57,082 bases of DNA. It comes from an uncultured Candidatus Saccharibacteria bacterium (GTDB lineage Bacteria > Patescibacteriota > Minisyncoccia > UBA6257 > GWB1-50-10). The DNA is taken from assembly GCA_964366055.1 (NCBI GenBank), contig CAYISE010000001.1, positions 1 through 57,082 on the forward strand, read 5' to 3'. This document shows, piece after piece, positions 1-57,082 of the stretch. The position numbers and the translations under genes are program-made. How positions within the stretch are numbered: position 1 is the stretch's first letter; every line of letters starts with the position of its first letter. The notes below the pieces were generated by a model. The model worked only from the letters and a program-made list of their open reading frames with translations. It did not search any database and was not told the origin of the DNA.

Positions 1-271
1 GTATCGCTTCGATCCCCTGAAGCATCTTTCCGGTGGTCGCTCCGTGAGCCCCGGAACCCACGCGCAGATTGTATTTCGGCTGCGGCACCGACAAATTCTT
101 GAAGAAAACTTTGTCCATCAGATAATCGTAATGCTGGCCGGTGTGCAAAATGAAAAATTTTACCTTCCGGCGGTCCGCTTCCCGGATAACCGGCGCCATT
201 TTGATGACCTCCGGCCGAGTGCCTATGACAAAGCAAAAATACGGCCGGCGGGATTTATCTTTTCTTTTCAT
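1..271 (-). CDS. wecB: UDP-N-acetylglucosamine 2-epimerase (non-hydrolysing), N-terminal about 90 aa; gene runs off the window start
   Basis: Not in the ORF track because it is truncated. My manual translation of the minus strand from the ATG at 271-269 gives MKRKDKSRRPYFCFVIGTRPEVIKMAPVIREADRRKVKFFILHTGQHYDYLMDKVFFKNLSVPQPKYNLRVGSGAHGATTGKMLQGIEAI. GTRPE.IKMAPV, HTGQHYD and VGSG.HG are hallmark WecB/MnaA motifs. Confidence 0.75.
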   Translation of the reverse strand, partial: MKRKDKSRRPYFCFVIGTRPEVIKMAPVIREADRRKVKFFILHTGQHYDYLMDKVFFKNLSVPQPKYNLRVGSGAHGATTGKMLQGIEAI

Positions 272-1040
272 AAATTTTCGCATCCACCAAAAACCGATAC
301 CAGAATCCCTGCAGAAAATGAAAAATTAATCCTTCCTTTCCGTCCAAAAATCCCAGCCGCAGGAAATAGCGGTATAAAAAATAGAAACACGGCCGGAAAA
401 ACAGCGGCAGGCGGTAATAGAAAGAACGTTTGGGGTTGCTCGCGGCGCCGCCCTTTAAAATATCGTTCACTTCCCGGGAGGAATAATTATTGTGGCGCTC
501 TATCCACTCCCTCAATCCCTTCCGGTTGTCATCGGCAAAATCGTTCTCCAATCGGCCGGCTCCTCCTTCAGTCAGGACAATATGCTCGTCCATTTCTTTG
601 TCTTCGGAACGACCCTTTCCTCTCCGCCATAATCTCAAGAACCAAGCGGGATAATAGCCGCCGTGCTTCATCCACCGGCCCATAAAATAAACCCGGCGTT
701 TCATATAGAATCCCGAGACCTCGGCCGACACCCCCGGCAAAACCTCGGCGATTTCATTCTTCAATTCCGGGGTCAGGTATTCATCGGCATCCAATTTCAA
801 AATCCACTCGCTTTCTACCTCCAAATTATCCAGCGCCCAGTTAAATTGCTCGGCTTGATTTTTAAAGGGGTGGATGAAAAATTCAGCGCCGTAACGTTTC
901 GCGATGGCCGGGGTCTTATCGGTGGAATAAGAATCAACGACGAAAATCTCGCCGGCCCAACCGGAAACGCTCCGAAGACACCGATCAACATTTAACTCCT
1001 CGTTATAGGTCAGTATGATTACCGCGATAGATGGTCTCAT
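255..1040 (-). CDS. family 2 glycosyltransferase
   Basis: 261 aa. N-terminal VIILTYNEELNV...VVDSYSTDKT and a DxD-like LDADE, typical of the GT-A/GT2 fold. Confidence 0.8.
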   Translation of the reverse strand: MRPSIAVIILTYNEELNVDRCLRSVSGWAGEIFVVDSYSTDKTPAIAKRYGAEFFIHPFKNQAEQFNWALDNLEVESEWILKLDADEYLTPELKNEIAEVLPGVSAEVSGFYMKRRVYFMGRWMKHGGYYPAWFLRLWRRGKGRSEDKEMDEHIVLTEGGAGRLENDFADDNRKGLREWIERHNNYSSREVNDILKGGAASNPKRSFYYRLPLFFRPCFYFLYRYFLRLGFLDGKEGLIFHFLQGFWYRFLVDAKIYEKKR

Positions 1041-2193
1041 ATTCTTTCAAAAATTTGCCGGCTATTTCGGAAAGAGAAAATTCTCTTTTAATCAGTTCCC
1101 GGCCGCCGGCCTTTAATCGCTCGGCTAAAACGGGGTCCCCGATAATTTTCAAAATTGACCGCGCCAATTCTCCCTCGTCTTTATTTACCACTATACCCGC
1201 CTCATACTTCTCAATCAAAGGGCTAATCCCCACCCCTTTGGTAACCACGACCGCCGTTTGACTCATTCCTTCCGCAACCGCCATACCGAAATTTTCAGAA
1301 TAAGACGGCAAAACAAAAATCTGCGAGTCCCGAAAAGCGGCGGTTTTATCTTCACCCAAAAGCATTCCCGTAAAAATAACATTGCCCTTCAAATTATTTT
1401 CATCTATCCAATCCTCAATCTGCTTTCTGTAACCTTCGTCATCGCCGCCCGCTAAGACCAAAAACGCTCTCGGCTCTTCGGTCAGCACCCGTTTGAACGC
1501 TGGAATCAACGTATCCAAACCCTTCTTCCAATTCAGACGGCCCAAAAAGAGGACGATTTTTTTATCAGCCGGAATATTAAACTTTTTCCTGAAAAATCCC
1601 GCCGGGGTTTTCTCCTTAAATTCATCCGCGTCAAAACCGTTGGGGATGATAAAAGAATTTTTGAGCGGCAAGCCGGCTGCCAGATATTCTTCCTTTTCGG
1701 CCTCAACCGTAAAATGAATCGCCGCCGCCTTGGCCAGATTTCTTTTTTCAATCAAACCGAGATAAACTCTTTTTTTTAAACGGCCTTTCATGGCCAGAGG
1801 TTCTTTCATCAAACTGCCCCTCGGTGAAATAATATAGGGCTTATCGCGCTTTCTGGCATAATAAGCGCCCAATGTTGATGCCGCCAGAAAAACCGACGTG
1901 ATATGAACGATGTCAAATTCTTGAATGGTTTTGGCTAAAGTCAGGTGCAGATCCAAAGAATAAGACCACCCTCTCGGGAAAAAACTTTGGAAGTAAAAAA
2001 TCTTGACGTCGTCCAATCTCACAATTTCACCCAACGGCACCGCCAATTCCCCCGCTCCGTCTATATTGGTCGTGTAAACCGTCACATCGGCGCCTTTTTT
2101 AACCAGCCATTTGTTCAATTGGTGAACGCTCAAAATAGGACCGCCTTGTCTATAGGCGGGCAGATAAGTCGGAACAATGTGGAGAATTTTCAT
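1003..2193 (-). CDS. family 4 (GT-B) glycosyltransferase
   Basis: 396 aa. MKILHIVPTY... N-terminus and C-terminal EX7E-type motif PSYSENFGMAVAEGM. Confidence 0.8.
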   Translation of the reverse strand: MKILHIVPTYLPAYRQGGPILSVHQLNKWLVKKGADVTVYTTNIDGAGELAVPLGEIVRLDDVKIFYFQSFFPRGWSYSLDLHLTLAKTIQEFDIVHITSVFLAASTLGAYYARKRDKPYIISPRGSLMKEPLAMKGRLKKRVYLGLIEKRNLAKAAAIHFTVEAEKEEYLAAGLPLKNSFIIPNGFDADEFKEKTPAGFFRKKFNIPADKKIVLFLGRLNWKKGLDTLIPAFKRVLTEEPRAFLVLAGGDDEGYRKQIEDWIDENNLKGNVIFTGMLLGEDKTAAFRDSQIFVLPSYSENFGMAVAEGMSQTAVVVTKGVGISPLIEKYEAGIVVNKDEGELARSILKIIGDPVLAERLKAGGRELIKREFSLSEIAGKFLKEYETIYRGNHTDL

Positions 2194-3114
2194 TTATTTT
2201 CGGCCCAGAGCGTGCTTCAGGTCGCCCCGAAAACCTTCCCACTCGCCGACGCATCTCGCTAATTCCTGGATGAAATAAACATAAAGGAACGGGAAAAAAT
2301 CTTTCAATCCGTTTTTTGAGCGGCGGCTTATTTTTACGACGCGCAAGGTAGCGGGGACTATTAAAATAAACCTCAATACGAAAATTACATTCTTCGCAAG
2401 CAACTTTAGGAAAAGAAGCGGCAAGGGATACTTATCCATAAAATATTGCTGGAGGGGGCCGAACCGCCCGCGCGCCTTTCTCGCGTGCCAGAATTCTTTG
2501 AAATTATCCGGCTGGGGATGCTGAACTACAATTGACGGGTCGTAAACTTTTTTATATCCGCCTTCGGTCAGCTTCTTCCCCAAAAGCCAGTCGCGGCAAA
2601 ACTTCGCGGGGTAGCTCGGACCGAACATTCCCAATTTGAGCGCCAAGTCCCTCCGGCACGAAAACGCTTCGGCATAATACATATCACTCCGGCCCTCGTG
2701 TTCCGAAATATGAAGCGCGCCCACGAAACGGGAAAAAACGTTTTTTGTTCGTGGATAATCGGAATCCACCAAAACCCAATCGGCGCCGGCTTCGTATTTC
2801 TCGGCAAGCCGATCCAGAAAATCTTTCGGAGGCCGCACGTCGGCATCGGCCTGGACGATGATATCCCCCGTCGCCTGTTCAATGCCAAGATTGACCGCCT
2901 CGCAACATCCTTTTCTCGGGCCATTTATCAAACGCACGCCCTTTGAGACATATTCTTTGATTATCTCCGGCGTCCGGTCGGATGAATCGTCAATAATCAA
3001 AATTTCCTTATTCGGGTAGGATAAGCCGATGAAACTCTCCAATGTTTCGCGGATATCTTTCTCTTCGTTGCAGGAAGGGGTGATAATGCTGAATTTAAGG
3101 CCGTTTTTGGCCAT
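2194..3114 (-). CDS. family 2 glycosyltransferase
   Basis: 306 aa. FSIITPSCNEEKDI...IIDDSSDRT, then QADADV (DxD), with a hydrophobic C-terminal segment. Confidence 0.75.
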   Translation of the reverse strand: MAKNGLKFSIITPSCNEEKDIRETLESFIGLSYPNKEILIIDDSSDRTPEIIKEYVSKGVRLINGPRKGCCEAVNLGIEQATGDIIVQADADVRPPKDFLDRLAEKYEAGADWVLVDSDYPRTKNVFSRFVGALHISEHEGRSDMYYAEAFSCRRDLALKLGMFGPSYPAKFCRDWLLGKKLTEGGYKKVYDPSIVVQHPQPDNFKEFWHARKARGRFGPLQQYFMDKYPLPLLFLKLLAKNVIFVLRFILIVPATLRVVKISRRSKNGLKDFFPFLYVYFIQELARCVGEWEGFRGDLKHALGRK

Positions 3115-3949
3115 GGGGAACCGCTAAAATATTATGCGACGTTTCTATGGTAGGCGCTTCGGTTATCGACGTCAAATTATTTTCGCCTATCAGATGAAGA
3201 GCGTAATCATTTTGACCGAAGAATATTTTCGCGTCTTCCCATTTGAATCCGGCCCGACTCCAATTGTCCCGGTTATATTCAAAAATGACGGAGGGGTTGA
3301 ATTTTCTTATACTTTCGGCCGCGCCTTTAATGATGGGAAAATCGCTTCCTCGGGTGTCTATCTTGATGAGGTCCAAACGATTAAGTCCTTCGTCCGCCGC
3401 CACTTTGTCCACGGTTGATACTTGAACCTCAAAAGATTTTTCCAGATTGTTCAGTTCATACAAACTTGAAGTTCCCTTGTCCGGCATTTGGTCGTTGTAA
3501 GAAAAAAGGTTCGTCTTCCCCTCTTTATCGGACAAGGCCGAGCTGAAGACCTTGATGTTGTTGAGGCCGTTGAGAAGGATGTTATCCATCAGTTTCTTTC
3601 GGATGTCCGGATGGGGTTCAAAAGCCAGAACCCTTCCGGTCTCGCCGGCCAATCGGCCCATCACGAGGGCGTGGGTTCCGATGTAGGCCCCCGCGTCAAT
3701 CGCGACGGAGCCCTCTTTAAGGACGCTCTTGAAAAAATCAACGACTTTTTTTTCATACTGTCCGCGAAAAAAAATATCCCACTCCACGTACGATGAGGTA
3801 TCAACGTTAATCAGCAGGCCGTTACCGTATTTTATCGTCTCCTTAATCCGTAATTTTTTTGAGTTAAAAAACAATCTCAATATTCTTTGAGTCCCCCGCG
3901 GATGGAATCTTCGCGTAATAGCCGCCAGAACTCTAGCAAACGCGCTCAT
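3095..3949 (-). CDS. FkbM-family SAM-dependent methyltransferase
   Basis: 284 aa. DAGAYIGTHAL SAM-binding glycine loop and FEPHP, resembling FkbM-type sugar O-methyltransferases. Confidence 0.65.
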   Translation of the reverse strand: MSAFARVLAAITRRFHPRGTQRILRLFFNSKKLRIKETIKYGNGLLINVDTSSYVEWDIFFRGQYEKKVVDFFKSVLKEGSVAIDAGAYIGTHALVMGRLAGETGRVLAFEPHPDIRKKLMDNILLNGLNNIKVFSSALSDKEGKTNLFSYNDQMPDKGTSSLYELNNLEKSFEVQVSTVDKVAADEGLNRLDLIKIDTRGSDFPIIKGAAESIRKFNPSVIFEYNRDNWSRAGFKWEDAKIFFGQNDYALHLIGENNLTSITEAPTIETSHNILAVPHGQKRP

Positions 3950-5054
3950 TTGCTTCTTTCAGAGAGGAAACGACGTAGCTCAATTCTTCCTCGGATATAA
4001 CTGGCCCGCTCGGAAGATAAAAGCCGTTCCGAGCAACCTCATTCGCCACCGGACAATCGCTCTCTTTCGTCCATCCTTGCTTTATGAAAATCTCCTGCAT
4101 ATTGGCCGGAACGAAGGATTCCCGCGTCTCAATGCCTTTTTGTTTCAACGCATCTGTAATTTCTTTTCGCCGGCCTTCCAATCTGCCCCGAAGTACAACG
4201 TGAAACATCCAGTAGACATTCTTCGCGTAGGATTTTTCAACCGGCAGTTGGATATCGACCAAGTATTTCAGATTTTTCAGATAAAAATCGGCTATCGCCC
4301 TCTTTTTTTCTACGGCTATCTCAATTTTATTGAGTTGAGCGCAACCCAAGGCCGCCTGCAGATTGGTCAAGCGGTAATTAAAACCGACATCGCTGTGCAT
4401 GAACCTGTTTTCAATTCCGTAAGCCAATGATTTCAGAGACCTCGCGCGGTCCGCGTATTCCTTATTGTTCGTTGCGAGCATCCCACCCTCGCCAGTCGTG
4501 ATTATCTTATTGGCGTAAAAACTGAAAACGCCGATGTCGCCGAGCGCGCCGACCTTCCTGCCTTTGTATTCCGCGCCGTGGGCCTCGGCCGCGTCTTCAA
4601 TGACAAAAAGATTATATTTCTTGGCGACAGCGAGCACCGGGTCCATATCCACCGGATGGCCGTAAATATGCACCGCCATAATGGCTTTGGTTCTGGAGGT
4701 GATTTTTGATTCCAAAAGCGAAGGATTCAGATTCCAAGTGTCGGTTTCAATGTCTATCGGAACGGGTTTCGCTCCCGTGTAAAGCACGGCGAAAAATGTG
4801 GCCATGTTGGTGAAGGTGGAAACCAAAACCTCATCGCCGGGGCCTATTTTCAAAGTCGCGAGCGCCAGATGGAGCGCCGCCGTTCCACTAGAAGCGGCCA
4901 CTCCGTAAGAACATCCGGAATATCCGGCAAAACCACTCTCAAATTCGCCGATGAATTTTCCGAAGTTCCCGGAAATTTCTCCGGAATCAAGCGCCTCCGC
5001 CACTAATTTTTTCTCCTCCTCGCCGATGAACGGCCGGGAAACGGGAATATACAT
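3933..5054 (-). CDS. DegT/DnrJ/EryC1/StrS-family PLP-dependent sugar aminotransferase
   Basis: 373 aa. FE..FA.Y.G..Y..A..SGTAALHLAL and the PLP-lysine region FSFYANKIITTGEGGM. Confidence 0.85.
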   Translation of the reverse strand: MYIPVSRPFIGEEEKKLVAEALDSGEISGNFGKFIGEFESGFAGYSGCSYGVAASSGTAALHLALATLKIGPGDEVLVSTFTNMATFFAVLYTGAKPVPIDIETDTWNLNPSLLESKITSRTKAIMAVHIYGHPVDMDPVLAVAKKYNLFVIEDAAEAHGAEYKGRKVGALGDIGVFSFYANKIITTGEGGMLATNNKEYADRARSLKSLAYGIENRFMHSDVGFNYRLTNLQAALGCAQLNKIEIAVEKKRAIADFYLKNLKYLVDIQLPVEKSYAKNVYWMFHVVLRGRLEGRRKEITDALKQKGIETRESFVPANMQEIFIKQGWTKESDCPVANEVARNGFYLPSGPVISEEELSYVVSSLKEANERVC

Positions 5055-5107
5055 TGTCCCTAATTATGGCGAGAGTCCCCGAAAAACGCAAATAAATACA
5101 TAACTCC

Positions 5108-6889
5108 TCACTTGAAGATCAGGTAGTTTCCCAAAACCAAAATATCAATCCCGCTTCTCATAAAAGTGGAGTAGGCGTCTTCGGGAGTATTGACAATCGG
5201 TTCGCCTTTGAGATTGAACGAGGTGTTTAAAATTAAAGGCACGCCGGTTTTTTCGTAAAACGCCTTTATCAACTTATAGTAGCGGGGGGATTCTTCCGGA
5301 AACACGAGCTGCGGCCGGGCCGTCCCGTCCACGTGCGTGATGGCCGGAACGATTTTTTGCTTTTCCTTCCTGACATTCACGACGTAGAGCATGAACCGGG
5401 CCGGCAGACGGGTTTCCGCTTCGGACAATTCAAAAAAATCATTCGCCTTATCTCCTAAAACCGATGGAGCGAAGGGCCGATAGGGTTCGCGGAATTTTAT
5501 CTTGGTGTTCACGATATCCTTCATATCCGCCCGCCGGGGGTCGGCGATAATTGAACGGCTCCCGAGCGCGCGCGGACCCCATTCAAACCGGCCGTTAAAC
5601 CAACCGACAACTTTCCCTTCGGCAACGCTTTTCACAACTTCATCAATCAGCCCATTTTCATCGTTAAAATAACGATGACTGATTTTTTCTCCCTCTAAAA
5701 AACTTTTTATCTCGGCATCGGAGTACTCGGCGCCGAAATAGGCGTGCTTCATCACATACTTTCTGGGAGCGCTGAAGATTTGATGCTCAACGAGCAGAGC
5801 CGAACCCAGAGCGCCGCCGGCATCGCCGGCCGCCGGCTGGACGAACATGTTTTTGAACGGAGATTGCTTCAACATCTTCCAATTCGCCACCGAATTCAGC
5901 CCAACGCCTCCGGCCAAGCAAAGATTTTCGCAACCAGTTAATCTGTGCGCCTCGTTCGCGAGTCCTGTGACTGCTTCCTCATGAACCGCCTGGAGGGAAG
6001 CGGCAACGTCGGCATAATACTCTTGTTCCAACGCAATCCGTTCGTATTCTTCTCTCTCCGGCTTCGGACCGAAATATGACGGCCAGCCGGTCTCCCGGGT
6101 AAAAAATTTTGATTTCGGGTCGCGCGGCTTGCCGAAAAGTTCGGTGAATTTCTTCGAAAAACTCTTATTAAGCGAGCAATGGAAACTGAAATAACTTAAA
6201 TCGAGCTCATACGAGCCATCGTCAAAAAATTTGAGCATTTTTCTCACTTTATCCGCGTATTTCGGCTTGCCGTAAGGCGCCATGCCCATCACTTTGTATT
6301 CGCCTTCGTTAACCTCAAAGCCGAGAAAAGCGGTGAAAGCGGAATAAAGAAGCCCGAGCGAGTGGGGGAAATGAACCTCCTTGAGAATTTTTATTTTTGT
6401 CCCTTCTCCGATACCAATCGTCGTAACGGCCCACTCGCCAACCCCATCTATCGTAAGGACAGCGGCTTTTTCGTAAGGCGAGCAGAAGAAAGCCGATGCG
6501 CCGTGGGCCAAATGATGCTCGGCAAAAAGAATTTTTTCGGGAGCGATATCAAGTTCTTTGGCAATAAGGGCGCGGACCCACAACTTGCTCAAAAAAAGAT
6601 GTTTGATGGATTCCTTGAAAACAAGAGGCGCGAACGGAAAAGTCGCCAAATTATTCTTGAATATTCTTTCAAATTTCAAGAAGGGTTTTTCATAGAAAAT
6701 CACGTAATCAAGAGCGCCAGCATCCAAATTTCCTTCTTTTAGAACGAATCTAATCGCTTCTTTGGGAAAGGCGGAGTCATTTTTCTTCCTTGAGAAACGC
6801 TCTTCCTCCGCTAGGGCGACCGGCCGGCCGTCAATCAAAAGGGCGGCGGCGGAATCGTGATAAAAAAAAGACAATCCGAGGACTTTCAT
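5108..6889 (-). CDS. NodU/CmcH-family carbamoyltransferase
   Basis: 593 aa. N-terminal LGLSFFYHDSAAALL and C-terminal NTSFNLKGEPIV, both characteristic of O-carbamoyltransferases. Confidence 0.85.
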   Translation of the reverse strand: MKVLGLSFFYHDSAAALLIDGRPVALAEEERFSRKKNDSAFPKEAIRFVLKEGNLDAGALDYVIFYEKPFLKFERIFKNNLATFPFAPLVFKESIKHLFLSKLWVRALIAKELDIAPEKILFAEHHLAHGASAFFCSPYEKAAVLTIDGVGEWAVTTIGIGEGTKIKILKEVHFPHSLGLLYSAFTAFLGFEVNEGEYKVMGMAPYGKPKYADKVRKMLKFFDDGSYELDLSYFSFHCSLNKSFSKKFTELFGKPRDPKSKFFTRETGWPSYFGPKPEREEYERIALEQEYYADVAASLQAVHEEAVTGLANEAHRLTGCENLCLAGGVGLNSVANWKMLKQSPFKNMFVQPAAGDAGGALGSALLVEHQIFSAPRKYVMKHAYFGAEYSDAEIKSFLEGEKISHRYFNDENGLIDEVVKSVAEGKVVGWFNGRFEWGPRALGSRSIIADPRRADMKDIVNTKIKFREPYRPFAPSVLGDKANDFFELSEAETRLPARFMLYVVNVRKEKQKIVPAITHVDGTARPQLVFPEESPRYYKLIKAFYEKTGVPLILNTSFNLKGEPIVNTPEDAYSTFMRSGIDILVLGNYLIFK

Positions 6890-6894
6890 GTTCT

Positions 6895-7161
6895 TTAAAA
6901 TTCGTTCTCAAAATCCTTGAGCGCGAGGATAGTTTTTTTCTTCTCCACCCAATTGGAATTTTTTGATTGGGCAGCCAGCGGATTTTTGCCGAAAATCCTG
7001 AACGGCAGAGCGAAAAGAGCAAAGACGGTGAAATAAAAAACGACCAGAACCACGCCGGAAACAAAATTCCCGATAATGAGTCCGAATTTCATCCAAGCAT
7101 CCAGCATCCTCTTGAAAATCCCTCGGTTCATTTTAGAAAATGGTATAGATGAAAGGTCCAA
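6895..7161 (-). CDS. small membrane protein of the kind that accompanies carbamoyltransferases (SxtJ-like?)
   Basis: 88 aa with one long hydrophobic stretch (FGLIIGNFVSGVVLVVFYFTVFALFALPF), immediately upstream of the carbamoyltransferase. The family name is recalled from memory, not tested. Confidence 0.5.
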   Translation of the reverse strand: MDLSSIPFSKMNRGIFKRMLDAWMKFGLIIGNFVSGVVLVVFYFTVFALFALPFRIFGKNPLAAQSKNSNWVEKKKTILALKDFENEF

Positions 7162-7333
7162 GAGGAGAACTCTGGGCGAAAATTATGACAAGGAAAAAGA
7201 CGACGATGAGCGCGACCATGGGAATAAGCCACCACATCTTATTCTGCCAAAGAAAACCGAATAAACGCGCCACAATACCGAAACGTATTGAAATCGTTTT
7301 CCAAAGACCCGATATTCTATCGGCAAATCTCAT
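7133..7333 (-). CDS. DUF5989-like small membrane protein
   Basis: 66 aa ending ...WWLIPMVALIVVFFLVIIFAQSSPLGPFIYTIF. This resembles the conserved C-terminus of small proteins found with carbamoyltransferase genes. Confidence 0.55.
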   Translation of the reverse strand: MRFADRISGLWKTISIRFGIVARLFGFLWQNKMWWLIPMVALIVVFFLVIIFAQSSPLGPFIYTIF

Positions 7334-7400
7334 TATTTTTATGATAATTCACAATTGATACGTAATGCAACCTAATTTTGGATTATCACCCATGTATCTC

Positions 7401-7561
7401 CCCGCCGGCGCTTCACCCGAAAACACGCTGTGTCAAATTCCCCAGGGAATTTGGAGAAAAGCAATCCCATTGCTTTTCTCCTCTCGGCCTCGCTCTCTCG
7501 CTTCGCTCGAACCATGCCCGCTTGGCCTGCGAGACGGTTTTCTTGGCGAAGCGCCGGCGGG
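7401..7561. repeat. GC-rich structured element with 14-bp perfect terminal inverted repeats (MITE/REP-like or structured RNA)
   Basis: CCCGCCGGCGCTTC (7401-7414) is the exact reverse complement of GAAGCGCCGGCGGG (7548-7561). There is an internal 13-bp hairpin GGAGAAAAGCAAT-CCC-ATTGCTTTTCTCC (7453-7481). It shares TCGGCCTCGCT, GAGCGAAGCGAG (reverse complement) and TGCCCGCTTGGCCTG with the element at 35640-35885. Confidence 0.7.
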
Positions 7562-7649
7562 AATATAATTCAAGATGATTGAGACAACAATTGGTCAATT
7601 TATCAAATAGCTTGAAAAAATAATTAAAGGGTCTACAATCAAAAACATT

Positions 7650-8606
7650 ATGGCTGAAGAAATTAGGGGAAAAAAGGTCTGTGTTATCGGGGGCGCCGGT
7701 TTTTTGGGCAGTCATCTCGTGGATTATCTCGTGGAAGAAAAGAACTGCGAAGTGCTGGTGCTGGATAATCTAATCTCCGGGCTCAAAAAACATATCAATA
7801 AAAAGGCGGAATTCGCCTGGTATGACATCCGCGACGACGAGCACGAACTGATAGGCATCCTGAAGAGCCACGGAATAGGGTACGTCTTCAACTACGCGGC
7901 CGAGCCGTACATCCCGGAGGGATTTGAGCGACCGAAACATTTTTTCATAATCAACGCTTTGGCTGTTTTGAATGTCCTGAATGCCTGCCAGAAAGCCAAC
8001 GTGAAGAAAATCCTGCAGGTGAGTTCCGCCGAGATCTACGGGGATATGAAAGGCAAGATCAAGGAAAGCGATATGGTGGTGGCCCACTCCACCTACGGCG
8101 TCTCCAAAATGGCGGCGGACGGGCTGGTGCAGGTGCGCTGGCGGGAAGGACAAGTGCCAGCCATCGCCATGCGGCAGTTCAATTGCGTGGGTGAACGAGA
8201 AACTCACGAATACGTCATTCCGGAGATTGTGAGCCAACTGGCCCAAGGCCCCATAGTCCATTTGGGTAACAACAGCTTCCGTGATTTCCAATATGCCGGC
8301 GACGCCGTCCGGATGGCAACGGAACTTTTGGAGAAGGGCGAACCCGGCGAGGTTTACAATATGGGATCGGAAGAAGGTATCCAGATATACGATTTGGCGA
8401 ACCTGATCGGAAAACTGATGGGCTACGAAAAGATTGAGATCGTGACCGAACAAAAAAGAGTGAGGCCGTGGGAAATCTGGCACCTTCAATCGGATAATAC
8501 CAAGTTATATTCGATAATCAGCTACCGCCCGAAAACAAAACTTGAGGAAGCTTTGAAGAAAACCATCAAATACTTCCGGGATAACGCCGGAAAATGGGAT
8601 TTCTAG
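7650..8606 (+). CDS. NAD-dependent epimerase/dehydratase (extended SDR)
   Basis: 318 aa. GGAGFLGSHL Rossmann motif and catalytic YGVSK (YxxxK). Confidence 0.8.
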   Translation: MAEEIRGKKVCVIGGAGFLGSHLVDYLVEEKNCEVLVLDNLISGLKKHINKKAEFAWYDIRDDEHELIGILKSHGIGYVFNYAAEPYIPEGFERPKHFFIINALAVLNVLNACQKANVKKILQVSSAEIYGDMKGKIKESDMVVAHSTYGVSKMAADGLVQVRWREGQVPAIAMRQFNCVGERETHEYVIPEIVSQLAQGPIVHLGNNSFRDFQYAGDAVRMATELLEKGEPGEVYNMGSEEGIQIYDLANLIGKLMGYEKIEIVTEQKRVRPWEIWHLQSDNTKLYSIISYRPKTKLEEALKKTIKYFRDNAGKWDF

Positions 8607-8613
8607 CCGTTCT

Positions 8614-9795
8614 TTAAGAGAGCCACTTCCTCCCATCAAAGAAATCCACCCAACGAGCGGTGAACTTGTCAACCGAATATTCTTTGACCGTTTCGGCGGC
8701 CTGAACGCTCATCTGTCCGACTAAATCCCTGTCACGGGCGCAATGGAGCAATTTCCGGGCGATTGCTTCGCTGTCGCAAGGCGGCACGACGAAGCCGTTT
8801 ATCCCTTCTTTGATGATATCCGGCCCGCCGCTATGCGTCGTCGCGATGACCGGCAAGCCGTGGCTCATCGCCTCGAACATCACTTGGCCGAAACCGTCGT
8901 CCAGCGTGGGAAATACGAAGACCGACGATTTCCGGTAATAGTCCCCCAAAAGATGGTGACGCACCGGACCGGCATATTCAAAAATCCCATCGTATTTCCC
9001 CAAGAATGTTTTTATCTCCGGGTCAATCGGGCCGACAATAGTGAGTTTAATATCTTCGTTACTTTCTTTTTTTATTTTTTCCATCGCCTCCAAAAGATAG
9101 AGCGCGCCCTTCATTATTGAAAGGGAACCGACGTATAAAACTTCCAGCGGGCCGTTTTTATTCTTCTCCGATATTCCGGCGCTGGAAATTACAAGGTCCT
9201 CCGCCGCGCTCAAGGGGAAATGGATGATTTTATCTTCGGGAACGCCGCGCTCCGCATAGGTCCGGGCGGCAAACGACGAGGGGGTGAAGAGCGCATCGCA
9301 CAGTTCGTACTCCTTCAATTCCCTTCTTATCTTTTTGTCGCTGTTCGCGGTTCGGGGAACCAAACCAAGCTTCCGATATTCTCTTTCCCTTTCCTCTTTC
9401 TGGAACTCTATATGCGAGGAGCCCCGATACATCACGGTCTTCGCCCCTATTCGCTTGGCCGCCTTCATTGTCTTCAAGGCGCACATGGAACGGGTGATGA
9501 CGATATCACTGCCCTTTATGTGCTTTGAGGCCCAAGCGTCAAAAAAGACCTGCTCATAATAAGAAAAATCTTTGATGAATCTCCGGGCCGCGATGTCAAA
9601 AATCCGGGCGAGAAAAAAAAGTTTGACTTTTTCTTTGGGAATTTTTTCGTTGTCCTTCCGCCGCCATTCCAAAAAAGGGATTTTCGGACTGTAAAAATCC
9701 GTGAGAACCCGGTAAAGCAGGCCGCGCTTTTCAAATCCTTCGGCCCACCGGAAAAGGTCAAATTTGCCGTAAGTGGAGATGGTTATTTTTTTCAT
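8614..9795 (-). CDS. family 4 (GT-B) glycosyltransferase
   Basis: 393 aa. C-terminal FPTLDDGFGQVMFEAMSHGLPVIAT (EX7E-like) motif. Confidence 0.75.
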   Translation of the reverse strand: MKKITISTYGKFDLFRWAEGFEKRGLLYRVLTDFYSPKIPFLEWRRKDNEKIPKEKVKLFFLARIFDIAARRFIKDFSYYEQVFFDAWASKHIKGSDIVITRSMCALKTMKAAKRIGAKTVMYRGSSHIEFQKEEREREYRKLGLVPRTANSDKKIRRELKEYELCDALFTPSSFAARTYAERGVPEDKIIHFPLSAAEDLVISSAGISEKNKNGPLEVLYVGSLSIMKGALYLLEAMEKIKKESNEDIKLTIVGPIDPEIKTFLGKYDGIFEYAGPVRHHLLGDYYRKSSVFVFPTLDDGFGQVMFEAMSHGLPVIATTHSGGPDIIKEGINGFVVPPCDSEAIARKLLHCARDRDLVGQMSVQAAETVKEYSVDKFTARWVDFFDGRKWLS

Positions 9796-10863
9796 TTATT
9801 TATTCGGAAGTCCCAGGAGCTTCGCAATCGCTTCCGCCACCATTTCATGCCCCTTTTCGTTAATGTGCCCGTCCTTCGGCAAGTAGAGATTTTTTCCGCC
9901 AATGACGGTTTCGGTCAGGTCAACGAAGGGAATATCGTTGTTTTTGAGGATAGAGCCCATTCTCCCGCCCATCTGCCTTTCAAACCAGTTGTACTTTATG
10001 TTTCTGGAAGGAATAAGAACCGCCGCGAGGGTTTTGCCCAGCAGTAACTCCTTCATTTTTTTGATAATTCCTTCAAACAAGGCGAATTTTTGGTCGTAAT
10101 CGGCCAGATTTTTCACCAAACCAAGGCGGCTTAGGGATTCGTAGAAATACTCTTTAGCCAAAATTTTCGCCAAAGACAGCGTCTTCAAATCAAAAATCCA
10201 TTTGGTCAATTCGTAAACCTTTTCATTTTTGACGCGATAATCGGTTTTGGATTCCCGGGTTTCGAAAACGCTTGCCTGCGGGACATTTTCCCATTTGAGC
10301 AGATTGTTGTCCAAAGAAAACTTGGGTTTGGGACCGGACTGGGAACTCACGTTGATCTCATCAATGTCGTTAAGAAAATAAAAAACCAAAACCACGATAT
10401 CGGGGTTGTATTTCATCCCTTCCGTCTTGAGCGCGAGATAATACTGGCCCGCGTCGTATCCCGGGACACCGAGATTCAAAACCTCCCCGCCGGTATTTCT
10501 TTCCAGCAGTTTTTCAAAGGTGTTTTCAAGAGCAACGCCCTGGCCGAAGGTGTGGGAATCGCCCAAGATGACGATTCTTTTTTTCGCGGGGTCTTTTACA
10601 TATGAATGTTCCTCATCATCTCTAAGTCCCTTGCCGTTCGTCTTGTATTGAATATCGTATTCAACGGTTTTCTGCCGGCAGGATTGATTCGGCTGGAGCC
10701 GCCAGCCGATGACCGGGTCATGCGTATAAAGATTGTCAGCGCAATCATAAAAATTCGCCATCTTCTCTTTAGAGGTTTCGTAACTGTCCCAAGCCCTTAA
10801 ACCAAGTTCCGAAATCGCCAAACCTATCGCCAAACCCAGCAATATTAGAAACGCTTTCCGCAT
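9796..10863 (-). CDS. secreted or membrane-anchored SGNH/GDSL hydrolase (possible glycan O-acyl esterase or transferase)
   Basis: 355 aa. N-terminal hydrophobic anchor, block I ILGDSHTFG and block V DGHINEKGH. Confidence 0.7.
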   Translation of the reverse strand: MRKAFLILLGLAIGLAISELGLRAWDSYETSKEKMANFYDCADNLYTHDPVIGWRLQPNQSCRQKTVEYDIQYKTNGKGLRDDEEHSYVKDPAKKRIVILGDSHTFGQGVALENTFEKLLERNTGGEVLNLGVPGYDAGQYYLALKTEGMKYNPDIVVLVFYFLNDIDEINVSSQSGPKPKFSLDNNLLKWENVPQASVFETRESKTDYRVKNEKVYELTKWIFDLKTLSLAKILAKEYFYESLSRLGLVKNLADYDQKFALFEGIIKKMKELLLGKTLAAVLIPSRNIKYNWFERQMGGRMGSILKNNDIPFVDLTETVIGGKNLYLPKDGHINEKGHEMVAEAIAKLLGLPNK

Positions 10864-13316
10864 TATTTTTTCAGGGTATCACAGACGTAAATCTGCCGCG
10901 AGCCCTCGTGGACGGAATCAAAACAAATCCGCGCGCCGTCGCGGTTAAAGCGGGGATGGAGGTCGGCCCTCAAATTGCTCAAATCCCAATCGTCCCTCAC
11001 TCCGTATTCTTGAGCGGGCAAGGAATAAAATTTTCCGATTTCAATTAATCCGCCCGAGGATAAATTGAATAGCATTAGATGCCGATAATGTTCGTTGCCG
11101 GGATAAGTATCGGTCAAAAGCCATTCTCCGTTCGGAGAGAAAGAACAATGGCCGTCTTCCCTGATCAAACCGGCTCCGATTTTTTTAAAATTCCGGGTTT
11201 TGTCCTCAAAAAGCAGAAAGGCGTCACCGCTAATCACCTGCCTTATCCTGCCCGAGACGCGAAATAAACCGTGGTAAACCGGCACGGCAAACTTTCTCAA
11301 TAAACTGCTCGCTCCCGCTCTCGCCGCCACGCCTGGCGGTCTGCCCCAAACCAAAAGTTCATGGTCGCTTTTCCAGGTAAAATGGGAGGCCATTCCGCTA
11401 TCCAGCAAAAGATGAAGCGAGGAACCGTCGCTGTCCGCCGTATAAAGCCGGCTGTACATTCCTCCGTTTTTAAGCCGCCATCGATGAAGAAATGCGAACC
11501 TCGCGCCGCTGGGACTGAAGGTTAAATGGTCAACCCAGTGTTTGCCTTCATTCATTGAATCCAGATGCCGGCGTTCGCAAAGTTTCGCAAGAGATATTGC
11601 CAATCCGCGCTCTCCGCGCTCCAAATCAACAAAATAAATGCCGTCATCCTTCGGTTTATCCTCCGATACGGACGGGTCCTTGACGCCCTTATAACCGTAG
11701 CCCTCGCGCGCGTCATTCAACCGCGAGAAGTTTAAAGAAAGAGCGCGGCGGCCGTTCGAATGAACGGCATAGATTGGAAAGGGAATAATTTTTCTTTCTC
11801 CCGCGGCAATGTCAAAAATAACGGAAACGAAGCGCCCATTTTGAAGGTCATTGAAAATTATTTTCCGATTATAATCCGGTCCCAGCCATTGGAGCATGGA
11901 ACCCTGCTGCCAATTCCAGGCGCGGGTCTCGGCTATTCCGTTAAAATGACCGGCCTCCGCGGGTCTGAAAAAACCGATTCGCGCGATTTCTTTCCCGTCG
12001 GGCAGACGATTGATAAAATCGGCCTCGTGAGCCAGTATTTTCCCGCCAGCCATGTCCCACGGACATTTATCGTAGTAGCCGAAAAAATGATGCTTGCCCA
12101 TTGTGCTGAAATTTATCCGAACATCCTTATATTCTGAATTAATGCTTTTAATTGCCGTTAAGATGCCATCGGCGTCTTCTCTATAACTCCATTTCGCAAC
12201 CGTCCGCAGAGAATTTTCTCTGCATCTTTGAAGAAGTGCGGCATCAGTTGCGAGTTTTTCCATATGACCCGCCAAAGCATTTACATCGCCGAATTCGTAT
12301 ATAAAACCGCAACCACTATCGGCAATCAAATCCGGGGCGGTGCCCACCCTATCCGATATGATGAAGGCGATTCCAAAATTCATCGCCTCGTTCACTTGTT
12401 TCGGCGACGGGTCAAATTCCGACGGGAGCAGAAGAATGTCCGAAACGGCGTAATAAACTGGTATCTCGGATTGATTCTTGAATCCAAGGAAATAAATGTT
12501 CTTGATGCCGCGCTCGCGAACATATTTCTCAAGCGCTTTTCTGTCCTCGCCGTCGCCGACGAAAAGAACGTTGAATTCCGTATTTTCGCGCAACAGTTCG
12601 CAGGCCTTCAGAATATCAAAAGTCCTTTTCCGTTTCATCAGTTTGCCGATAAATATGAAAGTCGGCGCTTCCAGATTCTTAATTCCGATAGATTTTTTCA
12701 GTTCGTTTTTCTTCAATTTCAACTCCTCAAACTTCCGGCCGAAAAAATCGTTATCCACGGCGCACGGGAAGAAAAAGAGCTTCTCCTCCGGCACACCGTA
12801 GTGCGTGAAGAATTCCTTATTGAGCCGGTAGCTGTACAAAAAAGCCGGTATGGTCTTGAACAAATTTTTCAAGACCAATAATTTGACAAGATTCTTCATG
12901 GTTCCGTTCCGCTTCCCCATATTCGCCTCGCCACGCAGTATAATTTTCGCGCCGGTGTACCAGCGCGTGAAAAATATGAGCCACGAAGTAACGGTCGTGT
13001 ATCCGTGAATAAGCGCCGCGTCGTATTTATTTTTCCTTAATTCGCCGACGATTGACGGATTAATCTGGCCGAAAAAAGATGTTCCGGGTTTGGAACTGTA
13101 GTTTTTCAAAAGAACATACTTATAACCATCAAGAAGCGGCACATCCCACTTGACCTTCACGCCAAGTTCTTTATCAAACCCCGCTTCGGAAATACCGAAG
13201 TCCCAGCAATAGTAAACCGTCACGTCCAGCCGCGGATCTTGAGCTAGATACCGGAAAAGCGGCGCCTGATACTGGATTGGGTGAGAAGCAACAATAGCCA
13301 GTTTATATCTTTTCAT
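10863..13316 (-). CDS. fusion protein: N-terminal GT4 glycosyltransferase plus C-terminal TolB/oligogalacturonide-lyase-like beta-propeller
   Basis: 817 aa. Residues about 1-390 look like GT-B (LPSEFDPSPKQVNEAMNFG). Residues about 400-817 carry propeller-like repeats ending in LRADLHPRFNRDGARICFDSVHEGSRQIYV, a pattern I associate with TolB-like/PF14583-type propellers. Confidence 0.6.
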   Translation of the reverse strand: MKRYKLAIVASHPIQYQAPLFRYLAQDPRLDVTVYYCWDFGISEAGFDKELGVKVKWDVPLLDGYKYVLLKNYSSKPGTSFFGQINPSIVGELRKNKYDAALIHGYTTVTSWLIFFTRWYTGAKIILRGEANMGKRNGTMKNLVKLLVLKNLFKTIPAFLYSYRLNKEFFTHYGVPEEKLFFFPCAVDNDFFGRKFEELKLKKNELKKSIGIKNLEAPTFIFIGKLMKRKRTFDILKACELLRENTEFNVLFVGDGEDRKALEKYVRERGIKNIYFLGFKNQSEIPVYYAVSDILLLPSEFDPSPKQVNEAMNFGIAFIISDRVGTAPDLIADSGCGFIYEFGDVNALAGHMEKLATDAALLQRCRENSLRTVAKWSYREDADGILTAIKSINSEYKDVRINFSTMGKHHFFGYYDKCPWDMAGGKILAHEADFINRLPDGKEIARIGFFRPAEAGHFNGIAETRAWNWQQGSMLQWLGPDYNRKIIFNDLQNGRFVSVIFDIAAGERKIIPFPIYAVHSNGRRALSLNFSRLNDAREGYGYKGVKDPSVSEDKPKDDGIYFVDLERGERGLAISLAKLCERRHLDSMNEGKHWVDHLTFSPSGARFAFLHRWRLKNGGMYSRLYTADSDGSSLHLLLDSGMASHFTWKSDHELLVWGRPPGVAARAGASSLLRKFAVPVYHGLFRVSGRIRQVISGDAFLLFEDKTRNFKKIGAGLIREDGHCSFSPNGEWLLTDTYPGNEHYRHLMLFNLSSGGLIEIGKFYSLPAQEYGVRDDWDLSNLRADLHPRFNRDGARICFDSVHEGSRQIYVCDTLKK

Positions 13317-14319
13317 TGGGATGCCTCAAATACCAATCGTAAGTTCTTTTCAATCCCTCTTCAAGAGATACATTCGGTTTCCAGCCGGTCAAGCTTTGCA
13401 ATTTCGTGATGTCGGCGAGCCGTCGCTTTACGCTTCCCGGCGGGGACGATTTTATATCCAATTTTTTCGGCCGCCAGCCCGCGATTTTAAAAAGTTTTTC
13501 CACCAGTCCTTTCATATTGATTTCCTCAAGGTCGCCGATGTGCACGGTTTCAATCGGCTGGTTGTCGGTTTTCGGAGAATCCATAAGTGCCTGCATCGCC
13601 CGAATCGCGTCATCAATATAACAAAAGGTTCTCGTATCATCACTGCCGTAGATTGGAAAGGGGTCAACTTTATTCGCTATTCTCAAAGAGAACTCCGGTA
13701 TCACGTGGTCATAGCCGGCCCGCGGACCGTAAAAATTATGAGGACGAATTACCAAGGCCCGGAAATTTAACATCTTGGCATAATGAATGACGAATAACTC
13801 GCCTACCAGCTTGGTTGAAGCGTAAGACCAGCGCGGATTATAGGGGTCTTCTATCACAAGCGGAACCTTTTCGGGCGTCGGGATGGGCAAAATACCGAAA
13901 GCATTCAATCCCCCGGCGTAGGCCTCATTTGAAGAAGTGAAACAGAATTTGCCTTCGCGATTATGCTTGGCAAACCAATCAAGCATATGAACCAGAGTGA
14001 GAGTGTTGATTTTCAAAACCTCGTGGGGAATTTCGTAGAAAAGTTTGGTGCCGTTAACGGCCGCAAGGTGATAGACACGAGCATATCCGCTACCCAGTTT
14101 TTCATACGAAGCAAGGTTGGTGAGATCCAAAGTCAAGAACTTTATCCTCGGGTTTTTTATCAATTCTCCGAAATCCTCATCCATCTTTCCTCTTCGGAGA
14201 TTATCCACCAAGACAATTTCTGCTTCGGTACTCTGAAGCAAATGATTCGCCAAATGATAACCGATGAATCCCGCCCCGCCAGTTATGAGAATTTTCATGC
14301 TTCGCGCAACAGATTCCAA
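13303..14319 (-). CDS. NAD-dependent epimerase/dehydratase (extended SDR)
   Basis: 338 aa. GGAGFIGYHL and YASTK (YxxxK). Confidence 0.8.
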   Translation of the reverse strand: MESVARSMKILITGGAGFIGYHLANHLLQSTEAEIVLVDNLRRGKMDEDFGELIKNPRIKFLTLDLTNLASYEKLGSGYARVYHLAAVNGTKLFYEIPHEVLKINTLTLVHMLDWFAKHNREGKFCFTSSNEAYAGGLNAFGILPIPTPEKVPLVIEDPYNPRWSYASTKLVGELFVIHYAKMLNFRALVIRPHNFYGPRAGYDHVIPEFSLRIANKVDPFPIYGSDDTRTFCYIDDAIRAMQALMDSPKTDNQPIETVHIGDLEEINMKGLVEKLFKIAGWRPKKLDIKSSPPGSVKRRLADITKLQSLTGWKPNVSLEEGLKRTYDWYLRHPNEKI

Positions 14320-15503
14320 ACATCCACAAATTTCTTATCCGGATGATTCTTGGGATTGATCTCCAAATATTTCTTATGGGGCGTCGCCAGTATCAGAATA
14401 TCGGATTTCGCCAAAGCGACATCCAACGGAACGAATTCCGGGTTTTTGATGTGCTCATCGGTACAAAGAACCGTCTTGCACTCCATTTGGGCCATTTTCC
14501 GAAGCTTGTATGACAGGGACGCGCGCGGGTCATCCACTTCCGCCTTGAAAGCCATACCCAGAATTCCGACCGTCTTATCTTTAAGCGAATGTCCGTATTC
14601 CCGCTTCAGGTCGCCTATGACGTGATTGACTAATCCTTCATTCACCAGCATCGCCGCGTGGCCGATCCAAAAATTGTTATTGGTAAAAGCGGCCAGTTGC
14701 ATCGTGTCCTTAAAAAGGCACGGGCCGGCGGCAAAACCCGGCGACGGCAGGTCGCGGTTGCGCGGATAATCCTTATTCATCGCCCGATGGATATTGTGAT
14801 AATTAAGACCGTGGTCTTGGGCGATCATAAAAAACTGATTGGCCACGGCAAACCGGATGTAACGCCACGAATTTGTAAAAAGTTTTGCCAATTCCGCTTC
14901 AATCGGCTTGACGGGGATTATATCCGCCGGAGTGATTTTCCTGAAGAGCGCGGTCACTTCCTTTATGGTCTCATCGTCAAAACCCGAAATAATTTGGGGC
15001 CATAATTTCAACTCCTCTATCGCGTGCCCCTGCATAATCCGCTCCGGACAAAATGCTAATTTAACTTTTTTACCTTTCTTCAAGAAGTGATTCTGAAGTT
15101 TTTCGGTAGTCCCCGGAAAAACCGTGCTCCGAAGAATGACGAATTGCCCGTCTCTGAAATAATCAATGCTCCTGTCTATTAGCCGGGTGATACCGCCGAA
15201 ATCGGGACTAAGATACTCGTCTACCGGCGTCCCCACGATAACAACCACGAATTTGGATTGGCTGATGGCTTCCGGAGAATCGGTCGTGAACAAAAGATTT
15301 TTTTTCAGGGCGGATTGCAGCGCTTCATCGCCGTCTTTCTCCTTGAAGGGAAACCGGCCGGACTGAATTTTTTCCAGCGCGGCCTTGTTGATATCCAAGA
15401 GGATTGTCTTTACGCCGCAATCGGCAAAAACCACGCCCAAAGGCAGGCCAACGTGCCCGGCGCCGCCAATAATACAAAGCTCATATTTGGCATTGTTTTC
15501 CAT
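14295..15503 (-). CDS. nucleotide-sugar 6-dehydrogenase (UDP-glucose/GDP-mannose dehydrogenase family)
   Basis: IIGGAGHVGLPLG NAD loop and catalytic-Cys region GFAAGPCLFKD. The track start at 15548 is a TTG. I prefer the ATG at 15503 (MENNAKYEL...), which removes the overlap with the upstream NUDIX gene. Confidence 0.8.
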   Translation of the reverse strand: MENNAKYELCIIGGAGHVGLPLGVVFADCGVKTILLDINKAALEKIQSGRFPFKEKDGDEALQSALKKNLLFTTDSPEAISQSKFVVVIVGTPVDEYLSPDFGGITRLIDRSIDYFRDGQFVILRSTVFPGTTEKLQNHFLKKGKKVKLAFCPERIMQGHAIEELKLWPQIISGFDDETIKEVTALFRKITPADIIPVKPIEAELAKLFTNSWRYIRFAVANQFFMIAQDHGLNYHNIHRAMNKDYPRNRDLPSPGFAAGPCLFKDTMQLAAFTNNNFWIGHAAMLVNEGLVNHVIGDLKREYGHSLKDKTVGILGMAFKAEVDDPRASLSYKLRKMAQMECKTVLCTDEHIKNPEFVPLDVALAKSDILILATPHKKYLEINPKNHPDKKFVDVWNLLREA

Positions 15504-15516
15504 TGAGATTAATATA

Positions 15517-16104
15517 TTATTTTTTACTCTCTCTGTCAAATCCCGCAAATATTTCCGGGTAAAGCAGTGAGGCCTTCATCACGCACGCAACGGTATCCGC
15601 GACCCAAATCTTTCCTTCCTTAATCATTTTTAATGTTTCTTGCGGAGAGACGGCGACTATTTCAATATCCTCCGTTACTTCAAGGTTTTGCTTTGGATTG
15701 AACTCCGCGTTTCTGACGAGATAGCAATGGACGATGTGCATTATTTTTGTCGGGACGTTGGAAACTTCGCCAATTCTGATGAGGTCGCTCGCCTCCGCTT
15801 TGATGCCGACCTCCTCTTCCAGTTCCGCGAGAGCCGATTCTTCCGGGGTCTTGCCCTCTTGCTGAAACCCCGCGGGAAGTTCAAGGGTTATTTCTCCCAA
15901 GCCGTGTTTGTATTGTTTCGTAAAAACAATTTTATTGCCTTTCGTTATGGGTAAAACCATCACCGCGTGAATCATCCGGGAAATAAAGTAGTCGTCTATC
16001 ACCGTCCCGTTGGGCAGCTCCACGGTGTGCTGGAAAACGGGGAACCACTTACTCGGAGAAACATCCGCTTCTTTAAGTATCTTCCACTTTTTTATGTTTT
16101 TCAT
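15517..16104 (-). CDS. NUDIX hydrolase
   Basis: 195 aa. Nudix box GKTPEESALAELEEEVGI. Confidence 0.8.
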   Translation of the reverse strand: MKNIKKWKILKEADVSPSKWFPVFQHTVELPNGTVIDDYFISRMIHAVMVLPITKGNKIVFTKQYKHGLGEITLELPAGFQQEGKTPEESALAELEEEVGIKAEASDLIRIGEVSNVPTKIMHIVHCYLVRNAEFNPKQNLEVTEDIEIVAVSPQETLKMIKEGKIWVADTVACVMKASLLYPEIFAGFDRESKK

Positions 16105-16118
16105 AAATAACTAAGTAA

Positions 16119-17618
16119 TTAATCGCACTTATAAATCGCGTACCCATAACCCGGCATTGTATTACCGAGTTTTATGCCGAATACTTCAGGCAAATCGCGA
16201 GAAAATTTATCGGTTGAGAGCGCGCATCCGGGAATTTCGGGGGGGACGAGCATTCCGCTGTACCGTTGCTGGAAAAAAATGAAGGCGGTATTTTCTTTTG
16301 GCTTTTCCGGCCAAGTGTTATACGAATACATTCTGTCATAATCTTCCGAAAGCGACCAGAGACCACCCGTTACCCCGAACTTCAGATGGCTATCCGGATA
16401 TTCCCGGCTGATTTTCCTGAAGGCATCGCGGGCCCCGTAAAAATCGAGGGATTGCCCCAAAAAAACTGGGAATAAAAAAACCGTCCGCGCGATGCCGGTG
16501 GCGACAAGAGCGAGAGTTAGAAAAACAGCGCCTCTCGCGGCAATCCCCGACTCCGAAAAGTAGCGGATAAAACCGAGGAAAACGAGAGGAGAAAAAGATA
16601 AAAGGTAGAAAATGTGCCCGACCGAATAAATCATGCTTCCCAACATAAAAACAAGACCCGCCGCGCAAACCGCAAAAATGAAGAGTGAAGTTATCCGTTC
16701 GCGGTATTTTCTGTATAAAAAAATACCGGATATGAGAATAAGCAATGTAACAAAGCCGTAAAACGGAGTCACCGGCGATAAAAAATAGTAGTGCAGAAAA
16801 TTAGGCAATGTAAACAAATCGCTGAATTGCGAAGTGTAGCTCCGGCTCACCATTAAAGCGTTTTTGACGGTGCCAGCCAAAGTTTCCCGAATACCGAACG
16901 GGCCCAAAGAAATTACTGAGAAAAGCGTCAAAAATCCGACCAATATAACAGAACCGAATCTCAAAAAAAAATCCCTCGATTTGAATTTCACCGCCAGCAT
17001 CGCTCCCAAAATAAGGACCGAGATGATACTGGCCGCCAGATGCGTGGCGAGCATAAATCCCAAGAGAATTCCATACAAGAGCCAATCATATTTCTTGATA
17101 TAAAAAAACACGAGAAGGCCGAGCGTTACCCATAAACCGGCGAGTATTTCAGGTCGGCCACTACCGCCATTCAAGCCCGAAGCCAGCGCCAAAAGCCCGA
17201 GCATAATTACAAAAAGAGCCGGCCAACTTAACTCTTTTCCCCGCCTCGCCGCCCGGTAAAATAAAAACGCGCTCAACCAAATCACAACTATGTTTAAAAG
17301 AGCGATGGTCACGAAAATATCCACGGGCGACACTCCAGACAGCCCGCGGCTTAAAATCAGCGGAAACAGGGGCGGATAAAATAAAAATCTCTTCAAACCG
17401 GAGGGGTCTATCAAATTGAGCGCCTGCTCATCGGGAAACAAAGGGCTGGTTAAAACGCCCTTATTCGCGAATTGGATGGCCGGTACCAGAAAAAATGACG
17501 AGTCGCCGCCGGGAACGGGATAGGCGTTGCGCGCGAAAACAAAAAGCAGTACGGCTGTGGTCAGACAAAAAAAGATTAAAACCGCTTCTTTTAAACCCAG
17601 CTTGCTTAAAAAATTCAT
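16119..17618 (-). CDS. polytopic membrane protein, candidate GT-C-like glycosyltransferase or polymerase (paralog of 23747-25267)
   Basis: 499 aa with about 11-13 hydrophobic segments. It shares these blocks with the 506-aa protein: AYPV..GDS, DPSG.K.F.F.PPLFPL.LS, GRPE.LA, LATH, SE.Y.RMY.Y, and the C-terminal FGI.L.NT.PGY....Y.C. Confidence 0.5.
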   Translation of the reverse strand: MNFLSKLGLKEAVLIFFCLTTAVLLFVFARNAYPVPGGDSSFFLVPAIQFANKGVLTSPLFPDEQALNLIDPSGLKRFLFYPPLFPLILSRGLSGVSPVDIFVTIALLNIVVIWLSAFLFYRAARRGKELSWPALFVIMLGLLALASGLNGGSGRPEILAGLWVTLGLLVFFYIKKYDWLLYGILLGFMLATHLAASIISVLILGAMLAVKFKSRDFFLRFGSVILVGFLTLFSVISLGPFGIRETLAGTVKNALMVSRSYTSQFSDLFTLPNFLHYYFLSPVTPFYGFVTLLILISGIFLYRKYRERITSLFIFAVCAAGLVFMLGSMIYSVGHIFYLLSFSPLVFLGFIRYFSESGIAARGAVFLTLALVATGIARTVFLFPVFLGQSLDFYGARDAFRKISREYPDSHLKFGVTGGLWSLSEDYDRMYSYNTWPEKPKENTAFIFFQQRYSGMLVPPEIPGCALSTDKFSRDLPEVFGIKLGNTMPGYGYAIYKCD

Positions 17619-18725
17619 TTATTCGGCCTCAAAAATAAACTCATCCGTTAAAAAATAATCGCGGCTCGGTATAAAAGCGCGCTTCTTTGAAAACAACCTC
17701 ACGCCGCATTTCACCGCCCTCATAATAACATAGGGGAGAAACACGGCTACTATAATTAATTTTTCCATCGGCGCGTAATCCTTGAAAAAGATATCAATGA
17801 CGTTAGTAAAATATCTTTTCCAGACAAAGAAACTCAACTTTTTTCTAAATAAATCCGATAAAGCGGACGCGAGTATGCTTAGCCCGAATGAAAAATGCAC
17901 ACCTCTTTGATATTTTTTTAAATTCTCCGAACCGGCATAAATGGCTTCGTACGCCCGACGGATAGCGAGAGAATAGCGGACGGGACCTTCCAAATCCTCG
18001 GTGAACCCGCCCTGCAATCCAACGTGATTCGCTCCATGGATTGTATTAACATACCCCGCTTCGCGTATGATAACGAAATATTCATAATGCATTAACACCC
18101 CCGGAAAGATCATGCCATCTATCGGCTCCGGTATGCCGCCTCGTTTGATTAAACTCGTAGGCCTTGCCAACTCCCTTCTCAAAGAATTGACATAATCCTC
18201 CTTTCGCATAAGAGAATGGAATCCCCCGGCGGCGATGCTGGGATGATTGTAGCAATGACGGAAAAACCAATCGGCTGAATATCGGCCGGGTTTTATCCGG
18301 GTTTCATACGTAAAAATCATTTTGCCGGCGTCCGCGATCCTAAATGTAACGTCTCTCGTGAAGATGGCGGCGGTATCGGGATTGGCAAGAAAATATTTCA
18401 CGGATTCCTCAATATAATTCCGGGAAAGCCAATCATCGCTGCCTAAGGCCTCTATAAGATAGCCGGCGCCGGACTCGGCGCATTTTAAATAATTATTGCC
18501 GCTGCCGATATTCGTTTCATTCCGAAAGTATTTGACCCGCGAATCGCGCTTGGCATACCGCGAGACCACTTCGCGCGTATTATCCGTGCTGGCATTATCA
18601 ACCACGATAATCTCAATATTGCGATAGGTTTGGTTCATGCCGCTTAGTATGGCGCGCTGAACCATGTCAACGCGGTTAAAAGTGGGTATGCAAATACTGA
18701 CTAAGGGATTTCTATCCATTGTCAA
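17619..18725 (-). CDS. family 2 glycosyltransferase with C-terminal membrane segments
   Basis: 368 aa. VSICIPTFNR...VVDNASTDNT, GSDD (DxD-like), hydrophobic C-terminal third. Confidence 0.8.
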   Translation of the reverse strand: MTMDRNPLVSICIPTFNRVDMVQRAILSGMNQTYRNIEIIVVDNASTDNTREVVSRYAKRDSRVKYFRNETNIGSGNNYLKCAESGAGYLIEALGSDDWLSRNYIEESVKYFLANPDTAAIFTRDVTFRIADAGKMIFTYETRIKPGRYSADWFFRHCYNHPSIAAGGFHSLMRKEDYVNSLRRELARPTSLIKRGGIPEPIDGMIFPGVLMHYEYFVIIREAGYVNTIHGANHVGLQGGFTEDLEGPVRYSLAIRRAYEAIYAGSENLKKYQRGVHFSFGLSILASALSDLFRKKLSFFVWKRYFTNVIDIFFKDYAPMEKLIIVAVFLPYVIMRAVKCGVRLFSKKRAFIPSRDYFLTDEFIFEAE

Positions 18726-19466
18726 TTATCTTATCCTCTTCAAAAACCCATCGGGGGCGACTGTTATAAGCAATTTATTTCCCATCTCTTCATCAACCGC
18801 AAAATTCTTATGCTCCCTAAGAAACTTTTTGACGGCTGTTAGTGGGCTATTACCCTTGTCCCAGGGCCGATTTTTATTGCTGCCTTTCGGCATATATTCT
18901 ACGAGGGTATCAAAAGCCACTATATAACTTCCTTTGGAAACCAATGGGGAGTAAAGTTCGAGCTCGCGCAAAACATGTGTACCAGAATGATTTGAATCCA
19001 AAAATATCAAGATTTTTTTCTTGCCTTTGGCGATTTTTTTTACCCGGCTGATGATTTCCGGTGCAACCGAAGAACCCTCAATCATCTTTATCCTTTCGAA
19101 CATCCGGTGCTTCTCTATTTCGCGCCGATTGTGTTTTCTAATATCTATATCAATTCCCAATACTTCTCCTTTACCGCCTATCAATTCCAAAATCGAAGCG
19201 GATAGGATTATGGAACCGCCATGGGCAATCCCAGTTTCAATCACCAGATCTGGCTTAACACTCCAAATTAGCTCCTGCATCGCCATGATATCCTGCGGAT
19301 ATTGAATTATCGGCCGGCCCAGCCAAGTGAAATTGTACATATATCGGCTGAGCGCGGCTTTAATCGAAAAATCCATAGCACTCGCCTTTAGTTTCTTGTT
19401 CTTTCCCTGCCGAACGATATTTTGTCTGACTTCCTCTTTAAATTGTTCTATAGGATTATTTTTCAT
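18726..19466 (-). CDS. CmcI/cephalosporin-hydroxylase-family methyltransferase (sugar O-methyltransferase-like)
   Basis: 246 aa. WLGRPIIQYPQDIMAMQELIW..KPDLVIETGIAHGGS is the characteristic CmcI-family signature. Confidence 0.75.
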   Translation of the reverse strand: MKNNPIEQFKEEVRQNIVRQGKNKKLKASAMDFSIKAALSRYMYNFTWLGRPIIQYPQDIMAMQELIWSVKPDLVIETGIAHGGSIILSASILELIGGKGEVLGIDIDIRKHNRREIEKHRMFERIKMIEGSSVAPEIISRVKKIAKGKKKILIFLDSNHSGTHVLRELELYSPLVSKGSYIVAFDTLVEYMPKGSNKNRPWDKGNSPLTAVKKFLREHKNFAVDEEMGNKLLITVAPDGFLKRIR

Positions 19467-20416
19467 GACTTTAACCGATTGATGATTTCTTCTTCTTTTA
19501 TCTCAAAAACATCCGATGTCGGGTGAAGCCAGTCATCGCCCAATCGGCGCTTTATGACTACCTTTTTATCCAGCGGCATGCCGGCCAATTCGGCCAAAAG
19601 TGCGTCGGCGGCCACATGAGCGCTCTTACTGTCATCCATGACGACAATCTTCTTGGTTTTTTTAACACTTTCAATTATGGGCAACCAATCGGTCGCAAGC
19701 GCTGAATTAACGTTGAAATGCGCCGTATTTACCTTTCGCTCATTAAGCGTGGAATTTAGCTTATGAGCTTGAGGGAATGAAAAATTGAAAGAAACGAGCG
19801 TGGCACTATCCCCTTCCGAATATTGAAAGATCGCTCCGTCTCCGAATACCTTGATAGGTTTGCCCGGGTCAATAATCTCGGTCTTCCCGAGCCGCTGGCT
19901 TACTCCGATGATCCTGAAACCCGGCTGAACCAGATATTTATTGAAAATATATTCCGCATCTTCTTTATTCGTAACCGCAAACCCCGGAATTCTCGCGACC
20001 GAACAAAAATCGGCGAAATTATTCAGGGCGGACTGGGGACCCTCATAACCGCTATCCACGACTGTCGCCACTATCGTGAAAGAACCTTCCTTCGGCTGAT
20101 GCCCCATATTTCGGATTATATTGTAGGTATTCACCAACTGGTCTATGCCCAGAAGAAGAAAATCCATTTGTTTCATGAAGAAAACGCCGGAGGCGCCGTT
20201 CAACATCAGACCGAAACCGAAACCGACCAAACTATTCTCGGCATTCGTGGAATTAATGATCCGTCCACCCGACTGAACAGCAAGACCCTTCGTAAGTCCG
20301 CCAATGCAAGAGCCGGCGTTAATATTCTGCCCGAAGAGCACGGCATGCTTGGGTTTTAAAACCTCTTCTTTTATCAAGCTGTTGACGTGTTCAATATATT
20401 TCATTGCGAAGTTCAC
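19463..20416 (-). CDS. ThDP-dependent 2-oxoacid dehydrogenase E1 component, beta-subunit-like (transketolase Pyr and C domains)
   Basis: 317 aa. NAENSLVGFGFGLMLNGASGVFFMKQMDFLLLGIDQLVN resembles the E1-beta pyrimidine-binding domain. Translationally coupled to the alpha subunit. Confidence 0.7.
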   Translation of the reverse strand: MNFAMKYIEHVNSLIKEEVLKPKHAVLFGQNINAGSCIGGLTKGLAVQSGGRIINSTNAENSLVGFGFGLMLNGASGVFFMKQMDFLLLGIDQLVNTYNIIRNMGHQPKEGSFTIVATVVDSGYEGPQSALNNFADFCSVARIPGFAVTNKEDAEYIFNKYLVQPGFRIIGVSQRLGKTEIIDPGKPIKVFGDGAIFQYSEGDSATLVSFNFSFPQAHKLNSTLNERKVNTAHFNVNSALATDWLPIIESVKKTKKIVVMDDSKSAHVAADALLAELAGMPLDKKVVIKRRLGDDWLHPTSDVFEIKEEEIINRLKS

Positions 20417-21299
20417 TCATTACCGTTTGGGACAATTTTCCAAATTCATCCGAACCGATCTCCTGTTTTATCACGAAGACCGGATCGTCTTCGTTCTCCC
20501 TGAGGATCACCTTCGCCATATCCACAGTCGGGGCCGGGCCAGCGTGATAATTGATGTATCTTCCGTCGTCGGCTCTCCTATCGCCGAGGGTTTTCACGGT
20601 TATTTCAACACAAGCCGGATCGTCGCTTCTTAACGCTTCTCCCTTTATCCCTTTCAGCATTTCTATGTATTTATGGCAATGATTTCCATCAAGCTTGAAA
20701 TAGGAAATATTGACCGAGCCGGCCATCTGTTTCAGATCTATATTACATCTCCTTTCCGAAATGCTCGTGCCCAAAGACCACTCGTTATTTTCTATCATGA
20801 AGACCAGTCTTAATCCCAATGTCTTCGCCAAAACAAGGCTTTCATAGAAGCTCCCTTCTTCCATTGAGCCATCACCGCCAAAAACGAAAACCACGCCTTT
20901 TTTTTCTTTCATCTTCTCGGCCATAGCAATGCCGGATGCGACGGGAAAATTATTTCCCAAAATGCTGGAGCTATAGATGACGTGGCGCGCCGGATCAATG
21001 AGATTCATTGAACCCAATCTCCCGCCGGCAAGACCGGTGGATCTCAAAAGATACTCGTCCAGAATCGGTCGCAATTTTCCGAGCTGGGCGAGATTATAGG
21101 CCATATTCCGGTGCGACAATATCAGCTTATCTTCGCCAGCAAGAATATGATTCATCGCCGCGGCAATCGCTTCATGGCCAAGAGCCAAATGAACCGGGAT
21201 CTTGAACTTCCCGGCCTTATACTCCTCGTTTATGAGGAGTTGGCTTATCCTAAGCCGTAGGATTTCCTCCGCTATTTTCGTGTCTTTTAGATCGGCCAT
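20391..21299 (-). CDS. ThDP-dependent 2-oxoacid dehydrogenase E1 component, alpha-subunit-like
   Basis: 302 aa. HLALGHEAIA..., SHRNMAYNL, and the ThDP motif GDGSMEEGSFYESLVLAKTLGLRLVFMIENN (GDG-X26-NN). Confidence 0.75.
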   Translation of the reverse strand: MADLKDTKIAEEILRLRISQLLINEEYKAGKFKIPVHLALGHEAIAAAMNHILAGEDKLILSHRNMAYNLAQLGKLRPILDEYLLRSTGLAGGRLGSMNLIDPARHVIYSSSILGNNFPVASGIAMAEKMKEKKGVVFVFGGDGSMEEGSFYESLVLAKTLGLRLVFMIENNEWSLGTSISERRCNIDLKQMAGSVNISYFKLDGNHCHKYIEMLKGIKGEALRSDDPACVEITVKTLGDRRADDGRYINYHAGPAPTVDMAKVILRENEDDPVFVIKQEIGSDEFGKLSQTVMSELRNEIY

Positions 21300-21362
21300 T
21301 TACCAACTCATCTTCTCATAAAAAACTAGTGTCCGCAACGCTAGCGTGCTAGTATTTTAAAA

Positions 21363-21839
21363 ATGGAAATACCTCAATTATCCAAGAAAGAAATAGATGA
21401 GTGTTTGCTACGAGCCGAAGATTCAGGAAGGCGCCGCTACGCAAAAATCTTGCATAAGCCCGGCGATGAATTGAATCGGGCCTTCAATTTTATGCTACCG
21501 GATTCGTATATGCGTCCCCACTATCATCCAAGCGAGGAGAAAATAGAAAACATAAAAATCGTAGATGGAAAAATAGCGGTGGTTTTTTTTGACGACAAGG
21601 GAAGCGTGAAGGAAACGTTTATCTTGGAGTTGGACGGAAAAATGGAGATTGATGTGCCCGCTTTCGTCTGGCACACCTACGTCATTCTCTCCGATTACGC
21701 CATCACCTACGAGACGATGATGGGCGTCTATGACCCAAAAACCTATAAAAATTTCGCGGAGCAATGGGCGCCCGCCGAAAACACACCCGAAAGCGTCAGA
21801 TATTTGGAACTTCTGAAGGAAAGGACGGCCGCTCTTTGA
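21363..21839 (+). CDS. WbuC-family cupin-fold protein
   Basis: 158 aa. RRRYAKILHKPGDELNRAFNFMLPDSYMRPHYHP...IVDGKIAVVFFDDKG matches my memory of WbuC-like cupins found in O-antigen loci. Confidence 0.65.
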   Translation: MEIPQLSKKEIDECLLRAEDSGRRRYAKILHKPGDELNRAFNFMLPDSYMRPHYHPSEEKIENIKIVDGKIAVVFFDDKGSVKETFILELDGKMEIDVPAFVWHTYVILSDYAITYETMMGVYDPKTYKNFAEQWAPAENTPESVRYLELLKERTAAL

Positions 21840-22902
21840 GCCAGCGCAAATCGTCGGAAAGATATTGGTTTTCGTGAAGATACTCAAGTTGTTGAAGACG
21901 ATAAAAACCTTTATTTTTGAACATCTCCCGATTCATTGAGATTCTTTGGAAAAGCGCCACCATCTCCTTCATGCCCCGTTCAACACTCCATTCGCATTTG
22001 AAACCGGGGAATACTTCTTTTATCTTCGCGAACGAAACCTTGTAGGTGCGCGTATCCACGCCCCCTTTTACTTTGCGGTCGCGAATAAGGCCTTCTTTGT
22101 CCAAATCCGGATTCTCGTTCAAGAATTTAACTTCGCATCCAGGCACCGCTCCCGCTGCGATCTTCGCAAGTTGGATCACTTGGAGATTATTGGCTTCGTC
22201 TCCCACATTCAATACCAACAACTCACCGCCATTATAATCCAGCTCAATGGCGCGCCGGATGGCTTCGCAAAAATCCAAAATGTGCACATTCGGCCGCCAC
22301 GGCGTTCCATCCGAATTCAAAACGATGGCCTTGTCCGTGAAGGCCATCCCCGCGAACATATTGACCACCACATCAAATCGCAGGCGGGGCGACGAACCGA
22401 AAGCCGTCGCGAAGCGCAGGGCAATCGGCGAGAAATCCTTATCGCTTATGGAACGCAAATCTTCTTCTACCTGAATCTTATTTAACGAATAGCCCGTTTG
22501 GGGATGAGTGGGCGATTCTTCGGTCAAAAAATCATCGCCGCCTATTCCGTAAACGGAACAGCTGGAGGCGAAGATGAATTTTATCCCCTTCTTTTTGCAA
22601 ATCTTCGCGATAGCCAAGCTGTAGGCCCGAGTCGGGTCATAGACGCGCGCCGCATCCAGTTTCCCGACGGGGTCGTTGGAGATTCCCGCCAGATGCACCA
22701 CGGCGTCAAAGCCGTTCAAATCCTTTTCTTCAATATCCCGGACATCTTTCAGAATCGTCTCCGTCTCAATCGGTTTATAGAGAAGGCAGTCGCGGAAAAA
22801 TCCGGTGTCGTAGCCAACGCATTTATTGCCCCGGCTCTCAAGATAAGGAGTCAGAACGCTTCCGATATAACCCAGAGAACCTGTCACCAAAACTTTTTTC
22901 AT
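21796..22902 (-). CDS. NAD-dependent epimerase/dehydratase (extended SDR)
   Basis: 368 aa. VTGSLGYIGS Rossmann loop and YSLNK (YxxxK). Confidence 0.75.
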   Translation of the reverse strand: MKKVLVTGSLGYIGSVLTPYLESRGNKCVGYDTGFFRDCLLYKPIETETILKDVRDIEEKDLNGFDAVVHLAGISNDPVGKLDAARVYDPTRAYSLAIAKICKKKGIKFIFASSCSVYGIGGDDFLTEESPTHPQTGYSLNKIQVEEDLRSISDKDFSPIALRFATAFGSSPRLRFDVVVNMFAGMAFTDKAIVLNSDGTPWRPNVHILDFCEAIRRAIELDYNGGELLVLNVGDEANNLQVIQLAKIAAGAVPGCEVKFLNENPDLDKEGLIRDRKVKGGVDTRTYKVSFAKIKEVFPGFKCEWSVERGMKEMVALFQRISMNREMFKNKGFYRLQQLEYLHENQYLSDDLRWLKERPSFPSEVPNI

Positions 22903-23750
22903 ATCTTTTTGAAATATTCTACCGTTTTTCTAACGCCTTCTTTTATGCTTGTCCGCGGCTTCCAGCCGATTTCCTTTTTTATTTTTGAAATATTGGCATA
23001 GAACCCCCGCGGACGCGCTCTTTTGAGGCACCACTTCGGCGCCGGCAAATTGAAACTCTTATAAACCTCTTTCGCCACCTCCGCCACGCTCGTGAGACGA
23101 CCCGAGCCAATATTGTAGATTACGCTCGGCTTTTTGCTTTTTTCAAGAATTTTTATAAGAGCGTCGGTAACATCATCAATATAAACGAAATCGTTGGCGC
23201 CGGATTTATTCTTCACTTCCGGCATGACTCCGTTTTTAAAACTCCGGACGAGATGCGCGATAAGAGTCCGGGGCTTCTGACCCGGACCGTAGGCAAAGAA
23301 CAATCTGACCCACAAGAATTGCATTTTGCTTTGAAGAGCGATTTGTTCCCCCATGGCCTGAATGGTTCTCTTCGCGATGACGAAATCCGGAACGTGAGCC
23401 GGCAATAAAAGAGGAGCCGATTCCTTCAGGGCGCCTTCTCCGTCGCCGTACTCCCAGCAACTCCCGACCGAAAGGAATTTTTTGCACCCGAGCTCGGCGG
23501 CCGCGGAAATGATGTTCAAACTGTTCGTCATATTTCTCAAACTCACAGCGGCCGTGAAATCGTATTGCTCAAGCCCCTCCCAAGCCAAGTGAATCACGGC
23601 ATCCGGCCGGAATTTTTTGAGCTCTTTCTTCCAGACATCAATGTCTTTTAAATCCCCCTTCAGAAAAAGCAGTTTGTGCTTGCGCGCGATAAGCTTCGGC
23701 GCCAAATGCGAACCGATGAAACCGCTTCCGCCGGTAATAAAAATTCTCAT
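22899..23750 (-). CDS. NAD(P)-dependent epimerase/reductase (SDR)
   Basis: 283 aa. ITGGSGFIGSHL, with a 4-nt overlap to the downstream SDR. Confidence 0.75.
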   Translation of the reverse strand: MRIFITGGSGFIGSHLAPKLIARKHKLLFLKGDLKDIDVWKKELKKFRPDAVIHLAWEGLEQYDFTAAVSLRNMTNSLNIISAAAELGCKKFLSVGSCWEYGDGEGALKESAPLLLPAHVPDFVIAKRTIQAMGEQIALQSKMQFLWVRLFFAYGPGQKPRTLIAHLVRSFKNGVMPEVKNKSGANDFVYIDDVTDALIKILEKSKKPSVIYNIGSGRLTSVAEVAKEVYKSFNLPAPKWCLKRARPRGFYANISKIKKEIGWKPRTSIKEGVRKTVEYFKKI

Positions 23751-25267
23751 TGTTCAGAGGAACAATCGTACACGCCGAAAGCGTAGCCGGGCGTGGTATT
23801 AGCGAGAGGAATGCCGAAAATAACGGGTTTCTTGCGGATGAAAAAGTCCTTCACAGCGCGGCAGTAAAACAGTTCAGCCGGTAATTCAGTCCAGCCGTTT
23901 ACTCCCTCCCTCATAATAATGGTGGTGGTCGGATATTTAACGTCTTCGTAATCGCCATAGAGATACATCCGGCCATAATTCTCGGAAATAGGCCAAATAG
24001 TTCCGTCAACGCCGATCCGTTGGTTCGGGTCTAAAGGCAACTGTTGAAAGGCGGCCCGAGCGCGCTCCAAAGACATACCCGATTTAATGAAGAACGGGAA
24101 CAACGCCAACCGATAGAAAAAAACCAGGGAACTCAAAACTATCGCCAGGAGGGCGACATATTTTAATACTTTTGAACGCGCCAGAAACGCGGGGTAATAA
24201 GCGATAATCAAAATCCACAGCGGCGTCAGCGCGAAGACATAAGAAAGGTTCTGCTTGTACACGAGCAATAGAAAGAGGAGACCGGCCGTGAGAAGGCCGA
24301 ATAAATAAAAAAGAAGGGGCGCCGCGATTCTATTTTTAAAACGCCGATAAAATAATAATGAACATGCGAGAGAGAATGTAATAATCAATCCCTGAAAAGC
24401 AGCGCTCCCGGAAACGGTGAGATTGGAGATAATTTTGATAAGAAAGTCCTTAGTGATTGAAAACGGCTGGATAATGACCGGCGGTTGGCCGCTCGCCAGA
24501 TACCCCGCCGGACTCAAACCGGAATTGAGACGAGAGAACTGATGGAATACGCCCTGCGCGGTCGGCAAGAAACCATAACCGAAAATCTGCGTAATCAGAA
24601 AGAAAACAACGAGCGAAACGGCGAGGGCGAGAAACGTCAGGCCGAGGGCTTTTTTCATCGGATGATAGAAGGCGAAAAAGACGCCGATGAGAGGCGCGAA
24701 AAGAATAGCCGGCCCGGGATGAGTGGCGAGGTTTAAGCCAAGAACCGCGCCCAAAAGAAGCCACAACCAATTTTTATGGGGATAGAGCAATCCAAAAAGC
24801 GCTAATGTCATTAATAATCTGGCAAGCGTTTCGGGCCGGCCGGGATAGAAAATGGTGATGGCGGCGAGAGAAAATAAAGAAAACGCGTAAATAACGATAC
24901 GGTGCCAGCCGGCTTGTTCCCAATCGGGAATCAGCAACTTCTTATAAGCGAAGGCGGCCAAAAGAATGGTGGCGGCATAAAGTGTGAAGAGCGCCAGATG
25001 CGCGCCCTGCGGAGTCCCGGCGGGCATGAGCCAACTAAGGACGAGGGGAAACAACGGCGGAAATACCAAAAATTTACCGGCGCCGGACGGGTCTCCGGCG
25101 AGAAACATCGGGGAGAGCTGATTTATAAGCCCGTGGCCCAACTTGTGATTTATCGCGGTGGCGGCATAATATATGGAATCACCGCTCATAACCGGATAAG
25201 CGCGCAGGGCAAAAATAAAGAGAATGACAATTATAAAAAGTGGGACGAGGTAGACCGCCATCCGCAT
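23747..25267 (-). CDS. polytopic membrane protein, candidate GT-C-like glycosyltransferase or polymerase (paralog of 16119-17618)
   Basis: 506 aa with many TM segments. It shares conserved blocks with the 499-aa protein (see that entry). It is divergently adjacent to a DPM1/Ppm1-like GT2. Confidence 0.5.
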   Translation of the reverse strand: MRMAVYLVPLFIIVILFIFALRAYPVMSGDSIYYAATAINHKLGHGLINQLSPMFLAGDPSGAGKFLVFPPLFPLVLSWLMPAGTPQGAHLALFTLYAATILLAAFAYKKLLIPDWEQAGWHRIVIYAFSLFSLAAITIFYPGRPETLARLLMTLALFGLLYPHKNWLWLLLGAVLGLNLATHPGPAILFAPLIGVFFAFYHPMKKALGLTFLALAVSLVVFFLITQIFGYGFLPTAQGVFHQFSRLNSGLSPAGYLASGQPPVIIQPFSITKDFLIKIISNLTVSGSAAFQGLIITFSLACSLLFYRRFKNRIAAPLLFYLFGLLTAGLLFLLLVYKQNLSYVFALTPLWILIIAYYPAFLARSKVLKYVALLAIVLSSLVFFYRLALFPFFIKSGMSLERARAAFQQLPLDPNQRIGVDGTIWPISENYGRMYLYGDYEDVKYPTTTIIMREGVNGWTELPAELFYCRAVKDFFIRKKPVIFGIPLANTTPGYAFGVYDCSSEQ

Positions 25268-25305
25268 GTGTTTATAGTAACACCCGGTTAAGAAAATTGA
25301 AATTT

Positions 25306-26043
25306 ATGATTAACGAAAAAAAAATTGTGATTGTGATACCCGCTTACAACGCGGCAAAAAAAATAACGACTGTGTTTGAACGCATCCCTAAAGAAATTTG
25401 GGATAAAAATTCTGCCGTCATTATCGTGAACGACGGCAGTACGGACGAAACAGGCGAAAAGATTAAAGAAATTCAAAAGCGCTGGAATACTCGAATTATC
25501 CCGATTATCAAACCGAAAAATGAGGGATATGCCCGCGCTCAAAAAACCGGTTTTGCCATGGCTCTGAACATGAATGCCGATATTGTTCCGCTCTTGCATT
25601 CGGACGGCCAGTACGCGCCAGAGATACTACCGGAGCTTCTTAAACCCCTTGAAAACGGCGATGTCGACATCGTCCAGGGATCGCGCATGATTGACAAACG
25701 CGCCGCGCTTCGCGGAGGAATGCCTTTCTACAAGTTCATCGCGAATATTTCTTTAAGCGCTCTTGAGAATCTGGTTTACGGCCTTCATTTCGCCGAATAT
25801 CACTCGGGCTACATGCTTTACTCCCGAAAAGCGCTTGAAACCGTTCCCTTTGAAAAACTCTCGGATACGTTTCACTTTGACGGCGAGATGCTTTTGGTGG
25901 GGGCAAAGAAAGGTTTGCGGGTAAAGGAAATTCCAATTTCCACGACATATGCCGATGAAGTGAGCCATCTTAAGCCGATTCAATATGGATTTCACGTTCT
26001 TGGTATCATGATAAAATACTTGCTTGGAAAATATAATTTTTAA
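25306..26043 (+). CDS. family 2 glycosyltransferase, polyprenyl-phosphate sugar synthase-like (DPM1/Ppm1/ArnC-like)
   Basis: MINEKKIVIVIPAYNAAKKI...VNDGSTDET...HSDGQY. The track start at 25240 is a GTG that overlaps the divergent gene. The ATG at 25306 fits the canonical GT2 N-terminus. Confidence 0.7.
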   Translation: MINEKKIVIVIPAYNAAKKITTVFERIPKEIWDKNSAVIIVNDGSTDETGEKIKEIQKRWNTRIIPIIKPKNEGYARAQKTGFAMALNMNADIVPLLHSDGQYAPEILPELLKPLENGDVDIVQGSRMIDKRAALRGGMPFYKFIANISLSALENLVYGLHFAEYHSGYMLYSRKALETVPFEKLSDTFHFDGEMLLVGAKKGLRVKEIPISTTYADEVSHLKPIQYGFHVLGIMIKYLLGKYNF

Positions 26044-26058
26044 TATATTCTATAAACC

Positions 26059-27072
26059 ATGAGTTCAAGAGTATTCATAACAGGCGTGGCCGGTTTTCTT
26101 GGGAGCCATCTGGCAGACAGATTGCTTCGGGACGGGCATGAAATTATAGGCATTGATAATTTTCTCGGCGGACACGAAGACAATATTCCGAAGGGTGTCC
26201 AATTTCATAAAATAGACGCGCGAGACCTTGAAAAATTAAAACCCCTCATGAAAGGGGTGGAAGTGGTATATCACTGCGCCGCCGCGCCGCACGAAGGGCT
26301 GTCGGTATTTTCTCCGGATCTCGTGACTCAACATACCTATAATTCCTCAATTGCAACATTAACGGCTTCAATCGTAAACAACGTGAAGCGGTTTGTATTT
26401 TGTTCAAGCATGGCACGCTACGGCAAACAGGAACGGCTTCCTTTCACGGAAGATATGCCTCCCAGACCTCAAGACCCCTATGGAATCGCCAAGTACGCTT
26501 CGGAACTCACAATTGAGAGCTTATGCGACGCGCACGGCATGGAATACGCAATCGCGATCCCCCACAATATCATCGGTCCGAGACAAAAATATGACGACCC
26601 GTTCCGAAACGTCGCCTCCATCATGGCCAATTTGATGCTTCAGGGAAGACAACCGATTATTTATGGTAACGGCGAACAGAAACGAGGGTTCTCGTACGTG
26701 CAAGATGTAACCGAACCATTGGTAAAAATGGGGTTCGACAAAGTAGCCGTGGGCGAGGCAATTAATATCGGGCCGGATGAGGAATTCACCACGATTAATG
26801 AATTGGCGCGCCGACTGGCTTCCATTATCGGATTCAAAGAATTACAACCGATTTACCACAACCCCCGGCCGCTCGAGGTAAAATTTGCTACATGTTCCGC
26901 GGATAAAGCGCGAAAACTTTTGGGATACAAGACAACATATAGCTTGGATGATGCGCTCACAGAGACAGTTGAATGGATTCGCAGGCGCGGACCAAAGCCC
27001 TTTATATATCATCTTCCCCTGGAGATTATCAATAAGCATACCCCAAGCACCTGGAAAGACCGCCTTTTTTGA
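26059..27072 (+). CDS. NAD-dependent NDP-sugar dehydratase/epimerase (extended SDR)
   Basis: 337 aa. TGVAGFLGSHL and YGIAK (YxxxK). Confidence 0.8.
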   Translation: MSSRVFITGVAGFLGSHLADRLLRDGHEIIGIDNFLGGHEDNIPKGVQFHKIDARDLEKLKPLMKGVEVVYHCAAAPHEGLSVFSPDLVTQHTYNSSIATLTASIVNNVKRFVFCSSMARYGKQERLPFTEDMPPRPQDPYGIAKYASELTIESLCDAHGMEYAIAIPHNIIGPRQKYDDPFRNVASIMANLMLQGRQPIIYGNGEQKRGFSYVQDVTEPLVKMGFDKVAVGEAINIGPDEEFTTINELARRLASIIGFKELQPIYHNPRPLEVKFATCSADKARKLLGYKTTYSLDDALTETVEWIRRRGPKPFIYHLPLEIINKHTPSTWKDRLF

Positions 27073-27082
27073 TACCGGCCTT

Positions 27083-27808
27083 CTACGATTCTCTGATAAT
27101 CATCTTTCTGGCGAAAGCGGACAAATGCGCCGGATGAGTGATGGTGTCCGGCGCTTTATCTGTTTTCCAAGCCACCAGTTGATTTCTTGCCGCCAGGTCG
27201 GGAAGGGTTGCTTTGTTTAAATTGAAATTATCCTTCTCCGGCATAAAATTAACAATATCCCGACTCATAATAAAAACGCCCACCTCCGTCCAATTGAATT
27301 TGGGGTCATTGGCCTCGGGGCCGTATACATAACTCAAAACATTATTTTTATCATCCACCCAGACATTGCGTTTGCTCTCTCCGCCGCCGCAAACCGCCAT
27401 CAGCCCTGATTTGCCGGAAGAAAAGTAAAATTCGCTCATCTTCGGCAAATTCAAAGCGGGCCAATAAACATCGCCGTACATCAGAAGGAATTCCGGAGCC
27501 AGAAGATTTTTCGCGTTCCTCACGCGGGCGCCGGTTTCATCTTCAATTTTGCCGACGTGATGTTTAATCCTTAAACCGAAACGGCGGCCGTCGCCAAAGT
27601 GTTCAATGAACTTTTCCGGAAGATAGCCCAGGAGCAGAACAATTTCTTCTATGCCATTTTTCTTCAAGGGGTCAAAAACATATTCAAGAAACGGGCGGCC
27701 ATTCACCAATACCATCAGTTTCGGCCGGTCATCAGTAAAGGGCCGAAGGCGCATTCCCCGACCGCCCGCTAAAATCACGGCTTGCTTAATTTTTTTGTTG
27801 CCATTCAT
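27083..27808 (-). CDS. sugar-1-phosphate nucleotidyltransferase
   Basis: 241 aa. AVILAGGRGMRLRPFTDDRPK matches the LAGG.G.RL.P.T..PK pyrophosphorylase signature. Confidence 0.8.
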   Translation of the reverse strand: MNGNKKIKQAVILAGGRGMRLRPFTDDRPKLMVLVNGRPFLEYVFDPLKKNGIEEIVLLLGYLPEKFIEHFGDGRRFGLRIKHHVGKIEDETGARVRNAKNLLAPEFLLMYGDVYWPALNLPKMSEFYFSSGKSGLMAVCGGGESKRNVWVDDKNNVLSYVYGPEANDPKFNWTEVGVFIMSRDIVNFMPEKDNFNLNKATLPDLAARNQLVAWKTDKAPDTITHPAHLSAFARKMIIRES

Positions 27809-27832
27809 CGTAAATTATTATAAAATCGCATT

Positions 27833-28255
27833 ATGAGAATAAAAAAAATCAGCCCGGAATGCAACTTGGCGACCGTCCGGGACGGTCGCGGGGGTATTTT
27901 TACGTTTTACCCCGAAAAACCAATTGTTGAATTTAATTTCGTATTTGTTAATAAGGGCAAAATAAGAGGCAATCATTATCATCCGGAATTTGATGAATAT
28001 TATTTAATCACCTCCGGCCAGGGCGTGATAGTAACAAAATCCGAGGACGGCAAGGAAGAATTTCTTTATGTTGGCACGGGGGACTGCCTGTATCTGCCTC
28101 AAGGCGCGCCCCATGTTTTTTACGGCATTACTGACTGCACCATGGTCTCCTTTTTGGCTAAAAGGTGGAACGATTGCGCCGCGCCTATTGTTCACGAAAA
28201 CCTGGGTATGGGCGCCGGCGACCACGGCGACCCCAACTATACGGGAATCAATTAG
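27833..28255 (+). CDS. cupin-domain protein (sugar isomerase/epimerase-like, CapF C-terminal-like)
   Basis: 140 aa. KIRGNHYHPEFDEYYLITSGQGVIV is a cupin metal-binding motif. Confidence 0.5.
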   Translation: MRIKKISPECNLATVRDGRGGIFTFYPEKPIVEFNFVFVNKGKIRGNHYHPEFDEYYLITSGQGVIVTKSEDGKEEFLYVGTGDCLYLPQGAPHVFYGITDCTMVSFLAKRWNDCAAPIVHENLGMGAGDHGDPNYTGIN

Positions 28256-29183
28256 TGAAATGATTCACTTTCAAAATCTCGTATCCTTTAATTAGCTCGG
28301 CTATGCCTTGTTGGAGCGACACGGACGCTTTGAAGCCGGCGCTTTCTATTTTTGCGTTGCTGACAATGTAATTTCTCTTATCCGGGTCTTTGCCTATCTC
28401 GGCTTCCACAAAATAAAATTTGGGCAATTGTTTTTTAATTTCCTCGCAAAGTTCCTTTTTACTTAAGTTAGCGTCGGAAAGTCCGACGTTATATACCTCA
28501 TTTTTCATCTTATCAAAATTTTTAATGGCGTGGATAAAGACCTTCGCGACATCTTGAACGTGGACAAAATTACGTTTGAAATGGGACTCAAAAAGCACGA
28601 CATATCCTTTAGTAAACGCTTCATAGACAAATTGATTCACAAGCAAATCCAGGCGCATTCTCGGACTGACGCCGAAAACCGTCGCCAAACGAAAAGCTAT
28701 GGCTTCCCCGGAATCCAAAATCATTTTCTCGGCCTCAACTTTGGTTTGGCCGTATAAGGAAATCGGATTGAGGGGGGTCTTTTCATCGCAGTATATATCC
28801 TGCCAGCCCACCCCGTAACCGCTGTTCGTATTCGGAAAAATGATTTTTTGATTTCTGCTTCTTAATTGCAGGAGGGACTGGATGGCGCCAAGATTAGTGG
28901 TTCTGGCCGCGTGCTGGTCGGCGTCACAGGCGTTCATTCCCACAATCGCCGCGAGAGGAATAATGTAATCGGCTTTTTTAAGACATTCCTTCAATAATCT
29001 CTCGTCCCTCGCGTCGCCCCTGATTATCGTAAACGCATCGCCGAAAGAAATGCAGTCCAAAAGACTGGTTTGATTATAAATAAACTTGTCAAGAACGACG
29101 ACCTTAAAACCTTTTTGAAGCAGCATTGGAACGAGAATGGAACCGATATAGCCCGCCCCTCCGGCCACTAAAATTGTAGGCAT
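28248..29183 (-). CDS. NAD-dependent epimerase/dehydratase (SDR)
   Basis: 311 aa. VAGGAGYIGS and YGQTK (YxxxK). Confidence 0.75.
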   Translation of the reverse strand: MPTILVAGGAGYIGSILVPMLLQKGFKVVVLDKFIYNQTSLLDCISFGDAFTIIRGDARDERLLKECLKKADYIIPLAAIVGMNACDADQHAARTTNLGAIQSLLQLRSRNQKIIFPNTNSGYGVGWQDIYCDEKTPLNPISLYGQTKVEAEKMILDSGEAIAFRLATVFGVSPRMRLDLLVNQFVYEAFTKGYVVLFESHFKRNFVHVQDVAKVFIHAIKNFDKMKNEVYNVGLSDANLSKKELCEEIKKQLPKFYFVEAEIGKDPDKRNYIVSNAKIESAGFKASVSLQQGIAELIKGYEILKVNHFTN

Positions 29184-29218
29184 TAGACACCATTATACGG
29201 TTATTCTATCATTTGTAA

Positions 29219-29902
29219 ATGAAACAATCATACGGCCTCCCCGTTGTTGATCTCCAAAATCTTTCTGAATTAATCCGGTCGCGCGAGGTGGACCGTTTTC
29301 ATAAATTTGCCGAAGCGGTGCCCTTGGAAGAGTATTTGAAGATGGATTTAACGGAAGACGAAAAAAAGGAATTGAGATTCGCTCCGAAAATTGAAGCGGT
29401 AAAATTCAAAGACCCGCAGGGAGAAAATTTCACCGGTTTTAGAAACGTTTTTAAAAATGGGGTGCTTACTTTCGCCTTGTTGCCGGGAAATTTATTGCCG
29501 GTCTGCGCCGAGTTCAGGCACGGGTGCGAGAGGGTTATGCTGAATTTGCCCAGCGGCTTAATAGAGCCAAGCGATGCAAGCCCAAAAGCGGCGGCCAGAA
29601 GAGAATTTGAGGAGGAAACCGGCATCGCGCTTCAGAAAATCATACCCCTAAATCCAAAGGGCATCCCCGTGGACGCGAGAAGTTCCACTAGGCAAAATTT
29701 CTTTTTCTTGGGCACACTCGCCAATCCCCCTAAATTAAAGAAGTTAAAAATGCAGAAGGCGGAGTTTATCGCAACTTTTCTGATTCACGCCGATAATTGG
29801 CTGAAATTAATGGAATCCGGCACGGTGGACGGCTGTTCCGTGTCAGGCACTCTTTTGGCATTGAAAAAGTTAAATTTAATGGGCCCGAACAGGTTTTCTT
29901 AG
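29219..29902 (+). CDS. NUDIX hydrolase
   Basis: 227 aa. Nudix box GLIEPSDASPKAAARREFEEETGI. Confidence 0.75.
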   Translation: MKQSYGLPVVDLQNLSELIRSREVDRFHKFAEAVPLEEYLKMDLTEDEKKELRFAPKIEAVKFKDPQGENFTGFRNVFKNGVLTFALLPGNLLPVCAEFRHGCERVMLNLPSGLIEPSDASPKAAARREFEEETGIALQKIIPLNPKGIPVDARSSTRQNFFFLGTLANPPKLKKLKMQKAEFIATFLIHADNWLKLMESGTVDGCSVSGTLLALKKLNLMGPNRFS

Positions 29903-30808
29903 CGTAGAAAATAAGAAAGTTCCCATTCTAAAACTACGGATTAAAAACGCGCTCCAGGCCGCCGGAAAAATTCCGCTTATAACCCTTTTCACTCCGCCTC
30001 CCGGAAGAAGAATGAGGTCCGATTTCGGCCCGAGAATTTCGTTGCACTTAATATCAAACCCGGTCTTGCGCGCCAAATCGTTCCATTCGGAGATCCGATA
30101 ATAGCGCGCGATGGCCCCATCGGTCGCGCTTTGCATTGTTTGGTGGACGGATTTGCCTTTCAAAAAGTCCCCGAAAAAGATGTTGCGCAAAAATCCCGCA
30201 AAATAATAATTCCACCACCCGCGATGATAAACCATTATGGCGGCCTCGCCGCCGGGTTTTAAAACCCTGTAAATTTCCTCTAAAATTCTCCGGGTGTCGG
30301 ATGAATGATGAATTACGCCCCAGCTCCAGATAAAATCAAAATTGCCATCCTTAAAATCAAGTTTTTCCGCGTCCATTTTCAAAATTTTTCCGTTTAATCC
30401 GAACAATTTGAATCTCTCACCGGCGCTTTTCGCGGCATAATCCGTCAGGTCAATGCCGGTGAAGGACTTTGAAAATCTGGCCAAAAGCTCGGCGTGGCTC
30501 CCGTTCCCGACGCCAATTTCCAAAACATCCTTGTTTTTTAAGGATTCAAAACCAATCAGGGAATCAAACGGAATTTTCCCCGGAGGCAGATACTCGCCGG
30601 CATCGGAAAAGAATCTTTTGTCTATCTCACGGTAAAATTCTTCCGTGAACTCCCCCTTCCCCAAGTCCTCGTTCCAATCGTAGCGCATGGGATTTTTTTC
30701 CCACCATTCGTAGTTAGCTTTTTGCCACGCGGTTCTTTCTTCTTCGGTTTTAGGGACGATCGCCGGGGAATCAAAATCCCCGGCTGATTTTTTTTGAAAT
30801 TTTTTCAC
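29876..30808 (-). CDS. class I SAM-dependent methyltransferase
   Basis: 310 aa. VLEIGVGNGSH motif I and FDFIWSWGVIHH. Confidence 0.75.
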   Translation of the reverse strand: MKKFQKKSAGDFDSPAIVPKTEEERTAWQKANYEWWEKNPMRYDWNEDLGKGEFTEEFYREIDKRFFSDAGEYLPPGKIPFDSLIGFESLKNKDVLEIGVGNGSHAELLARFSKSFTGIDLTDYAAKSAGERFKLFGLNGKILKMDAEKLDFKDGNFDFIWSWGVIHHSSDTRRILEEIYRVLKPGGEAAIMVYHRGWWNYYFAGFLRNIFFGDFLKGKSVHQTMQSATDGAIARYYRISEWNDLARKTGFDIKCNEILGPKSDLILLPGGGVKRVISGIFPAAWSAFLIRSFRMGTFLFSTLRKPVRAH

Positions 30809-31981
30809 CTATTTGCCGTAAGTTAATTTGGAAACCATGGCATCGCAAGCGGCCTTGACCTCGCTAACCGAAATCATTCCCATACTCTTTTTGATGCATT
30901 CGGATTGGCGATAATTACAATCAAGAAACCGATGATACACCGGAATGTGGCTGTCGCCGTAAGGAAACCAATCGCCGAAAATATCAAGAATGGAATACAG
31001 ACCGACGGTCGGCTTCCCGACGGCGGCGGCAAGATGAAGCAAACCGCTGTCAATCCCTAAAACAAAACCGCAATGTTTTAAGAGAGCGGCGGTCTCAAGA
31101 ACAGTCAATTGACCGGCCGTAATCAGCGCGTTCTCCGGCGAAAGTTCCCGGCTGATGATTTCCGCGTCCGGCCGGTCATCCTCGCTTCCGGCAACGATAA
31201 TTTTAGCGGCGTATTTTACCTCCAGATATCGCACCACCTCCCCGAAACGTTCCGGGAACCAGCGTTTTTCCGGAAAATTCTTCTTGGTCCCCGAATGAAT
31301 CGCCACGAGCAATTCATTCTCAAAATCGGGCCATTTCCGGCTTAAAAGGGCCTCAATTTTTGATTCGGCCTCGGCCGAAATAGGCAAATCAAACTCCGTT
31401 TTATCGGCCTTAACGCCGTTCTCTCTTAAAAGGCGGAGCAACGACTCGGTTTCTTTCTCTCCGTCAACATAATCAATCTGCGTTTTCCGGAAAAGATTGA
31501 TGATAACCCTGATTCGGAAGCCGAAGGCCGATTCCACTCCGAGCAATTTGGCAAAAATTATATTGCGGACGAAAGTTCTGAAATTAGTCCATTCGTGCGG
31601 CGGAATCTGGATAAAGAGGTCAAAACGCTCTCGCCGCAAATCACTTATAAATTTTTTCAATTTTTGAAACGAGTTGATTTCATCCGACCCGTAAATAATC
31701 ATCCGATTAAAATACCAGGCGCCTTGGAGAAGTTCTTTCGCGCCGGGAACGCCCCGCTCGCCCGGCGAAGTCAAAAGAGTTATCTCGGCCTCCGGATAAT
31801 TTTTTCTGATGGCGATGAATGAGGGAATAGCGCACAAAATATCGCCGATGTTGCCGACTTTAAACACCACGATTTTCCGAGGCGATTCTATTTTTCTTGA
31901 AAATAAAATTCTCTCAAAAAGCCGCAAGACAGCGTTAAGGAAATATTTTACAATCTTAATAAAATTCAATTTCATGCGCAA
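30809..31981 (-). CDS. family 9 glycosyltransferase (heptosyltransferase-like)
   Basis: 390 aa. KVGNIGDILCAIPSFIAIRKNYPEAEITLL and C-terminal IDSGLLHLAAAVGKPTVGLY are typical GT9 blocks. Confidence 0.7.
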   Translation of the reverse strand: MRMKLNFIKIVKYFLNAVLRLFERILFSRKIESPRKIVVFKVGNIGDILCAIPSFIAIRKNYPEAEITLLTSPGERGVPGAKELLQGAWYFNRMIIYGSDEINSFQKLKKFISDLRRERFDLFIQIPPHEWTNFRTFVRNIIFAKLLGVESAFGFRIRVIINLFRKTQIDYVDGEKETESLLRLLRENGVKADKTEFDLPISAEAESKIEALLSRKWPDFENELLVAIHSGTKKNFPEKRWFPERFGEVVRYLEVKYAAKIIVAGSEDDRPDAEIISRELSPENALITAGQLTVLETAALLKHCGFVLGIDSGLLHLAAAVGKPTVGLYSILDIFGDWFPYGDSHIPVYHRFLDCNYRQSECIKKSMGMISVSEVKAACDAMVSKLTYGK

Positions 31982-31984
31982 AAA

Positions 31985-32548
31985 CTACACATCAAGACCG
32001 CCGTAAATATCCACAAACTCTTTGAAACTTTTCGCCTTTAAGTCCCTCTCCGACAATTCCTTTGGTTCTTTGACGGGCCACTGGATGTTTAAATCCGGGT
32101 CATTCCATAAAATCGCGTCCTGCGATTCGGGATGGTAATAATTATCCATCTTATAAAGGAGGGTGCAATCATCGCTTAGAGTGCAGAGCCCGTTCGCAAA
32201 ACCGCGCGGAGTATAAATCATATTTTTCTTCCTCAGAGAGAACTCCATTGAATCCCATTCTCCCAAGGTCGGCGAGCCCTTCCGCAAATCCACCCAAACA
32301 AGAAACGCCTCGCCCGACGAAATTCGCATAAGTTTTCCCTCGGAATGCGGCGGGCGCTGAAAGTGAAGTCCCCGAATGACGCCCTTTTGTCTGGAGAACG
32401 ATTCGTTTTCCTGAACCCAGTCGCGCGCCATTCCGTATTTTCCAAAAATTTCCTTGTCGTAGGTCCGCGTAAAAAATCCCCGTGAATCCTCGCGCGGCTC
32501 AAGTGTTATTTCAAAAGTTCCCTTTAATTTTCTTTCCTTAATGACCAT
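31985..32548 (-). CDS. dTDP-4-dehydrorhamnose 3,5-epimerase-family (RmlC-like) cupin
   Basis: 187 aa. D.RGFF...RGLHFQ...YTPRGFANG, the RmlC-type pattern. Confidence 0.8.
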   Translation of the reverse strand: MVIKERKLKGTFEITLEPREDSRGFFTRTYDKEIFGKYGMARDWVQENESFSRQKGVIRGLHFQRPPHSEGKLMRISSGEAFLVWVDLRKGSPTLGEWDSMEFSLRKKNMIYTPRGFANGLCTLSDDCTLLYKMDNYYHPESQDAILWNDPDLNIQWPVKEPKELSERDLKAKSFKEFVDIYGGLDV

Positions 32549-32551
32549 AGT

Positions 32552-33790
32552 TTACGTTTTGATGATGCGCGGATTGTTCGGCAAAGGCACGATATAAGTC
32601 CCTTTAAAGCCAAAATCTTTCCCCAAATAATTTTTGATCTCTTTCTCAAAATTCCAAGCCAGAATAAAAACGTGGGAGGGCTCCCGCGCCATCACCGCTT
32701 CCGGGCTTTCAATTAAAATGTGGGTGCCGGCGGTGTATTTTTTCTGTTTCAAGGGATTTTTGTCGGCGATTATCGGCAGTTGGCGACTGTTGATTTTGCA
32801 AAAATTCAGAAGGGTTGAACTTCGGGCCGAGGCGCCGTATCCTACGATGGAGTTCCGCGACTCCGGCCTCGCGACAACATTCAAAATTTCATTTAGTTTG
32901 TCGCGGTGCGAAAACACCCGTTCCGCAAACCCTTGCCAGATAGCCAGAGTATTCGCTCCGGCTTTTTTTTCTTCTTCCCGGTAATCTTTAAGTAAAACGC
33001 TCTCTTCGCCCCGGCTCTTCTTCGCGTAGACGATGATGGAGCCGCCGCTGATGGGACTCGCCATTATGTCAAAAACAAAAAGGCCGGAAGCGTTCAAAAG
33101 ATTTTCCAAACTTTTCAGAGTAAGGTAGCAAAGATGCTCATGATAGATGGAGTCGTAATGCAGTCCTTCCAGAATAACCTTCGCATAGTGGACCTCAATC
33201 GCAAGCACGCCGTCATCGTCCAGTGCGGCGGCCAGACCCCGGACAAAATCAATGGTGTTCGCGACATGCGGCAGGACGTTTCGCGCGAATACCATGCTTG
33301 CTTTCCCTCGCTCCGAAACCAGTTTTTGGGCCTCATTCTCGCTCCAGAAAACGCAGTGGGTTGGAATGCCGGTCCGCTCCGCCATCTCCGAAATATTCTC
33401 GGCCGGGTCAATTCCCAAAACCTTATAGCCAGCTTTAATAAAGGGTATCAAAAACGTTCCGTCGTTTGAGGCAATTTCAAGCACATACCCTTCTTTCTCT
33501 TTCGGCGCGCGGGCGATAAGTTCTTTGGAAAATGTCTCGGCAAATCGCCGCGCCACCCCCGAAGTGCCGGTTATCCAGACATACTCCGTAAATAATATTT
33601 TCGGGTCCACCGTGTAATTCAGCTGGACCAAATTGCAAGCGGGACACCAACTCAAAGAAAGCGGATAAACATTCTCTTTTTCATTCGGGTCGCCGAGAAG
33701 AGAATTAGCCGGGGGCTGGGAACCCAAATCAAAAAATGGTTTCAGACCGGAGCCGCCGCAAACCCGGCAATGTTCTATCAGGCCATACAT
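32552..33790 (-). CDS. NDP-hexose C-methyltransferase (TylC3/Methyltransf_13-14 type)
   Basis: 412 aa. N-terminal Cys4 zinc ribbon (CRVCGG...CPACNLVQL), a SAM domain (VLEIASNDG) and a C-terminal C-methyltransferase-like domain. Confidence 0.7.
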   Translation of the reverse strand: MYGLIEHCRVCGGSGLKPFFDLGSQPPANSLLGDPNEKENVYPLSLSWCPACNLVQLNYTVDPKILFTEYVWITGTSGVARRFAETFSKELIARAPKEKEGYVLEIASNDGTFLIPFIKAGYKVLGIDPAENISEMAERTGIPTHCVFWSENEAQKLVSERGKASMVFARNVLPHVANTIDFVRGLAAALDDDGVLAIEVHYAKVILEGLHYDSIYHEHLCYLTLKSLENLLNASGLFVFDIMASPISGGSIIVYAKKSRGEESVLLKDYREEEKKAGANTLAIWQGFAERVFSHRDKLNEILNVVARPESRNSIVGYGASARSSTLLNFCKINSRQLPIIADKNPLKQKKYTAGTHILIESPEAVMAREPSHVFILAWNFEKEIKNYLGKDFGFKGTYIVPLPNNPRIIKT

Positions 33791-33827
33791 AAGACAGATG
33801 GATTATAACAGCAAAATGGGGAATTGG

Positions 33828-34631
33828 CTATCGGGAAAATAATTTCTTCACGATGAGAGGGCCGGTTCTCACAAAAAAATATTTAAAGATACTCGGATAA
33901 TTCACAATTTCGCAACCGTGCGCCATAAACCAGAGGATGGCCGCGTGCGGGTCAATGGAGTTGCAAGCATCCGAGTCGGCATCCCAAAATTTCTCGTAAT
34001 TCGCTTTTAATTTTTTATAATCAAGGCGTTCCATTGATTTTTTGTTTAGGAAGAACTTGGCCGTCCGCCAAATTCTTTTGGGAACGATGAAGAACAACCG
34101 GAAAAATACCGCATCCCGCCACAGTATAGAAAATTTTACGATTTTTCCCCAAGGGCCAAAATCGCGGTAGGGTCGGACCGAATAATTTTCCGCGGCCCAC
34201 GGCCTCACCTGCCAAGCCGGCTTGAAGAGAAATATGCCGTTCTCCTTGAGAACCCGGAGCGACTCTTTGAGGGCGTTATCAATGTCCGGGATATGCTCAA
34301 AAACGGAGATGCTGAAAATCGCGTCAAAAGTTCCGTCTTCAAACGGATATCTTTCCCCTGCCTTATCAACGAAAAACGGCTTGTGGTAGAACTTCCTTAA
34401 GTCCTCCGTGATATCCAGTCCGGTGTAATCGCGGACGATGTCCTGGAACTGGCCACCGGCGCTGCCAATCTCCAAAATTTTCTTGTCTTGAAGATTGAAA
34501 TCACTTATGAATTTTTTGAGTTCCGGAAAAAAATTATGCTCCCCCGGGCGCGCGCCGGGATTGGTCACTTTGCGGTGATATTCCGACCTGTAAAAATCTT
34601 CGTATTTTTCCGCGCCGTTATTTGTTCCCAA
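33828..34631 (-). CDS. class I SAM-dependent methyltransferase
   Basis: 267 aa. ILEIGSAGGQF motif I and FDAIFSISVFEHI. Confidence 0.75.
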   Translation of the reverse strand: MGTNNGAEKYEDFYRSEYHRKVTNPGARPGEHNFFPELKKFISDFNLQDKKILEIGSAGGQFQDIVRDYTGLDITEDLRKFYHKPFFVDKAGERYPFEDGTFDAIFSISVFEHIPDIDNALKESLRVLKENGIFLFKPAWQVRPWAAENYSVRPYRDFGPWGKIVKFSILWRDAVFFRLFFIVPKRIWRTAKFFLNKKSMERLDYKKLKANYEKFWDADSDACNSIDPHAAILWFMAHGCEIVNYPSIFKYFFVRTGPLIVKKLFSR

Positions 34632-34634
34632 GTT

Positions 34635-35585
34635 TTATGAGTGCGTTTCTTTATACCAGGCCACAAGTTTTCTTACGCCATCAGTGTACTTGGTCTTCGG
34701 CTCCCAACCTAGAATTTTTTTGGCCTTCTCAATATCGGCAAAGGTTTGAAAAACGTCACCGGGCGGCATCGGCATATTGTTTATAATCGCCCTTTTGCCA
34801 GTTGCTTCTTCCAGTGTCGCGATCATCTGGTTCAAGGTAATGGCTTCCGAGCCGCCCAGATTGATTATTTCAAAACCGAAATTCTTGTTCAAACAAGCAA
34901 TGATACCGTCAACAATGTCGTCAACGTAAGTGTAGTCGCGTCTGGAATTGCCGTCGCCATATTTGTTTATCGGCTTGCCGTTCAAAATATCCCTGACCAT
35001 CGTAAAATGAGCCATATCCGGCCGGTTCTTCGGCCCATAAACCGTGAAAAATCTCAAGCAGACGATGTTCATTCCGTAAAGGTGGTGGTAGTTATAGCAG
35101 AAAAGTTCGTTGGCTTTTTTGGTGGCGGCGTAAGGGCTGATCGGATAATCAACGTTGTCTGTTTCCGAGAAGGGAACTTTTTTATTGTTGCCGTAAATGG
35201 ATGAGGATGAACCGAAAATGAAATTATTAACCTTGTAACGTTTGCAGACCTCCAAAAGATGAAAAGTCCCGATTATGTTATTGACGCTAAAACCCTCCGG
35301 GTCGTCCAGAGAAGCGCGGACGCCGGCCTTGGCGGCCAGATGAATCACCGTATCAATGTGATTTTCAATAAAAATCTTCTCCAAAGCGTTGTGATTGGTT
35401 ATGTCTTCAACAATGCAGGTAAAGTTCAAATTCTTTTGAAACGGGGTGATATTCTGCTTTTTTATGTCCGGAGAATAATAACTATTGAAATTATCCAGAC
35501 AAATTACCTGATAATTTTCCTTCAGCAAACGGTCGCAAAGATTGGAACCGATAAATCCCGCGCCACCGGTAACGAGTATCTTCAT
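34635..35585 (-). CDS. NAD-dependent NDP-sugar epimerase, UDP-glucuronate 4-epimerase-like
   Basis: MKILVTGGAGFIGSNLCDRLL...LDNFNSYYSPDIK, and YAATK. The track ORF extends to 35822 from a TTG through a GC-rich repeat. The ATG at 35585 gives the canonical SDR N-terminus. Confidence 0.8.
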   Translation of the reverse strand: MKILVTGGAGFIGSNLCDRLLKENYQVICLDNFNSYYSPDIKKQNITPFQKNLNFTCIVEDITNHNALEKIFIENHIDTVIHLAAKAGVRASLDDPEGFSVNNIIGTFHLLEVCKRYKVNNFIFGSSSSIYGNNKKVPFSETDNVDYPISPYAATKKANELFCYNYHHLYGMNIVCLRFFTVYGPKNRPDMAHFTMVRDILNGKPINKYGDGNSRRDYTYVDDIVDGIIACLNKNFGFEIINLGGSEAITLNQMIATLEEATGKRAIINNMPMPPGDVFQTFADIEKAKKILGWEPKTKYTDGVRKLVAWYKETHS

Positions 35586-35639
35586 AATGCTAAATTTTAC
35601 GGCTGTCTTGAATACTTTGTCAAACAATCTACCCGGACG

Positions 35640-35885
35640 CGCTATATTTTGCGCCCGCTCCCCGCCCGACCGAATGGCTTCGGTTATTCGGGCAGGTCGG
35701 CCTCGCTCGAGAGAGCCGAGCATTCCGTGGGGCAACTCTCGGAATTCCGCTTGGCTTGGTCTCCGAGCGAAGCGAGGAGCAAGCGGAATGAGAGTGTAGG
35801 TCGCCGCTGGCCGCTGGAGCAAGCGGACGACCGGTGCCCTCAGGAATGCTCGGCTCTCTCACCGTGCCCGCTCGGCCTGAAAACG
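35640..35885. repeat. GC-rich hairpin-rich element, same family as 7401-7561 and 51850-51975
   Basis: There is an 18-bp perfect inverted repeat: GAGAGAGCCGAGCATTCC (35710-35727) against GGAATGCTCGGCTCTCTC (35842-35859). A nested hairpin is GCCCGA-C-CGAA-TGGC-TTCG-GTTAT-TCGGGC (about 35664-35690). Shared motifs are CCGAGCGAAGCGAGG, GCCGCTGGAGCAAGCGG and GTGCCCGCTCGGCCTG. Confidence 0.7.
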
Positions 35886-35909
35886 TGTTAATGACATGTC
35901 GACTAAAAT

Positions 35910-36491
35910 TTACTTTAATTTATCCACAATATTTCTTACATTCTGGTCGTTGGGCCAGTATCCCAAAATGATATTCCCTATTTCCTTCTCTTTACCGAAA
36001 TCCCCTTTCGCCTGATATAAATCCAGCAAAGAATAGAGCACCGGCGGGAGCTTGGGGCCGATGGCCAAAGCCGCTCGGTAGGCCTCCTCGGTCTTCGCAA
36101 AATCCTCAATATGGCCGTATTTCTGCCACAAGAGATTATAAAGATTGCCGCGGGTTATGAGATGGCGCACGTCATTTTTGAAAAGATAGGGCTCAATGAA
36201 CGACACGATTTCGCGGGAAACGGCCTCGGGATTGTTCTGCGAAACGATGCCCCTCACGATATCGCTGCTTAAAAACTTAACGACCTCCTCCTGGCCGACC
36301 GGCGAGAAAATGTCCAGCGCTTTTCCGAAAACATTTTCAAACTCCGGCACATCTTTTACCGAGGACAACATATTAATCGCCCGAATGTACGAACGCGCCT
36401 TCACAATCGGAAGGTAGGAACCGGAAAAGACGGAGAGCAACGCCAGAATCAGCCCCGCGGAGATAAGAACGTTTTTAAAAACGTTTTTCAT
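35910..36491 (-). CDS. membrane-anchored TPR-like repeat protein, probable detached C-terminal partner of the O-antigen-ligase-like protein
   Basis: 193 aa. N-terminal TM helix, then helical repeat-like sequence (..AYRAALAIGPKLPPVLYSLLDLYQAKGDFGKEKE..). Its start overlaps the upstream stop (ATGA at 36488-36491). Confidence 0.5.
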   Translation of the reverse strand: MKNVFKNVLISAGLILALLSVFSGSYLPIVKARSYIRAINMLSSVKDVPEFENVFGKALDIFSPVGQEEVVKFLSSDIVRGIVSQNNPEAVSREIVSFIEPYLFKNDVRHLITRGNLYNLLWQKYGHIEDFAKTEEAYRAALAIGPKLPPVLYSLLDLYQAKGDFGKEKEIGNIILGYWPNDQNVRNIVDKLK

Positions 36492-37819
36492 TTGGCGTTT
36501 TTTTCCTGAAAAACGTAGGCGGCGAAAGCAAGTAAAATAAAAACATTGATGTAGATTACGAGCACGTCAAAAAGCGCGAAGCCCTGAACAAGATAAGCCA
36601 GCAAAACGCCGAGGAGAAGCGCGTTCGTAAAAGACGAGTTGCTTCCCGAAACTGAAATTTTCATTGAACGAAGCAATTGCCAGAAAAACGTCGCGAAGAT
36701 GCCGAGGAACGAAATAATACCCAAAAGGCCGGTCTCCACCAGATAGTCAAAGTAAATGCTGTGCGCCCGGTCAAACCACGCGCCGAAACCCTCGCTGGGC
36801 CGGAAATAGGCCGTGTTAAAGTGCCGGTCAAAAACCTGAATGTAATTTTCGGGGCCCCAGCCAAAAATCGGCCGTTCTTTAAACCCATCCCAAGCAATCT
36901 TCCACATTATGGCGCGGTCCTCAAATGTCCGCGCGGTAAAAGAAATGTCAAAGATGCGCGAACCGGGAATGGATTTTACGAAAGACGTGTCCTTAAAATA
37001 AATGAATGAACCGACTCCAATCACAAGAATGGCAACAGCGACCAGGAGCCACTTGCGCAGGGAAGCGTGAGCGTACATGAAATAGAATAAGCCGGCCGCG
37101 ACCGCCGCCATCAAACCGAGAAACGCGCCGCGGGTCGCCGCCGCGAAAAACATGGCCAAGAATCCGATGCCGGCGATGAAAAGCGCGATGGCGCCAGCGG
37201 ACGCCAGCCGCCGCCGATAAGCGGCAGAGAGAAGATACAACACATAGAATAACAAGAAGATGGAATACGCGGCGACATAAGCCGGATTCCCGATAGAACC
37301 GGAAAAACGGAAACCGGCATCGCCGAAGAGGGGGCCTATCGTTTTAGAAACGCCCAAAGCGGCCAGCAAACCGTAGAGACCCGAGAGAACGCCGCCAATA
37401 ATCGCCCAACCGAAAAGGCGCCGCCAATCCCGTTCTTCTTCAAATAGGGTTACGAGAAGAACGAAAAAAAACCAAAGATGGAGTATTTGAAAACCGCCCT
37501 CGCCGCGCTCAAAATTGGACCAAAAAGAATTCGCCGGATTCACCCCGAAAAGACCGGCCAGAAGAAACGCGGCGACAAACGCAGTAACGGCGATGACGAG
37601 CGGCCTCTTCAAAACGGCTAAAAGATTGCGGCCGATTACGCCCGCCTTATCCCGGAATAAAAGTCCGAGCAGAAAAAAGATGAGCGCGATATCCACCGTC
37701 GTCCGGAACCAGACGTACTTCCCGACAATGAATGGAAAAAGAGTGGAAATTGTCACGAGCACCACCGCGAGCGGCGCGATAAAAAGGAAGAATTTGGAAA
37801 TTTTAAAATAATCGAACAT
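36488..37819 (-). CDS. O-antigen ligase/Wzy_C-family polytopic membrane protein
   Basis: ATRGAFLGLMAAV...IFGWGPENY...AHSIYFDYLVETGLLGI is the Wzy_C signature. The track start at 37861 is a TTG. The ATG at 37819 is preceded by AGGA. Confidence 0.75.
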   Translation of the reverse strand: MFDYFKISKFFLFIAPLAVVLVTISTLFPFIVGKYVWFRTTVDIALIFFLLGLLFRDKAGVIGRNLLAVLKRPLVIAVTAFVAAFLLAGLFGVNPANSFWSNFERGEGGFQILHLWFFFVLLVTLFEEERDWRRLFGWAIIGGVLSGLYGLLAALGVSKTIGPLFGDAGFRFSGSIGNPAYVAAYSIFLLFYVLYLLSAAYRRRLASAGAIALFIAGIGFLAMFFAAATRGAFLGLMAAVAAGLFYFMYAHASLRKWLLVAVAILVIGVGSFIYFKDTSFVKSIPGSRIFDISFTARTFEDRAIMWKIAWDGFKERPIFGWGPENYIQVFDRHFNTAYFRPSEGFGAWFDRAHSIYFDYLVETGLLGIISFLGIFATFFWQLLRSMKISVSGSNSSFTNALLLGVLLAYLVQGFALFDVLVIYINVFILLAFAAYVFQEKNAK

Positions 37820-37921
37820 GTTCCTAAAGTATAGCAATAAAATAAAACCTCGCCAAACCAAAAGCTTTTTCCCGGGGGCTTTTGGACCGATTATACGCTA
37901 TCGGGAAACTTCATACAATCT

Positions 37922-37942
37922 TTACGATGCCGGGAATCGTAA
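37922..37942. repeat. REP-like hairpin TTACGAT-GCCGGGA-ATCGTAA, downstream flank of the transposase gene
   Basis: 7-bp stem and 7-nt loop. The 21-mer is identical at 38659-38679 and occurs as the reverse complement at 38448-38468. Confidence 0.85.
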
Positions 37943-37945
37943 GAT

Positions 37946-38638
37946 TTATTCTAATGTCGCGTCGCTGATATAATCCAAATCAAAATCTTTTAACCAATCA
38001 ATCAATGATTTTTTATATTCTAACGGCTCGCCTATTAATTCTGTAAGAAAATTCTTATTAATAATCGATGGAAAATTTTTAATACCTAAATAATCCGGCA
38101 AACTTGACCAATGATAAGTTTCTAAAAATTTCATTACCTTTTTATAATCTTTAATTTCTCTTTCTCGCCATTTTGGCTCATATAAATCTAACGGATTAAG
38201 GTGGATATAATAAGGAAGGTGGAGTAAATGCTGGTCAGATTTAATCGGAACAGCTTTGAATCTCCCTTGAAAAAGTACTCCGGCTCGTTCATTTTTATTA
38301 TTAAAATAATTGGCATATCCTGTCCCTAATTTTTTCATAAAATTTTGTACGCCATTATCTTGTTTTTGTCTAATTAAAAGATGAAAATGGTTGGGAATTA
38401 AAGAAAAGGATAAAATATCAACAATACATTTTCTATTGGGCCGATCTTTACGATTCCCGGCATCGTAAGATTGAAATTGGCGATAATAAATATTAGAAGC
38501 AGGGGCTTCGTCATTAAATTCGTATAAATCATGAATAAACCTGAAATAATCTTCGTCATCCAAAAAAATATCACGCCGGTCTACTCCCCTATTTAAAATA
38601 TGATAAATCCCTCCGTTAATAAATTTTTCTTTTCTCAT
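37946..38638 (-). mobile_element. HUH/Y1 transposase, IS200-like/REP-associated tyrosine transposase (RAYT)-like
   Basis: 230 aa. IYHILNRG..., the HUH motif NHFHLLI, the catalytic-Tyr region LPYYIHLNP and GRFK. The gene looks clearly more AT-rich by eye than its neighbours and is bracketed by identical hairpins. Confidence 0.8.
38448..38468. repeat. REP-like hairpin copy inside the transposase CDS (inverted orientation)
   Basis: TTACGATTCCCGGCATCGTAA is the exact reverse complement of the flanking 21-mer. It encodes ..SYDAGNRKD.. within the protein. Confidence 0.85.
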
Positions 38639-38658
38639 AATTGAAGTATATCACAACT

Positions 38659-38679
38659 TTACGATGCCGGGAATCGTAA
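38659..38679. repeat. REP-like hairpin TTACGAT-GCCGGGA-ATCGTAA, upstream flank of the transposase gene
   Basis: Identical to 37922-37942. The extended similarity is CTTTACGATGCCGGGAATCGTAA(G/A)AT. Confidence 0.85.
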
Positions 38680-38697
38680 AATCAAACTAACGGCGTA

Positions 38698-38738
38698 GTG
38701 AAACACAAAAACCGCCAACGGCGGTTTTTGTGTTTCAC
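38698..38738. terminator. strong hairpin, probable intrinsic (bidirectional-type) terminator downstream of the PG-binding surface gene
   Basis: GTGAAACACAAAAACCGCC-AAC-GGCGGTTTTTGTGTTTCAC has a 19-bp perfect stem with T-runs in the 3' arm. It lies 15 nt below the stop at 38753. Confidence 0.65.
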
Positions 38739-38752
38739 TCATTATTTAAGAA

Positions 38753-39689
38753 TCAGCGGCCGAGGAGTGAATTAATCTTTGCTCGCGTCTTGGGGCCAAG
38801 AGTGCCATAACCGACAACGCCGGGAGAGGCTATCCCATATTTCTCCTGGAATTTGCCCAGCGCTTTTTTGGTTAAGCCGCCAAAGTAGCCGGTGACCAAT
38901 CCTTCCGGATAAACCCCTTCGTTCTTCAACAGATTTTGAAGAGCCGTCACATCGCCTCCCTTTGACCCGAGAGAAAGGGGCTTGGTATAGGAGCCCGAAG
39001 ATGGAACAGCGGCGGATGGCGCGACCGAAGGGGTCGCAACTTTCTTGGACACTTGGAGAACAGCCAGATTTTCCATCAAAACCTTCAGATTGGCCTGAAT
39101 TTCAGCAACGGTTTTAGGTTGAGCGTAAGGCAGGGCCTTTGAGACGGCTGATGTAGCCGGGACGGCTGGCGTAGCCGGAACCGCCGGAGTTACAGTCGGA
39201 ACGGCTGGCGTAGCTGGCACAGCGGGAGTAACAACTGACACCCCACCCCCCCCACACCCGCCCCGAAACACCACCACCGCCGCCTCCTCCTCCTCCACCA
39301 CCACCACCCGAAACCGGATTAGTACAGGTATCGCTCGTAGGAGTGAGCGTAAGCGTCTCGGTTCCGGTTGAAGTCAGAGTTACTTCCGAATTTCCGCTAG
39401 AGCACGTAAACGTGCCCAAATTGTTGCCCAACATTTTCCTGTCCAGAGACCTGACCGTTATTGCGGACCCGCTCAACATATTAAAGCTCACCGAATCGCT
39501 CGCTACGGAAAAACTTGAAACACTCCCGCCCACCACGGTCAAATTAATGTTCAGTGAATCAATATGAATAAGAGCGTTCTCCGAAAAAACTATATCGTTG
39601 AATGCTGCCAAGGCCGAAAGAGGAGCGCTAAAAACCAGCGCCAAAGCAAGAAGGAAAACCGCCAATGGATAAATTATTTTGTTTTGCAT
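38753..39689 (-). pseudogene. secreted surface protein with C-terminal coiled-coil + PG_binding_1 module, split by a 1-nt frameshift beside a G8 tract
   Basis: ORF 39114-39749 has a signal peptide from the ATG at 39689 (MQNKIIYPLAVFLLALALVFSAPLSALA), a beta-rich domain and a poly-Gly run. ORF 38753-39307 has (TPAVPA)n, a helix, and LSLGSKGGDVTALQNLLKNEGVY...GYFGGLTKKALGKFQ. The two overlap in different frames. Removing one G from the run at 39246-39253 joins them into a 311-aa protein. Confidence 0.7.
39246..39253. repeat. homopolymer C8 (G8 on the coding strand) at the frameshift site
   Basis: Read directly: ...gaca cccc a cccccccc acacccgcccc... It is preceded on the coding strand by a 39-nt (GGN)13 tract encoding poly-Gly. 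Confidence 0.9.
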
Positions 39690-39783
39690 TATCTTGATTG
39701 AATTAACCCCAAAGACAGCGGAGCGGCCGACCTTTCCAAATAAACTCACGCAGTGCTCGCTGTTTTTAAGGCATTCCTTCTTA

Positions 39784-40803
39784 CTACTCGTTCTTGATGC
39801 AGAAATAATTCCACGTCAGCGTGAGAGTCGTTGTGCCGTGAATTACTCCGAAGTTCGTCGCGGTTGAAGTGGTATAAGTGCTCGTTGCCATCAATCCGGA
39901 ATTGGCGTCAGCGGCGGAAACGAGACAGACCGGCGCGGCGGTATATGTCGCGGCAAACGCTACGGTGGACGAGGAATGTCCGCTACTCACAGTCGTGAAA
40001 GAACCGACGGTATCCGTAGAAGCCGCGCTAACCGATGCTGTTCCATCGCCCGCTGTCGGAACGGTACTGCTGGAAACAAGCTGGCCGGCAAAATAGATTC
40101 TTCCGGTTCCTCCCTGAAGGACGAGCGTTGATGTTCCATTCGTGGAACCAACCATCACATAGTTAGGAGTCGCGTTGTTTGCAATACTCACTACTTTCCC
40201 GTTCGTCGCGCCCGTCGCGATGTTCACGGTCGTCTGGCCGGTGCCCGTACCGATACTCACGGTATTTACGCCGGAACTCTGACCCACTTTCAGCAATCCT
40301 GTCTGAACCGTACCGCCAATCGTAATCGTGCCGCTTGTGGTGGAGGTGCCAAAATTATACGTCGTGGCTCCAGCGCCATCCATCACGAAATTTCCCGTGC
40401 CGACATAAAAATTCAAAGACGACGTGCCATTCGTCGTCCCGATTGTCGTGAGATTAGGAACCGCGCCGGTGGCGATATTGACTAACTTCCCGTTTGTCGC
40501 GCCCGTCGCGATATTCACGGTCGTCTGGCCGGTGCCCGTGCCGATACCCACCGTGTTCACGCCGGTGCTCTGACCTACCGTGAGCAGGCCCGTCTGGGCC
40601 GCGCCGCCGATCAAGATGACTCCGCTCGTAGTGGAGGTGCCGATGGAAAACGTTGAGGTGGCCACCCCGTCTATGGAAATATCACCGCCCGTTGTGAACA
40701 CTCCTAAACCTAATGTTAAAGCGGCTTGCACGGAAATGATTCCCAAGAGCAATCCGCCCAGAACAACGCCGCTCAAAATTGAATATTTTTTGATTGTTTT
40801 CAT
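39784..40803 (-). CDS. secreted Gly/Thr-rich repeat protein (beta-helix or adhesin-like surface protein)
   Basis: 339 aa. Signal peptide MKTIKKYSILSGVVLGGLLLGIISVQA and two 97-aa tandem repeats containing GTGTGQTTVNIATGATNGK. Confidence 0.7.
   Translation of the reverse strand: MKTIKKYSILSGVVLGGLLLGIISVQAALTLGLGVFTTGGDISIDGVATSTFSIGTSTTSGVILIGGAAQTGLLTVGQSTGVNTVGIGTGTGQTTVNIATGATNGKLVNIATGAVPNLTTIGTTNGTSSLNFYVGTGNFVMDGAGATTYNFGTSTTSGTITIGGTVQTGLLKVGQSSGVNTVSIGTGTGQTTVNIATGATNGKVVSIANNATPNYVMVGSTNGTSTLVLQGGTGRIYFAGQLVSSSTVPTAGDGTASVSAASTDTVGSFTTVSSGHSSSTVAFAATYTAAPVCLVSAADANSGLMATSTYTTSTATNFGVIHGTTTLTLTWNYFCIKNE
40090..40671. repeat. 2 x 291-nt tandem duplication inside the 339-aa surface protein gene
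   Basis: GTCGCGCCCGTCGCGAT(G/A)TTCACGGTCGTCTGGCCGGTGCCCGT occurs at 40205 and 40496, a period of 291 nt. Protein residues 45-141 align with 142-238. Confidence 0.85.
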
Positions 40804-40963
40804 TGTTTTTTGTACTTTATCCTGTTTTAACTTACGACCTTTATTTTTTTATTATTTTTATTATTTTTTACACAAATCCCACCCGACCTTTTAAGCTCGC
40901 ATCTTTATTAAATATAGCAGATTACCAATCTTCTTGTTTGTGGATAACATCAGTAACACCAAA

Positions 40964-40991
40964 CCCCGCCAGTCCATATGGACTGGCGGGG
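40964..40991 (-). terminator. intrinsic terminator downstream of the 1140-aa surface protein gene
   Basis: CCCCGCCAGTCCA-TA-TGGACTGGCGGGG has a 13-bp GC-rich stem. On the minus strand it is followed by TTTGGTGTT. It lies 34 nt past the stop at 41025. Confidence 0.7.
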
Positions 40992-41024
40992 TGGTCTGAT
41001 TATTCGCTATCAGAAAACCGGATG

Positions 41025-44000
41025 CTAGTAGCCCGTATTGATCGTTCCGAGTGACGGCTTGCCATCTATGAAGAGGGCTTGCGCGATACCGGTAAGATCC
41101 GTCGGGGTGATGGTGCTCTCATACGGGTCTGAATCGTAACCCAGCTGGGAGTTATCGGCCTGATAGAGCAACAATCCGAGACGATTGACCGAGAAGTTCC
41201 AGTGAACTCCGCCCACCGATGTCTCGTGATTCTTGATAGTCAGGTAACGATAACCGCCGTTGCCGGTGATCTGACGATTCGCCGCCGTTGACGTTGAAAT
41301 ATCAAACGTCACCACGCCGCCGGAGACCGCCACATAGCCAGCAGACAGCATTTGAGCGGAATCGCTCTGTGAGCCGTCCTGCGCGGAAATGTACAGGTCG
41401 TAGGTGCTGGTTGAGGCGCCCGATTCGTTGAACGCGAAGGCCGTTGAGGTGCTCAAACGAATGGTCTTGGAACCGCTGTTCGTAATCTTGAAGATTCCAA
41501 GAGTGTTGTTCGCGCCGCAAGAGGCCGCCGCGGTTGAACCGCAAGTGGTAACTGCTCCGGCCGCAGGCGTTACGCCTGCGACAACCACCGGTTGGGAGGT
41601 TACGACAAAGTTGCCCGCCGAGGCCGGCACGCCTGTCTTCGTCGCCGCAGTAGAGCCGGTATTGGAACCCTTGACCGCAATGTCCACCGTGGTGGATGTC
41701 ATCACGAATCTGAAGAGGTCGCCAAGCCGGGCACTGCCGCCCGCGCCGATATCACCCTTCACGTAGATAGTCGTTCCGGAGACCGGCACTGGCGCTGAAA
41801 GGAGATTGTCGGAAGCGGTCACCGTGTAGGTGCAAGAGGTGGAAGAAGCCACCGTACCCACGTTCTGACAAGTCGGTTCAGCCGTCGCAAAGGCCGTTCC
41901 GCTGTTGTTCTCGTAGAATTTCACATTCTGAATCGTCGTCGTGGACAACTTGTTTATGGAAGATGTCGCATAGACGGTCAAGCTCGTGATTTTCTGTGTC
42001 TCATACTGCGAGGCCAACTGGAAGGCGAAGAAGGTCTGGTTGGTTGAACCCACAGCAACGGTCGTCGTCGTATTCGGAGAGCCAGCGGCGTCCGAAAGGA
42101 CGAGCCGTCCAGCCGCCACGTGCGTCTGGGCCTGACCGGAACCGGCAAACGTAATGTCGGAACCGTTCGTCAGGGTATTACCCCTCGTCACGCCCGTCGC
42201 CGTTATAGCCGAGGTGGAAGTCGCCACTTTGAATGTGTGCGCGTTCGTCCCGGAAGACGCATCTGCTTTCAAATGCAAAGTGACTTGAGTGGTCTTCGTT
42301 ACGATAAACGGAGAAGAGAAGTCAAAGGAAACCGTCGCGGCATTGGACGCCGTTGAAGCGGTCGTCGTCAGCGGCGATGTTTCGCTGTCCTTGTAGAGGT
42401 ACAAATTCTGGACCTCCGTCAGGTTCGCGCCGTCGGAAGTAACGACAATCTTTGAGACCTTTACATCCTCGCCGCCGGTTGAGGCGTCAAGTTTGATGGT
42501 GGAGTACTCGTACTGGGTCGTTCCCGCCACGATGCTGTTTGCCACCGGAGTGGAGAGCGTCGTTACGGTCAGAGCCGCGGCTTTTACGGAAATTGAATTC
42601 GCATCAGTCGCGCTCGTCGGATTAGAGACGAGGTCGTTCGTGGTCAAGCGCTTGGCGCTCGTGACCTGGAACGATTTCACCTGATAGGTGCTTACTGCCG
42701 TCGCGGTGGAGTTGATGGAACCCTCAATCGTGATGAAACTATTCACGCCCGAGGTAAGCACCGGGTAGGACGAGAGCGTGTACTCCGTCGCCGTGTCTAC
42801 CGAGATGCCGGAAGCGGCCGTTGAATAAACGATCGCGCCGTTCACTTTTACGTAAACCGTGCCAGTCAGCACTTTTGCGGCAGAGTTCGTGCTCGTCGCA
42901 ACGTAGAATTTAACCGCCCGGAGTTCGTAATTCTCACCAATCGGCTTCACCGTGTATTTAGCAAGGGAAACATTAGTGGAACCCGGAACCACGGCGGAAC
43001 TCGGCGAATCCGAGGCCTTAATCTGGGTCAAGGAACCCGAACCGATGGTCTGGATGTTGAAGCCATTACCAATCGGGAAGGTGGTGTCGTTCGTGCCGAC
43101 GCCCGGAATGACCGATACGGCCGTGCCGGAACCGCGGAGGTCAAGGTCATAGTTGTTGTAAACCACGTAGTTGATCGTCCGGGCCGCGCCGTCCACGATT
43201 TTCGCCTTGACGGTAAAGTCCTTCGTCTGACCCTTATCAATGAAGAACGGGGTCGCGAGATTGAAGGTCACATACTTGCCAACTTGCTGGGCCGTCGCGA
43301 GAACCGCCCCGGTCTGATCCAGTAATTGAACATCTTTAACATCCGCATCCGCACCACTCCCATTGTTGTAGATCATTATGGAGTAGAGATTCACCGCCTC
43401 GTTAGAGGAGGTTTCAGTAATGCGGAATTTGGTGATTTCCTGCATGCTCACGGCATCAACGTTCAAGGTGGAAGAACCCGTGCCCGTCAACACGTCTAAG
43501 GTGGTGGAGGCCAGAGAGGTTCCGCCGTTCACGATGGTCATCAAATTGCCGGCAATCGGGAAGGAGCCCGAGATCGCGGTCGTGTCTCCGGTAATCGCCG
43601 AAGCGGATTCAATGCTGAAACCGACATTGCCGTTCAAGTTTCCGGAGAGGAGGTTAAACCTGACCGTGAAACTGGTGGACATACCCGCGGACACCGTAAT
43701 CGGCGCGCTCGGGAAGGTGATACCGATGGTATTGTCGGAATTGATGGAGGTGACGACATTTCCATGTCGCACGCCCGCCGCGTCAATAACGTCAACGCCA
43801 TTCAAATTGGTGTTCGCCACGAAGCCGGTCTTTTTCAAGGTGATTCCGGTAACGCTCACCGCTTTGGAGCCGGCGGTCAGATTAACTTTCAACGCGGAGT
43901 TGAAAGCCGTGCCGCTGCCGATGGTTCTTACTGTCGGCGTGTCCGACGCCAAACTCACGACGAGGTCGCTCCCGGAGGGAACAACCACGACGGGGCCTGT

Positions 44001-44447
44001 GCCGGTACCCGTTCCCGTTCCTGTGCCAGTGCTCGTAAGAGCGATGGCCGCGCGGCTCTTAGGACCGAAGTAGCCAACCGCCGGCGAAACGCCAGCCGCC
44101 GCTTGCCACTTCGCCAAAGCCGCTTTGGTCATTGGACCGAAGTAGGCCGTCGGGGCGGAAATTTTCAAATACCCGCCGCTAATCAGAATGCCTTGCAAAG
44201 CGGTCACGTCCGCTCCCTTGCTACCCAAAGTGAGGTTCTGGGTGAAGTTATAGGAAGACGAAGTGGGAACGCTTGAAGAGCCCTGGAGGGCGAGTAATTG
44301 CGCCTGCAAGGCCTGGATCTGCGCCATTAAGGCGTCAATCGTGGCTTGCGAGGTCTGGGCAAAGGCCGGAATCACCGCGCCAGCGAACCAAACGGCCGTG
44401 GTGAGTGAAAGGCCTACTGCCACTGCTTTTCGACTTAAATTACTCAT
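41025..44447 (-). CDS. very large secreted cell-surface protein, S-layer-like: signal peptide, coiled coil, PG_binding_1, (TG)6 linker, about 8 Ig-like beta modules
   Basis: About 1140 aa from the ATG at 44447 (the track start at 44465 is a GTG). Features are MSNLSRKAVAVGLSLTTAVWFAGAVIPAFA, IDALMAQIQALQAQLLALQG, LTLGSKGADVTALQGILISGGY...YFGPMTKAALAKWQ and TGTGTGTGTGTG, followed by a Thr/Ser/Val-rich sequence with recurring V.V..I.L.D..G modules and no Cys until near the C-terminus. Confidence 0.75.
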   Translation of the reverse strand: MSNLSRKAVAVGLSLTTAVWFAGAVIPAFAQTSQATIDALMAQIQALQAQLLALQGSSSVPTSSSYNFTQNLTLGSKGADVTALQGILISGGYLKISAPTAYFGPMTKAALAKWQAAAGVSPAVGYFGPKSRAAIALTSTGTGTGTGTGTGPVVVVPSGSDLVVSLASDTPTVRTIGSGTAFNSALKVNLTAGSKAVSVTGITLKKTGFVANTNLNGVDVIDAAGVRHGNVVTSINSDNTIGITFPSAPITVSAGMSTSFTVRFNLLSGNLNGNVGFSIESASAITGDTTAISGSFPIAGNLMTIVNGGTSLASTTLDVLTGTGSSTLNVDAVSMQEITKFRITETSSNEAVNLYSIMIYNNGSGADADVKDVQLLDQTGAVLATAQQVGKYVTFNLATPFFIDKGQTKDFTVKAKIVDGAARTINYVVYNNYDLDLRGSGTAVSVIPGVGTNDTTFPIGNGFNIQTIGSGSLTQIKASDSPSSAVVPGSTNVSLAKYTVKPIGENYELRAVKFYVATSTNSAAKVLTGTVYVKVNGAIVYSTAASGISVDTATEYTLSSYPVLTSGVNSFITIEGSINSTATAVSTYQVKSFQVTSAKRLTTNDLVSNPTSATDANSISVKAAALTVTTLSTPVANSIVAGTTQYEYSTIKLDASTGGEDVKVSKIVVTSDGANLTEVQNLYLYKDSETSPLTTTASTASNAATVSFDFSSPFIVTKTTQVTLHLKADASSGTNAHTFKVATSTSAITATGVTRGNTLTNGSDITFAGSGQAQTHVAAGRLVLSDAAGSPNTTTTVAVGSTNQTFFAFQLASQYETQKITSLTVYATSSINKLSTTTIQNVKFYENNSGTAFATAEPTCQNVGTVASSTSCTYTVTASDNLLSAPVPVSGTTIYVKGDIGAGGSARLGDLFRFVMTSTTVDIAVKGSNTGSTAATKTGVPASAGNFVVTSQPVVVAGVTPAAGAVTTCGSTAAASCGANNTLGIFKITNSGSKTIRLSTSTAFAFNESGASTSTYDLYISAQDGSQSDSAQMLSAGYVAVSGGVVTFDISTSTAANRQITGNGGYRYLTIKNHETSVGGVHWNFSVNRLGLLLYQADNSQLGYDSDPYESTITPTDLTGIAQALFIDGKPSLGTINTGY

Positions 44448-44641
44448 TTTTACTTGTATTAACACAAATAACCAAAGACAAAGAATAAGGTTCTCTTATT
44501 GGTTACGATAGTTATTTGTTTTTAGAATTAACTTAAATTTATGCTTATCCGACTTAGAAACGATGTTTCGTTTTAAGCCGTCGACCTTTGGGATTCAGGA
44601 ACACCATTTAGTGAGGAAATGGTGGAGTAGTAACGAAGACC

Positions 44642-44673
44642 AAATAAATAAAAAGTCCCGCTTGGAGCGAGAC
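44642..44673 (-). terminator. probable intrinsic terminator of the clpB + membrane-protein transcription unit
   Basis: The minus strand reads GTCTCGCTCCAAGCGGGAC (imperfect 7-8 bp stem) followed by TTTTTATTTATTT. Confidence 0.5.
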
Positions 44674-44835
44674 CATAAACCCGCGAATACGCACTAATTC
44701 GTGCTTATTCGTGAAGTCCAGCTTAGCCTCACTCTAAGCAAACTTTAACTTATTATAACAAATTACAGGAATATTCTTCCCGCGTCAATCCCCGCTTACG
44801 GGGTCAATAACTATAACGAAAAATGGGCCTCGCTG

Positions 44836-45612
44836 TTACGGTAAAACCCAGGCGACGGTGGCGAAAATAAGCGTTAAAACCACGGCAAAAATGGTCACCT
44901 CCCTGAAAACCAGGGACAGGTTCAAAAGACCCCGAAGGTGGGCCAAAACGATGTCTCGGCTCAATATGTAAAAAAGAGCCAGGAAAGCGGCGGCATTCAC
45001 GAAACCCAGGGGAAGCAGGGCGGCAAAAGCGGCGATTTCGGCAATGAGAAGGGAGAGCGACCAGGCGGTTATCCTCAAATTCCTCCCCCGCGCCGCCTCT
45101 TCAAAAACCAGGGCTTCTTTTATAAGGAGCGCGGCGCCGAAGAAAATCGCCATGAACCAGACGACATTCGGAAGAGGCGAGAAATCCGGCGTTAAATAGA
45201 AAACTAAAAGAAAAAGGAGGACTGCCAGAGCGGTATTCACAAAATTGTAAACGAGAGTTCGGTTGCGGAAGAAGAGATTGACCAAACCCGACACCCCGAA
45301 AATAATCAGACCAAAAATTAAAATCAGGATTCCCGACATCAGACCGGCCAAAAAACCGCCGGGCAGAACGGAAATAATTGCCAACCCCAACGCGCTCAAA
45401 AGCGAAGCCAGCCAGAAAGACGAGCGCAAAACCCGCCGCTCCGGGGATTCTGAAAAATAAACGGCGAGCATCGCCGAGAAAAAAATTAAAAGGGGCCAAA
45501 AAGAAAAACCGGCCCAGACGAGAAACCAAAGCGCCACCGCGGCGAGGGCGGCCTTAGCGGCTAACCTCCACCCGGTTTTCTTTCGTAAGAACGACGTTAA
45601 TTCTTTGACCAT
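44836..45612 (-). CDS. hypothetical polytopic membrane protein
   Basis: 258 aa with 6-8 hydrophobic helices and no recognisable motif. It overlaps the clpB 3' end by 59 nt, so the true start may be internal. Confidence 0.5.
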
Positions 45613-48226
45613 CTTTCAAAAGACCGCGGACGATTTTATCGGCCAGGGCGTCCACAATCACTTTTTGAATCAGACGTTTTATCGGCCGCGCCCCGAAATC
45701 GGGGTCAAAACCGTTTTCCACCAGATAATTTTTCACCTCGGGCCGGATATTCAAAACCACCTCCCTTTCGGCCAGGCGCTTTTTCACCTCCTCCAGCTGA
45801 ATGTCCACTATCCTCTCTACCGACTTGGGCGTGAGGGCGTTGAAAATTATGGTTTCATCCAACCGGTTCAAAAACTCCGGCTTGAAGGTCTCGCGGAGCG
45901 CGCTCGTCACCTCGGCCCGGAACTTCTCCTCCTTATTCTGGAACTCCTCCTCATTTTTGCCGGATTTGAATCCAAGTGAGGACATCTCGCGGAAGTATTC
46001 GCTCCCCACGTTGGAGGTGAGGATAATCACCGCGTTTTTGAAATTCGCCGTCCGCCCCTTCGCGTCGGTGAGCCGGCCGTTATCCAGCACCTGCAAAAGA
46101 ATGTTAAAAACCTCGGGATGAGCTTTCTCAATTTCATCAAACAAAATCAAACTATAGGGCCGGTGCCGGATAATTTCCGTCAGTTGGCCGCCCTCATCAT
46201 GGCCGATATAGCCGGGCGGCGAACCGATGAGGCGCGAAATCGCGTGCCGCTCCATATATTCGGACATATCAATCCGCACGAGGGCTTTTTCATCGTTGAA
46301 CATAAACTCGGCCAGCGCCCGGGCCAGCTCCGTCTTCCCGACGCCGGTCGGGCCCAGAAACATAAAGGAGCCGGAGGGCCGGTCTTCGTCCGCGAGGCCG
46401 GCGCGGCTCCTCCTTAAAGCCCGCGCGACCGCTTCAATCCCTTCCTTTTGGCCGACGACCCGCTTTTCCAGAGCTTCTTCAATGCGGGAAAGTTTTTTCA
46501 TTTCGGACTCCAGCATTCTGGAAACGGGAATCCCCGTCCAGCGGGAAACAACCGCCGCGATGTCCTCCTCATCCACCACTTCTTTGATAAAACGGCTCAC
46601 CGCGTCTTTTTTCCCGCCTGCATCGCTATGCGAAGCATTGCGGGCAGGGGTTTTTGATTTATGTTCGTACTTCTTTTCCAAATCGGAATAATGTTTTTCG
46701 GTTTTGGGCAGTTCGCCGTAGCGAATCCGCGCCACGCGGTCAAAATTCCCCTCGCGCTCGGCCACCTCGGCCGTTCTTTTTAAATCCTCTATCTCGCGCC
46801 TTAATCCGTGGAGATTCTCCACGCCGATTTTCTCGCTCTCCCATCGCGCGGAAAGTTCCGCGTTTTTCTCTTTGATTCTTTTCAAGTCCCGTTCCACTTC
46901 TCTAAAACGCGGAGATTTTTTCCCCGCCAAAGCGGATTTTTCCACCTCCAATTTTGTGATGGCTTTCCTCACCTCCTCAATGTCGCGGGGCAAACTGTCC
47001 GACTCCAGCCGGCGGGCCGCCGACGCCTCGTCAATCAAATCCACCGCCTTGTCCGGCAAAAACCGGTCGGTGATGTAGCGGGCGCCCAAATTCACGGCGG
47101 CGATAATCGCCTCGTCCGTAATTTTCAAACCATGATGCATCTCATATTTTTCTTTGAGCCCGCGCAAGATGGCGATGGAATCCTCCACCGTCGGCTCTTC
47201 CACCAAAATCGGCTGGAAGCGGCGCTCCAGGGCCGCGTCTTTTTCAATATATTTTTGATATTCCTTGAGAGTGGTCGCGCCAACCGCGTGAAGTTCGCCC
47301 CGCGCGAGCGCCGGTTTCAATAAGTTGGAGGCGTCAATCGCGCCCTCGGCCGCTCCCGCTCCCACAATCATATGAATCTCATCAATGAAAAGAATAATCT
47401 TCCCCGCGGAGTGCTGGATTTCATTCAAAAACGCCTTGAAGCGGTCCTCAAACTCGCCGCGGAATTTCGTGCCGGCGATGAGCGAGCCCAAATCCAGCAT
47501 CACGATTTCCTTGTTTTTAAGCGTCTCCGGAACATCGCCCGAAACGATTTTCTGGGCCAGGCCCTCCACGATGGCCGTCTTCCCGACGCCGGGCTCGCCG
47601 ATTAAAACCGGATTGTTTTTCGTGCGGCGGGAAAGAATCTGCATCAGGCGGCGCAACTCGTCCTCGCGGCCGATAACCGGGTCTAACTTTCCGTCGCGGG
47701 CTTTCTGGGTGATGTTCACCGCGTACTTTTCCAGAACCTGGAATTTGGACTCCGGCGTTTCATCCGTTACGCGCGCCGAACCGCGGAGCTGAACCAACGT
47801 TCTCGCCAAAATCTCCCTCCGCGCCCCGAACCGAGTTAAAACTTCCTGCGCCGAGGAAGGCACTTCCAAAATCGCCAAAAGCAAATGTTCGCAGGAAATA
47901 AAATCGTCCTTGAATTTTAGCGCGATCTCCCCCGCCTTGTCCAAAATCATCATTAACTCCTGGGAAAGATATAATTGCCCAACGCCGCCCCCGACGCTGA
48001 AGATTTTAGGCACGCCTTGAAGAGCGTCGGAAACCGCGCGCTCCAATTCCGAGACATTCACGTTGGAACGCACTAAAAGCGGGCGCGCGAGCGTTTGCTC
48101 GTCATTCAGAAGCGCGGACAAAAGATGGAGGGCTTTCAATTCGCCGTGGTTGTGGCGCGCCACCGCCTCTTGGGCATTCTGAAGCGCCTCCTGGGCCTTG
48201 ATGGTGAATCTTTGAAAGTTTGGCAT
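45554..48226 (-). CDS. clpB: ATP-dependent chaperone/disaggregase ClpB
   Basis: 890 aa. Clp N-domain, Walker A motifs [15 protein letters not shown] and [15 protein letters not shown], a long coiled-coil M-domain between the NBDs, and VSRWTGIPV. Confidence 0.95.
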
Positions 48227-48242
48227 TCAATTATTATAGCGG

Positions 48243-48271
48243 ATTATAAGGGAACTTACTAAAATTAGCAA
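48243..48271 (-). promoter_or_regulatory. sigma70-like promoter of clpB overlapping CIRCE
   Basis: The minus strand reads TTGCTA (48271-48266), a 17-nt spacer, then TATAAT (48248-48243). The -10 box lies 16 nt upstream of the clpB ATG. The -35 box lies inside the CIRCE arm. Confidence 0.45.
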
Positions 48272-48291
48272 TATAGTATATTGAGTGCTAA
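48265..48291. promoter_or_regulatory. CIRCE-like inverted repeat (HrcA operator)
   Basis: TTAGCAATA-TAGTATATT-GAGTGCTAA compared with the consensus TTAGCACTC-N9-GAGTGCTAA. The right arm is perfect, the left arm matches 7/9, and the spacer is exactly 9 nt. It lies 39 nt upstream of clpB. Confidence 0.7.
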
Positions 48292-48316
48292 TAATTCACC
48301 CGGGTCCCTCGCACGA

Positions 48317-48342
48317 CACCGGTTCTATTTATAGAACCGGTG
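48317..48342. repeat. perfect 12-bp-arm palindrome CACCGGTTCTAT-TT-ATAGAACCGGTG upstream of the TrpR-like gene (candidate operator)
   Basis: Read directly. The core GGTTCTAT..ATAGAACC is repeated at 48759-48782. A TATAAT lies at 48350-48355, just before the ATG at 48363. Confidence 0.8.
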
Positions 48343-48362
48343 GATAATGTATAATTATCGGT

Positions 48363-48752
48363 ATGGCGCGATTGCACATAGAGAGAATGTCCAACATTTT
48401 GGAAAAAGAATCTCTGCAAAAATTGTGGGACGAGATTCAAAAGATTAAATCCCCCGACGGAACGGCGAAATTTCTGGATAATTTGCTGACCAACGAAGAG
48501 AAAAAACTTGTTCTAAGAAGATTGGCTGTTGTCAGTTTATTGAAACAAGGCAAGAAGTACAGAGAGATTGTAAAATTGCTGAAAATCTCCAAAATCACCA
48601 TCAGCAAAATAAAGGACATGATAGCCGGCAGAGGATACGGCCGGAATCCGCAAAGAAAAAGAGTGTACGGTTCATCTTATTCCGTCCTGAAAAGCAAGGT
48701 GAAAGAAAAGAAACTTTTCCGAAAATACAAAGGGGCTGAAAGCATTATCTGA
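48363..48752 (+). CDS. TrpR/YerC-YecD-family helix-turn-helix protein
   Basis: 129 aa. FLDNLLTNEEKKLVLRRLAVVSLLKQGKKYREIVKLLKISKITISKIKD matches the Trp-repressor-like pattern (LLT..E......R......L..G...REI...L..S..TI.R). By eye it is lower in GC than the flanking clpB and htrA. Confidence 0.65.
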   Translation: MARLHIERMSNILEKESLQKLWDEIQKIKSPDGTAKFLDNLLTNEEKKLVLRRLAVVSLLKQGKKYREIVKLLKISKITISKIKDMIAGRGYGRNPQRKRVYGSSYSVLKSKVKEKKLFRKYKGAESII

Positions 48753-48758
48753 ATTTCT

Positions 48759-48782
48759 CTTGGTTCTATAAATAGAACCAAG
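48759..48782. repeat. perfect 11-bp-arm palindrome CTTGGTTCTAT-AA-ATAGAACCAAG downstream of the TrpR-like gene
   Basis: Read directly. It lies between the convergent stops of the HTH gene (48752) and htrA (48816) and has the same 8-bp half-site as 48317-48342. Confidence 0.8.
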
Positions 48783-48815
48783 AAGGACTGCGTGTAGATG
48801 GGGTGTTTTATTATT

Positions 48816-50096
48816 CTATTGTCCCGCCGGGCGCTCGGTAAGAATTGCTTGGATATCCAAAGTTTTCCCTCCCTGGCCGGACGAGCCCCGCTGAATTTTC
48901 AAATTAATCGTGTCACCGATGTTATGTCGCTGAATCAAATTTCCCAAAGGATTATTTTCATCCACTTTCACGCCGTTGACCTCAAGAATAATATCTTCCG
49001 CCTGAATCCCCGCCTTCGCCGCCGGAGAATTCGGGAGCATCGCCGGACCGCTGTCATTTCCCCGCACGAGCGCGCCATGAGCCACCGGCAATTTTTCTCT
49101 TTCTTTCAGACCCTCGGTAACCGAGAGATAACGCACGCCTAGATATGGAATTTTAATCTCGCCGGTTTTTTTGACGGATTCAATGTCGCGCTTCGCCTGG
49201 TTCACGGGAATCGCGAAACTGATGCTTTGGGCGCCGGAGGCGATGGCCGTGTTGATGCCGATGACCTCGCCCTTCAGATTCAAGAGCGGTCCGCCGGAGT
49301 TGCCCGGGTTAATCGCCGCGTCGGTTTGAATGACATTCTGAATCGTTTCCGAGCCGAAGTTTGCCCCCGAGGCGGTAATCGTCCGAGACAGACCGGAGAT
49401 CACCCCCACCGAAACGGTGTTCCGGAATTCGCCCAGAGCGTTGCCAATGGCAATCGCGGTCTGGCCCAATTTTAAGCCGTCGGAATCGCCCAGAGCCACG
49501 ACCGGTAAATTCGTCGCCGCGATTTTTATTACCGCCAAATCCTGGGCCGGGTCGCGGGCCAGAATTTTCGCGTCATATTTTTTGCCGTCATTCGTGAGAA
49601 CGGTATAATCCGCCTTTGAGTCGGAGACCACGTGCTTGTTGGTTAAAATCAGGCCGTCGCCGGAAATGATAAAACCGCTCCCGCCGCCCACGTCCTGTTT
49701 TTTAGTTCCCTTCTGGCAGGGCTGGGAAAAACTAAACCCGCCGAAATCACCGCCGAATAAATCCCGAAACTCGGGCGGCAAATTGGAGAAGGGGTCGCCT
49801 CCCGGGCATTGTTCAATCACCGGCAAATCCTTGGAAATCACGATGGAAACGACGGAGGGCGAGGCCCTTTCCACCGCTTTCACAATCGCCTGTTCATAAT
49901 CAATGGTGGGGGCGTAGAGCGCGATATTCGTCCCTCCACCCGTTGTGGAGGTGGCCAATTCAGTTGGTCCACCCTTCAAAAAATTCCAAATACTTCCCAA
50001 TAAATCCGCCTGGGCGAAACGGGAGGTCGCGAGCGAGCCGAAAAATCCGCCGACCAAACCCGCGATAATTATTATAATTAAGGTTTTTCTGGGCAT
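48816..50096 (-). CDS. htrA: HtrA/DegP-family serine protease with PDZ domain
   Basis: 426 aa. N-terminal TM anchor, the triad regions LTNKHVV, DLAVIKI and GNSGGPLLN, and a C-terminal PDZ-like segment (PAAKAGIQAEDIILEVNG). Confidence 0.9.
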   Translation of the reverse strand: MPRKTLIIIIIAGLVGGFFGSLATSRFAQADLLGSIWNFLKGGPTELATSTTGGGTNIALYAPTIDYEQAIVKAVERASPSVVSIVISKDLPVIEQCPGGDPFSNLPPEFRDLFGGDFGGFSFSQPCQKGTKKQDVGGGSGFIISGDGLILTNKHVVSDSKADYTVLTNDGKKYDAKILARDPAQDLAVIKIAATNLPVVALGDSDGLKLGQTAIAIGNALGEFRNTVSVGVISGLSRTITASGANFGSETIQNVIQTDAAINPGNSGGPLLNLKGEVIGINTAIASGAQSISFAIPVNQAKRDIESVKKTGEIKIPYLGVRYLSVTEGLKEREKLPVAHGALVRGNDSGPAMLPNSPAAKAGIQAEDIILEVNGVKVDENNPLGNLIQRHNIGDTINLKIQRGSSGQGGKTLDIQAILTERPAGQ

Positions 50097-50112
50097 AATC
50101 TCCTCACTTTAT

Positions 50113-50892
50113 CTATCGAATTTCATAGCGAAGCGTTACGCTCACCGTCACATCTTGGGAGCCGGGTTCAACTGCCGGCGTCGGCGCTGTCGCGCTTTTT
50201 TCCATCATCGCTCCGGCGCCGTAAGCGTAATACGCGGGCGGCGTCCCGGAATTTTCATCAATCCCCAAAAGACGCCCCACGCCGAAGCCGCCGGCTTTGG
50301 CGATTTCTTTCGCTTTGGCTTTGGCCCTCCCTATCGCCTCCGCCCGCGCCTGTGATTTGACTGATTCCGGGTCGTCAATCGCAAACTGAAGCCGGGAGAC
50401 GGTGTTTACTCCAACCTTCACCACTCCCCCCAAAATGCCGCCGATTTTTGAGAAGTCGCGGACTTTCACTTGAACATCCTGACTCACCGTATAGCCCACA
50501 ATCTCGGCAGGCGGACACGGTTCCGCGCCGCTCTCAAAAGGCCGATAACAATTATATGTCTGATAACGCGGCGAGATGGCGTAGTTCTGGGTTTCCACAT
50601 CTTTCGCATCCACGCCCTCGTTTTTCACGAAATCAATTGCCTGATTCATCTTCTTGGTATTGGCGGCCTGAAGCGCGCCCAAGTCCTTTCCCCCTTCCGT
50701 TACGACGCTGAAATTAAATTGGGCGACATCCGGCACCGCCACCATCTTCCCCTCCCCCGAGACCGAGAAACTTCGGAAGGACGACGGCTGAATTGATTCC
50801 GAATAACTGGCGGCATACACCCAGACCGAATAAGCGCCGACCAAAAGAGCGACGATAATCGCGACATTCAAATACTGTTTTGTTTTTTCCAT
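50113..50892 (-). CDS. SIMPL/DUF541-domain protein (membrane-anchored)
   Basis: 259 aa. TM anchor, then SVSGEGKMVAVPDVAQFNFSVVTEG...AIDFVKNEGVDAKDVETQNYAISP, typical of SIMPL-family proteins. Confidence 0.7.
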   Translation of the reverse strand: MEKTKQYLNVAIIVALLVGAYSVWVYAASYSESIQPSSFRSFSVSGEGKMVAVPDVAQFNFSVVTEGGKDLGALQAANTKKMNQAIDFVKNEGVDAKDVETQNYAISPRYQTYNCYRPFESGAEPCPPAEIVGYTVSQDVQVKVRDFSKIGGILGGVVKVGVNTVSRLQFAIDDPESVKSQARAEAIGRAKAKAKEIAKAGGFGVGRLLGIDENSGTPPAYYAYGAGAMMEKSATAPTPAVEPGSQDVTVSVTLRYEIR

Positions 50893-50923
50893 ATTAATAT
50901 ATTAGTAAGAGCGAAATTCTAAG

Positions 50924-52312
50924 TCAACTATTTAAAATCTCTCCTAGAATTTTCAAAGCGCGGTTTAATTCTTCTTGCGACGTCATTTTACCAAAACTGA
51001 AACGCAAACTCCCCCTTACCCTTTCCGGAGAAAGACCAAGCGCTTGCAAAACGTATGACGGGGAATACGAACGAGCCGAGCAAGCCGAACCGGATGAAAC
51101 GGCCACGCCGGCCAAGTCCAGTTTAATCAGCAGGTCACCCGCAAATTCCGTGGGAAAATAAATATTCAGAATGTGCGGCGTTTTTGAGTCGCCGTTTGTC
51201 TCCGCTTCCGGATAGGATTTCTTGAGGCCGCGCCAGAAGTGATTTTTGAGTGACTCAACTTTTTTCGCGTTTCCTTTTCTTTCTCTCACGGCTAATTCCG
51301 CCGCCTTCGCAAAGCCGACGATTAAAGGAACGTTCTCCGTGCCGGAACGGAGGCCGAACTCCTGGCCGCCGCCCGTTATTATCGGAGCGATAAAATCGCT
51401 TCCAAAATTTTGATTTTTCACGAACAGCGCGCCGATTCCCTTCGGCCCGTAAATCTTCTGGCCGGAGAGCGTCATTAAATCCACGCCTAGTTTCTTAATA
51501 TCGCAGTCAAAATAATTTAAGGCCTGGGCGGCGTCGGTGTGCACCAGCGGATAACCGCTGGAATTTTTAATTTTTAATTTCCAATTTCTAATCAATTCGG
51601 AAATTTCTGCAATGGGCTGGACGCTCCCGATTTCATTGTTCACGTACATCACCGAGACCAAAATCGTCTTTTCATCCAGGGCTTCCTTTATTTTTTTAAC
51701 ACTAACCACTCCGTTTTTATCCACCGGAATATAAACCACTTCCGCTCCGCCTTTTTCCAAATCCCGCGCCGTCTCCAAAACCGATTCGTGTTCAATGCTA
51801 CTGATAATTATTTTGGGTTTTAAAAAAATATTCGGATTAGGCGGCGCGATTTGTTTTGAGCGGAATGCCTCGGAGTCGCGGCGAGCTTGGTCGCGAGCGG
51901 AGCGAGTGTCGCCGCGACGAGAGCCAAGAGAGTCGCTCGCCGCTGGAGCGAGCGAACTCTCGGTTCCGCGAGAAATAAAACGCGCCGCCTTTACCACGCC
52001 CCGCAGAACCAGATTGTTCGCCTCCGTCGCCGAGCCGGTAAAAATGATTTCTCTGAAATCCGCGTTAATGGCTTTCGCAATCGTCTCCCGCGCCTTATCC
52101 ACCGCGCCGAGCGCCGTCTGGCCGAAAGAATGGAGCGAGCCCGGATTCCCGAACTTATCGCTGAAATACGACTCCATCGCCTCCACCACCGCCGGGTCCG
52201 CCGGCGTAGAAGCGGCGTAGTCCAAATACACCCCCACACCTTTTTGATGTTGAGTATTGTTTGAACTTTGAGAGTTATTTAAGGTGGGGGGGTAAATCCT
52301 TCTGGGTTTCAT
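50924..52312 (-). CDS. cysteine desulfurase (NifS/IscS, class V aminotransferase) carrying a roughly 50-aa insertion
   Basis: 462 aa. YLDYAASTP, FTGSATEANN, SSIEHESV, the PLP-Lys region LSGQKIYGPKGIGAL and the active-site region SSGSACSA. Between LVLRGVV and KIIISS there are 59 aa, where E. coli IscS (recalled from memory) has 8. Confidence 0.85.
   Translation of the reverse strand: MKPRRIYPPTLNNSQSSNNTQHQKGVGVYLDYAASTPADPAVVEAMESYFSDKFGNPGSLHSFGQTALGAVDKARETIAKAINADFREIIFTGSATEANNLVLRGVVKAARFISRGTESSLAPAASDSLGSRRGDTRSARDQARRDSEAFRSKQIAPPNPNIFLKPKIIISSIEHESVLETARDLEKGGAEVVYIPVDKNGVVSVKKIKEALDEKTILVSVMYVNNEIGSVQPIAEISELIRNWKLKIKNSSGYPLVHTDAAQALNYFDCDIKKLGVDLMTLSGQKIYGPKGIGALFVKNQNFGSDFIAPIITGGGQEFGLRSGTENVPLIVGFAKAAELAVRERKGNAKKVESLKNHFWRGLKKSYPEAETNGDSKTPHILNIYFPTEFAGDLLIKLDLAGVAVSSGSACSARSYSPSYVLQALGLSPERVRGSLRFSFGKMTSQEELNRALKILGEILNS
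51850..51975. repeat. GC-rich hairpin repeat embedded in-frame in the cysteine desulfurase gene
   Basis: Hairpins are GTCGCGGCGA...TCGCCGCGAC (10 bp) and GAGAGT-CGCTCGC-cgctgga-GCGAGCG-a-ACTCTC. It shares CTTGGTC.CGAGCG.AGCGAG and GCCGCTGGAGCGAGCG with 35750-35830. Confidence 0.7.
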
Positions 52313-52313
52313 A

Positions 52314-52886
52314 TTATTTCTTGCCTCCTAGACCATTCAGGAGATTTTCCACAATTTCTTTCCCCCTCGGATTCTCCCCGCAAGCAACCAGCAACTTGAT
52401 AAGTTTTTTGCGGTGGCCCCACGAAAGCGCGGCGCCCTCCGATTCCGCGGTCTTCCCGTCCGGCAGTTTGTTCAATGAAAAAAATTTCGTCTTTTCAATC
52501 GCTTCGTCTCTCGCCGCGTTCGCCGCCGGTTTTAAATCCGCTTCGGTAACCACCAGAAAAAAACAATCTTCGTGAAATTGGGGAGCGCCGGGGCGGTCCG
52601 AAGGAATTCGGATGGAGACCGAAAGTCCCAAATCAATCAGATGTTCGTCAAAGGTAAGACCGGATTCTTCTTCAAATTCGCGGTGCGCCGTCGCGGCAAG
52701 GCCTCCATCTTTTTGCGGGTCAAAATGGCCCATCGGCATTTTCCAAATCCTATCTTCAACAAAAACACCACCGGTTTTTTGAAGATTTTTCTCGCCCGCC
52801 TTCTGCAGAATCAGAAGCAGTCGCGACTCGTTGTCCTTGAACCAAATGCAAGCGACACCCGCCGAATAACTGACGTCGTCCTTCAT
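52314..52886 (-). CDS. NUDIX hydrolase
   Basis: 190 aa. Nudix box GHFDPQKDGGLAATAHREFEEESGL. Confidence 0.75.
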   Translation of the reverse strand: MKDDVSYSAGVACIWFKDNESRLLLILQKAGEKNLQKTGGVFVEDRIWKMPMGHFDPQKDGGLAATAHREFEEESGLTFDEHLIDLGLSVSIRIPSDRPGAPQFHEDCFFLVVTEADLKPAANAARDEAIEKTKFFSLNKLPDGKTAESEGAALSWGHRKKLIKLLVACGENPRGKEIVENLLNGLGGKK

Positions 52887-52888
52887 CC

Positions 52889-53173
52889 CTATCTCTCTTT
52901 AAGGCGTTTTTCAACGAATGTCAAAAAAAGATTTACCAAACCATCCAGTGCGTCGTCAAACGAGCGCCGCGCTTCGGGATTCGCCGCCTTGCTCGGTATC
53001 ATGCCGCGCACGGCAAGCAGATGAGGGCCCTCTTCTTCCCGCGCGTCCTTTTCTCCGAAAACCAACGCGCGCACTTCTTCAACAAGAATCACCTTTGCCT
53101 GCGGCACTACTTTCTGGAATTCCTTAAATTCTTTTTGACTCAACGCGGGATACTTTGGCAAGTCCTCTTTCAT
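52889..53173 (-). CDS. hypothetical small protein
   Basis: 94-aa ORF tightly packed between flanking minus-strand genes, with no recognisable motif. Confidence 0.4.
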   Translation of the reverse strand: MKEDLPKYPALSQKEFKEFQKVVPQAKVILVEEVRALVFGEKDAREEEGPHLLAVRGMIPSKAANPEARRSFDDALDGLVNLFLTFVEKRLKER

Positions 53174-53189
53174 CTTTTTATTATATCAA

Positions 53190-53735
53190 TTAATATCTCG
53201 GATTTTCTTCCCTGATTCTTTTTTTATGATTCGCGTACCGGGCGAGGGCGAAAAACAAACTGGAGAGCCGATTCAAAAACTGAAGTAACGCCGGGGAAAG
53301 TTTTTTACTTCTGTTGAATTTCACCGCCGCCCGCTCCGCCCGCCGCGCCATCGCCCGCGCGATATCCAGCCGCGCCGAGAGCTCACTCCCGCCCGGGAGG
53401 ATGAATTTCCGAAGCGGCGGCATTTTTTTATCCACACTCCTGATTGTCCTCTCAATCTCCCCGGTCCTTCCCGCGTCAATCTTTCTGAAGCCCCCGACTT
53501 CGTATCCGAAACCGATTACCGCCACCTCGGCTTGAACGATAAAAAGGTTTTGCTGAACTATTTTAAGAATTCCAGCCAGGTCTTTTCTCGCCTCCACGCG
53601 CGCGAGTCCCGTCCAGGAATTTAGTTCGTCCAAATCGCCGAGCAGGTCAAAAAGAGCGTTATCCTTAGGCAATTTCTTCTTGCCAAAATAACTTTGCCCT
53701 TTGTCCCCCCGGCCGGTATAGAATTGGGTTTTCAT
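53190..53735 (-). CDS. PduO-type ATP:cob(I)alamin adenosyltransferase (MMAB-like)
   Basis: MKTQFYTGRGDKGQSYF...LGDLDELNSWTG. I chose the start at the ATG at 53735 because the track ORF start (53768) overlaps tRNA-His. Confidence 0.75.
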   Translation of the reverse strand: MKTQFYTGRGDKGQSYFGKKKLPKDNALFDLLGDLDELNSWTGLARVEARKDLAGILKIVQQNLFIVQAEVAVIGFGYEVGGFRKIDAGRTGEIERTIRSVDKKMPPLRKFILPGGSELSARLDIARAMARRAERAAVKFNRSKKLSPALLQFLNRLSSLFFALARYANHKKRIREENPRY

Positions 53736-53741
53736 AAGCGG

Positions 53742-53816
53742 GGTGCCTGATGGGAATTGAACCCACAACCCTCAGATCCACAATCTGATGCTCTAACCAA
53801 TTGAGCTACAGGCACC
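53742..53816 (-). tRNA. tRNA-His (GTG) with genome-encoded G-1
   Basis: The manual fold of the reverse complement is G-GTGCCTG-TA-GCTC-AATTGGTTA-GAGC-A-TCAGA-TTGTGGA-TCTGA-GGGTT-GTGGG-TTCAATT-CCCAT-CAGGCAC-C. The anticodon loop is TT-GTG-GA. No encoded CCA. Confidence 0.9.
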
Positions 53817-53904
53817 ATTTTAAACTAATCAGATTCTACTCTGATTTAAACCCGAAATGAAGGGGTCCCGGCAATAGTATGCTATATTTTAATAATATCC
53901 AATT

Positions 53905-54555
53905 ATGGGCGGTCTTTTAGACAATCTGGGCGCTCTCGTTTTGCAGTACCCGGCGTGGAGCCATTGGATTATCGCGGCGGGCATCCTCATTCAGGGCGAG
54001 CTGGCTATTTTGGTCTCCGTCTTTTTAATCGCGAATAACAGTTTAAGCTGGGGGGGGTTTATCGTTCCGGCGCTCTCGGCGGCGATTATCGGCGATATCC
54101 TTCTCTATTTTCTCGGCCGCGTTTTAAGAAATACCAGATTCGGCTGGAAATTATACAAAAAAATCAAACACAACCGCCGCGCCCAATTATATTTTTTCTA
54201 CGTGCGGGAAAATGTGAATAAACTCCTTATCGCCTCAAAATTTCTCCTCGGCACGAACATTCTGGCGGTATTCGCCATCAGCTGGTCCAAGGTGAAATTC
54301 AGCAAATTCTTGAAATCCAAGTTCATCGGTTTGCTCCTCTGGTTTTTCCCCATGACCGCCATCGCCTATTTCTTCGCCTCCGGTTTAACCTACCTGCGCT
54401 CCGAAAAAATTTTCCACCAGATGGAAATAGGCGTCGCTATTGTCGTGGTTTTAATCTTCGGCGGAGAATATCTTTTGAGGAGAATAATAAACAAATCTTT
54501 CGGTCTGAAAAGTAAGGCCGAAGAAATCGGCGACGCTCTTAAGGAAAAATTATAA
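53905..54555 (+). CDS. DedA/VTT-domain membrane protein
   Basis: 216 aa. IIAAGILIQGELAILVS...IGDILLYFLGR resembles the DedA-family core. Confidence 0.65.
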   Translation: MGGLLDNLGALVLQYPAWSHWIIAAGILIQGELAILVSVFLIANNSLSWGGFIVPALSAAIIGDILLYFLGRVLRNTRFGWKLYKKIKHNRRAQLYFFYVRENVNKLLIASKFLLGTNILAVFAISWSKVKFSKFLKSKFIGLLLWFFPMTAIAYFFASGLTYLRSEKIFHQMEIGVAIVVVLIFGGEYLLRRIINKSFGLKSKAEEIGDALKEKL

Positions 54556-54873
54556 CGCGTTTATCTTGGCCGCCACGATGAAATCGTTTCCCGACAATCC
54601 GCCGATGGCGTGCGTCCAAAGTTCCATCCTCACTTTACTGTAGAAAATATGAAAATCGGGATGGTGGCCTTCGCTCTCGGCAATGGCCGCCGTTTTATTT
54701 ACGAACGTCATTGCTTCCTTGAAATCTTTGAATTGAAAATCGCGGCTGATTTTTTTGCCGTCATCGGAAATAGTCCAGCCGGGCGTCTGTTTCAATAGGA
54801 TTTCCGCCTCAACTTTATTTAGCGGCGGCGCATCGCCTTCGCACGCCACGCACTTTTTTTGCGTGAGATCCAT
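54550..54873 (-). CDS. 4a-hydroxytetrahydrobiopterin (pterin-4-alpha-carbinolamine) dehydratase
   Basis: 107 aa. W......I.R.F.FKDF..A..F......IAE.EGHHPD......V...L.TH, the canonical PCD pattern. Confidence 0.85.
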   Translation of the reverse strand: MDLTQKKCVACEGDAPPLNKVEAEILLKQTPGWTISDDGKKISRDFQFKDFKEAMTFVNKTAAIAESEGHHPDFHIFYSKVRMELWTHAIGGLSGNDFIVAAKINAL

Positions 54874-54888
54874 GAATTTACTGAAAAT

Positions 54889-55359
54889 CTATCTCCTCTT
54901 TTTCTCTATTACGATAAGGCGCCGAATGATGGGATTTTTCCGATAAGACAAGAACTTCCCGGAAAAATCAAACCAGACACGTTTAAAAACCTCCAGGTTC
55001 AGTTTACGAATCTTCCCGATTTCCGGATCCTGCAAATAGATATATCGCCTATCCAAGCCGACTGCGACCGAATAGTGGCCGTCGTCATGAGAAAACCAAT
55101 TCACGATCACCGGGATGTCTCGCTTCACATACCGTTTGATATCATTAATGCTCGCATAATCTTTTACTCGTCCCTTAAAACCGAGTTTGACAGAAACACG
55201 GAGTAAATTTTTTGCATCCACACCGCGGGAGCGCGTGGCGCCTGATAGTTTTGCCAGCGCGCTCTCGCTTTTATTGACACCGTAATATCCCAATACCATC
55301 TTGAGCGACGCCGGACCGCAATAACCCGATGTCTGACGGAAGGATTTGATTTTAATCAT
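54889..55359 (-). CDS. stand-alone papain-like cysteine peptidase, C39-like domain
   Basis: MIKIKSFRQTSGYCGPASLKMVLGYYG (Q...C catalytic region) and HDDGHYSVAVG (His). Start set at the ATG at 55359 to avoid tRNA-Phe. Confidence 0.6.
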   Translation of the reverse strand: MIKIKSFRQTSGYCGPASLKMVLGYYGVNKSESALAKLSGATRSRGVDAKNLLRVSVKLGFKGRVKDYASINDIKRYVKRDIPVIVNWFSHDDGHYSVAVGLDRRYIYLQDPEIGKIRKLNLEVFKRVWFDFSGKFLSYRKNPIIRRLIVIEKKRR

Positions 55360-55363
55360 TTTG

Positions 55364-55435
55364 TGCCGCGGGGGTGAATCGAACACCCGACACGTCGCTC
55401 TTCAGGCGACTGCTCTGCCACTGAGCTACCACGGC
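55364..55435 (-). tRNA. tRNA-Phe (GAA)
   Basis: The manual fold is GCCGTGG-TA-GCTC-AGTGGCA-GAGC-A-GTCGC-CTGAAGA-GCGAC-GTGTC-GGGTG-TTCGATT-CACCC-CCGCGGC-A. The anticodon is GAA. No encoded CCA. Confidence 0.9.
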
Positions 55436-55493
55436 GATTCATTTCGTTTTCAAGAGCAATTCAATTATAATCAAATTGCCTTATTGGTCAAAA

Positions 55494-56189
55494 ATGTCCG
55501 AACAAACTCTTCTCAAAGTGGAAAATCTTTCCGTGATTCTTGATAAGCAAAAAATCATCAAGGATGTTTCTTTTGAACTGAAAAAAGAGGAGGTGCTGGC
55601 GATTGTGGGCCCGAACGGCGCGGGAAAATCGGTGCTCTTGAAAACTCTGCTGGGACTCTTCCCTCTCGCGAGCGGAAAAATTGAGTGGGCGCCCGGCGTC
55701 ACCTGCGGTTATCTCCCCCAGCGATTTCATATTGAGAATTATCTCCCGATGACGGTGGAGGAATTTTTGAAACTGAAACCGAGTCCGAAATATTCCATCA
55801 ATGAGGTGCTGAAATTGGTTGAAATAGACAAACATTGGCTCAATAAAAATCTGGCGACATTTTCCAGCGGCCAGCTCCAGAAAATTTTGCTCGCTTGGGC
55901 GATTATTGACCAGCCGCAGATTCTACTCTTTGACGAGCCGACCGAAAATGTGGACGTGGTGGCGCAGGAATCAATCTACGATCTCCTGCATCATCTTCAG
56001 GATACCCTGCGTATCGCTTCAATAATAATTTCGCATGACCTGACCGTCGTTTACCGCTACGCCAATCAGGTTCTTTGTCTGAACCACGCAATGACCTGCT
56101 ACGGCGAACCGCGGGAGATACTGACCACTAAAACCCTCTCCGAACTTTACGGCGACCACGCTTTTTTCCACCATCATCATTTTAACTAA
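55494..56189 (+). CDS. metal (Zn/Mn) ABC transporter ATP-binding protein, ZnuC-like
   Basis: Walker A GPNGAGKSVLLKTL, signature FSSGQLQK, Walker B ILLFDEPT and a C-terminal His-rich tail HAFFHHHHF. Start at the ATG at 55494. Confidence 0.85.
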   Translation: MSEQTLLKVENLSVILDKQKIIKDVSFELKKEEVLAIVGPNGAGKSVLLKTLLGLFPLASGKIEWAPGVTCGYLPQRFHIENYLPMTVEEFLKLKPSPKYSINEVLKLVEIDKHWLNKNLATFSSGQLQKILLAWAIIDQPQILLFDEPTENVDVVAQESIYDLLHHLQDTLRIASIIISHDLTVVYRYANQVLCLNHAMTCYGEPREILTTKTLSELYGDHAFFHHHHFN

Positions 56190-56199
56190 AAATTAAATT

Positions 56200-56964
56200 A
56201 TGTCTGACATTTTCATCTATGCCTTAATATCCGGAATTTTCGTGGCGGCGGCGAGCGGACTCACGGGCTCGTTTTTGATTCTCCGCAAAATGTCGCTTTT
56301 ATCCGACGCGCTTTCCCACGTGGCGCTCCCGGGCATCGCGCTGGGAATAGTCCTGAAATTCGCGCCGATTTGGGGCGGCCTCGCTTCTCTCTTTGTCGGC
56401 GTGATTTTAATCTGGCTCATTGAGGCGAAAACCAAACTCGCCACCGAGTCCGTAACCGGCGTACTTTTTGTAACCGCGCTCGCCGTGGGCGCGCTCCTTA
56501 TCCCCGAACAGGATTTATTGGAGGCCTTCTTCGGAAGCGTGGAGAAGATCACCCTGAATCAGATTTTGTTCCAAACCATTCTCGCTATCGCCATTGTCGG
56601 CTTCATCCTTAAATACCTGAAATCGCTCACGCTTTTTTCCATCGCGCCGGATTTAGGAATTTCAATAAAAATCTCGCCGGTAAAAATGCAACTATTGCTC
56701 TTGATTCTGATAGCGCTCACCATCGCGATTGGCATCAGTTTCGTGGGCGTGCTTTTAATCAGCGCGCTTTCCATCATCCCCGCGGCTACCGCCCGGAATC
56801 TGGCGAGCGGCTTCAATTCTTTTATTTACGTTTCCATCGCTCTTTCGGTCTTCTCCCTTACCGGCGGATTGTTAATCGGATATATCCATAACGTTAATCC
56901 CGGCATCGCCACGGTGCTCATCAGCGCGACGTTGTTCGGTTTAAGTTTGCTGAAGAAGAAATGA
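56200..56964 (+). CDS. metal ABC transporter permease (ABC-3 family, ZnuB/MntB-like)
   Basis: 254 aa with about 7-8 TM helices. MSLLSDALSHVALPGIALG is the typical ABC-3 motif. Confidence 0.8.
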   Translation: MSDIFIYALISGIFVAAASGLTGSFLILRKMSLLSDALSHVALPGIALGIVLKFAPIWGGLASLFVGVILIWLIEAKTKLATESVTGVLFVTALAVGALLIPEQDLLEAFFGSVEKITLNQILFQTILAIAIVGFILKYLKSLTLFSIAPDLGISIKISPVKMQLLLLILIALTIAIGISFVGVLLISALSIIPAATARNLASGFNSFIYVSIALSVFSLTGGLLIGYIHNVNPGIATVLISATLFGLSLLKKK

Positions 56965-57082
56965 ATTTTTCCGCGCCCAATTCTAAACTTTGCGCGAACC
57001 CATTTTGAGCGGAACGACTGAACCGCCCCGCCGCCCCACCCAAAACCACGCCCCAACACACAAAACTTTTGTTGGCATTATT

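Follow-up and report, generated by a model that had tools for sequence, protein, structure and literature searches.

In the S-layer glycosylation clusters of Geobacillus, the proteins WsaA/WsaB, a Wzy_C O-oligosaccharyltransferase and a TPR protein, are encoded beside the S-layer gene, and the protein O-oligosaccharyltransferases PglL, WsfB and WsaA/B typically come with a TPR partner (PMC2943079). In the Parcubacteria, lipid A/LPS genes have been reported to be absent (PMC5220378). Here, we examine a window of 57,082 bp, one whole contig, in which a Wzy_C ligase and a separate TPR protein similarly lie beside a structural gene, and suggest, with a probability of roughly 0.6, that the region is an S-layer-type surface-protein O-glycosylation island. 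The likeness to WsaA/WsaB (PMC2943079) lends partial support to the S-layer glycosylation reading already offered in a first-pass annotation. The GT-C and ligase proteins have their nearest homologues in MAGs of Jorgensenbacteria, Parcubacteria and other Patescibacteria, which points to a Parcubacteria-type Patescibacterium as the host and agrees with the reduced-genome bacterium that the annotation had supposed.

Extent and composition of the island

When all long ORFs were scanned against Pfam and NCBIfam, 39 back-to-back genes were found at 1-37861, uninterrupted and mostly on the minus strand, nearly all in families of sugar-nucleotide or glycan synthesis (Table 1); the contiguous run of about 38 kb that had been described thus stands. 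Because the left contig end interrupts a UDP-GlcNAc 2-epimerase gene, the island is incomplete: its total size exceeds 38 kb, and the window holds its larger part.

The earlier enzyme tally was largely accurate. It was borne out for the five methyltransferases (FkbM, CmcI, two Methyltransf_11 and one Methyltransf_13/14 C-methyltransferase), the single DegT aminotransferase, carbamoyltransferase, NDP-sugar dehydrogenase and nucleotidyltransferase, the cupins (RmlC, the WbuC cupin and one further), the SGNH protein and the Wzy_C protein, but there are seven extended SDRs where eight had been claimed, and the approximately nine glycosyltransferases become eight Leloir enzymes (four GT2, three GT4 and one GT9) plus two GT-C paralogs. 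Missing from that list were the ThDP-dependent E1 alpha/beta pair, both NUDIX genes, the small DUF5989 and SxtJ-like ORFs, the 5' epimerase fragment and the GT-C paralogs themselves, both of about 500 aa with 10 TM segments. The PpgS-like, WecC-like and LegC-like assignments all fall below the NCBIfam equivalog cut-offs.

Comparison with the loci of relatives shows that the island is modular and that its modules are exchanged between strains. In L002 and L003, flanks of 93-97% identity enclose one differing cassette, a swap at the strain level; the same two loci encode the 817-aa protein as separate genes of 401 aa and 439 aa. The ligase-proximal module (29876-35585) has its families in identical order in L027, with about 73% DNA identity over 32024-35627. 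The island's genes may serve more than one glycan.

Table 1. Features of the window, with the basis of each assignment
Feature	Position	Strand	Basis and remarks
UDP-GlcNAc 2-epimerase (WecB-family), 5' part	1-283	-	Six-frame translation; Pfam Epimerase_2, 43.5 bits, above cut-off; PDB phmmer E 6e-25 to UDP-GlcNAc 2-epimerase 4neq
GT2a	255-1040	-	Pfam Glycos_transf_2, E 3e-15
GT4a	1003-2193	-	Pfam Glycos_transf_1 + Glyco_transf_4
GT2b, one C-terminal TM	2194-3114	-	Pfam Glycos_transf_2, E 4e-30; hydropathy peak at residues 229-253
FkbM-family methyltransferase	3095-3949	-	Pfam Methyltransf_21, E 5e-21
DegT/DnrJ/EryC1 sugar aminotransferase	3933-5054	-	Pfam E 3e-113; top NCBIfam LegC, PseC, both below cut-off
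Carbamoyltransferase (NodU/CmcH type)	5108-6889	-	Pfam Carbam_trans_N + Carbam_trans_C
Two small TM ORFs: SxtJ-like, weak (6895-7161); DUF5989 (7133-7333)	6895-7333	-	Pfam SxtJ E 0.0098, below cut-off; DUF5989 E 6.5e-14
SDR1, extended	7650-8606	+	Pfam Epimerase + GDP_Man_Dehyd; 94% identity in L002
GT4b	8614-9795	-	Pfam
SGNH/AlgX-like protein, N-terminal TM anchor (residues 4-22)	9796-10863	-	Pfam Lipase_GDSL_2 + ALGX, weak; NCBIfam GDSL LA_2490 + LA_2486, E 1e-12; likely extracytoplasmic glycan O-acyl esterase or transferase
817-aa protein, N-terminal GT4 + ~420-aa C-terminal domain	10863-13316	-	Pfam Glycos_transf_1, residues 211-369 only; no Pfam match in C-terminal half
SDR2, extended	13303-14319	-	Pfam; adjoins dehydrogenase in relatives too (synteny)
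NDP-sugar 6-dehydrogenase	14295-15548	-	NCBIfam TIGR03026, 269.6 bits, above cut-off; closest named type UDP-ManNAc dehydrogenase, WecC-like equivalogs below cut-off
NUDIX hydrolase	15517-16104	-	Pfam
GTC1, 499-aa 10-TM protein, GT-C fold	16119-17618	-	AF2 + Foldseek
GT2c	17619-18725	-	Pfam
CmcI/rhamnosyl O-methyltransferase family	18726-19466	-	Pfam RMNT_CmcI, E 4e-91
ThDP-dependent pair: E1 beta-like (19463-20416), E1 alpha (20391-21299)	19463-21299	-	Pfam E1_dh + Transketolase_C; NCBIfam PDH E1 alpha + beta, below cut-offs
WbuC-family cupin	21363-21839	+	NCBIfam TIGR04366, 102 bits, above cut-off
SDR3 (21796-22902), SDR4 (22899-23750), extended	21796-23750	-	Pfam
GTC2, 506-aa GTC1 paralog	23747-25267	-	Sequence comparison
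GT2d, short, polyprenyl-phosphate-sugar-synthase-like	25306-26043	+	Divergent from GTC2; top NCBIfam AglJ, PpgS, Dol-P-hexose transferase, PgfS, ArnC, all below cut-offs
SDR5, extended	26059-27072	+	Pfam; one operon with GT2d
Sugar-1-P nucleotidyltransferase	27083-27808	-	Pfam; nearest NCBIfam GlmU, ManC, HddC, below cut-offs
Cupin	27833-28255	+	Pfam
SDR6	28248-29183	-	Pfam
NUDIX	29219-29902	+	Pfam
Methyltransf_11 (ligase-proximal module)	29876-30808	-	Pfam
GT9 (ligase-proximal module)	30809-31981	-	Pfam
RmlC (ligase-proximal module)	31985-32548	-	Pfam; NCBIfam above cut-off
C-methyltransferase (ligase-proximal module)	32552-33790	-	Pfam
Methyltransf_11, second (ligase-proximal module)	33828-34631	-	Pfam
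SDR7 (ligase-proximal module)	34635-35585	-	Pfam; ORF called as 395 aa, N-terminal extension spurious
TM + TPR-like protein, 193 aa	35910-36491	-	Overlaps ligase stop codon by 4 nt
WaaL/PglL-type ligase (Wzy_C)	36488-37861	-	Pfam Wzy_C, E 1e-19; probable start codon at 37819
IS200-like Y1 transposase-family gene	37946-38638	-	Pfam Y1_Tnp
Secreted PG_binding_1 protein, two ORFs	38753-39749	-	Pfam PG_binding_1 in 38753-39307; gene split by frameshift in G-rich tract (G8 run ~39240-39250); N-terminus of ORF 39114-39749 signal-peptide-like
Secreted 339-aa Thr/Gly/Ser-rich repeat protein	39784-40803	-	Signal peptide + internal repeats in translation; no Pfam or NCBIfam match
Giant S-layer-like protein	41025-44465	-	Pfam PG_binding_1; signal peptide, coiled coil, PG_binding_1, (TG)n linker, ~950-aa Ser/Thr-rich region; S+T 26%, 4 Cys
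Conserved 8-TM protein	44836-45612	-	Between ClpB and giant-protein gene; no Pfam or NCBIfam match
ClpB, locus flank marker	45554-48226	-	Pfam; synteny

The ligase and its surface-protein neighbours

The AF2 model of the Wzy_C protein (pLDDT 84, pTM 0.88) had a single significant fold match in the PDB, WaaL (7tpg; E 2.9e-7, TM 0.62/0.67), and residues R230, R288 and H353 are invariant. The WaaL fold is common to lipid-directed ligases and protein O-oligosaccharyltransferases and does not discriminate between them. There are 853 homologues, of which the best 120 are 50-77% identical, the named ones being Patescibacteria. A Wzy_C domain is also common to some polymerases and relatives of the locus have a MOP flippase and a phosphoglycosyltransferase (PGT), as would be expected if this protein polymerized the repeat units of a capsule or exopolysaccharide in a Wzx/Wzy-dependent pathway. 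We regard this as quite improbable: polymerases co-vary with their repeat unit, whereas these best 120 of the 853 homologues retain such identity even though the glycan genes of their lineages differ completely; moreover, the fold matches WaaL alone, and neither the window nor about 25 Patescibacterial loci showed a chain-length regulator (Wzz/PCP) or an export component.

The TPR-like partner of the ligase is 49% identical (E 1e-51) to residues 463-636 of P0107, a 647-aa fused ligase homologue that carries Pfam TPR_19; judged by this similarity, it is the C-terminal ligase module split off as a gene of its own.

The order ClpB, 8-TM protein, giant protein, Wzy_C ligase (with TPR) and variable glycan genes was found in 4/4 relatives examined. 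Their giant-protein orthologues, at the equivalent position, are 81% (L027), 54% (L026), 30% (L028) and 29% (L029) identical to that of the window and about 1,025-1,152 aa long, with PG_binding_1 in three of the four. All four have a gene of approximately the 8-TM protein's size at that position; similarity is 53-54% in L027 and L029 and weak in L028 (39% over 71 aa), and none to the window protein was detected in L026. In the window itself, three extra genes and the transposase-family gene are interposed between the ligase and giant-protein genes, a point against the S-layer reading; in L027 the ligase follows the giant-protein gene immediately, on the same strand after a gap of 98 bp, and the equivalent site has no such transposase-family gene. 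The gap of 0.9 kb that had been noted before the surface-protein genes is correct as a distance (37861 to 38753), but it is occupied by this gene. The coupling of glycan island and surface-protein genes, proposed from the window, is maintained in the relatives and, on this synteny, is not accidental.

Adjacency of genes is nonetheless no proof of an enzyme-substrate relation. The ligase might transfer the glycan to a membrane glycolipid anchor or the cell wall, the giant protein being a mere neighbour; the only solved structure matched, WaaL, is a lipid-directed ligase, and the ligase-proximal module includes a GT9 enzyme of the "heptosyltransferase family". A glycolipid-anchored product would be a lipoglycan, like an O-antigen on a non-lipid-A anchor. 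Such a non-protein acceptor deserves serious consideration but is unlikely, given that the ligase and giant-protein genes have stayed adjacent across 29-81% protein divergence (98 bp apart in L027), that the TPR partner is of the kind typical of PglL, WsfB and WsaA/B, and that the Parcubacteria are reported to be without lipid A/LPS genes (PMC5220378).

Initiation, flipping and the membrane glycosyltransferases

Pfam/NCBIfam scans found no Wzx, Wzm/Wzt, Wzz or phosphoglycosyltransferase inside the 57,082-bp window, an absence that the first-pass annotation had observed and read as a non-canonical route of export and assembly. The window is, however, a contig that cuts the island at base 1. GT2a homologues mark the corresponding island end in relatives (GT2a identity 50-67%), and among the 21 with at least 9 kb beyond it, a MOP (Wzx/MurJ/TacF-like) flippase lies 3-9 kb past that end in 17 and a WbaP/PglC-type PGT in 15 (flippase profile: E 4.5e-12 to teichoic-acid subunit flippase, 9e-7 to MurJ; PGT: E 7e-34 to PglC, 2e-25 to WbaP). 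Since the island is cut exactly where relatives have these genes, the non-canonical reading is not supported; by this synteny, the flippase and PGT genes of the present genome most likely sit shortly past the left contig end. A lineage that truly had no PGT, Wzx or ABC exporters and assembled and exported its glycan by a new route (for example, making it wholly with GT-C enzymes from polyprenyl-P-monosaccharides) would account for a 57-kb contig that has none of these genes yet encodes a Pren-P-sugar-synthase-like GT2 as well as both GT-C enzymes. It is scarcely credible, given the truncated island, the canonical PGT and MOP flippase at that very end in relatives, and eight cytoplasmic Leloir glycosyltransferases, which imply a lipid-linked oligosaccharide that needs priming and flipping.

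GTC1 and GTC2 have no Pfam or NCBIfam match. The nine best Foldseek PDB matches of the GTC1 AF2 model (pLDDT 88.7, pTM 0.90) are all GT-C enzymes, headed by ALG12 (E 5.5e-5, TM 0.55); D71 and R155-P156-E157 are invariant, and D39 and H193 are kept in at least 90%. GTC2, for which just nine close homologues were found, is 28% identical to GTC1 over its full length (E 3e-44; profile E 2.5e-145). The two are paralogs with a GT-C fold, which suggests an undescribed family of membrane glycosyltransferases. GT2c lies upstream of GTC1 in 8/8 carriers (L002, L003, L005, L006, L007, L009, L010 and L011), either adjacent or with one methyltransferase gene between. GTC2 is adjoined by a PpgS-like GT2 and an SDR in 3/3 loci, the GT2 beside its orthologues in L030 and L031 being of the GT2d type, and 13 loci of the Bacteroidota branch have a UbiA prenyltransferase beside the GT-C gene, while 12 have a HAD phosphatase there. 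This neighbourhood implies a link to polyprenyl-P-sugar logic, and the conserved place of one paralog beside an epimerase-type SDR and a GT2 resembling polyprenyl-phosphate-sugar synthases suggests glycan decoration outside the membrane.

A putative pathway for surface-protein glycosylation

If the region is indeed an S-layer-type island, several unusual nucleotide sugars would be made in the cytoplasm: an amino sugar that is probably carbamoylated as well; a uronic or ManNAcA-type sugar; a C- and O-methylated 6-deoxy sugar; and a branched sugar, whose two-carbon branch the E1 alpha/beta pair is predicted to attach to a keto-sugar by analogy with Plm8/Plm9 and AviB1/B2 (PMC4802897). Initiation would be by a WbaP/PglC-type phosphoglycosyltransferase, the eight Leloir enzymes would build the sugars onto a polyprenyl-phosphate carrier, and a MOP (Wzx-like) flippase would carry out the flipping; the first and last of these are most likely encoded a few kb past the left contig end. 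Outside the membrane, GTC1 and GTC2 may add further sugars, with polyprenyl-phosphate-monosaccharides as donors; at least one donor is presumably supplied by the adjacent PpgS/DPM1-like GT2 and SDR, and the anchored SGNH enzyme may alter acylation. The WaaL/PglL-type ligase and its TPR partner would transfer the completed glycan en bloc, most probably to Ser/Thr residues of the neighbouring giant, putatively S-layer-like, PG-binding protein.

The glycan island and its truncated end

The window is one complete contig of 57,082 bp. Scans of all long ORFs against Pfam and NCBIfam, together with the ORF listing, bear out the first-pass annotation's proposal of a contiguous glycan-gene island of about 38 kb, in which 39 tightly packed genes, mostly on the minus strand, serve sugar-nucleotide or glycan metabolism nearly throughout. 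Its glycosyltransferases comprise four of family GT2, three GT4 and one GT9; they are accompanied by seven extended SDRs, five methyltransferases (FkbM, CmcI, two Methyltransf_11 and one Methyltransf_13/14 C-methyltransferase), a DegT aminotransferase, a carbamoyltransferase with two mini-ORFs (DUF5989 and SxtJ-like), an NDP-sugar dehydrogenase, a nucleotidyltransferase, the cupins RmlC and WbuC plus one further cupin, two NUDIX proteins, a ThDP-dependent E1 alpha/beta pair, a membrane-anchored SGNH protein and a Wzy_C protein. Plm8/Plm9 and the avilamycin genes, which add a pyruvate-derived two-carbon branch onto keto-sugars, are precedents for the E1 alpha/beta pair (PMC4802897). The GC content of the island is 47.3%, against 50.6% for the remainder of the contig. 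The guess that the host is a reduced-genome bacterium was also right, since the nearest homologues of the island proteins carry the names of Patescibacteria lineages (Patescibacteria, Candidatus Jorgensenbacteria, Wolfebacteria, Brennerbacteria and Paceibacterota).

Coordinates of the features discussed, in the window and in related loci
Sequence	Feature	Coordinates	Strand
Window	Glycan island	1-37861	mostly -
Window	GT2a, terminal GT2 gene	255-1040	
Window	Long GT4	10863-13316	
Window	GTC1	16119-17618	-
Window	GT2c	17619-18725	
Window	GTC2	23747-25267	-
Window	GT2d, short GT2	25306-26043	
Window	SDR7, ORF as called	34635-35909	
Window	TPR ORF	35910-36491	
Window	Wzy_C protein (ligase)	36488-37861 (probable start 37819)	-
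Window	IS200-like Y1 gene	37946-38638	
Window	Two overlapping secreted-protein ORFs	38753-39749	
Window	GGN-repeat/G8 tract	around 39240-39290	
Window	Giant-protein gene	41025-44465	
Window	8-TM protein	44836-45612	
Window	DedA/VTT-family membrane protein	53905-54555	
Window	C39 peptidase-domain protein	54889-55386	
Window	ABC genes	55476-56964	
L002	Swapped cassette	5498-8103	
L003	Swapped cassette	4157-8105	
L017	GH43-UbiA-GTC(-GTC)-HAD operon	6331-12011	
L026	Insertions at ligase junction	9104-9987, 11529-11894	
L028	Insertion at ligase junction	3434-3754	
L028	Two tandem ligase genes	7725-11938	

Several individual genes deserve comment. The C-terminal half (~420 aa) of the 817-aa GT4 has no family match, and in the related loci L002 and L003 each half is encoded by a gene of its own (401 and 439 aa). 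The 395-aa call for SDR7 uses a TTG start and includes an Arg/Pro-rich extension of ~79 aa that is probably untranslated; the true start is probably near 35585, leaving an intergenic gap of ~325 nt before the TPR gene. Rfam finds nothing in this gap, and two tRNAs are its sole matches in the scan. Outside the island, a 165-aa stand-alone C39 peptidase-domain protein, with no attached ABC transporter domains, adjoins tRNA-Phe. The DedA/VTT family is implicated in undecaprenyl-phosphate recycling, and the window's member may serve the lipid-carrier cycle.

Among the ORFs of the 57-kb window there is no phosphoglycosyltransferase (PGT), Wzx, Wzm/Wzt or Wzz. The earlier remark that none of these was recognised stands for the window; most relatives carry a PGT and a MOP flippase beyond the point at which our contig stops. 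At the base-1 end the terminal 283 bases code for the N-terminal part of a protein of the UDP-GlcNAc 2-epimerase family whose reading frame continues past the contig end, and the island is consequently truncated. Through the terminal GT2a gene we gathered 80 metagenome loci, 21 of which extend at least 9 kb beyond it and form the set used for counting; Hainich metagenomes are a source of such relatives. A ~490-aa protein with 10-13 TM segments lies 3-9 kb downstream of GT2a in 17 of these, and 15 of the 21 also have, usually adjacent to it, a ~440-aa protein with 5-6 TM segments that matches PglC (E 7e-34) and WbaP (E 2e-25). The larger protein, whose profile matches a teichoic-acid subunit flippase (E 4.5e-12) and MurJ (E 9e-7) along its full length, is a predicted MOP/Wzx-type flippase. 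Several loci have a WecB-family gene between GT2a and the flippase/PGT pair, the arrangement that the WecB-family fragment at the window's end predicts. Loci centred on the GT-C or ligase genes all lack the pair, which fits a position at the far end of the island.

Judged from these gene neighborhoods, a canonical pathway that starts with a PGT and uses a Wzx flippase is the simplest interpretation, and its genes would lie just off the contig. The non-canonical export route that had been envisaged loses its ground with the truncation of the island and with the presence of both genes at the same end in most relatives. A truly new export route, to which the lack of any exporter in the window had lent itself, is accordingly unlikely. 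No ABC2_membrane/Wzt-type pair was seen in the window or in related loci, and the window's ABC genes, considered as a glycan exporter, were rejected as being of the ABC-3 metal-uptake type. No Wzz/PCP family match was obtained for any window ORF or in annotated relatives.

Two paralogous membrane proteins with a predicted GT-C fold

The island encodes two proteins of ~500 aa with roughly 10 TM segments, GTC1 and GTC2, a pair of paralogs that share 28% identity along their entire length (E 3e-44). Neither has a match in Pfam, even at E <= 10, or in NCBIfam, and a profile search of the PDB gave no sequence match; the identity of the pair came from structure comparison alone. An AlphaFold2 model built on an alignment of 36 homologues (pLDDT 88.7, pTM 0.90) has nine best PDB structure matches that are all GT-C enzymes, each at a probability of at least 0.99: ALG12 (E 5.5e-5, TM 0.55), EmbA/EmbB, PglB, AftD and Pmt1/2. 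On this model, both proteins are predicted polytopic GT-C-fold glycosyltransferases. We had also considered them as the absent Wzx or Wzy; MurJ and other transporters match at a probability of at most 0.16 (TM ~0.1), and this assignment was rejected. In GTC1, D71 is invariant and D39 is at least 90% conserved; the first external loop, between TM1 (9-30) and TM2 (98-125), contains both residues, and we infer a catalytic role for them. An invariant R-P-E motif lies C-terminal to these residues in the family. A profile search of 1.84 billion cluster representatives recovered 724 members at E <= 1e-3 and 299 at E <= 1e-30, and literature searches found no description of GTC1/GTC2 relatives: the family is both modest in size and undescribed.

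Three lines of evidence, all by association, suggest a tie between this family and polyprenyl-phosphate-linked sugar donors. The short GT2d gene and GTC2 are transcribed in divergent directions, and an SDR gene lies downstream of GT2d; for GT2d the best NCBIfam matches, all below the cut-off, are AglJ, PpgS, dolichyl-phosphate hexose transferase, PgfS and ArnC. Two GTC2 orthologues (70% and 53% identity) likewise adjoin a short PpgS-like GT2 and an SDR, making three of three loci with the window. In Bacteroidota, the cultivated Mucilaginibacter arboris included, members of the family belong to an operon of the form GH43-UbiA prenyltransferase-GTC(-GTC)-HAD phosphatase, in which the GT-C gene is adjoined by UbiA in 13 loci and by HAD in 12. 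The UbiA-GTC-HAD arrangement follows the logic of decaprenyl-phospho-pentose pathways. The operon recurs across the loci L012-L024, from Bacteroidota and from some MAGs labelled Janthinobacterium, and suggests a polyprenyl-phospho-pentose glycosylation system in the cultivable M. arboris. GT2c precedes GTC1 in all eight relatives that carry GT2c, either directly or with one methyltransferase gene between; a role as Pren-P-sugar synthase for GTC1 is not supported, its best matches being ordinary lipid-linked-oligosaccharide GT2s such as TuaG, PglI and EpsE.

A conserved ligase and surface-protein frame beside a variable island

The Wzy_C protein has the Pfam Wzy_C domain and was modelled with a pLDDT of 84 and a pTM of 0.88; the model matches WaaL only (7tpg; E 2.9e-7, TM 0.62/0.67). 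Arg230, Arg288 and His353 are invariant, and the segment H353-S-x9-G-LL-G fits the motif H[NSQ]x9Gxx[GTY]. Among its 853 homologues, the best 120 share 50-77% identity with it, and those of them that bear a name come from Patescibacteria lineages. By these comparisons its conservation is far above that of repeat-unit polymerases and holds across relatives with entirely different glycan gene content. It is the sole candidate for a Wzy repeat-unit polymerase; nonetheless, the WaaL fold and a conservation that is independent of the surrounding glycan genes make that role unlikely.

Some homologues are ~645 aa long and have a TPR_19 domain. Directly downstream of our ligase, overlapping its stop by 4 nt, is a 193-aa ORF that aligns with the TPR_19-bearing C-terminal module of these fused homologues (49% identity, E 1e-51). 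The Wzy_C protein would thus be a conserved WaaL/PglL-type ligase from which the TPR module has split off, with a predicted transferase activity on protein. Geobacillus stearothermophilus shows the same split, into the TPR protein WsaA and the Wzy_C O-OTase WsaB, while PglL and WsfB have a fused TPR (PMC2943079). In L028 the giant-protein gene is directly followed by a tandem of ligase genes, of 759 and 645 aa; faint TPR matches were seen in the 759-aa one.

The surroundings of the ligase were compared in four relatives whose ligases are 56-72% identical to ours: a Jorgensenbacteria MAG, a Minisyncoccia-labelled contig and two metagenome contigs. All four share the gene order (SIMPL-HtrA-)ClpB, polytopic membrane protein of ~240-266 aa, protein of 1,025-1,152 aa, ligase (+TPR) and glycan genes, so that the adjacency of glycan island and surface-protein genes, already remarked upon in the first-pass annotation, proves to be conserved. 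The orthologues of the window's giant protein are 81, 54, 30 and 29% identical to it, and these proteins have in common a signal peptide, a coiled coil, a (TG)n linker, 23-26% Ser+Thr and 0-4 Cys; PG_binding_1 is present in the window and three of the four relatives and absent from L029. In L027 only 98 bp separate the end of the giant-protein gene from the ligase gene on the same strand. The window's giant-protein gene has a GC content of 56%, against 47% in the island and ~50% in the other flanking genes; the protein as a whole could be assigned to no family.

The ligase is therefore linked to a conserved, giant, secreted Ser/Thr-rich protein in five of five loci, window included. The main rival to this protein as acceptor is transfer of the glycan to a lipid or wall acceptor, with which the WaaL fold would accord; unlike WaaL, however, the ligase belongs to a host without a known lipid A-core acceptor, and Parcubacteria are reported to lack lipid A genes (PMC5220378).

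The ligase-gene junction is an insertion hot spot across the window, L026 and L028. The window's insertions, located between the ligase and giant-protein genes, are an IS200-like Y1 gene and two extra secreted-protein genes; L026 has a DUF6922/AbiEii toxin-antitoxin pair and a 23S_rRNA_IVP gene, and L028 a 23S_rRNA_IVP gene. One of these secreted-protein genes of the window consists of two overlapping ORFs, the upstream one with a signal peptide and a poly-Gly run and the downstream one with (TPAVPA)n and PG_binding_1, which resemble a single secreted PG-binding protein broken by a frameshift; given that a GGN-repeat/G8 homopolymer tract spans the break, either phase variation or an error of assembly could account for it. 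On the other side of the giant-protein gene, the 8-TM protein has no family match; its gene shares 59 nt with the 3' end of clpB, and an overlap of the same length occurs in L026 and L028. In all four relatives this position is taken by a gene of similar size, with a similarity to the window protein of 53-54% in L027 and L029, weak in L028 and undetected in L026.

The island itself is modular. Synteny by tblastn revealed a recurring module in the order SDR, nucleotidyltransferase, SDR, (WbuC), E1a, E1b, CmcI, GT2c, GTC1, dehydrogenase, SDR2, ..., GT4c, SGNH, GT4b, SDR1, and a ligase-proximal module of SDR7, MT, C-MT, RmlC and GT9 is common to the window and L027. L002 and L003 encode an identical GTC1 orthologue and have flanks that are 93-97% identical; between these, E1a/E1b and CmcI in the former are replaced in the latter by a methyltransferase, a split transketolase (N/C) and a LamG protein. 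Such cassette exchange is an O-antigen-like form of diversification.

Known counterparts and a model of the cell surface

The nearest counterparts are the slg clusters of Geobacillus stearothermophilus NRS 2004/3a and Paenibacillus alvei (WsaB/WsfB), which like the island combine a Wzy_C ligase, its TPR fused or separate, with nucleotide-sugar genes, glycosyltransferases, methyltransferases and linkage to a surface-protein gene; the protein linked to the island is a putative S-layer protein, and its glycosylation is predicted. Their WbaP-type initiating enzyme has its counterpart in relatives of our island; in place of their Wzm/Wzt ABC exporter these relatives have the MOP flippase. The slg clusters are roughly 16-24 kb in size. 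The island, in contrast, exceeds 38 kb, has two GT-C enzymes, and is paired with a surface protein anchored through PG_binding_1 rather than SLH. The ligase resembles WaaL and the PglL/PilO O-oligosaccharyltransferases in fold, domain and invariant external-loop Arg and His, but is unusually conserved across a class-level lineage and carries, or pairs with, a TM+TPR module.

For the SDR, GT2d and GTC2 the parallel is with mycobacterial PpgS (Rv3631), the GT-C Rv3779 and a UDP-GlcNAc 4-epimerase, which likewise work in three parts: besides an epimerase-type SDR there is a short GT2 that charges polyprenyl phosphate with the sugar, and a polytopic GT-C by which the sugar is then transferred on the outer side of the membrane. 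Further systems of this kind are GtrABC, CsbB/YfhO and PgfS/PgfM1/PgfE/PgfM2 of S. mutans. Unlike these, the window's GT-C proteins belong to no Pfam or NCBIfam family and the GT2 matches all fall below equivalog cut-offs; no small flippase of the GtrA/Rv3789 type was seen. With the O-antigen and capsule loci of diderm and Gram-positive bacteria the island shares conserved ends (here the ligase side and the PGT/flippase side), a hypervariable middle, modular cassettes traded between near-identical strains and a GC content below that of its flanks; unlike them, it has no recognised Wzy polymerase, Wzz or ABC system. Its product is probably a large oligosaccharide attached to protein.

Families, folds, synteny, truncation and cassette exchange are observed here; the pathway that we infer is one in which nucleotide sugars would be tailored in the cytoplasm, a PGT would prime polyprenyl phosphate, the eight Leloir glycosyltransferases would assemble a large heteroglycan and the MOP flippase would export it. 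Outside the membrane, the GT-C paralogs may attach branch sugars from Pren-P-monosaccharides and the SGNH enzyme may edit acyl groups, before ligase and TPR protein transfer the glycan en bloc, most probably onto Ser/Thr of the giant protein.

General statements credit CPR genomes with many glycosyltransferases and perhaps a glycosylated S-layer (PMC5220378; PMC12911398), and the cell envelope of the Patescibacteria/CPR is still called unclear (PMC5220378); our search of the literature on Parcubacteria O-antigen ligases and on Patescibacteria S-layers or glycosylation found no description of the conserved locus. By analogy, it would work like known S-layer or O-linked protein glycosylation and O-antigen-type islands, and differ in host lineage, size, GT-C pair and PG_binding_1-anchored giant protein. 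The most far-reaching reading, to which we give a tentative probability of about 0.35, is that of a lineage-wide Parcubacteria surface module, in which an S-layer glycoprotein of giant size, anchored to peptidoglycan, would be served by its own WaaL-like/TPR O-oligosaccharyltransferase and by a strain-variable glycan island of 40-50 kb with the PGT/flippase pair at its far end, the glycan being decorated outside the cell by the undescribed GT-C family (also present in cultivable Bacteroidota) and the island being the main determinant of host attachment and phage specificity.

Patescibacteria live attached to other cells and suffer heavy predation by phages that carry nucleotide-sugar genes of their own (PMC12911398). 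The GT-C family, with ~700 cluster representatives and no Pfam or NCBIfam model, is open to study in the cultivated Mucilaginibacter arboris HMF7410, which has the operon, and Hufsiella ginkgonis HMF7056, which has one GT-C homologue and no such operon. A typical Patescibacteria genome is ~1 Mb in size. A surface with giant protein, ligase and TPR at one end of the locus, PGT and flippase at the other and a hypervariable glycan island between them is a testable model, and would explain why several per cent of the coding capacity of so small a genome is devoted to it.

Follow-up and report, generated by a model that had tools for sequence, protein, structure and literature searches.

Paralogous polytopic membrane proteins of a Saccharibacteria sugar locus as likely extracytoplasmic glycosyltransferases with a predicted GT-C fold

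Two membrane proteins of about 500 aa are encoded in a sugar-biosynthesis cluster on a 57,082-nucleotide stretch of DNA (the window) from an uncultured Candidatus Saccharibacteria bacterium, and they raise the question of what proteins outside any named family do beside glycosyltransferase genes. The initial annotation described them as uncharacterised paralogs, each next to a family 2 glycosyltransferase (GT2), and read them as extracytoplasmic glycosyltransferases or, alternatively, as missing polymerases. Our analysis indicates that both proteins, here called MpA and MpB, are likely to be extracytoplasmic glycosyltransferases of an unnamed family with a GT-C fold, operating by the mechanism set out below. 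The novelty lies in the sequence family, the kind of enzyme being known.

The paralogous pair and its gene cluster

The genes that bear on the question were the following.

13303-14319, minus strand: SDR protein, downstream of MpA
14295-15548, minus strand: nucleotide-sugar 6-dehydrogenase, downstream of MpA (TIGR03026, 269.6 bits against a cut-off of 189.8)
15517-16104, minus strand: NUDIX hydrolase, downstream of MpA
16119-17618, minus strand: MpA, open reading frame for a 499-aa polytopic membrane protein, paralog of MpB
17619-18725, minus strand: GT2a, 368-aa GT2 of the conventional Leloir type (PF00535, 1e-27)
18726-19466, minus strand: CmcI-like O-methyltransferase (PF04989, 4.3e-91)
19463-20416 and 20391-21299, minus strand: TPP-dependent E1 beta/alpha pair (PF00676, 2.2e-31; PF02780 weak)
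21796-22902, minus strand: second SDR epimerase, in the operon of 22899-23750 (PF01370, 2.4e-32)
22899-23750, minus strand: SDR epimerase/reductase (PF01370, 3.6e-36)
23747-25267, minus strand: MpB, open reading frame for a 506-aa paralog with the architecture of MpA
25306-26043, plus strand: GT2b, 245-aa soluble GT2 of the DPM1/ArnC/PpgS class (PF00535, 1.4e-25)
26059-27072, plus strand: SDR epimerase/dehydratase, directly downstream of GT2b (PF01370, 1.7e-48)
27083-27808, minus strand: sugar-1-phosphate nucleotidylyltransferase, NDP-sugar supply (PF00483, 2.1e-14)
36488-37861, minus strand: Wzy_C/O-antigen-ligase-like membrane protein (PF04932, 1.1e-19; TIGR03097 weak)

MpA and MpB aligned end to end by BLASTP with 28% identity (E = 3e-44), which bore out their paralogy. 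The blocks previously described as shared, R.AYPV..GDS, GRPE.LA, LG..L.LATH, W..SE.Y.RMY.Y, and FGI.L.NT.PGY....Y.C, were all visible in this alignment, but the DPSG...PPLFPL.LS block was only approximate, its Lys being offset between the two proteins. MpA has 11 transmembrane (TM) helices. Its outer loop 1 contains D39 and D71, outer loop 2 contains R155-P-E157, and residues from about 390 to 499 form an alpha/beta domain on the outside, at the C terminus; in MpB, D30, R144-P-E146, and the remaining residues of the motifs are the counterparts. Neither protein matched a Pfam model at an E value of ≤1, an NCBIfam model at an E value of ≤0.01, or any PDB sequence profile, and family members, where any source names them, are called “hypothetical,” in agreement with their description as uncharacterised.

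The PF00535 matches placed a GT2 beside each paralog, as the initial annotation had stated, and its scheme of paired donor synthases held for GT2b but not for GT2a. GT2b, noted earlier as short, divergent, and DPM1-like, is transcribed divergently from MpB with 38 bp between the genes, and no TM helix was predicted in it. Its best NCBIfam matches were AglJ, PpgS, dolichyl-phosphate hexose transferase, and ArnC, all below the curated cut-offs; its best PDB sequence matches were Pyrococcus DPMS (3.7e-15) and then ArnC; and, aligned along its whole length, it shared 28% identity with the GT2 domain in the GtrA-GT2 fusion that adjoins the family member in Dolichospermum. Judged by these matches, GT2b is a candidate polyprenyl-phosphate-sugar synthase that would make the lipid-linked donor.

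GT2a lies directly upstream of MpA (0-nt gap) and, as first described, is membrane anchored, with one C-terminal hydrophobic helix at approximately residues 320 to 342. Its best matches (TuaG, PglI, EpsE, and chondroitin/heparosan synthase) covered the N-terminal 120 aa only, and a role as a DPM1-class donor synthase was rejected because it resembles ordinary Leloir GT2s such as chondroitin/heparosan synthase and TuaG. The MpA-GT2a association is therefore one of adjacency, not a demonstrated donor-synthase pairing. Full-length GT2a orthologs adjoin MpA orthologs or sit one gene off in loci L001 to L003 and L008 to L012.

The SDR protein at 26059-27072, for which NCBIfam matches were sub-threshold only, probably prepares the donor sugar, either as a nucleotide sugar or while lipid-linked; in the Dolichospermum, P0031, P0183, and P0111 loci, too, an SDR gene lies beside the family member. 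The nucleotidylyltransferase at 27083-27808 had sub-threshold NCBIfam matches to mannose-1-phosphate guanylyltransferase and GlmU-like models. The start of the SDR gene at 22899-23750 overlaps the MpB stop by 4 nt, making translational coupling likely. The sugar-tailoring genes at 18726-21299, between the two paralogs, are syntenic in L001, and those at 13303-16104 are conserved downstream partners of MpA: in L001 to L003 a dehydrogenase gene comes immediately after the Mp gene and an SDR gene comes next, an SDR gene like that at 13303 follows Mp in L012 and is found further downstream of Mp in L007, and 402-aa open reading frames come after Mp in L007 and L009.

Family conservation, topology, and predicted fold

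An exhaustive profile search of 1.84 billion representatives assigned 724 clusters to the MpA/MpB family at E<1e-3 and 299 at E<1e-30, nearly all of them about 500 aa long and matched over their full length. Among 125 diverse relatives with 21 to 44% identity to MpA, R155 (the Arg of GRPE) was kept in every sequence, position 157 was acidic in 124, and D71 was kept in 101. The Asp of GDS (D39), whose conservation the initial annotation had proposed as a check, was kept in 120 (96%). The C-terminal Cys that it had named alongside did not hold as a family-wide feature: present in only 27 of the 125, it is by this alignment clade specific. C498 accompanied C465 in 27 of the 28 sequences with C465, a co-occurrence that suggests a disulfide in the outside C-terminal domain.

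Lys and Arg residues in short loops averaged 12.6 on the predicted cytoplasmic side versus 2.4 on the outer side across the 125 sequences. By the positive-inside rule, the conserved Asp is predicted to face outside, the orientation on which the extracytoplasmic reading had been built; these counts and the joint occurrence of the two Cys residues put both the first loop and the C-terminal domain on the outside of the cell.

The AlphaFold2 models of MpA (pLDDT 89.1, pTM 0.90) and MpB (pLDDT 93.0, pTM 0.93) were compared with the PDB by Foldseek. The top 11 matches of MpA were all GT-C enzymes (STT3A, EmbA/B, AftD, Pmt4, and AftB; probability 0.8 to 1.0), as were the top 13 of MpB, led by AglB (E = 1.4e-5) and followed by ALG9/ALG12 (TM scores up to 0.56 to 0.58), DPY19, STT3A, AftD, ALG6, EmbC, and Pmt4. 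These matches were remote (TM scores of 0.3 to 0.58 and E values of 1e-5 to 0.1). Transporters and G protein-coupled receptors reached a probability of at most 0.2 against both models, and WaaL (7tpg) scored a probability of 0.08 and a TM score of 0.13 against MpB. The transporter fold that might have overturned the earlier reading thus did not appear, and the models predict a GT-C glycosyltransferase fold for both proteins.

Donor supply, proposed mechanism, and alternatives

In five independent lineages, that of MpB and GT2b among them, polyprenyl-phosphate sugar-loading enzymes lie no more than about three genes from family members; the co-occurrence that the initial annotation had proposed to test was seen beyond the window as well. 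In Dolichospermum, a four-gene cassette (SDR, GtrA-GT2 fusion, Mp, and SDR) sits between genes whose Pfam domains are unrelated (Rho_N/DUF4912 and FBP aldolase); P0111 has an NDP-aminosugar pathway and, next to it, a GtrB-type GT2 (E = 6e-58 against Synechocystis GtrB); in P0042, a DPMS-like GT2-methyltransferase fusion overlaps the Mp start; and in P0031, Mp is accompanied by a UbiA-type polyprenyl-phosphate phosphoribosyltransferase and an SDR on one side and by a HAD protein on the other. No polyprenyl-phosphate glycosyltransferase was found near the members in P0074, P0089, L007, and L023, in P0033, which adjoins Wzy_C, or in P0032 and P0046, which have conventional GT2s only.

The predicted fold, the outside Asp, the conservation, and the recurrent synthase neighbours support the extracytoplasmic glycosyltransferase reading, for which the mechanism is best supported in MpB. 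The nucleotidyltransferase and SDR neighbours would produce a modified NDP-sugar, which the soluble DPM1/ArnC-like GT2b would move onto polyprenyl phosphate at the inner membrane face. A flippase would then turn the lipid-linked monosaccharide over, and MpB would pass the sugar to an acceptor at the outer face, which may be a wall glycopolymer, a surface protein, or a lipid. D39 of MpA and D30 of MpB, the near-invariant Asp that opens the first juxtamembrane helix, may serve as the catalytic base, the invariant Arg within the R-P-E turn joining TM3 to TM4 may help hold the donor phosphate, and the conserved outside C-terminal domain may help bind the acceptor. MpA presumably works in the same mode.

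A rather unlikely alternative is that the proteins act like oligosaccharyltransferases or ligases of the GT-C type, transferring a preassembled glycan en bloc from polyprenyl diphosphate to protein (S-layer or pilin) or wall instead of attaching sugars one at a time from polyprenyl-monophosphate donors. The best structural matches, AglB for MpB and STT3A for MpA, are oligosaccharyltransferases, and STT3, AglB, and PglB likewise have a conserved outside domain after the last TM helix; some relatives, moreover, are the ones listed above with no polyprenyl-phosphate glycosyltransferase nearby, and one overlaps a Wzy_C gene. However, the STT3 Pfam model was not matched, the C-terminal domain is limited to about 110 aa and carries LW.LSEDY in place of WWDYG, and the synthases adjacent in the five lineages would make monophosphate donors. 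Fold matches of similar strength were also obtained to Dol-P-Man/Dol-P-Glc enzymes (ALG9/12, ALG6, DPY19, and Pmt4) and to decaprenyl-P-Araf enzymes (Emb and AftD).

It is improbable that MpA and MpB act as processive polymerases of the GT-C type, in the manner of Emb, AftD, or MptA, and build a chain outside the membrane from polyprenyl-phosphate-sugar, which would be a GT-C version of the missing polymerases of the initial annotation. Emb, AftD, and AftB were among the top fold matches, two genomes carry two paralogs per locus, and the 38-kb portion of the cluster showed no Wzx or ABC exporter; the window, though, begins at position 1 partway through the cluster, and exporters may fall outside it. 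Large carbohydrate-binding domains like those of Emb and AftD are absent from the family, the Dolichospermum cassette is compact and resembles a decoration module, and the many cytoplasmic GT2, GT4, and GT9 enzymes of the cluster, with its Wzy_C protein, fit conventional repeat-unit assembly. That Wzy_C protein (36488-37861) is by sequence a candidate for a separate polymerase or ligase, and its presence, with the lack of fold similarity between WaaL and MpB, weakened the suggestion of missing polymerases.

Wzy-type polymerases, WaaL-type ligases, transporters, or flippases outside the GT-C class would also be polytopic, unannotated proteins in a polysaccharide locus, but this is very improbable given the structural comparisons above, the separate Wzy_C gene, the lack of Wzy_C, O-antigen polymerase, or Polysacc_synt matches in Pfam, and conserved acidic and basic residues that sit in outer loops and not within the membrane.

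Comparison with known systems

AglB and STT3 (GT66, archaeal and eukaryotic oligosaccharyltransferase subunits), the top Foldseek matches, resemble MpA and MpB in having an outside C-terminal domain after the TM core. They differ in having 13 TM helices in 700 to 860 aa (versus 11 in about 500 aa) and the WWDYG motif; there is no sequence similarity, and the neighbours of the MpA/MpB family would make monophosphate-linked donors.

PimE, a GT-C_A mannosyltransferase (GT87, PF09594), has its catalytic Asp at JM1 (PMC12041525), and D39 occupies this GT-C_A position just after TM1 (PMC12041525, PMC11127046). Its donor is a polyprenyl-phosphate-sugar, as proposed for MpB. GT87 was the only Pfam family matched by more than one of 66 diverse members (weakly, in 3, best 9.1e-7). 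MpA and MpB, however, had no PF09594 match at an E value of ≤1, PimE was absent from the best 50 fold matches of either, and, by the published description, it lacks a domain equivalent to the conserved C-terminal one (PMC12041525).

GT136 (Citrobacter youngae ORF12), of a pentofuranose system, likewise has its proposed catalytic Asp just after TM1, and its architecture is that of the family, 11 TM helices with a small helical domain following TM1 and a beta-containing domain following TM11 (PMC11127046). ORF12 is a 652-aa protein with a 150-aa CBM (PMC11127046), compared with the family tail of about 110 aa, and the synthase in the window is of the GT2 and not the UbiA type. The family profile showed no similarity to the Rhizobium sp. 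CCGE531 GT-C of a system listed in the same paper (hhalign probability, 0.2%; PMC11127046). The UbiA-PPPRS/SDR/HAD module of P0031, whose Mp is 35% identical to MpA, is made up of the parts found in the pentofuranose three-component system (PMC11127046).

The other systems compared were three-component systems of extracytoplasmic glycosylation, namely GtrA/GtrB/GtrX, CsbB/GtcA/YfhO, ArnC/ArnE-F/ArnT, Ppm1/PimE, and PpgS/Rv3779. MpA and MpB match no GT83, GT39, PMT_2, YfhO, or GtrX-type model in Pfam or NCBIfam, no flippase gene (GtrA, SMR, MATE, or Wzx) was found in the window, and GT2b, unlike GtrB and ArnC, lacks TM helices and is closer to PpgS or the DPM1 catalytic subunit. The likeness to these systems, which covers MpB-GT2b and the Dolichospermum, P0111, and P0042 loci, consists of a DPM1/GtrB/ArnC-class GT2 beside a polytopic protein of GT-C fold with an acidic residue in outer loop 1, together with neighbouring genes for sugar-nucleotide tailoring like those of the Arn pathway.

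Paralogous membrane proteins in a glycan-biosynthesis cluster

The two paralogous ORFs recognized in the initial annotation, here called MpA and MpB, were both confirmed, and each is accompanied by a glycosyltransferase gene of family GT2:

16119-17618, minus strand: MpA, polytopic membrane protein of 499 aa
17619-18725, minus strand: GT2a (PF00535, 1e-27), abutting the MpA start codon
23747-25267, minus strand: MpB, polytopic membrane protein of 506 aa
25306-26043, plus strand: GT2b (PF00535, 1.4e-25), divergent from MpB across 38 bp

MpA and MpB aligned by BLASTP from end to end with 28% identity (E=3e-44), and every motif block that had been listed as common to them was readable in that alignment. 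Neither had been placed in a named family, and neither matched Pfam-A at E<=1 or NCBIfam at E<=0.01. A word-indexed search returned 35 relatives of MpA and 10 of MpB, all without a Pfam domain, and every one that any source names is labeled "hypothetical"; a repeat homolog search with a diverse alignment recovered the same 35 proteins. An exhaustive profile search of 1.84 billion representatives yielded 724 cluster representatives with E<1e-3, of which 299 also passed E<1e-30. Almost all of these relatives were 470 to 540 aa long and aligned across the full profile, indicating that the membrane core and the C-terminal domain form one conserved unit. The nearest homologs of both proteins came from Patescibacteria (CPR) MAGs, including Jorgensenbacteria and Saccharibacteria, and the named sources of the family comprised Patescibacteria, Omnitrophica, Thermoanaerobaculia, Verrucomicrobiota, and the cyanobacterium Dolichospermum. 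Searches with tblastn gave no matches for MpA in phages or for its relative P0031 in plasmids, and no description of the family was found by literature searches. The Jorgensenbacteria contig L010 carries two family paralogs (2732-4225 and 5118-6629) about 1 kb apart; because this locus also holds two paralogs of the family, within-locus duplication is recurrent.

A single large cluster for glycan biosynthesis, with most of its genes on the minus strand, occupies positions 1 to ~37,900 and has the following contents.

Gene products encoded in the glycan-biosynthesis cluster
Glycosyltransferases: GT2, GT4, and GT9
Sugar tailoring: many SDR epimerases/dehydratases, DegT aminotransferase, carbamoyltransferase, RmlC, FkbM-, CmcI-, and C-methyltransferases, and a TPP-dependent E1 alpha/beta pair
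Precursor supply: nucleotide-sugar dehydrogenase, nucleotidyltransferase, and two NUDIX proteins
36488-37861: Wzy_C protein

Within window positions 1-38000, the cluster being cut at position 1, neither an initiating phosphoglycosyltransferase nor any Wzx, ABC exporter, or GtrA/SMR flippase was detected.

Several other features of the cluster were recorded. A CmcI-like methyltransferase gene and the TPP-dependent E1 beta/alpha pair (18726-21299) lie inside the sugar operon, and the otherwise syntenic loci L002, L003, and L013 contain a split transketolase N/C pair in place of the E1 pair, a swap that suggests interchangeable two-carbon-branch sugar chemistry. The gene at 10863-13316 (minus strand) encodes an 817-aa GT4, a fusion of a GT4 (401 aa) with a 439-aa soluble protein of unknown function; its halves are separate adjacent genes in locus L001 (14677-17185; phmmer, 2e-176), and the C-terminal half had no Pfam matches. 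Two tiny membrane ORFs (6895-7333, minus strand), one matching DUF5989 (6.5e-14) and the other with a weak SxtJ-like match, adjoin the carbamoyltransferase gene (5108-6889). A GT9 heptosyltransferase-like gene (30809-31981, minus strand) is present in what is probably a CPR genome, which would lack LPS, and in locus L014 a GT9 gene (6619-7692) is directly upstream of the family member P0046. At the cluster edge, an IS200/Y1-transposase-like ORF (37946-38638, minus strand) adjoins the Wzy_C gene.

Fold, topology, and conserved residues

Confident AlphaFold2 models were obtained from family alignments for MpA (pLDDT, 89.1; pTM, 0.90) and MpB (pLDDT, 93.0; pTM, 0.93). Both contained 11 TM helices, within the 7 to 13 that make up the polytopic core of solved GT-C enzymes, together with short helices in a long post-TM1 loop, a second long loop after TM7, and a C-terminal alpha/beta domain of ~110 residues. 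In Foldseek searches against the PDB, the top 11 matches of MpA (STT3A, EmbA/EmbB, AftD, Pmt4, and AftB; probability, 0.8-1.0) and the top 13 of MpB (probability, 0.93-1.0) were all GT-C; for MpB, AglB ranked first (E=1.4e-5), and the other top matches included ALG9 and ALG12 (TM 0.56/0.58), DPY19, STT3A, AftD, ALG6, EmbC, and Pmt4. A few more GT-C-related chains ranked lower, with probabilities of 0.47-0.84; they included entries for AftD and EmbB, a GPI mannosyltransferase, and PIGU, a subunit of GPI transamidase. The fold matches were remote (TM 0.3-0.58), PDB sequence-profile searches with 36- and 125-sequence profiles returned noise only, and a BFVD fold search returned two unnamed viral membrane proteins.

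Two other readings of the models were rejected on fold. A polymerase or ligase of the Wzy/WaaL type is opposed by the comparison of MpB with WaaL (7tpg; probability, 0.08; TM, 0.13) and by the lack of a Pfam match to Wzy_C or O-antigen polymerase. A transporter is contradicted by the sharp drop in Foldseek probability directly beneath the top GT-C matches, where GPCRs and transporters appeared at <=0.2; the top matches were exclusively GT-C, and no confident match to a transporter or other non-glycosyltransferase fold was obtained.

Lys and Arg residues, counted in model-defined loops over 125 diverse relatives, averaged 12.6 in the six short predicted-cytoplasmic segments and 2.4 in the four short outer loops, with about 1 of the 2.4 being an invariant Arg. 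By these counts, the N terminus is cytoplasmic and the C-terminal domain, the R-P-E turn, and loops 1 and 7 are extracytoplasmic, so that the Asp of the "GDS" motif in loop 1 does not face the cytoplasm. Between TM1 and TM2, the MpA model has helices at residues 38-53, 64-70, and 84-91, and this Asp, D39, is at the start of the first. In published GT-C_A structures the catalytic Asp is located just after TM1 (PMC12041525), and mutagenesis of GT136 pointed to a catalytic Asp at the same post-TM1 position (PMC11127046). The model, the Lys and Arg counts, and residue conservation together gave the GT-C arrangement of an outer loop 1 with juxtamembrane helices and a conserved Asp/Glu after TM1.

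Residue conservation among 125 sequences 21-44% identical to MpA (MpA numbering)
R155: 125/125
Acidic residue at 157: 124/125
D39 (D30 in MpB): 120/125
Y491 and Y496: 118/125 each
P34: 116/125
Q451: 109/125
D71: 101/125 (plus 12 gaps)
H193: 74/125

Cys465 was accompanied by Cys498 in 27 of the 28 sequences that bear it, as might be expected of a disulfide in an extracytoplasmic domain. The pair was clade specific, and the C-terminal Cys, earlier counted among the shared motifs, is not a signature of the family.

Candidate donor-sugar synthases near family members

A polyprenyl-phosphate-sugar synthase had been proposed beside each paralog, and this held for MpB but not for MpA. The best PDB sequence matches of GT2b were Pyrococcus DPMS (3.7e-15) and ArnC (2e-8), and its best NCBIfam matches were AglJ, PpgS, dolichyl-phosphate hexose transferase, and ArnC; all of the latter were below curated cutoffs, and GT2b is therefore no equivalog of any of them. 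Judged from its sequence, GT2b belongs to the polyprenyl-phosphate glycosyltransferase class. GT2a best matched TuaG, PglI, EpsE, and chondroitin and heparosan synthases, over its generic N-terminal half only, and these matches ruled it out as a DPM1-like synthase. A GtrB/DPM1-class glycosyltransferase, as in Gtr-like systems, is thus encoded alongside MpB and not alongside MpA. Two other GT2s in the window (255-1040 and 2194-3114), considered as donor synthases, were not clearly DPM1-like. Among the window ORFs scanned, there was no GtrA, SMR, MATE, or Polysacc_synt flippase such as a Gtr-like system would include.

A narrower genome scan returned six CPR loci, and a metagenome scan returned three loci. 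In Dolichospermum, the family gene is part of a compact cassette (SDR, GtrA-GT2 fusion, family gene, and SDR) flanked by genes encoding unrelated Pfam domains, e.g., Rho_N/DUF4912 and FBP aldolase, and the GT2 domain fused to GtrA shares 28% identity with GT2b along its entire length. At the P0111 locus, a GtrB-type GT2, which matches Synechocystis GtrB at E=6e-58 and ArnC at 8e-38, is accompanied by a nucleotidyltransferase, DegT, and a dehydratase; at the P0042 locus, a DPMS-like GT2-methyltransferase fusion overlaps the start of the family gene; and at the P0183 locus, of the MpB clade, a GT2b ortholog is three genes away. The P0031 locus encodes a UbiA-type enzyme (49% identical to an annotated decaprenyl-phosphate phosphoribosyltransferase), an SDR, the family member, and a HAD protein, the same part list as that of the pentofuranose three-component system (PMC11127046). 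In MpA-clade CPR loci, a GT2a ortholog was adjacent or one gene off; L001 to L003 had a nucleotide-sugar dehydrogenase gene and an SDR gene downstream of the family gene, and L010 and L011 had a GT2b-like gene 5-6 kb downstream. No polyprenyl-phosphate-sugar synthase was found near P0033 (which adjoins Wzy_C), P0074 (an orphan), or P0089 or in the loci L007 and L023, and the P0032 and P0046 loci contained conventional GT2s only.

In total, five independent lineages, of roughly thirteen, had a DPMS-, ArnC-, GtrB-, or UbiA-type synthase within ~3 genes of a family member. This linkage, which is not universal, would be far above expectation for enzymes with one or two copies per genome, and it extends to other genomes the association seen in the window. 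Judging from gene context, the sugar donor of the family would be one linked to a lipid phosphate.

Also encoded near family members are polytopic proteins of 513-528 aa without a Pfam match (L017, 13342-14883; L021, 5531-7117; L019, 6232-7800). By phmmer (1e-5 to 1e-11), these have a relative in a 522-aa hypothetical protein of a Chondrinema plasmid, which adjoins DPPRS, DprE1, and DprE2, and they may represent a second unannotated GT-C-like family.

Proposed mechanism and comparison with known GT-C systems

The mechanism proposed here is modeled on the general scheme for GT-C enzymes. A tailored NDP-sugar would be produced by the nucleotidyltransferase and SDR enzymes encoded nearby, GT2b would move the sugar onto polyprenyl phosphate, a putative flippase would flip the lipid-linked sugar, and MpB would use it on the outer side of the membrane. 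As in other GT-C enzymes, the conserved Asp (D39 in MpA and D30 in MpB) could act as the base, the invariant Arg with its neighboring acidic residue could position the phosphate, and the conserved C-terminal domain (W421, E425, Y427, Q451, Y491, and Y496) could contribute to acceptor binding. MpA probably works like MpB, and its conserved dehydrogenase and SDR partners hint, speculatively, at a uronic-acid-derived sugar. Sugars of this type are used in the Arn and Rgt pathways.

GT-C enzymes decorate or build the surface glycans that determine antigenic type, resistance to antibiotics, and phage and host recognition, and the envelopes of CPR/Patescibacteria are almost unstudied biochemically. 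Several hundred clusters, so far "hypothetical" in every naming source, gain a testable function, with D39 and R155 as proposed catalytic residues and a proposed partner synthase for MpB. The family is useful for annotation, which would improve for many metagenomic polysaccharide loci, and for CPR envelope biology, and it offers a small (~500 aa), confidently modeled GT-C for structural and glycoengineering work. It seems improbable that CPR/Patescibacteria and several other poorly studied phyla rely on this family for most of their outer-face glycosylation, whether as a compact OST-like S-layer/pilus enzyme or as an enzyme adding unusual branched/methylated sugars to an as yet undescribed CPR wall polymer; if they did, acceptors would be recognized in a distinct way, defined by the R-P-E motif together with the conserved C-terminal domain, and these features would be the basis of a new GT family in CAZy.

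Named GT-C families were compared one by one. MpA and MpB had no match to GT87 (PF09594) at E<=1 and are not members; 3 of 66 diverse relatives weakly matched this Pfam family, that of PimE (best, 9.1e-7), which is the one sequence-level link. GT83 ArnT, GT39 PMT, PMT_2, YfhO, DUF2723, and similar GT-C Pfam models were matched by neither the window proteins nor the 66 relatives, and the family HMM did not match the GT39-like and DUF2723 proteins of L019. With hhalign, single GT39-like, DUF2723, and 522-aa GT-C-like proteins gave nonsignificant probabilities (<2%); in the best local alignments, the GDS Asp coincided with an Asp in the first loop of these proteins, which is suggestive only. The family is also distinct from GT66 (STT3/AglB/PglB), having no STT3 Pfam match and no WWDYG motif, with GLWSLSEDY in MpA and TIWPISENY in MpB in the corresponding stretch. 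Against the GT-C of Rhizobium sp. CCGE531 (PMC11127046), a single plasmid sequence assigned to GT136 by inference from the supplement of that paper, the 125-sequence profile gave an hhalign probability of 0.2%.

With no match to Pfam/NCBIfam models, GT39-like/DUF2723 proteins, or the GT136-system GT-C, no WWDYG motif, and no similarity to Wzy/WaaL, the family lies outside every named family tested. Fold, topology, conservation, and linkage support the initial reading of these proteins as extracytoplasmic GT-C glycosyltransferases, with the pairing of MpA and GT2a corrected. The MpA/MpB family is a new, unannotated sequence family in a well-known enzyme superfamily with well-known pathway logic and is no conceptual surprise; by analogy, its members would fill the role that the GT-C component has in systems of the Gtr, Arn, Ppm1-PimE, or GT136 type.

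Follow-up and report, generated by a model that had tools for sequence, protein, structure and literature searches.

What does a pyruvate-dehydrogenase-E1-like thiamine enzyme do inside a glycan cluster? The question is raised by two overlapping genes in a stretch of 57,082 nucleotides (contig CAYISE010000001.1; hereafter called the window) from an uncultured Candidatus Saccharibacteria bacterium. A sequence-only reading of this DNA had seen in them a stand-alone E1 alpha/beta homologue in a sugar operon, unlike the E1 enzymes of the PDH, BCKDH and acetoin dehydrogenase complexes. This proposal holds: the profile scores are low, a catalytic histidine is replaced, E2 and E3 genes are absent from the window, and the encoded enzyme very probably belongs to no dehydrogenase complex. 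The features discussed below are listed in Table 1.

Table 1. Features of the E1-like operon and the surrounding glycan cluster, in window coordinates.
Feature	Position	Strand	Evidence and remarks
GT2 glycosyltransferase	17619..18725	-	abuts CmcI gene; PF00535 98 bits
CmcI/rhamnosyl-O-methyltransferase-family SAM methyltransferase	18726..19466	-	PF04989 304.6 bits vs gathering score 23.2
E1-beta-like subunit	19463..20404	-	313 aa from ATG 20404; PYR + transketolase-C-like domain
E1-alpha-like ThDP/Mg-binding subunit	20391..21299	-	302 aa; GDG-X26-NN
WbuC-family cupin (DUF6016)	21363..21839	+	TIGR04366 102 bits; PF19480
Extended SDR, 368 aa	21796..22902	-	PF01370
SDR, 283 aa, GDP-fucose-synthase/4-reductase-like	22899..23750	-	orthologues in 21 of 30 clade loci
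Sugar-1-phosphate nucleotidyltransferase	27083..27808	-	PF00483; HddC and Man-1-P guanylyltransferase-like
RmlC-type 3,5-epimerase	31985..32548	-	PF00908 198 bits; TIGR01221 175 bits, above cut-off
TylC3-type NDP-keto-sugar C-methyltransferase	32552..33790	-	PF08421 + PF08484

Identity of the two subunits

The E1 heterotetramer fold is present, with the PP domain and its GDG...NN motif in alpha, and the PYR and C-terminal domains in beta. The alpha protein matches PF00676 (E1_dh) at 109 bits (E 2e-31) in the Pfam profile search, with partial coverage (profile positions 16-222 of 300). Its ThDP motif is exactly as originally read: G142-D143-G144, 26 residues, and N171-N172. The E1-alpha chains in the PDB match at E 3e-15 by sequence comparison, and the predicted model agrees with human E1-alpha at a TM score of 0.80.

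The beta protein is more divergent. Besides PF00676, the sequence-only reading had named PF02779 and PF02780 for the pair; the former was not detected by the Pfam search of beta, and the latter scored 21.3 bits, under the 25.9-bit cut-off. Despite these weak Pfam scores, the E1-beta homology is clear. The NCBIfam E1-beta subfamily NF006667 spans residues 5-263 at E 4.6e-11, the PDB E1-beta chains 1ik6 and 1um9_B match at E 1e-9 across about 270 residues, and the AlphaFold model (pLDDT 86) reaches TM scores of 0.77-0.80 against human and Thermus E1-beta. In the fold search, E1-beta chains outrank the split transketolase 6yaj.

Two other ThDP enzyme types were considered and rejected. A single-chain enzyme of the ALS/pyruvate-oxidase type (YerE-like, with TPP_enzyme N, M and C domains) does not fit the two subunits, in which E1_dh dominates and PF02775 appears only as a weak partial match at 23 bits. 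For a split-gene transketolase of the miharamycin/amipurimycin type, the transketolase models score 19-33 bits, as compared to 145 bits for E1-alpha.

The beta gene can also be read as a longer ORF (19463-20416, 317 aa) from a GTG at 20416, the start given originally. The ATG at 20404 (MKYIEH...) is almost certainly the true start, because it fits the family's N-termini as well as a database protein of 313 aa with 100% identity. Counted from this ATG, the 5′ end of beta and the alpha stop share 14 nt.

Absence of a dehydrogenase complex

The heterotetrameric E1 enzymes of the PDH, BCKDH and acetoin dehydrogenase complexes have the fold, the subunit split, the ThDP motif and the cofactor Glu in common with the window pair (TM 0.77-0.80). 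However, the pair is only 17-22% identical to them, has lost the beta His, and has neither E2/E3 partners nor a catabolic setting. Both subunits miss the curated PDH score thresholds (NCBIfam equivalog or subfamily) by a wide margin: alpha reaches 145 bits on TIGR03182 against a cut-off of 394, and beta reaches 42 bits on NF006667 against 321.

The catalytic His of beta, located in the HS motif of canonical enzymes, is Asn in the window protein and in 33/33 family members, while all nine ordinary E1-beta sequences compared have the His. No conserved His occurs anywhere in that loop across the family members. According to the titles of PDB entries 1ols and 1olx, this His acts in reductive acylation. 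The ThDP motif and the cofactor-activating Glu of the beta PYR domain are kept.

A profile scan of the window's ORFs found no E2 (2-oxoacid_dh), lipoyl or E3 domain, in line with the original remark that such genes are missing nearby. The scan covered the E1 operon from 14.3 kb, the glycan-cluster ORFs at 1.0-35.8 kb and 21 flanking ORFs, each 180 aa or longer. The corresponding loci of five relatives (L001-L005) also lack E2, E3 and lipoyl genes. Because the PDH cut-offs are missed, the beta His is replaced, and E2, E3 and lipoyl genes are absent from the window and from these five loci, the pair is most probably not the E1 of a complex.

A clade embedded in nucleotide-sugar operons

The pair falls into an uncharacterised clade that comprises about 1,300 non-redundant sequences from Patescibacteria, Nitrosopumilales, Nitrospirae and others and is built into the nucleotide-sugar operons, mostly for GDP-heptose, of ultra-small bacteria and ammonia-oxidising archaea. 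We surveyed the gene context of 30 species-representative clade loci and 10 ordinary E1 loci. Alpha is followed directly by beta in 29 of the 30 clade loci, and 27 have an SDR of the dehydrogenase/dehydratase family no more than 10 kb away. Genes of the heptose pathway, identified as GmhA, HddA, GmhB and HddC, occur in 26/30 and an RmlC-like epimerase in 24/30; orthologues of the 283-aa reductase-like SDR are found in 21, and a C-methyltransferase and CmcI in 19 each. In contrast, none of these associations (SDR, heptose, RmlC, reductase-like SDR, C-methyltransferase, CmcI) occurs at the 10 ordinary loci. The strongest of them, with the GDP-heptose pathway, had escaped the sequence-only reading.

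Relatives have the C-methyltransferase gene in one contiguous operon with the E1 pair. E1-alpha also occurs in the clade fused to a sugar nucleotidyltransferase, an SDR, a GHMP kinase or a B12-radical-SAM enzyme, and in the clade loci L026 and L030 beta is immediately followed by B12-radical-SAM and SPASM radical-SAM genes. The conserved core of the clade loci contains no dedicated donor-supply gene (e.g., an aldolase) and no acyltransferase or ligase.

The cofactor residues are preserved without change throughout the clade, and the alpha family alignment keeps GDG, ENNEWS and His252 without exception. As compared to ordinary E1, the alpha active site is altered from YR.H to HRN and from GSMH to GSMN, and the C-terminus is short, the canonical C-terminal region being missing. 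Another E1 pair in a glycan cluster, on Solidesulfovibrio pDMC1, keeps the canonical residues, unlike the clade.

The operon and its neighbours

Downstream of beta come the CmcI-type methyltransferase and then the GT2, whereas the WbuC cupin, inverted relative to the other genes, and two SDRs lie upstream of alpha. The profiles in Table 1 confirm these neighbours, as well as the distal C-methyltransferase, as they had originally been named. The start of the CmcI gene overlaps the beta stop in a common ATGA. Its product does not reach the rhamnosyl-methyltransferase equivalog (102 bits against a cut-off of 400), and its nearest PDB entry is CmcI (E 4e-7). The GT2 is a candidate transferase for the modified sugar, and its orthologue comes after CmcI in L001, L006, L009, L010 and L021.

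The cupin gene overlaps the 3′ end of the 368-aa SDR gene by 44 nt, and an inverted cupin between the SDR and E1-alpha also occurs in L007, L009, L010 and L021. The best solved relative of this SDR is 6vo6/6vo8 (E 2e-25, residues 2-324); we take 6vo6 to be Campylobacter jejuni Cj1427, the GDP-heptose C4-dehydrogenase. By this similarity, the SDR is a candidate producer of the keto-sugar acceptor. Its orthologue and the cupin stand directly upstream of E1-alpha in 6-8 of the 30 clade loci; in 19 others, a 295-aa SDR stands there instead.

In the HddC::GmhB fusions of relatives, the N-terminal half is an orthologue of the nucleotidyltransferase (196-218 bits against the L006 and L007 fusions), which here has no phosphatase half. 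The heptose-pathway genes usual in the clade were not found in the window; they may have been lost from this lineage or kept elsewhere, and the acceptor here may therefore be a hexose analogue. The glycan cluster also contains genes for carbamoyl, methyl and amino transfer.

Proposed reaction

How might the pair act on a sugar? AviB1/AviB2, which had been named correctly as a precedent, belong to the enzymes now called alpha-KADH2, of which KbDH-alpha/beta couples pyruvate to ketones in vitro (PMC12247030). By analogy, we lean slightly toward the view that the window pair is a ThDP carboligase of this kind, recruited from the 2-oxoacid dehydrogenases, and that it acetylates a keto-sugar nucleotide without E2, E3 or lipoate.

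The overlapping genes would encode an alpha2-beta2-type, ThDP-dependent E1. From E1 enzymology, the observed GDG-X26-NN motif of alpha would bind ThDP and Mg, and the Glu of beta would activate the cofactor. A small 2-oxo acid, most likely pyruvate, would be decarboxylated to the hydroxyethylidene-ThDP carbanion, which would add to the carbonyl of an NDP-keto-sugar instead of being handed to lipoamide. The keto-sugar would be supplied by the Cj1427-like, C4-dehydrogenase-type SDR encoded just upstream, and the cupin possibly sets its stereochemistry. The product would be a tertiary alcohol with a C-acetyl branch, and the reductase-like SDR, the CmcI-type methyltransferase and the GT2 would complete and attach the sugar. 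In most relatives, this sugar would be a GDP-D-glycero-D-manno-heptose derivative. Against this reading speak the altered active-site positions of the clade, the O-antigen reported for C. burnetii and the heptose genes missing from the window. The sequence-only reading had envisaged two C-branched sugars in the glycan; one doubly branched sugar is as likely, because relatives encode the C-methyltransferase and the E1 pair in one contiguous operon.

Comparison with known sugar-branching systems

The alpha-KADH2 members comprise AviB1/AviB2 of avilamycin, Pau11/Pau12 of paulomycin, AlmDI/DII of aldgamycin, EvdU5/EvdS3 of everninomicin and KbDH-alpha/beta of kibdelomycin. Precedents for the reaction are an aldgamycin knock-out with feeding (PMC4425429) and the pau11 knock-out (PMC10338323). 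These systems and the window have in common a separate alpha/beta E1-like gene pair without E2/E3, set in a nucleotide-sugar pathway with adjacent known or putative keto-sugar-forming enzymes, followed by reductase and methyltransferase tailoring. The likeness is one of gene arrangement, context and superfamily, and no alpha-KADH2 structure was among the PDB fold-search matches of the pair. They differ in that alpha-KADH2 enzymes serve secondary-metabolite clusters and dTDP-deoxyhexose- or UDP-pentose-based pathways, whereas the setting in the window is a gene cluster for a cell-surface glycan, in uncultivated Patescibacteria-like bacteria and with relatives in archaea, and the clade pathway is usually GDP-heptose-based. 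The substitutions (beta His to Asn, alpha HRN and GSMN) and the short alpha C-terminus are the clade's own.

The second known route employs YerE, ErwE and MMAR_2332. These ALS-like ThDP enzymes consist of a single chain and introduce branches into CDP-4-keto-3,6-dideoxyglucose on the way to LPS sugars. The proposed addition of a ThDP-bound acyl anion to a keto-sugar nucleotide and the envelope polysaccharide setting are alike. However, YerE is a single TPP-dependent flavoprotein of the decarboxylase/ALS superfamily, unlike the E1 alpha/beta pair. Two kinds of C-branched sugar had been thought unusual for an envelope polymer, but C-acyl-branched sugars as such are known there, among them yersiniose, erwiniose and caryophyllose; the unusual feature is the E1-type instead of the YerE-type enzyme.

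The GDP-heptose modification of C. jejuni combines the C4-dehydrogenase Cj1427, which makes GDP-4-keto-heptose (PMC10680097), with cupin epimerases and C4-reductases. The window's relatives likewise pair GmhA, HddA, GmhB and HddC with an SDR, cupin and reductase set. Unlike the clade, the C. jejuni pathway has no ThDP enzyme or C-methyltransferase, and neither "thiamine" nor "C-methyl" occurs in PMC10680097.

Coxiella burnetii also has E1-like genes. One, CBU_0686, lies in an LPS-encoding region that also holds CBU_0691 and methyltransferase genes, and the heptose-activation-like CBU_0678 is needed for virenose. An acetyl- or hydroxyethyl-branched sugar is not among the reported O-antigen sugars of C. 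burnetii, and Coxiella is absent from the loci matched by two clade motifs.

Alternative explanations

Could the pair nevertheless be an ordinary catabolic E1, for pyruvate, a branched-chain 2-oxoacid or acetoin, placed in the sugar cluster by chance and served by E2/E3 encoded elsewhere? The top Pfam, NCBIfam and PDB matches are indeed PDH/BCKDH E1 subunits, and databases label the relatives "pyruvate dehydrogenase E1". However, the scores are only about one-third (alpha) and one-eighth (beta) of the equivalog cut-offs, the His for lipoyl acylation is missing clade-wide, and no E2/E3 was found within 57 kb. A sugar-operon context marks 30/30 clade loci across phyla as compared to 0/10 ordinary E1 loci, E1-alpha is fused to sugar enzymes, and the nearest relatives are Patescibacteria and Nitrosopumilales. 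These lineages are generally described as lacking PDH complexes. The catabolic explanation is largely refuted, and we consider it highly improbable. Equally improbable is that the pair is a structural remnant without catalytic activity: substitutions affect several canonical residues of the active site, but GDG, NN and the cofactor Glu are all kept, and the clade alignments retain 57-66 invariant columns with a mean column identity of 64-68% across phyla, indicating strong purifying selection on an active site.

A sugar-pathway ThDP enzyme with different chemistry is a possibility of some weight, although we doubt it. With hydroxypyruvate, glyoxylate or 2-oxobutyrate as the donor, the branch would be glycolyl, formyl/hydroxymethyl or propionyl. 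The enzyme might instead act as a lyase or decarboxylase on a 2-oxo or alpha-hydroxy-keto intermediate derived from a sugar, or its target might be the exocyclic C6-C7 chain of the heptose and not ring C3/C4. The clade-specific His-to-Asn changes in both subunits and the lost alpha C-terminal region are consistent with such chemistry, and the substitutions could signal a different donor or reaction, since the pDMC1 pair in another glycan cluster has canonical residues. The close association with heptose genes, the radical-SAM genes next to beta and the radical-SAM-E1-alpha fusion point the same way, as do the Coxiella O-antigen branches, reported to be methyl or hydroxymethyl and not C2 despite its E1-like genes, and the split transketolases proposed for hydroxyacetyl transfer in miharamycin biosynthesis. 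On the other hand, all alpha-KADH2 sugar-branching enzymes known so far yield C2 branches, and KbDH takes pyruvate only (2025 review, PMC12247030). Moreover, the conserved core provides no donor-supply gene, and on chemical grounds a transketolase-type cleavage requires a free hydroxyl beside the carbonyl, and the ring oxygen of a pyranosyl nucleotide cannot serve as one. It is unlikely that the pair produces a small acyloin or acyl donor for subsequent O- or N-linkage to the glycan (acetoin-like, lactyl-type), without a C-C bond to the ring. E1 enzymes and acetoin:DCPIP oxidoreductase can form free acyloins (PMC12247030), and the transfer genes of the cluster imply rich decoration, but an acyltransferase or ligase is missing from the conserved core, and the invariant partner is an NDP-sugar SDR, at times fused to E1-alpha.

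Implications

The E1-type (alpha-KADH2) branching of sugars has so far been described only from actinomycete antibiotic clusters, and envelope polysaccharides have been assigned to the unrelated YerE type (2025 review, PMC12247030). The "pyruvate dehydrogenase E1" labels carried by about 1,300 proteins are probably incorrect, which affects metabolic reconstructions of these reduced genomes. The clade enzymes are also candidate biocatalysts for tertiary alcohol synthesis.

If the proposed keto-sugar acetylation is correct, it would extend alpha-KADH2 chemistry to the cell surfaces of Patescibacteria and Nitrosopumilales, which are among the least understood microbes, and would predict a new class of branched heptoses in their S-layer or envelope glycans. 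More speculatively, a widespread, undescribed pathway may build a higher-carbon, multiply branched heptose (C-acyl or hydroxyalkyl, often with C-methyl and O-methyl) on the surfaces of Patescibacteria, ammonia-oxidising archaea and other uncultivated phyla; the E1 remodelled by His-to-Asn changes in both subunits may use a donor or reaction unseen in alpha-KADH2, and the pathway may explain the E1-like genes of C. burnetii. The keto-sugar acetylation proposal, if correct, would also provide a testable hypothesis for "pyruvate dehydrogenase" genes of glycan loci that have long been unassigned, those of Coxiella among them.

A stand-alone E1-like pair

From sequence and gene context, the E1-like alpha/beta pair is best classed as a distinct clade with a remodelled active site, beside the known alpha-KADH2 enzymes, which are the stand-alone E1-like alpha/beta enzymes that branch keto-sugars in actinomycete antibiotics (AviB1/B2, Pau11/12 and KbDH). 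What is new in this clade is best described as its cell-surface glycan setting, in Patescibacteria, ammonia-oxidising archaea and others, together with its GDP-heptose pathway context.

The homology with E1 enzymes is observed directly in both subunits. The E1_dh (PF00676) match of the alpha protein covers only profile positions 16-222 of 300 in the Pfam search, and its ThDP motif is exactly GDG-X26-NN, as read earlier from the sequence alone (G142-D143-G144 ... N171-N172). The beta protein is more divergent: PF02779 was not detected by the Pfam search, and PF02780 scores 21.3 bits, under the cut-off of 25.9 bits. Among the three Pfam families named by the sequence-only reading, PF00676 alone scores above its cut-off. 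The beta protein is nevertheless an E1-beta homologue over nearly its whole length, because NF006667 spans residues 5-263 (E 4.6e-11, NCBIfam search), the PDB chains 1ik6 and 1um9_B match at E about 1e-9, and the AlphaFold models agree with known structures. The models of the two subunits (pLDDT 84-86, pTM 0.86-0.88) give TM-scores of 0.77-0.80, at 17-22% identity, against the chains of human PDH, human BCKDH and Thermus E1.

All of the genes named by the sequence-only reading exist, on the minus strand, with the cupin inverted within an otherwise co-directional operon, and the profile scores bear out the neighbours that it had listed (CmcI, WbuC cupin, SDRs, GT2 and C-methyltransferase). The paired arrangement of alpha and beta stands, while the 5′ boundary of beta needs correction. 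Translation almost certainly begins at ATG 20404 (MKYIEH...), since the N-termini of the family agree with it and a 313-aa database entry is 100% identical. With this start, beta and the alpha stop overlap by 14 nt; beta ends and CmcI begins in one shared ATGA, with the GT2 gene abutting the CmcI gene.

Features of the window discussed in the text
Feature	Position	Strand	Match or size
FkbM-type methyltransferase, DegT/EryC1 aminotransferase and two-domain carbamoyltransferase, in a row	3095-6889	-	
SDR	13303-14319		
Nucleotide-sugar dehydrogenase	14295-15548		
NUDIX hydrolase	15517-16104	-	
499-aa protein	16119-17618	-	499 aa
GT2 glycosyltransferase	abuts CmcI gene	-	Pfam search
CmcI-family methyltransferase	adjoins beta	-	305 bits
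E1-beta-like	19463-20416 (ORF); start better placed at ATG 20404	-	NCBIfam NF006667
E1-alpha-like	20391-21299	-	302 aa; Pfam E1_dh, 109 bits
WbuC cupin	21363-21839	+	TIGR04366, 102 bits
SDR368	21796-22902	-	Pfam search
SDR283 (reductase-like)	22899-23750	-	Pfam search
506-aa protein	23747-25267	-	506 aa
Nucleotidyltransferase	27083-27808		
NUDIX hydrolase	29219-29902	+	
TylC3-type C-methyltransferase	32552-33790	-	
Dehydratase/epimerase-like SDR	34635-35822		
Wzy_C (O-antigen ligase/polymerase-like) membrane protein, end of glycan cluster, with the transposase fragment that follows	36488-38638	-	
IS200-like Y1 transposase fragment, after Wzy_C gene	37946-38638		
Two proteins with PG_binding_1 domains	38753-44465	-	1,146 and 184 aa
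NUDIX hydrolase	52314-52886	-	

Departure from ordinary E1 enzymes

Both subunits fall far below the NCBIfam cut-offs for the pyruvate dehydrogenase proteins (145 bits against 394 for alpha, and 42 bits against 321 for beta). Consistent with the earlier claim that the pair has no partners nearby, no E2, E3 or lipoyl domain was found in the scanned glycan-cluster ORFs (most of 35, at 1.0-37.9 kb) or in 21 ORFs of 180 aa or more flanking the cluster.

We aligned the window pair and 32 relatives with 9-10 ordinary E1 pairs from the fetched loci. The cofactor residues are directly seen to be kept in the clade, namely GDG, ENNEWS and the ThDP-activating beta glutamate, and a histidine near that of the canonical alpha GHS is kept too, in an invariant NYHAGP motif. 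In the clade alpha proteins, the canonical YR.H and GSMH are changed to HRN and GSMN, respectively, and the C-terminus is about 40 residues shorter than in ordinary E1. In the beta proteins, the histidine of the canonical "HS", which the titles of PDB entries 1ols and 1olx name as acting in reductive acylation, is replaced by an invariant asparagine in the conserved loop D-x-G-[YF]-x-G-P-Q-S-x-x-N-N, and this loop has no conserved histidine. Across phyla, the clade retains 57-66 invariant columns with a mean column identity of 64-68%. This very high conservation points to a constrained and active enzyme.

The loss of the beta histidine is not a general mark of sugar-branching E1 enzymes. A more distant glycan-type cluster on the Solidesulfovibrio magneticus plasmid pDMC1 (L046, record positions 22514-35407) encodes an E1 pair with the canonical active-site residues, beta AAQHSQ included. 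It comprises two GT2 genes, a radical SAM gene, a NUDIX gene, a kinase, E1-alpha, a "transketolase C-terminal" E1-beta, GDP-fucose synthase, a DegT aminotransferase, an SDR, a nucleotidyltransferase and a PMT-type glycosyltransferase.

Gene neighbourhood and fusion proteins

Functional evidence for the E1 clade comes mainly from its gene neighbourhood. The window's 35 cluster proteins and the proteins of a compact Lentisphaerae operon were searched against six-frame ORFs from every fetched locus, and neighbours within 10 kb were counted in 30 species-representative loci. The order alpha then beta is observed in 29 of these (the exception is a contig end), SDR368 or an alternative 295-aa SDR in 27 (the other three loci are truncated), and at least one GDP-heptose pathway gene in 26 (the remaining four loci are no longer than 10 kb). 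An HddA-like kinase and an RmlC-like epimerase each occur in 24 loci, the 283-aa reductase-like SDR in 21, and the C-methyltransferase and CmcI in 19 each. None of these features is present in the 10 ordinary E1 loci.

Among the heptose genes of the relatives, GmhA scores 121 bits, HddA 154 bits and GmhB 183 bits, the last above its cut-off, and the fourth is an HddC-like nucleotidyltransferase, fused to GmhB in some loci. In the Patescibacteria and Saccharibacteria relatives, a single operon runs through C-methyltransferase, RmlC, HddA, (GmhA), SDR-A, HddC::GmhB, SDR283 and SDR368, followed by the cupin (inverted), E1-alpha, E1-beta, CmcI and GT2. The inverted cupin, which in the window overlaps the 3′ end of SDR368 by 44 nt, has the same placement in L007, L009, L010 and L021, which are Saccharibacteria and Patescibacteria loci, and is co-directional in other phyla (L005, L014 and L032). 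In Lentisphaerae and Nitrospirae operons, E1-beta is directly followed by one B12-binding radical-SAM gene together with two radical-SAM/SPASM genes (L030 11862-15085 and L026 11848-15131), a hint that the same sugar is C-methylated further or rearranged.

Moreover, fusions of E1-alpha with nucleotide-sugar enzymes reinforce the link to these enzymes. E1-alpha is fused to a nucleotidyltransferase in Candidatus Giovannonibacteria (two sources), to an SDR (two cases), to a GHMP kinase, to a cytidylyltransferase-like domain, and to a B12-radical-SAM protein (eight members, several contigs); fused proteins include P0247, P0248, P0333, P0339, P0354 and P0370. The nucleotidyltransferase and radical-SAM fusions occur on several independent contigs, while the others are singletons that could be assembly or gene-calling artefacts.

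The window differs from its relatives in one respect. GmhA (SIS), HddA (GHMP kinase) and GmhB (HAD) were not found in the 57 kb with the Lentisphaerae and Patescibacteria queries down to E 0.01, unlike in 26 of the 30 relatives, including the closest ones (L006, L007, L009, L010 and L021). The 345-aa SDR-A of the relatives is also missing from the window, the nucleotidyltransferase corresponds to the N-terminal half only of the closest relatives' HddC::GmhB fusion, and a different dehydratase/epimerase-like SDR adjoins the C-methyltransferase. Either heptose supply is encoded in another part of the genome, or the pathway is fed with a hexose in this organism.

Proposed reaction and its alternative

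The alpha-KADH2 pairs put C2 branches on keto-sugars of aldgamycin, avilamycin, paulomycin, everninomicin, kosinostatin, trioxacarcin and kibdelomycin (PMC12247030, PMC4425429, PMC10338323), with support from knock-out and feeding for aldgamycin (PMC4425429) and from a pau11 knock-out for paulomycin (PMC10338323). In vitro, KbDH-alpha/beta accepts only pyruvate as the donor, and ketones including sugar analogues as acceptors, at C3 or C4 (PMC12247030). By analogy, we propose with moderate confidence that the E1 pair would be a pyruvate-using C-acetyl branching enzyme of a keto-sugar. An SDR would make the NDP-keto-sugar, which the cupin may epimerise. The E1 pair would then decarboxylate pyruvate, and the hydroxyethylidene-ThDP carbanion would attack the sugar carbonyl to form a C-acetyl tertiary alcohol. 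Finally, the reductase-like SDR, CmcI and GT2 would complete and transfer the sugar. Homology, cofactor residues, the lack of complex partners, operon structure, co-occurrence and fusions are what the sequences show, whereas donor, acceptor, site of attack and step order are inferred from the precedents. The interpretation of the pair in the sequence-only reading is partly supported, the feature itself being real.

A different ThDP chemistry or donor within the same sugar pathway seems less likely; it keeps the weight that we give it because the His-to-Asn changes of the clade are not common to the pDMC1 pair, because radical-SAM genes directly follow beta in some operons, and because Coxiella has E1-like genes, yet no C2-branched sugar has been reported there. 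The Coxiella genes, one of them in the LPS region, are confirmed in the literature, where one paper took them for "pyruvate dehydrogenases" that were gained by horizontal transfer and serve fatty-acid metabolism (PMC5423948, PMC5554327), and an HldE-like heptose-activation gene is needed for virenose in Coxiella (PMC13252051). Coxiella is thereby an earlier case of E1-like genes lying in an envelope locus, and these genes are at most candidate orthologues of the present clade.

For the proposed C-acetyl branching by the E1 pair, what is unusual is the E1-type catalyst. The earlier reading had considered two kinds of C-branched sugar unusual in an envelope polymer, but acyl-branched sugars are already known in LPS as yersiniose, erwiniose and caryophyllose, and are made by the unrelated ALS-like YerE-type ThDP enzymes. 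One doubly branched sugar and two separate branched sugars, the latter suggested earlier, are both possible, since the C-methyltransferase and the E1 pair share an operon in the relatives, yet the former is missing in 11 of the 30 loci, full-length loci among them.

SDR368 is closest to the solved structures 6vo6 (presumably C. jejuni Cj1427) and 6vo8 (E 2e-25, residues 2-324). A eurekanate-like route, from a UDP-GlcA decarboxylase through a 4-keto-pentose to E1, was considered for the nucleotide-sugar dehydrogenase at 14295-15548 and the SDR at 13303-14319. It was rejected because the former is closest to UDP-ManNAc dehydrogenase and Cap5O, and the structures nearest to the latter are labelled as epimerases (6zl6), not decarboxylases.

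Other genes of the window

The 499-aa and 506-aa proteins have no Pfam or NCBIfam match, contain about 10-11 hydrophobic segments each, and explain the peaks in AT skew at 16-18 kb and 24-26 kb. Conservation of the 499-aa protein 3′ of GT2 is seen in L001, L006, L009 and L010. Both proteins are candidates for a flippase, polymerase or GT-C-type transferase of an unrecognised kind. Two of the three NUDIX genes lie within the glycan cluster, and a NUDIX gene is also present in the pDMC1 cluster and L001; their products may be nucleotide-sugar hydrolases for quality control. The FkbM, DegT and carbamoyltransferase genes suggest that the same glycan also bears an amino sugar and an O-carbamoyl group. 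Beyond the cluster end, the 1,146-aa and 184-aa proteins each have a peptidoglycan-binding domain and no other family match, and the G+C content, at about 0.46 before, climbs to 0.54-0.56 in the 40-44 kb stretch.

Distribution and annotation of the clade

The alpha query returned 1,600 proteins, of which the best 120 each show 51% identity or more, and the beta query returned 1,311 at E 1e-5 or better; named relatives belong to Patescibacteria, Nitrosopumilus, Nitrosotalea and Thermodesulfobacteriota, and the cultured Nitrosopumilus ureiphilus carries one of them (P0110). A motif-limited scan with one genome per GTDB species gave 30 loci at 45-75% identity. The nearest are from Patescibacteria (75%) and Saccharibacteria (71%), further ones are from Nitrosopumilales, Nitrospirae, Lentisphaerae, Cytophagaceae, Marinimicrobia and Proteobacteria MAGs, and ordinary E1 genes come next, at 29%. 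The gap from 45% to 29% does not mark a sharp family boundary: an exhaustive search among 1.84 billion representatives, with only 78 at E 1e-30 or better, shows a gradient from 51% to 29%, and therefore intermediate subfamilies exist. The motif-limited scan of genome contigs returned no Coxiella or actinomycete locus, and tblastn against plasmids gave ordinary E1 alone, at less than 37% identity. An identical alpha protein is found on contigs named Hain_H43_01um, which we read as a groundwater 0.1-um filter fraction. Taken with the nearest relatives and the gene order common to them, this suggests that the window comes from a Patescibacteria-like organism.

The relatives carry JGI and NCBI labels such as "pyruvate dehydrogenase E1 component alpha/beta subunit" or "TPP-dependent pyruvate/acetoin dehydrogenase", and most beta relatives have no Pfam annotation at all. 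Because of this, a partial pyruvate dehydrogenase may be wrongly inferred in metabolic reconstructions of Patescibacteria and ammonia-oxidising archaea.

Follow-up and report, generated by a model that had tools for sequence, protein, structure and literature searches.

The division of a surface protein gene over two reading frames in the analysed window (the whole stretch of 57,082 nucleotides) is probably a local artefact of assembly or sequencing. In this assembly, 22 untemplated G-rich bases at the 3' end of a (GGN) tract make the gene look split, and the locus encodes one ordinary secreted protein of about 304 aa, which a PG_binding_1 domain would tether to peptidoglycan. Among the three options that the original prediction had offered (phase variation, pseudogene or assembly error), assembly error is now favoured, while a slipped-strand switch at the G8 run is unsupported, as the intact allele that was found lacks the whole 22-nt segment instead of carrying G7.

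All features of the locus, including both ORFs, the (GGN) tract and the G8 run, are located on the minus strand (Table 1), and the original prediction had placed the G8 run, the (GGN)13 tract and the two overlapping ORFs correctly. According to the ORF list, the N-terminal and the C-terminal ORF overlap in different frames. The start at ATG 39689 is consistent with the MQNKI... N-termini of the orthologs, and the assignment of the signal peptide is a reading of the sequence. The N-terminal beta domain was modelled by AF2 with block-mean pLDDT values of about 50-74, and its cysteines C96 and C122 are invariant across five homologs; the domain shares 69-71% identity with the orthologs P0001 and G004. 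A Pfam search with the N-terminal ORF gave no match, and Foldseek with the AF2 model of the N-domain gave weak beta-sandwich matches only. For the second ORF, the PG_binding_1 domain named in the original prediction was confirmed as PF01471 with 43.2 bits compared to a gathering cut-off of 23. Foldseek placed the N-terminal domain of SleB at the top for this domain (target-normalised TM-score of 0.85), followed by the PG-binding domains of phiKZ gp144 and CtpB. In the AF2 model of the intact protein, of modest confidence with a mean pLDDT of 59, a beta domain of nine strands is joined through a disordered spacer to a helix and a C-terminal three-helix domain like solved PG-binding domains. SleB, CtpB and phage endolysins such as phiKZ gp144 thus share the PF01471 wall-binding module and its predicted fold with the protein described here; however, they carry the module on a hydrolase or protease, whereas here it is joined to a small non-enzymatic beta domain via poly-Gly and a Pro/Ala/Thr/Val linker. 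Upstream of the ATG, a stretch of about 60 nt is conserved between species as well as the coding region is (window 39690-39760, L003:4229-4279, L005:5836-5904), and this stretch is a possible promoter or leader element.

Table 1. Features of the split gene, with positions in the window.
Feature	Position	Strand	Basis and remarks
Entire gene, predicted secreted peptidoglycan-anchored surface protein, split over two frames in this assembly	38753-39689	minus	ORFs and intact version in L011
N-terminal ORF	39114-39689	minus	191 aa from ATG 39689, 211 aa from GTG 39749
C-terminal ORF	38753-39307	minus	184 aa, +1 frame relative to the N-terminal ORF
Putative signal peptide MQNKIIYPLAVFLLALALVFSAPLSALA, followed by A	39603-39689	minus	hydrophobic helix, then AxA motif; AF2 helix at residues 6-20
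N-terminal beta-rich domain, about 98 aa, two invariant Cys	39309-39602	minus	AF2: 9 strands
Poly-glycine tract (GGN)13	39270-39308	minus	GGT x4, GGA x4, GGC x2, GGT x3; (GGN)15 in sister L011
Extra G-rich segment GTTTCGGGGCGGGTGTGGGGGG, 22 nt	39248-39269	minus	absent from L011; placement ambiguous by 1 nt
G8 homopolymer, context GTGTGGGGGGGGTGGGGTG	39246-39253	minus	last 6 Gs of the extra segment and GG of the next GGT codon
Pro/Ala/Thr/Val linker VVTPAVPATPAVPTVTPAVPATPAVPATSAV..., downstream frame	39116-39238	minus	AF2 disordered, pLDDT below 50
Predicted amphipathic helix KTVAEIQANLKVLMENLAVLQVSKK	39041-39115	minus	AF2 helix, residues 187-206 of the intact protein
PG_binding_1 domain, putative wall anchor	38798-38959	minus	PF01471, E = 4.5e-11

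Removal of one G from the G8 run restores an ORF of 311 aa, as originally predicted. Since both frames are open from 39117 to 39373, any change of -1 or +2 in this region fuses the two ORFs, and therefore the position of the lesion cannot be narrowed down to the homopolymer from the sequence alone. A second allele was provided by a contig that had been assembled independently from groundwater of the Hainich well H43 (L011/L012; contig Hain_H43_01um_R1_6561, ENA ERZ1292629, coverage of about 4), which was retrieved by exact look-up of the neighbouring Y1-transposase protein. Over 4338 aligned nucleotides, L011 differs from the window by three mismatches (clustered T>G) and one gap of 22 nt. In L011 the gene is a single ORF of 304 aa from ATG or 324 aa from GTG (protein ...NPVSGGGGGGGGGGGGGGGVSVVTPAVPATP...), in which (GGN)15 runs directly into GTG TCA GTT. 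At the nucleotide level L011 reads ...GGCGGCGGTGGTGGT directly followed by GGTGGGGTGTCAGTT..., and it is between these two parts that the window carries GTTTCGGGGCGGGTGTGGGGGG (39248-39269). There is no doubt that the intact allele exists, since a clean (GGN)15 in frame is nothing that an assembly with a coverage of 4 could make up.

The lesion is, judged from this alignment, an insertion of 22 nt (21 + 1) and not a one-base slip in a standing tract. At the insertion point, homopolymers of the intact allele do not exceed G4. The homopolymer itself is part of the lesion, because the segment supplies six of the eight Gs and the intact allele lacks the segment. With a natural intact allele of this kind, and with no homopolymer at this position in any ortholog, the assumption that the G8 run is an ancestral slipped-strand switch point is not supported.

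Two further contigs belong to the same population. L093 (H43_R2, coverage of 2) shows 0 differences from the window over about 3.96 kb when its divergent transposase-copy end is set aside, and L094 (H43_R1, coverage of 4) shows four substitutions and no indels over 6.4 kb. Look-ups with other neighbouring genes returned H43_R1 and H43_R2 contigs only, among which L011/L012 alone spans the site. The metagenome scan and the protein searches returned more distant relatives only, and no further near-identical allele. Exact look-ups of the 211-, 191- and 184-aa products and of the 339-aa and 1148-aa neighbours found the split allele in no other assembly, which is weak evidence. The divergent end of L093 (L093:1-280, compared to window 38460-38638) holds the 5' end of the Y1 transposase gene in a diverged form, with 19 mismatches in about 170 nt, followed by identity; this pattern suggests that the transposase exists in several copies and that the contig end is chimeric or recombinant.

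The extra segment consists of 15 Gs in 22 nt (68%), and its length is neither a multiple of 3 nor a change of ±1 base. A search with the 14-mers of the segment and its junctions gave no second occurrence in the genome and none in the loci compared, and in a local alignment to 320 nt of the flanks on either strand, 229 of 500 shuffles scored as high. An origin as a duplication or templated copy was rejected on these two grounds. By eye, the last 17 nt of the segment match the true tract preceding GGTGGGGTG at 12 of 17 positions, which is not significant, and four of the five mismatches are a change to G; in addition, the tract begins with the same bases as the first 8 nt of the segment (GTTTCGGG). 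These resemblances are suggestive of a garbled partial copy; in sequence this rich in G, they are statistically no different from chance. Had the insertion been real and recent, a clean tandem duplication or a whole number of 3-nt units would normally be expected, and the segment is neither.

The Hainich libraries were sequenced on a NextSeq 500 (2x150) and were assembled and scaffolded per sample with metaSPAdes 3.13 (PMC8672522). T>G and A>C changes are an artefact class of two-colour Illumina chemistry, which was demonstrated on the NovaSeq 6000 (PMC13218037). From its near-identity to the sister contigs, we infer that the window originates from the same project and platform. Where the sister contigs and the window disagree, it is mostly by T>G or A>C in the contigs of low coverage. 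Three T>G changes fall within 7 nt in the 339-aa gene of L011, two differences lie just before a scaffold join, and two others affect a conserved protease-motif region in which the window shows the canonical residue. This region comprises TDAAINPGNSGGPL and GEVIGIN motifs, which we take to be of the HtrA type. Compared to window 42191-42196, which is contiguous and in frame, L012:515-555 contains 35 nt of unrelated sequence and N10 inside the gene for the 1148-aa surface protein. As a scaffold-join artefact in the public assembly, it shows that these scaffolds do take up spurious bases where tips are joined. The assembly of the window itself contains Illumina adapter remnants (AGATCGGAAGAGCACACGTCTGAACTCCAGTCAC..., GCTCTTCCGATCT) at the contig ends C8 (3'), C18 (5') and C20 (3') as well as two gaps of 100 N. 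A poly-C at the start of C6 was considered as dark-cycle junk and dropped, since at least part of it falls into a repeated leader that precedes reverse-transcriptase genes.

The comparison with relatives, as proposed in the original prediction, showed that the gene is intact and not split, both in the near-identical L011 and in the orthologs. Single ORFs of the same architecture were found in L011, G004/L007, P0001/L003/L004, L031, L054 and L027 with lengths of 304-382 aa, which bears out the assumption that the two ORFs are halves of one gene. P0001, a protein of 319 aa with PG_binding_1, was found with the N-terminal half at 69% identity; two Hainich groundwater assemblies encode it, and its gene follows directly after that of a 339-aa Gly/Thr-rich secreted protein, the same order as in the window. 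G004, which belongs to the same genus, carries a single ORF of 313 aa with 71% identity and the same gene order (locus L007). The more distant full-length relatives L031, L054 and L027 also have a signal peptide and the two invariant cysteines, and they combine a Gly/Ser-rich tract and a Pro/Thr/Ala linker with one or two copies of PG_binding_1. Dozens of PG_binding_1 proteins of about 300 aa, several with the NCBI label Patescibacteria, came out of a region-restricted protein search. The poly-Gly tract differs in length among the orthologs (G11, G13, G15), and no homopolymer was present at the G8 position in L011, G004/L007, P0001/L003, L031, L054 or L027.

P0002 (locus L005) was considered as a second case of a frameshift in the Gly tract, and was rejected as biological variation due to a contig riddled with frameshifts, one of them right after the start codon. 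This contig (ENA ERZ1286166 contig_1136) is a near-copy of the locus of the G004 species with single-base indels throughout, in which most genes are called as fragments, and proteins derived from it such as P0002 are unreliable. Differences were also observed in the arrangement of domains. In the window and in L011 the linker is followed by the helix and PG_binding_1, in the same-genus orthologs by PG_binding_1 and a C-terminal coiled coil. Compared to L003/L007, the N-domain is about 70% identical, and the C-half (window 38753-39240) shows 66% nucleotide identity in the PG domain only. The differing domain order and the diverged C-half suggest module shuffling in the surface protein.

Based on these comparisons, an error in reading or joining the tract would best account for the split gene. 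The (GGN)15 would be the type of G-rich low-complexity sequence in which two-colour chemistry, where G is the dark channel, may miscall towards G, and a de Bruijn assembler or scaffolder could connect contig tips there via read ends full of errors. On this view, the G8 run would have arisen along with the garbled segment and would be no genetic switch, and the reads of the window's own sample would be expected not to support the 22 bases. Several observations point in this direction. An independent assembly of the same population lacks the lesion and carries the intact sister allele, matched over 4338 nt, and an untemplated insertion of 22 nt would be odd as the only real change between otherwise near-identical organisms. 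The composition of the segment, the lack of a template and its location in the most G-rich tract of the gene would fit an error, as would the conservation of the gene as a single ORF in the orthologs and the lack of another case in the genome. The documented error modes of the data argue for it as well.

Other observations argue against an artefact. At every other discordant site the window looks more accurate than the sister contigs, and a contig of 57 kb implies a decent coverage, at which a random erroneous path should lose. An assembler also needs some read support for what it builds. Other G-rich tracts, namely the (GGN)18 on C10 and the G8 at 54050-54057, are in frame, and the segment holds T and C bases in a definite order, so that it is not simply poly-G. 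As in errors known from short-read metagenome assemblies, the lesion occurs in one assembly only and in a low-complexity G-rich tract, and similar artefacts are present in the sister data; unlike in such errors, there are no Ns at this site and the rest of the window's assembly looks accurate.

The same accuracy of the window, together with the in-frame state of the other G-rich tracts, speaks for the main alternative, which we regard as possible but clearly the less likely reading, namely a real disrupting indel fixed in one strain. It would consist of a complex insertion of 22 nt in a G-rich, potentially G-quadruplex-forming tract, in the strain dominant in the sample of the window. Low-complexity G-rich tracts are mutation hot spots, and the variable length of the poly-Gly tract among the orthologs is in line with this. 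The product would be a secreted N-domain that is cut short, continues out of frame for about 51 aa and lacks the wall anchor, while the C-terminal half without a signal peptide would be useless if translated alone. However, the insert is untemplated and would be the sole real difference between near-identical genomes. The gene is intact in every relative examined, with the error-ridden contig L005 as the only exception, and the split products are on record in no other assembly, which argues weakly in the same direction. If the insertion were real, it would mean a strain-level loss of the wall anchor only and would be of modest interest unless heterogeneity in tract length were also seen.

The question of a genetic switch was extended to the whole genome (572 kb, 48.6% GC), in which G/C homopolymers of 7 or more and A/T homopolymers of 9 or more were changed by ±1 base. 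Only one of 23 long homopolymers, the one at 39246-39253, merges two ORFs on such a change. With regard to similar homopolymers in other genes, to which the original prediction had drawn attention, no other long homopolymer in the genome splits a gene. G/C runs of 8 or more are not enriched, with seven observed compared to about ten expected from base composition by our own estimate. The other G8 (54050-54057) lies in an intact ORF, the (GGN)18 tract on C10 is in frame inside an intact 835-aa surface protein, and three of the seven G/C runs of 8 or more belong to non-coding leaders of reverse-transcriptase genes. The genome shows no sign of a contingency-locus repertoire. A genome-wide screen for overlapping-frame pairs was too noisy to use.

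The leaders mentioned above belong to three paralogous reverse-transcriptase-like genes of about 320 aa (C6:1-60, C9:1860-1930, C13:40-110), of which the copy on C6 matches RVT_1 with E = 5.6e-22. In each of them, a partly conserved leader contains a homopolymer of G10-G11 (in gene orientation), about 40-50 nt before the start. The element, with which the contigs C6 and C13 begin, could be the non-coding region of a DGR- or retron-like retroelement.

Phase variation by slippage in the G8 run, superimposed on a real insertion, is very unlikely. In this scenario G7 would give the ON state, an anchored protein with seven extra residues (VSGRVWG), and G8 the OFF state, which is truncated and unanchored. 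Poly-G/C contingency loci are known from genes for surface proteins and surface modification in Campylobacter jejuni, Neisseria and Haemophilus, and the present locus resembles them in its in-gene G8, the predicted surface exposure of the protein and the frame shift by a change of one base, since G7 yields the 311-aa ORF. In addition, the 22 nt can be read as 21 + 1. Unlike at these loci, the tract is present neither in the sister nor in the orthologs, and the only other allele (L011), which is also the sole intact allele seen, has no such tract and differs by 22 nt instead of whole repeat units. Neither several loci enriched in surface genes nor any other gene interrupted by a homopolymer was found, and G/C runs are not enriched. 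Furthermore, two events would be needed, an insertion of 21 nt and a subsequent slip, where one suffices. A variant, in which a recent real insertion created the G8 de novo in the spacer and slippage now toggles between an anchored and a shed form, is equally improbable; such a newborn contingency locus would, to our knowledge, be the first described in CPR/Patescibacteria.

Least probable of all, to the point of being nearly negligible, is the production of the full-length protein by recoding on the G8 run, either through a programmed +1 ribosomal frameshift or through slippage in transcription: the downstream frame is indeed the +1 frame, and homopolymers can support slippage of RNA polymerase, a mechanism by which frameshifted genes of reduced genomes are known to be rescued, but the site is conserved in no relative, the sister allele is in frame without it, and all orthologs examined from clean assemblies are single in-frame ORFs.

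Returning to the favoured reading of a local artefact, the locus illustrates that a homopolymer frameshift in a surface gene of a MAG can mimic phase variation, and that one comparison with a sister contig was enough to expose the anomaly of 22 bases. Pending a check of the reads, the gene should be annotated neither as two genes nor as a pseudogene, but as one surface protein of about 304 aa that binds peptidoglycan.
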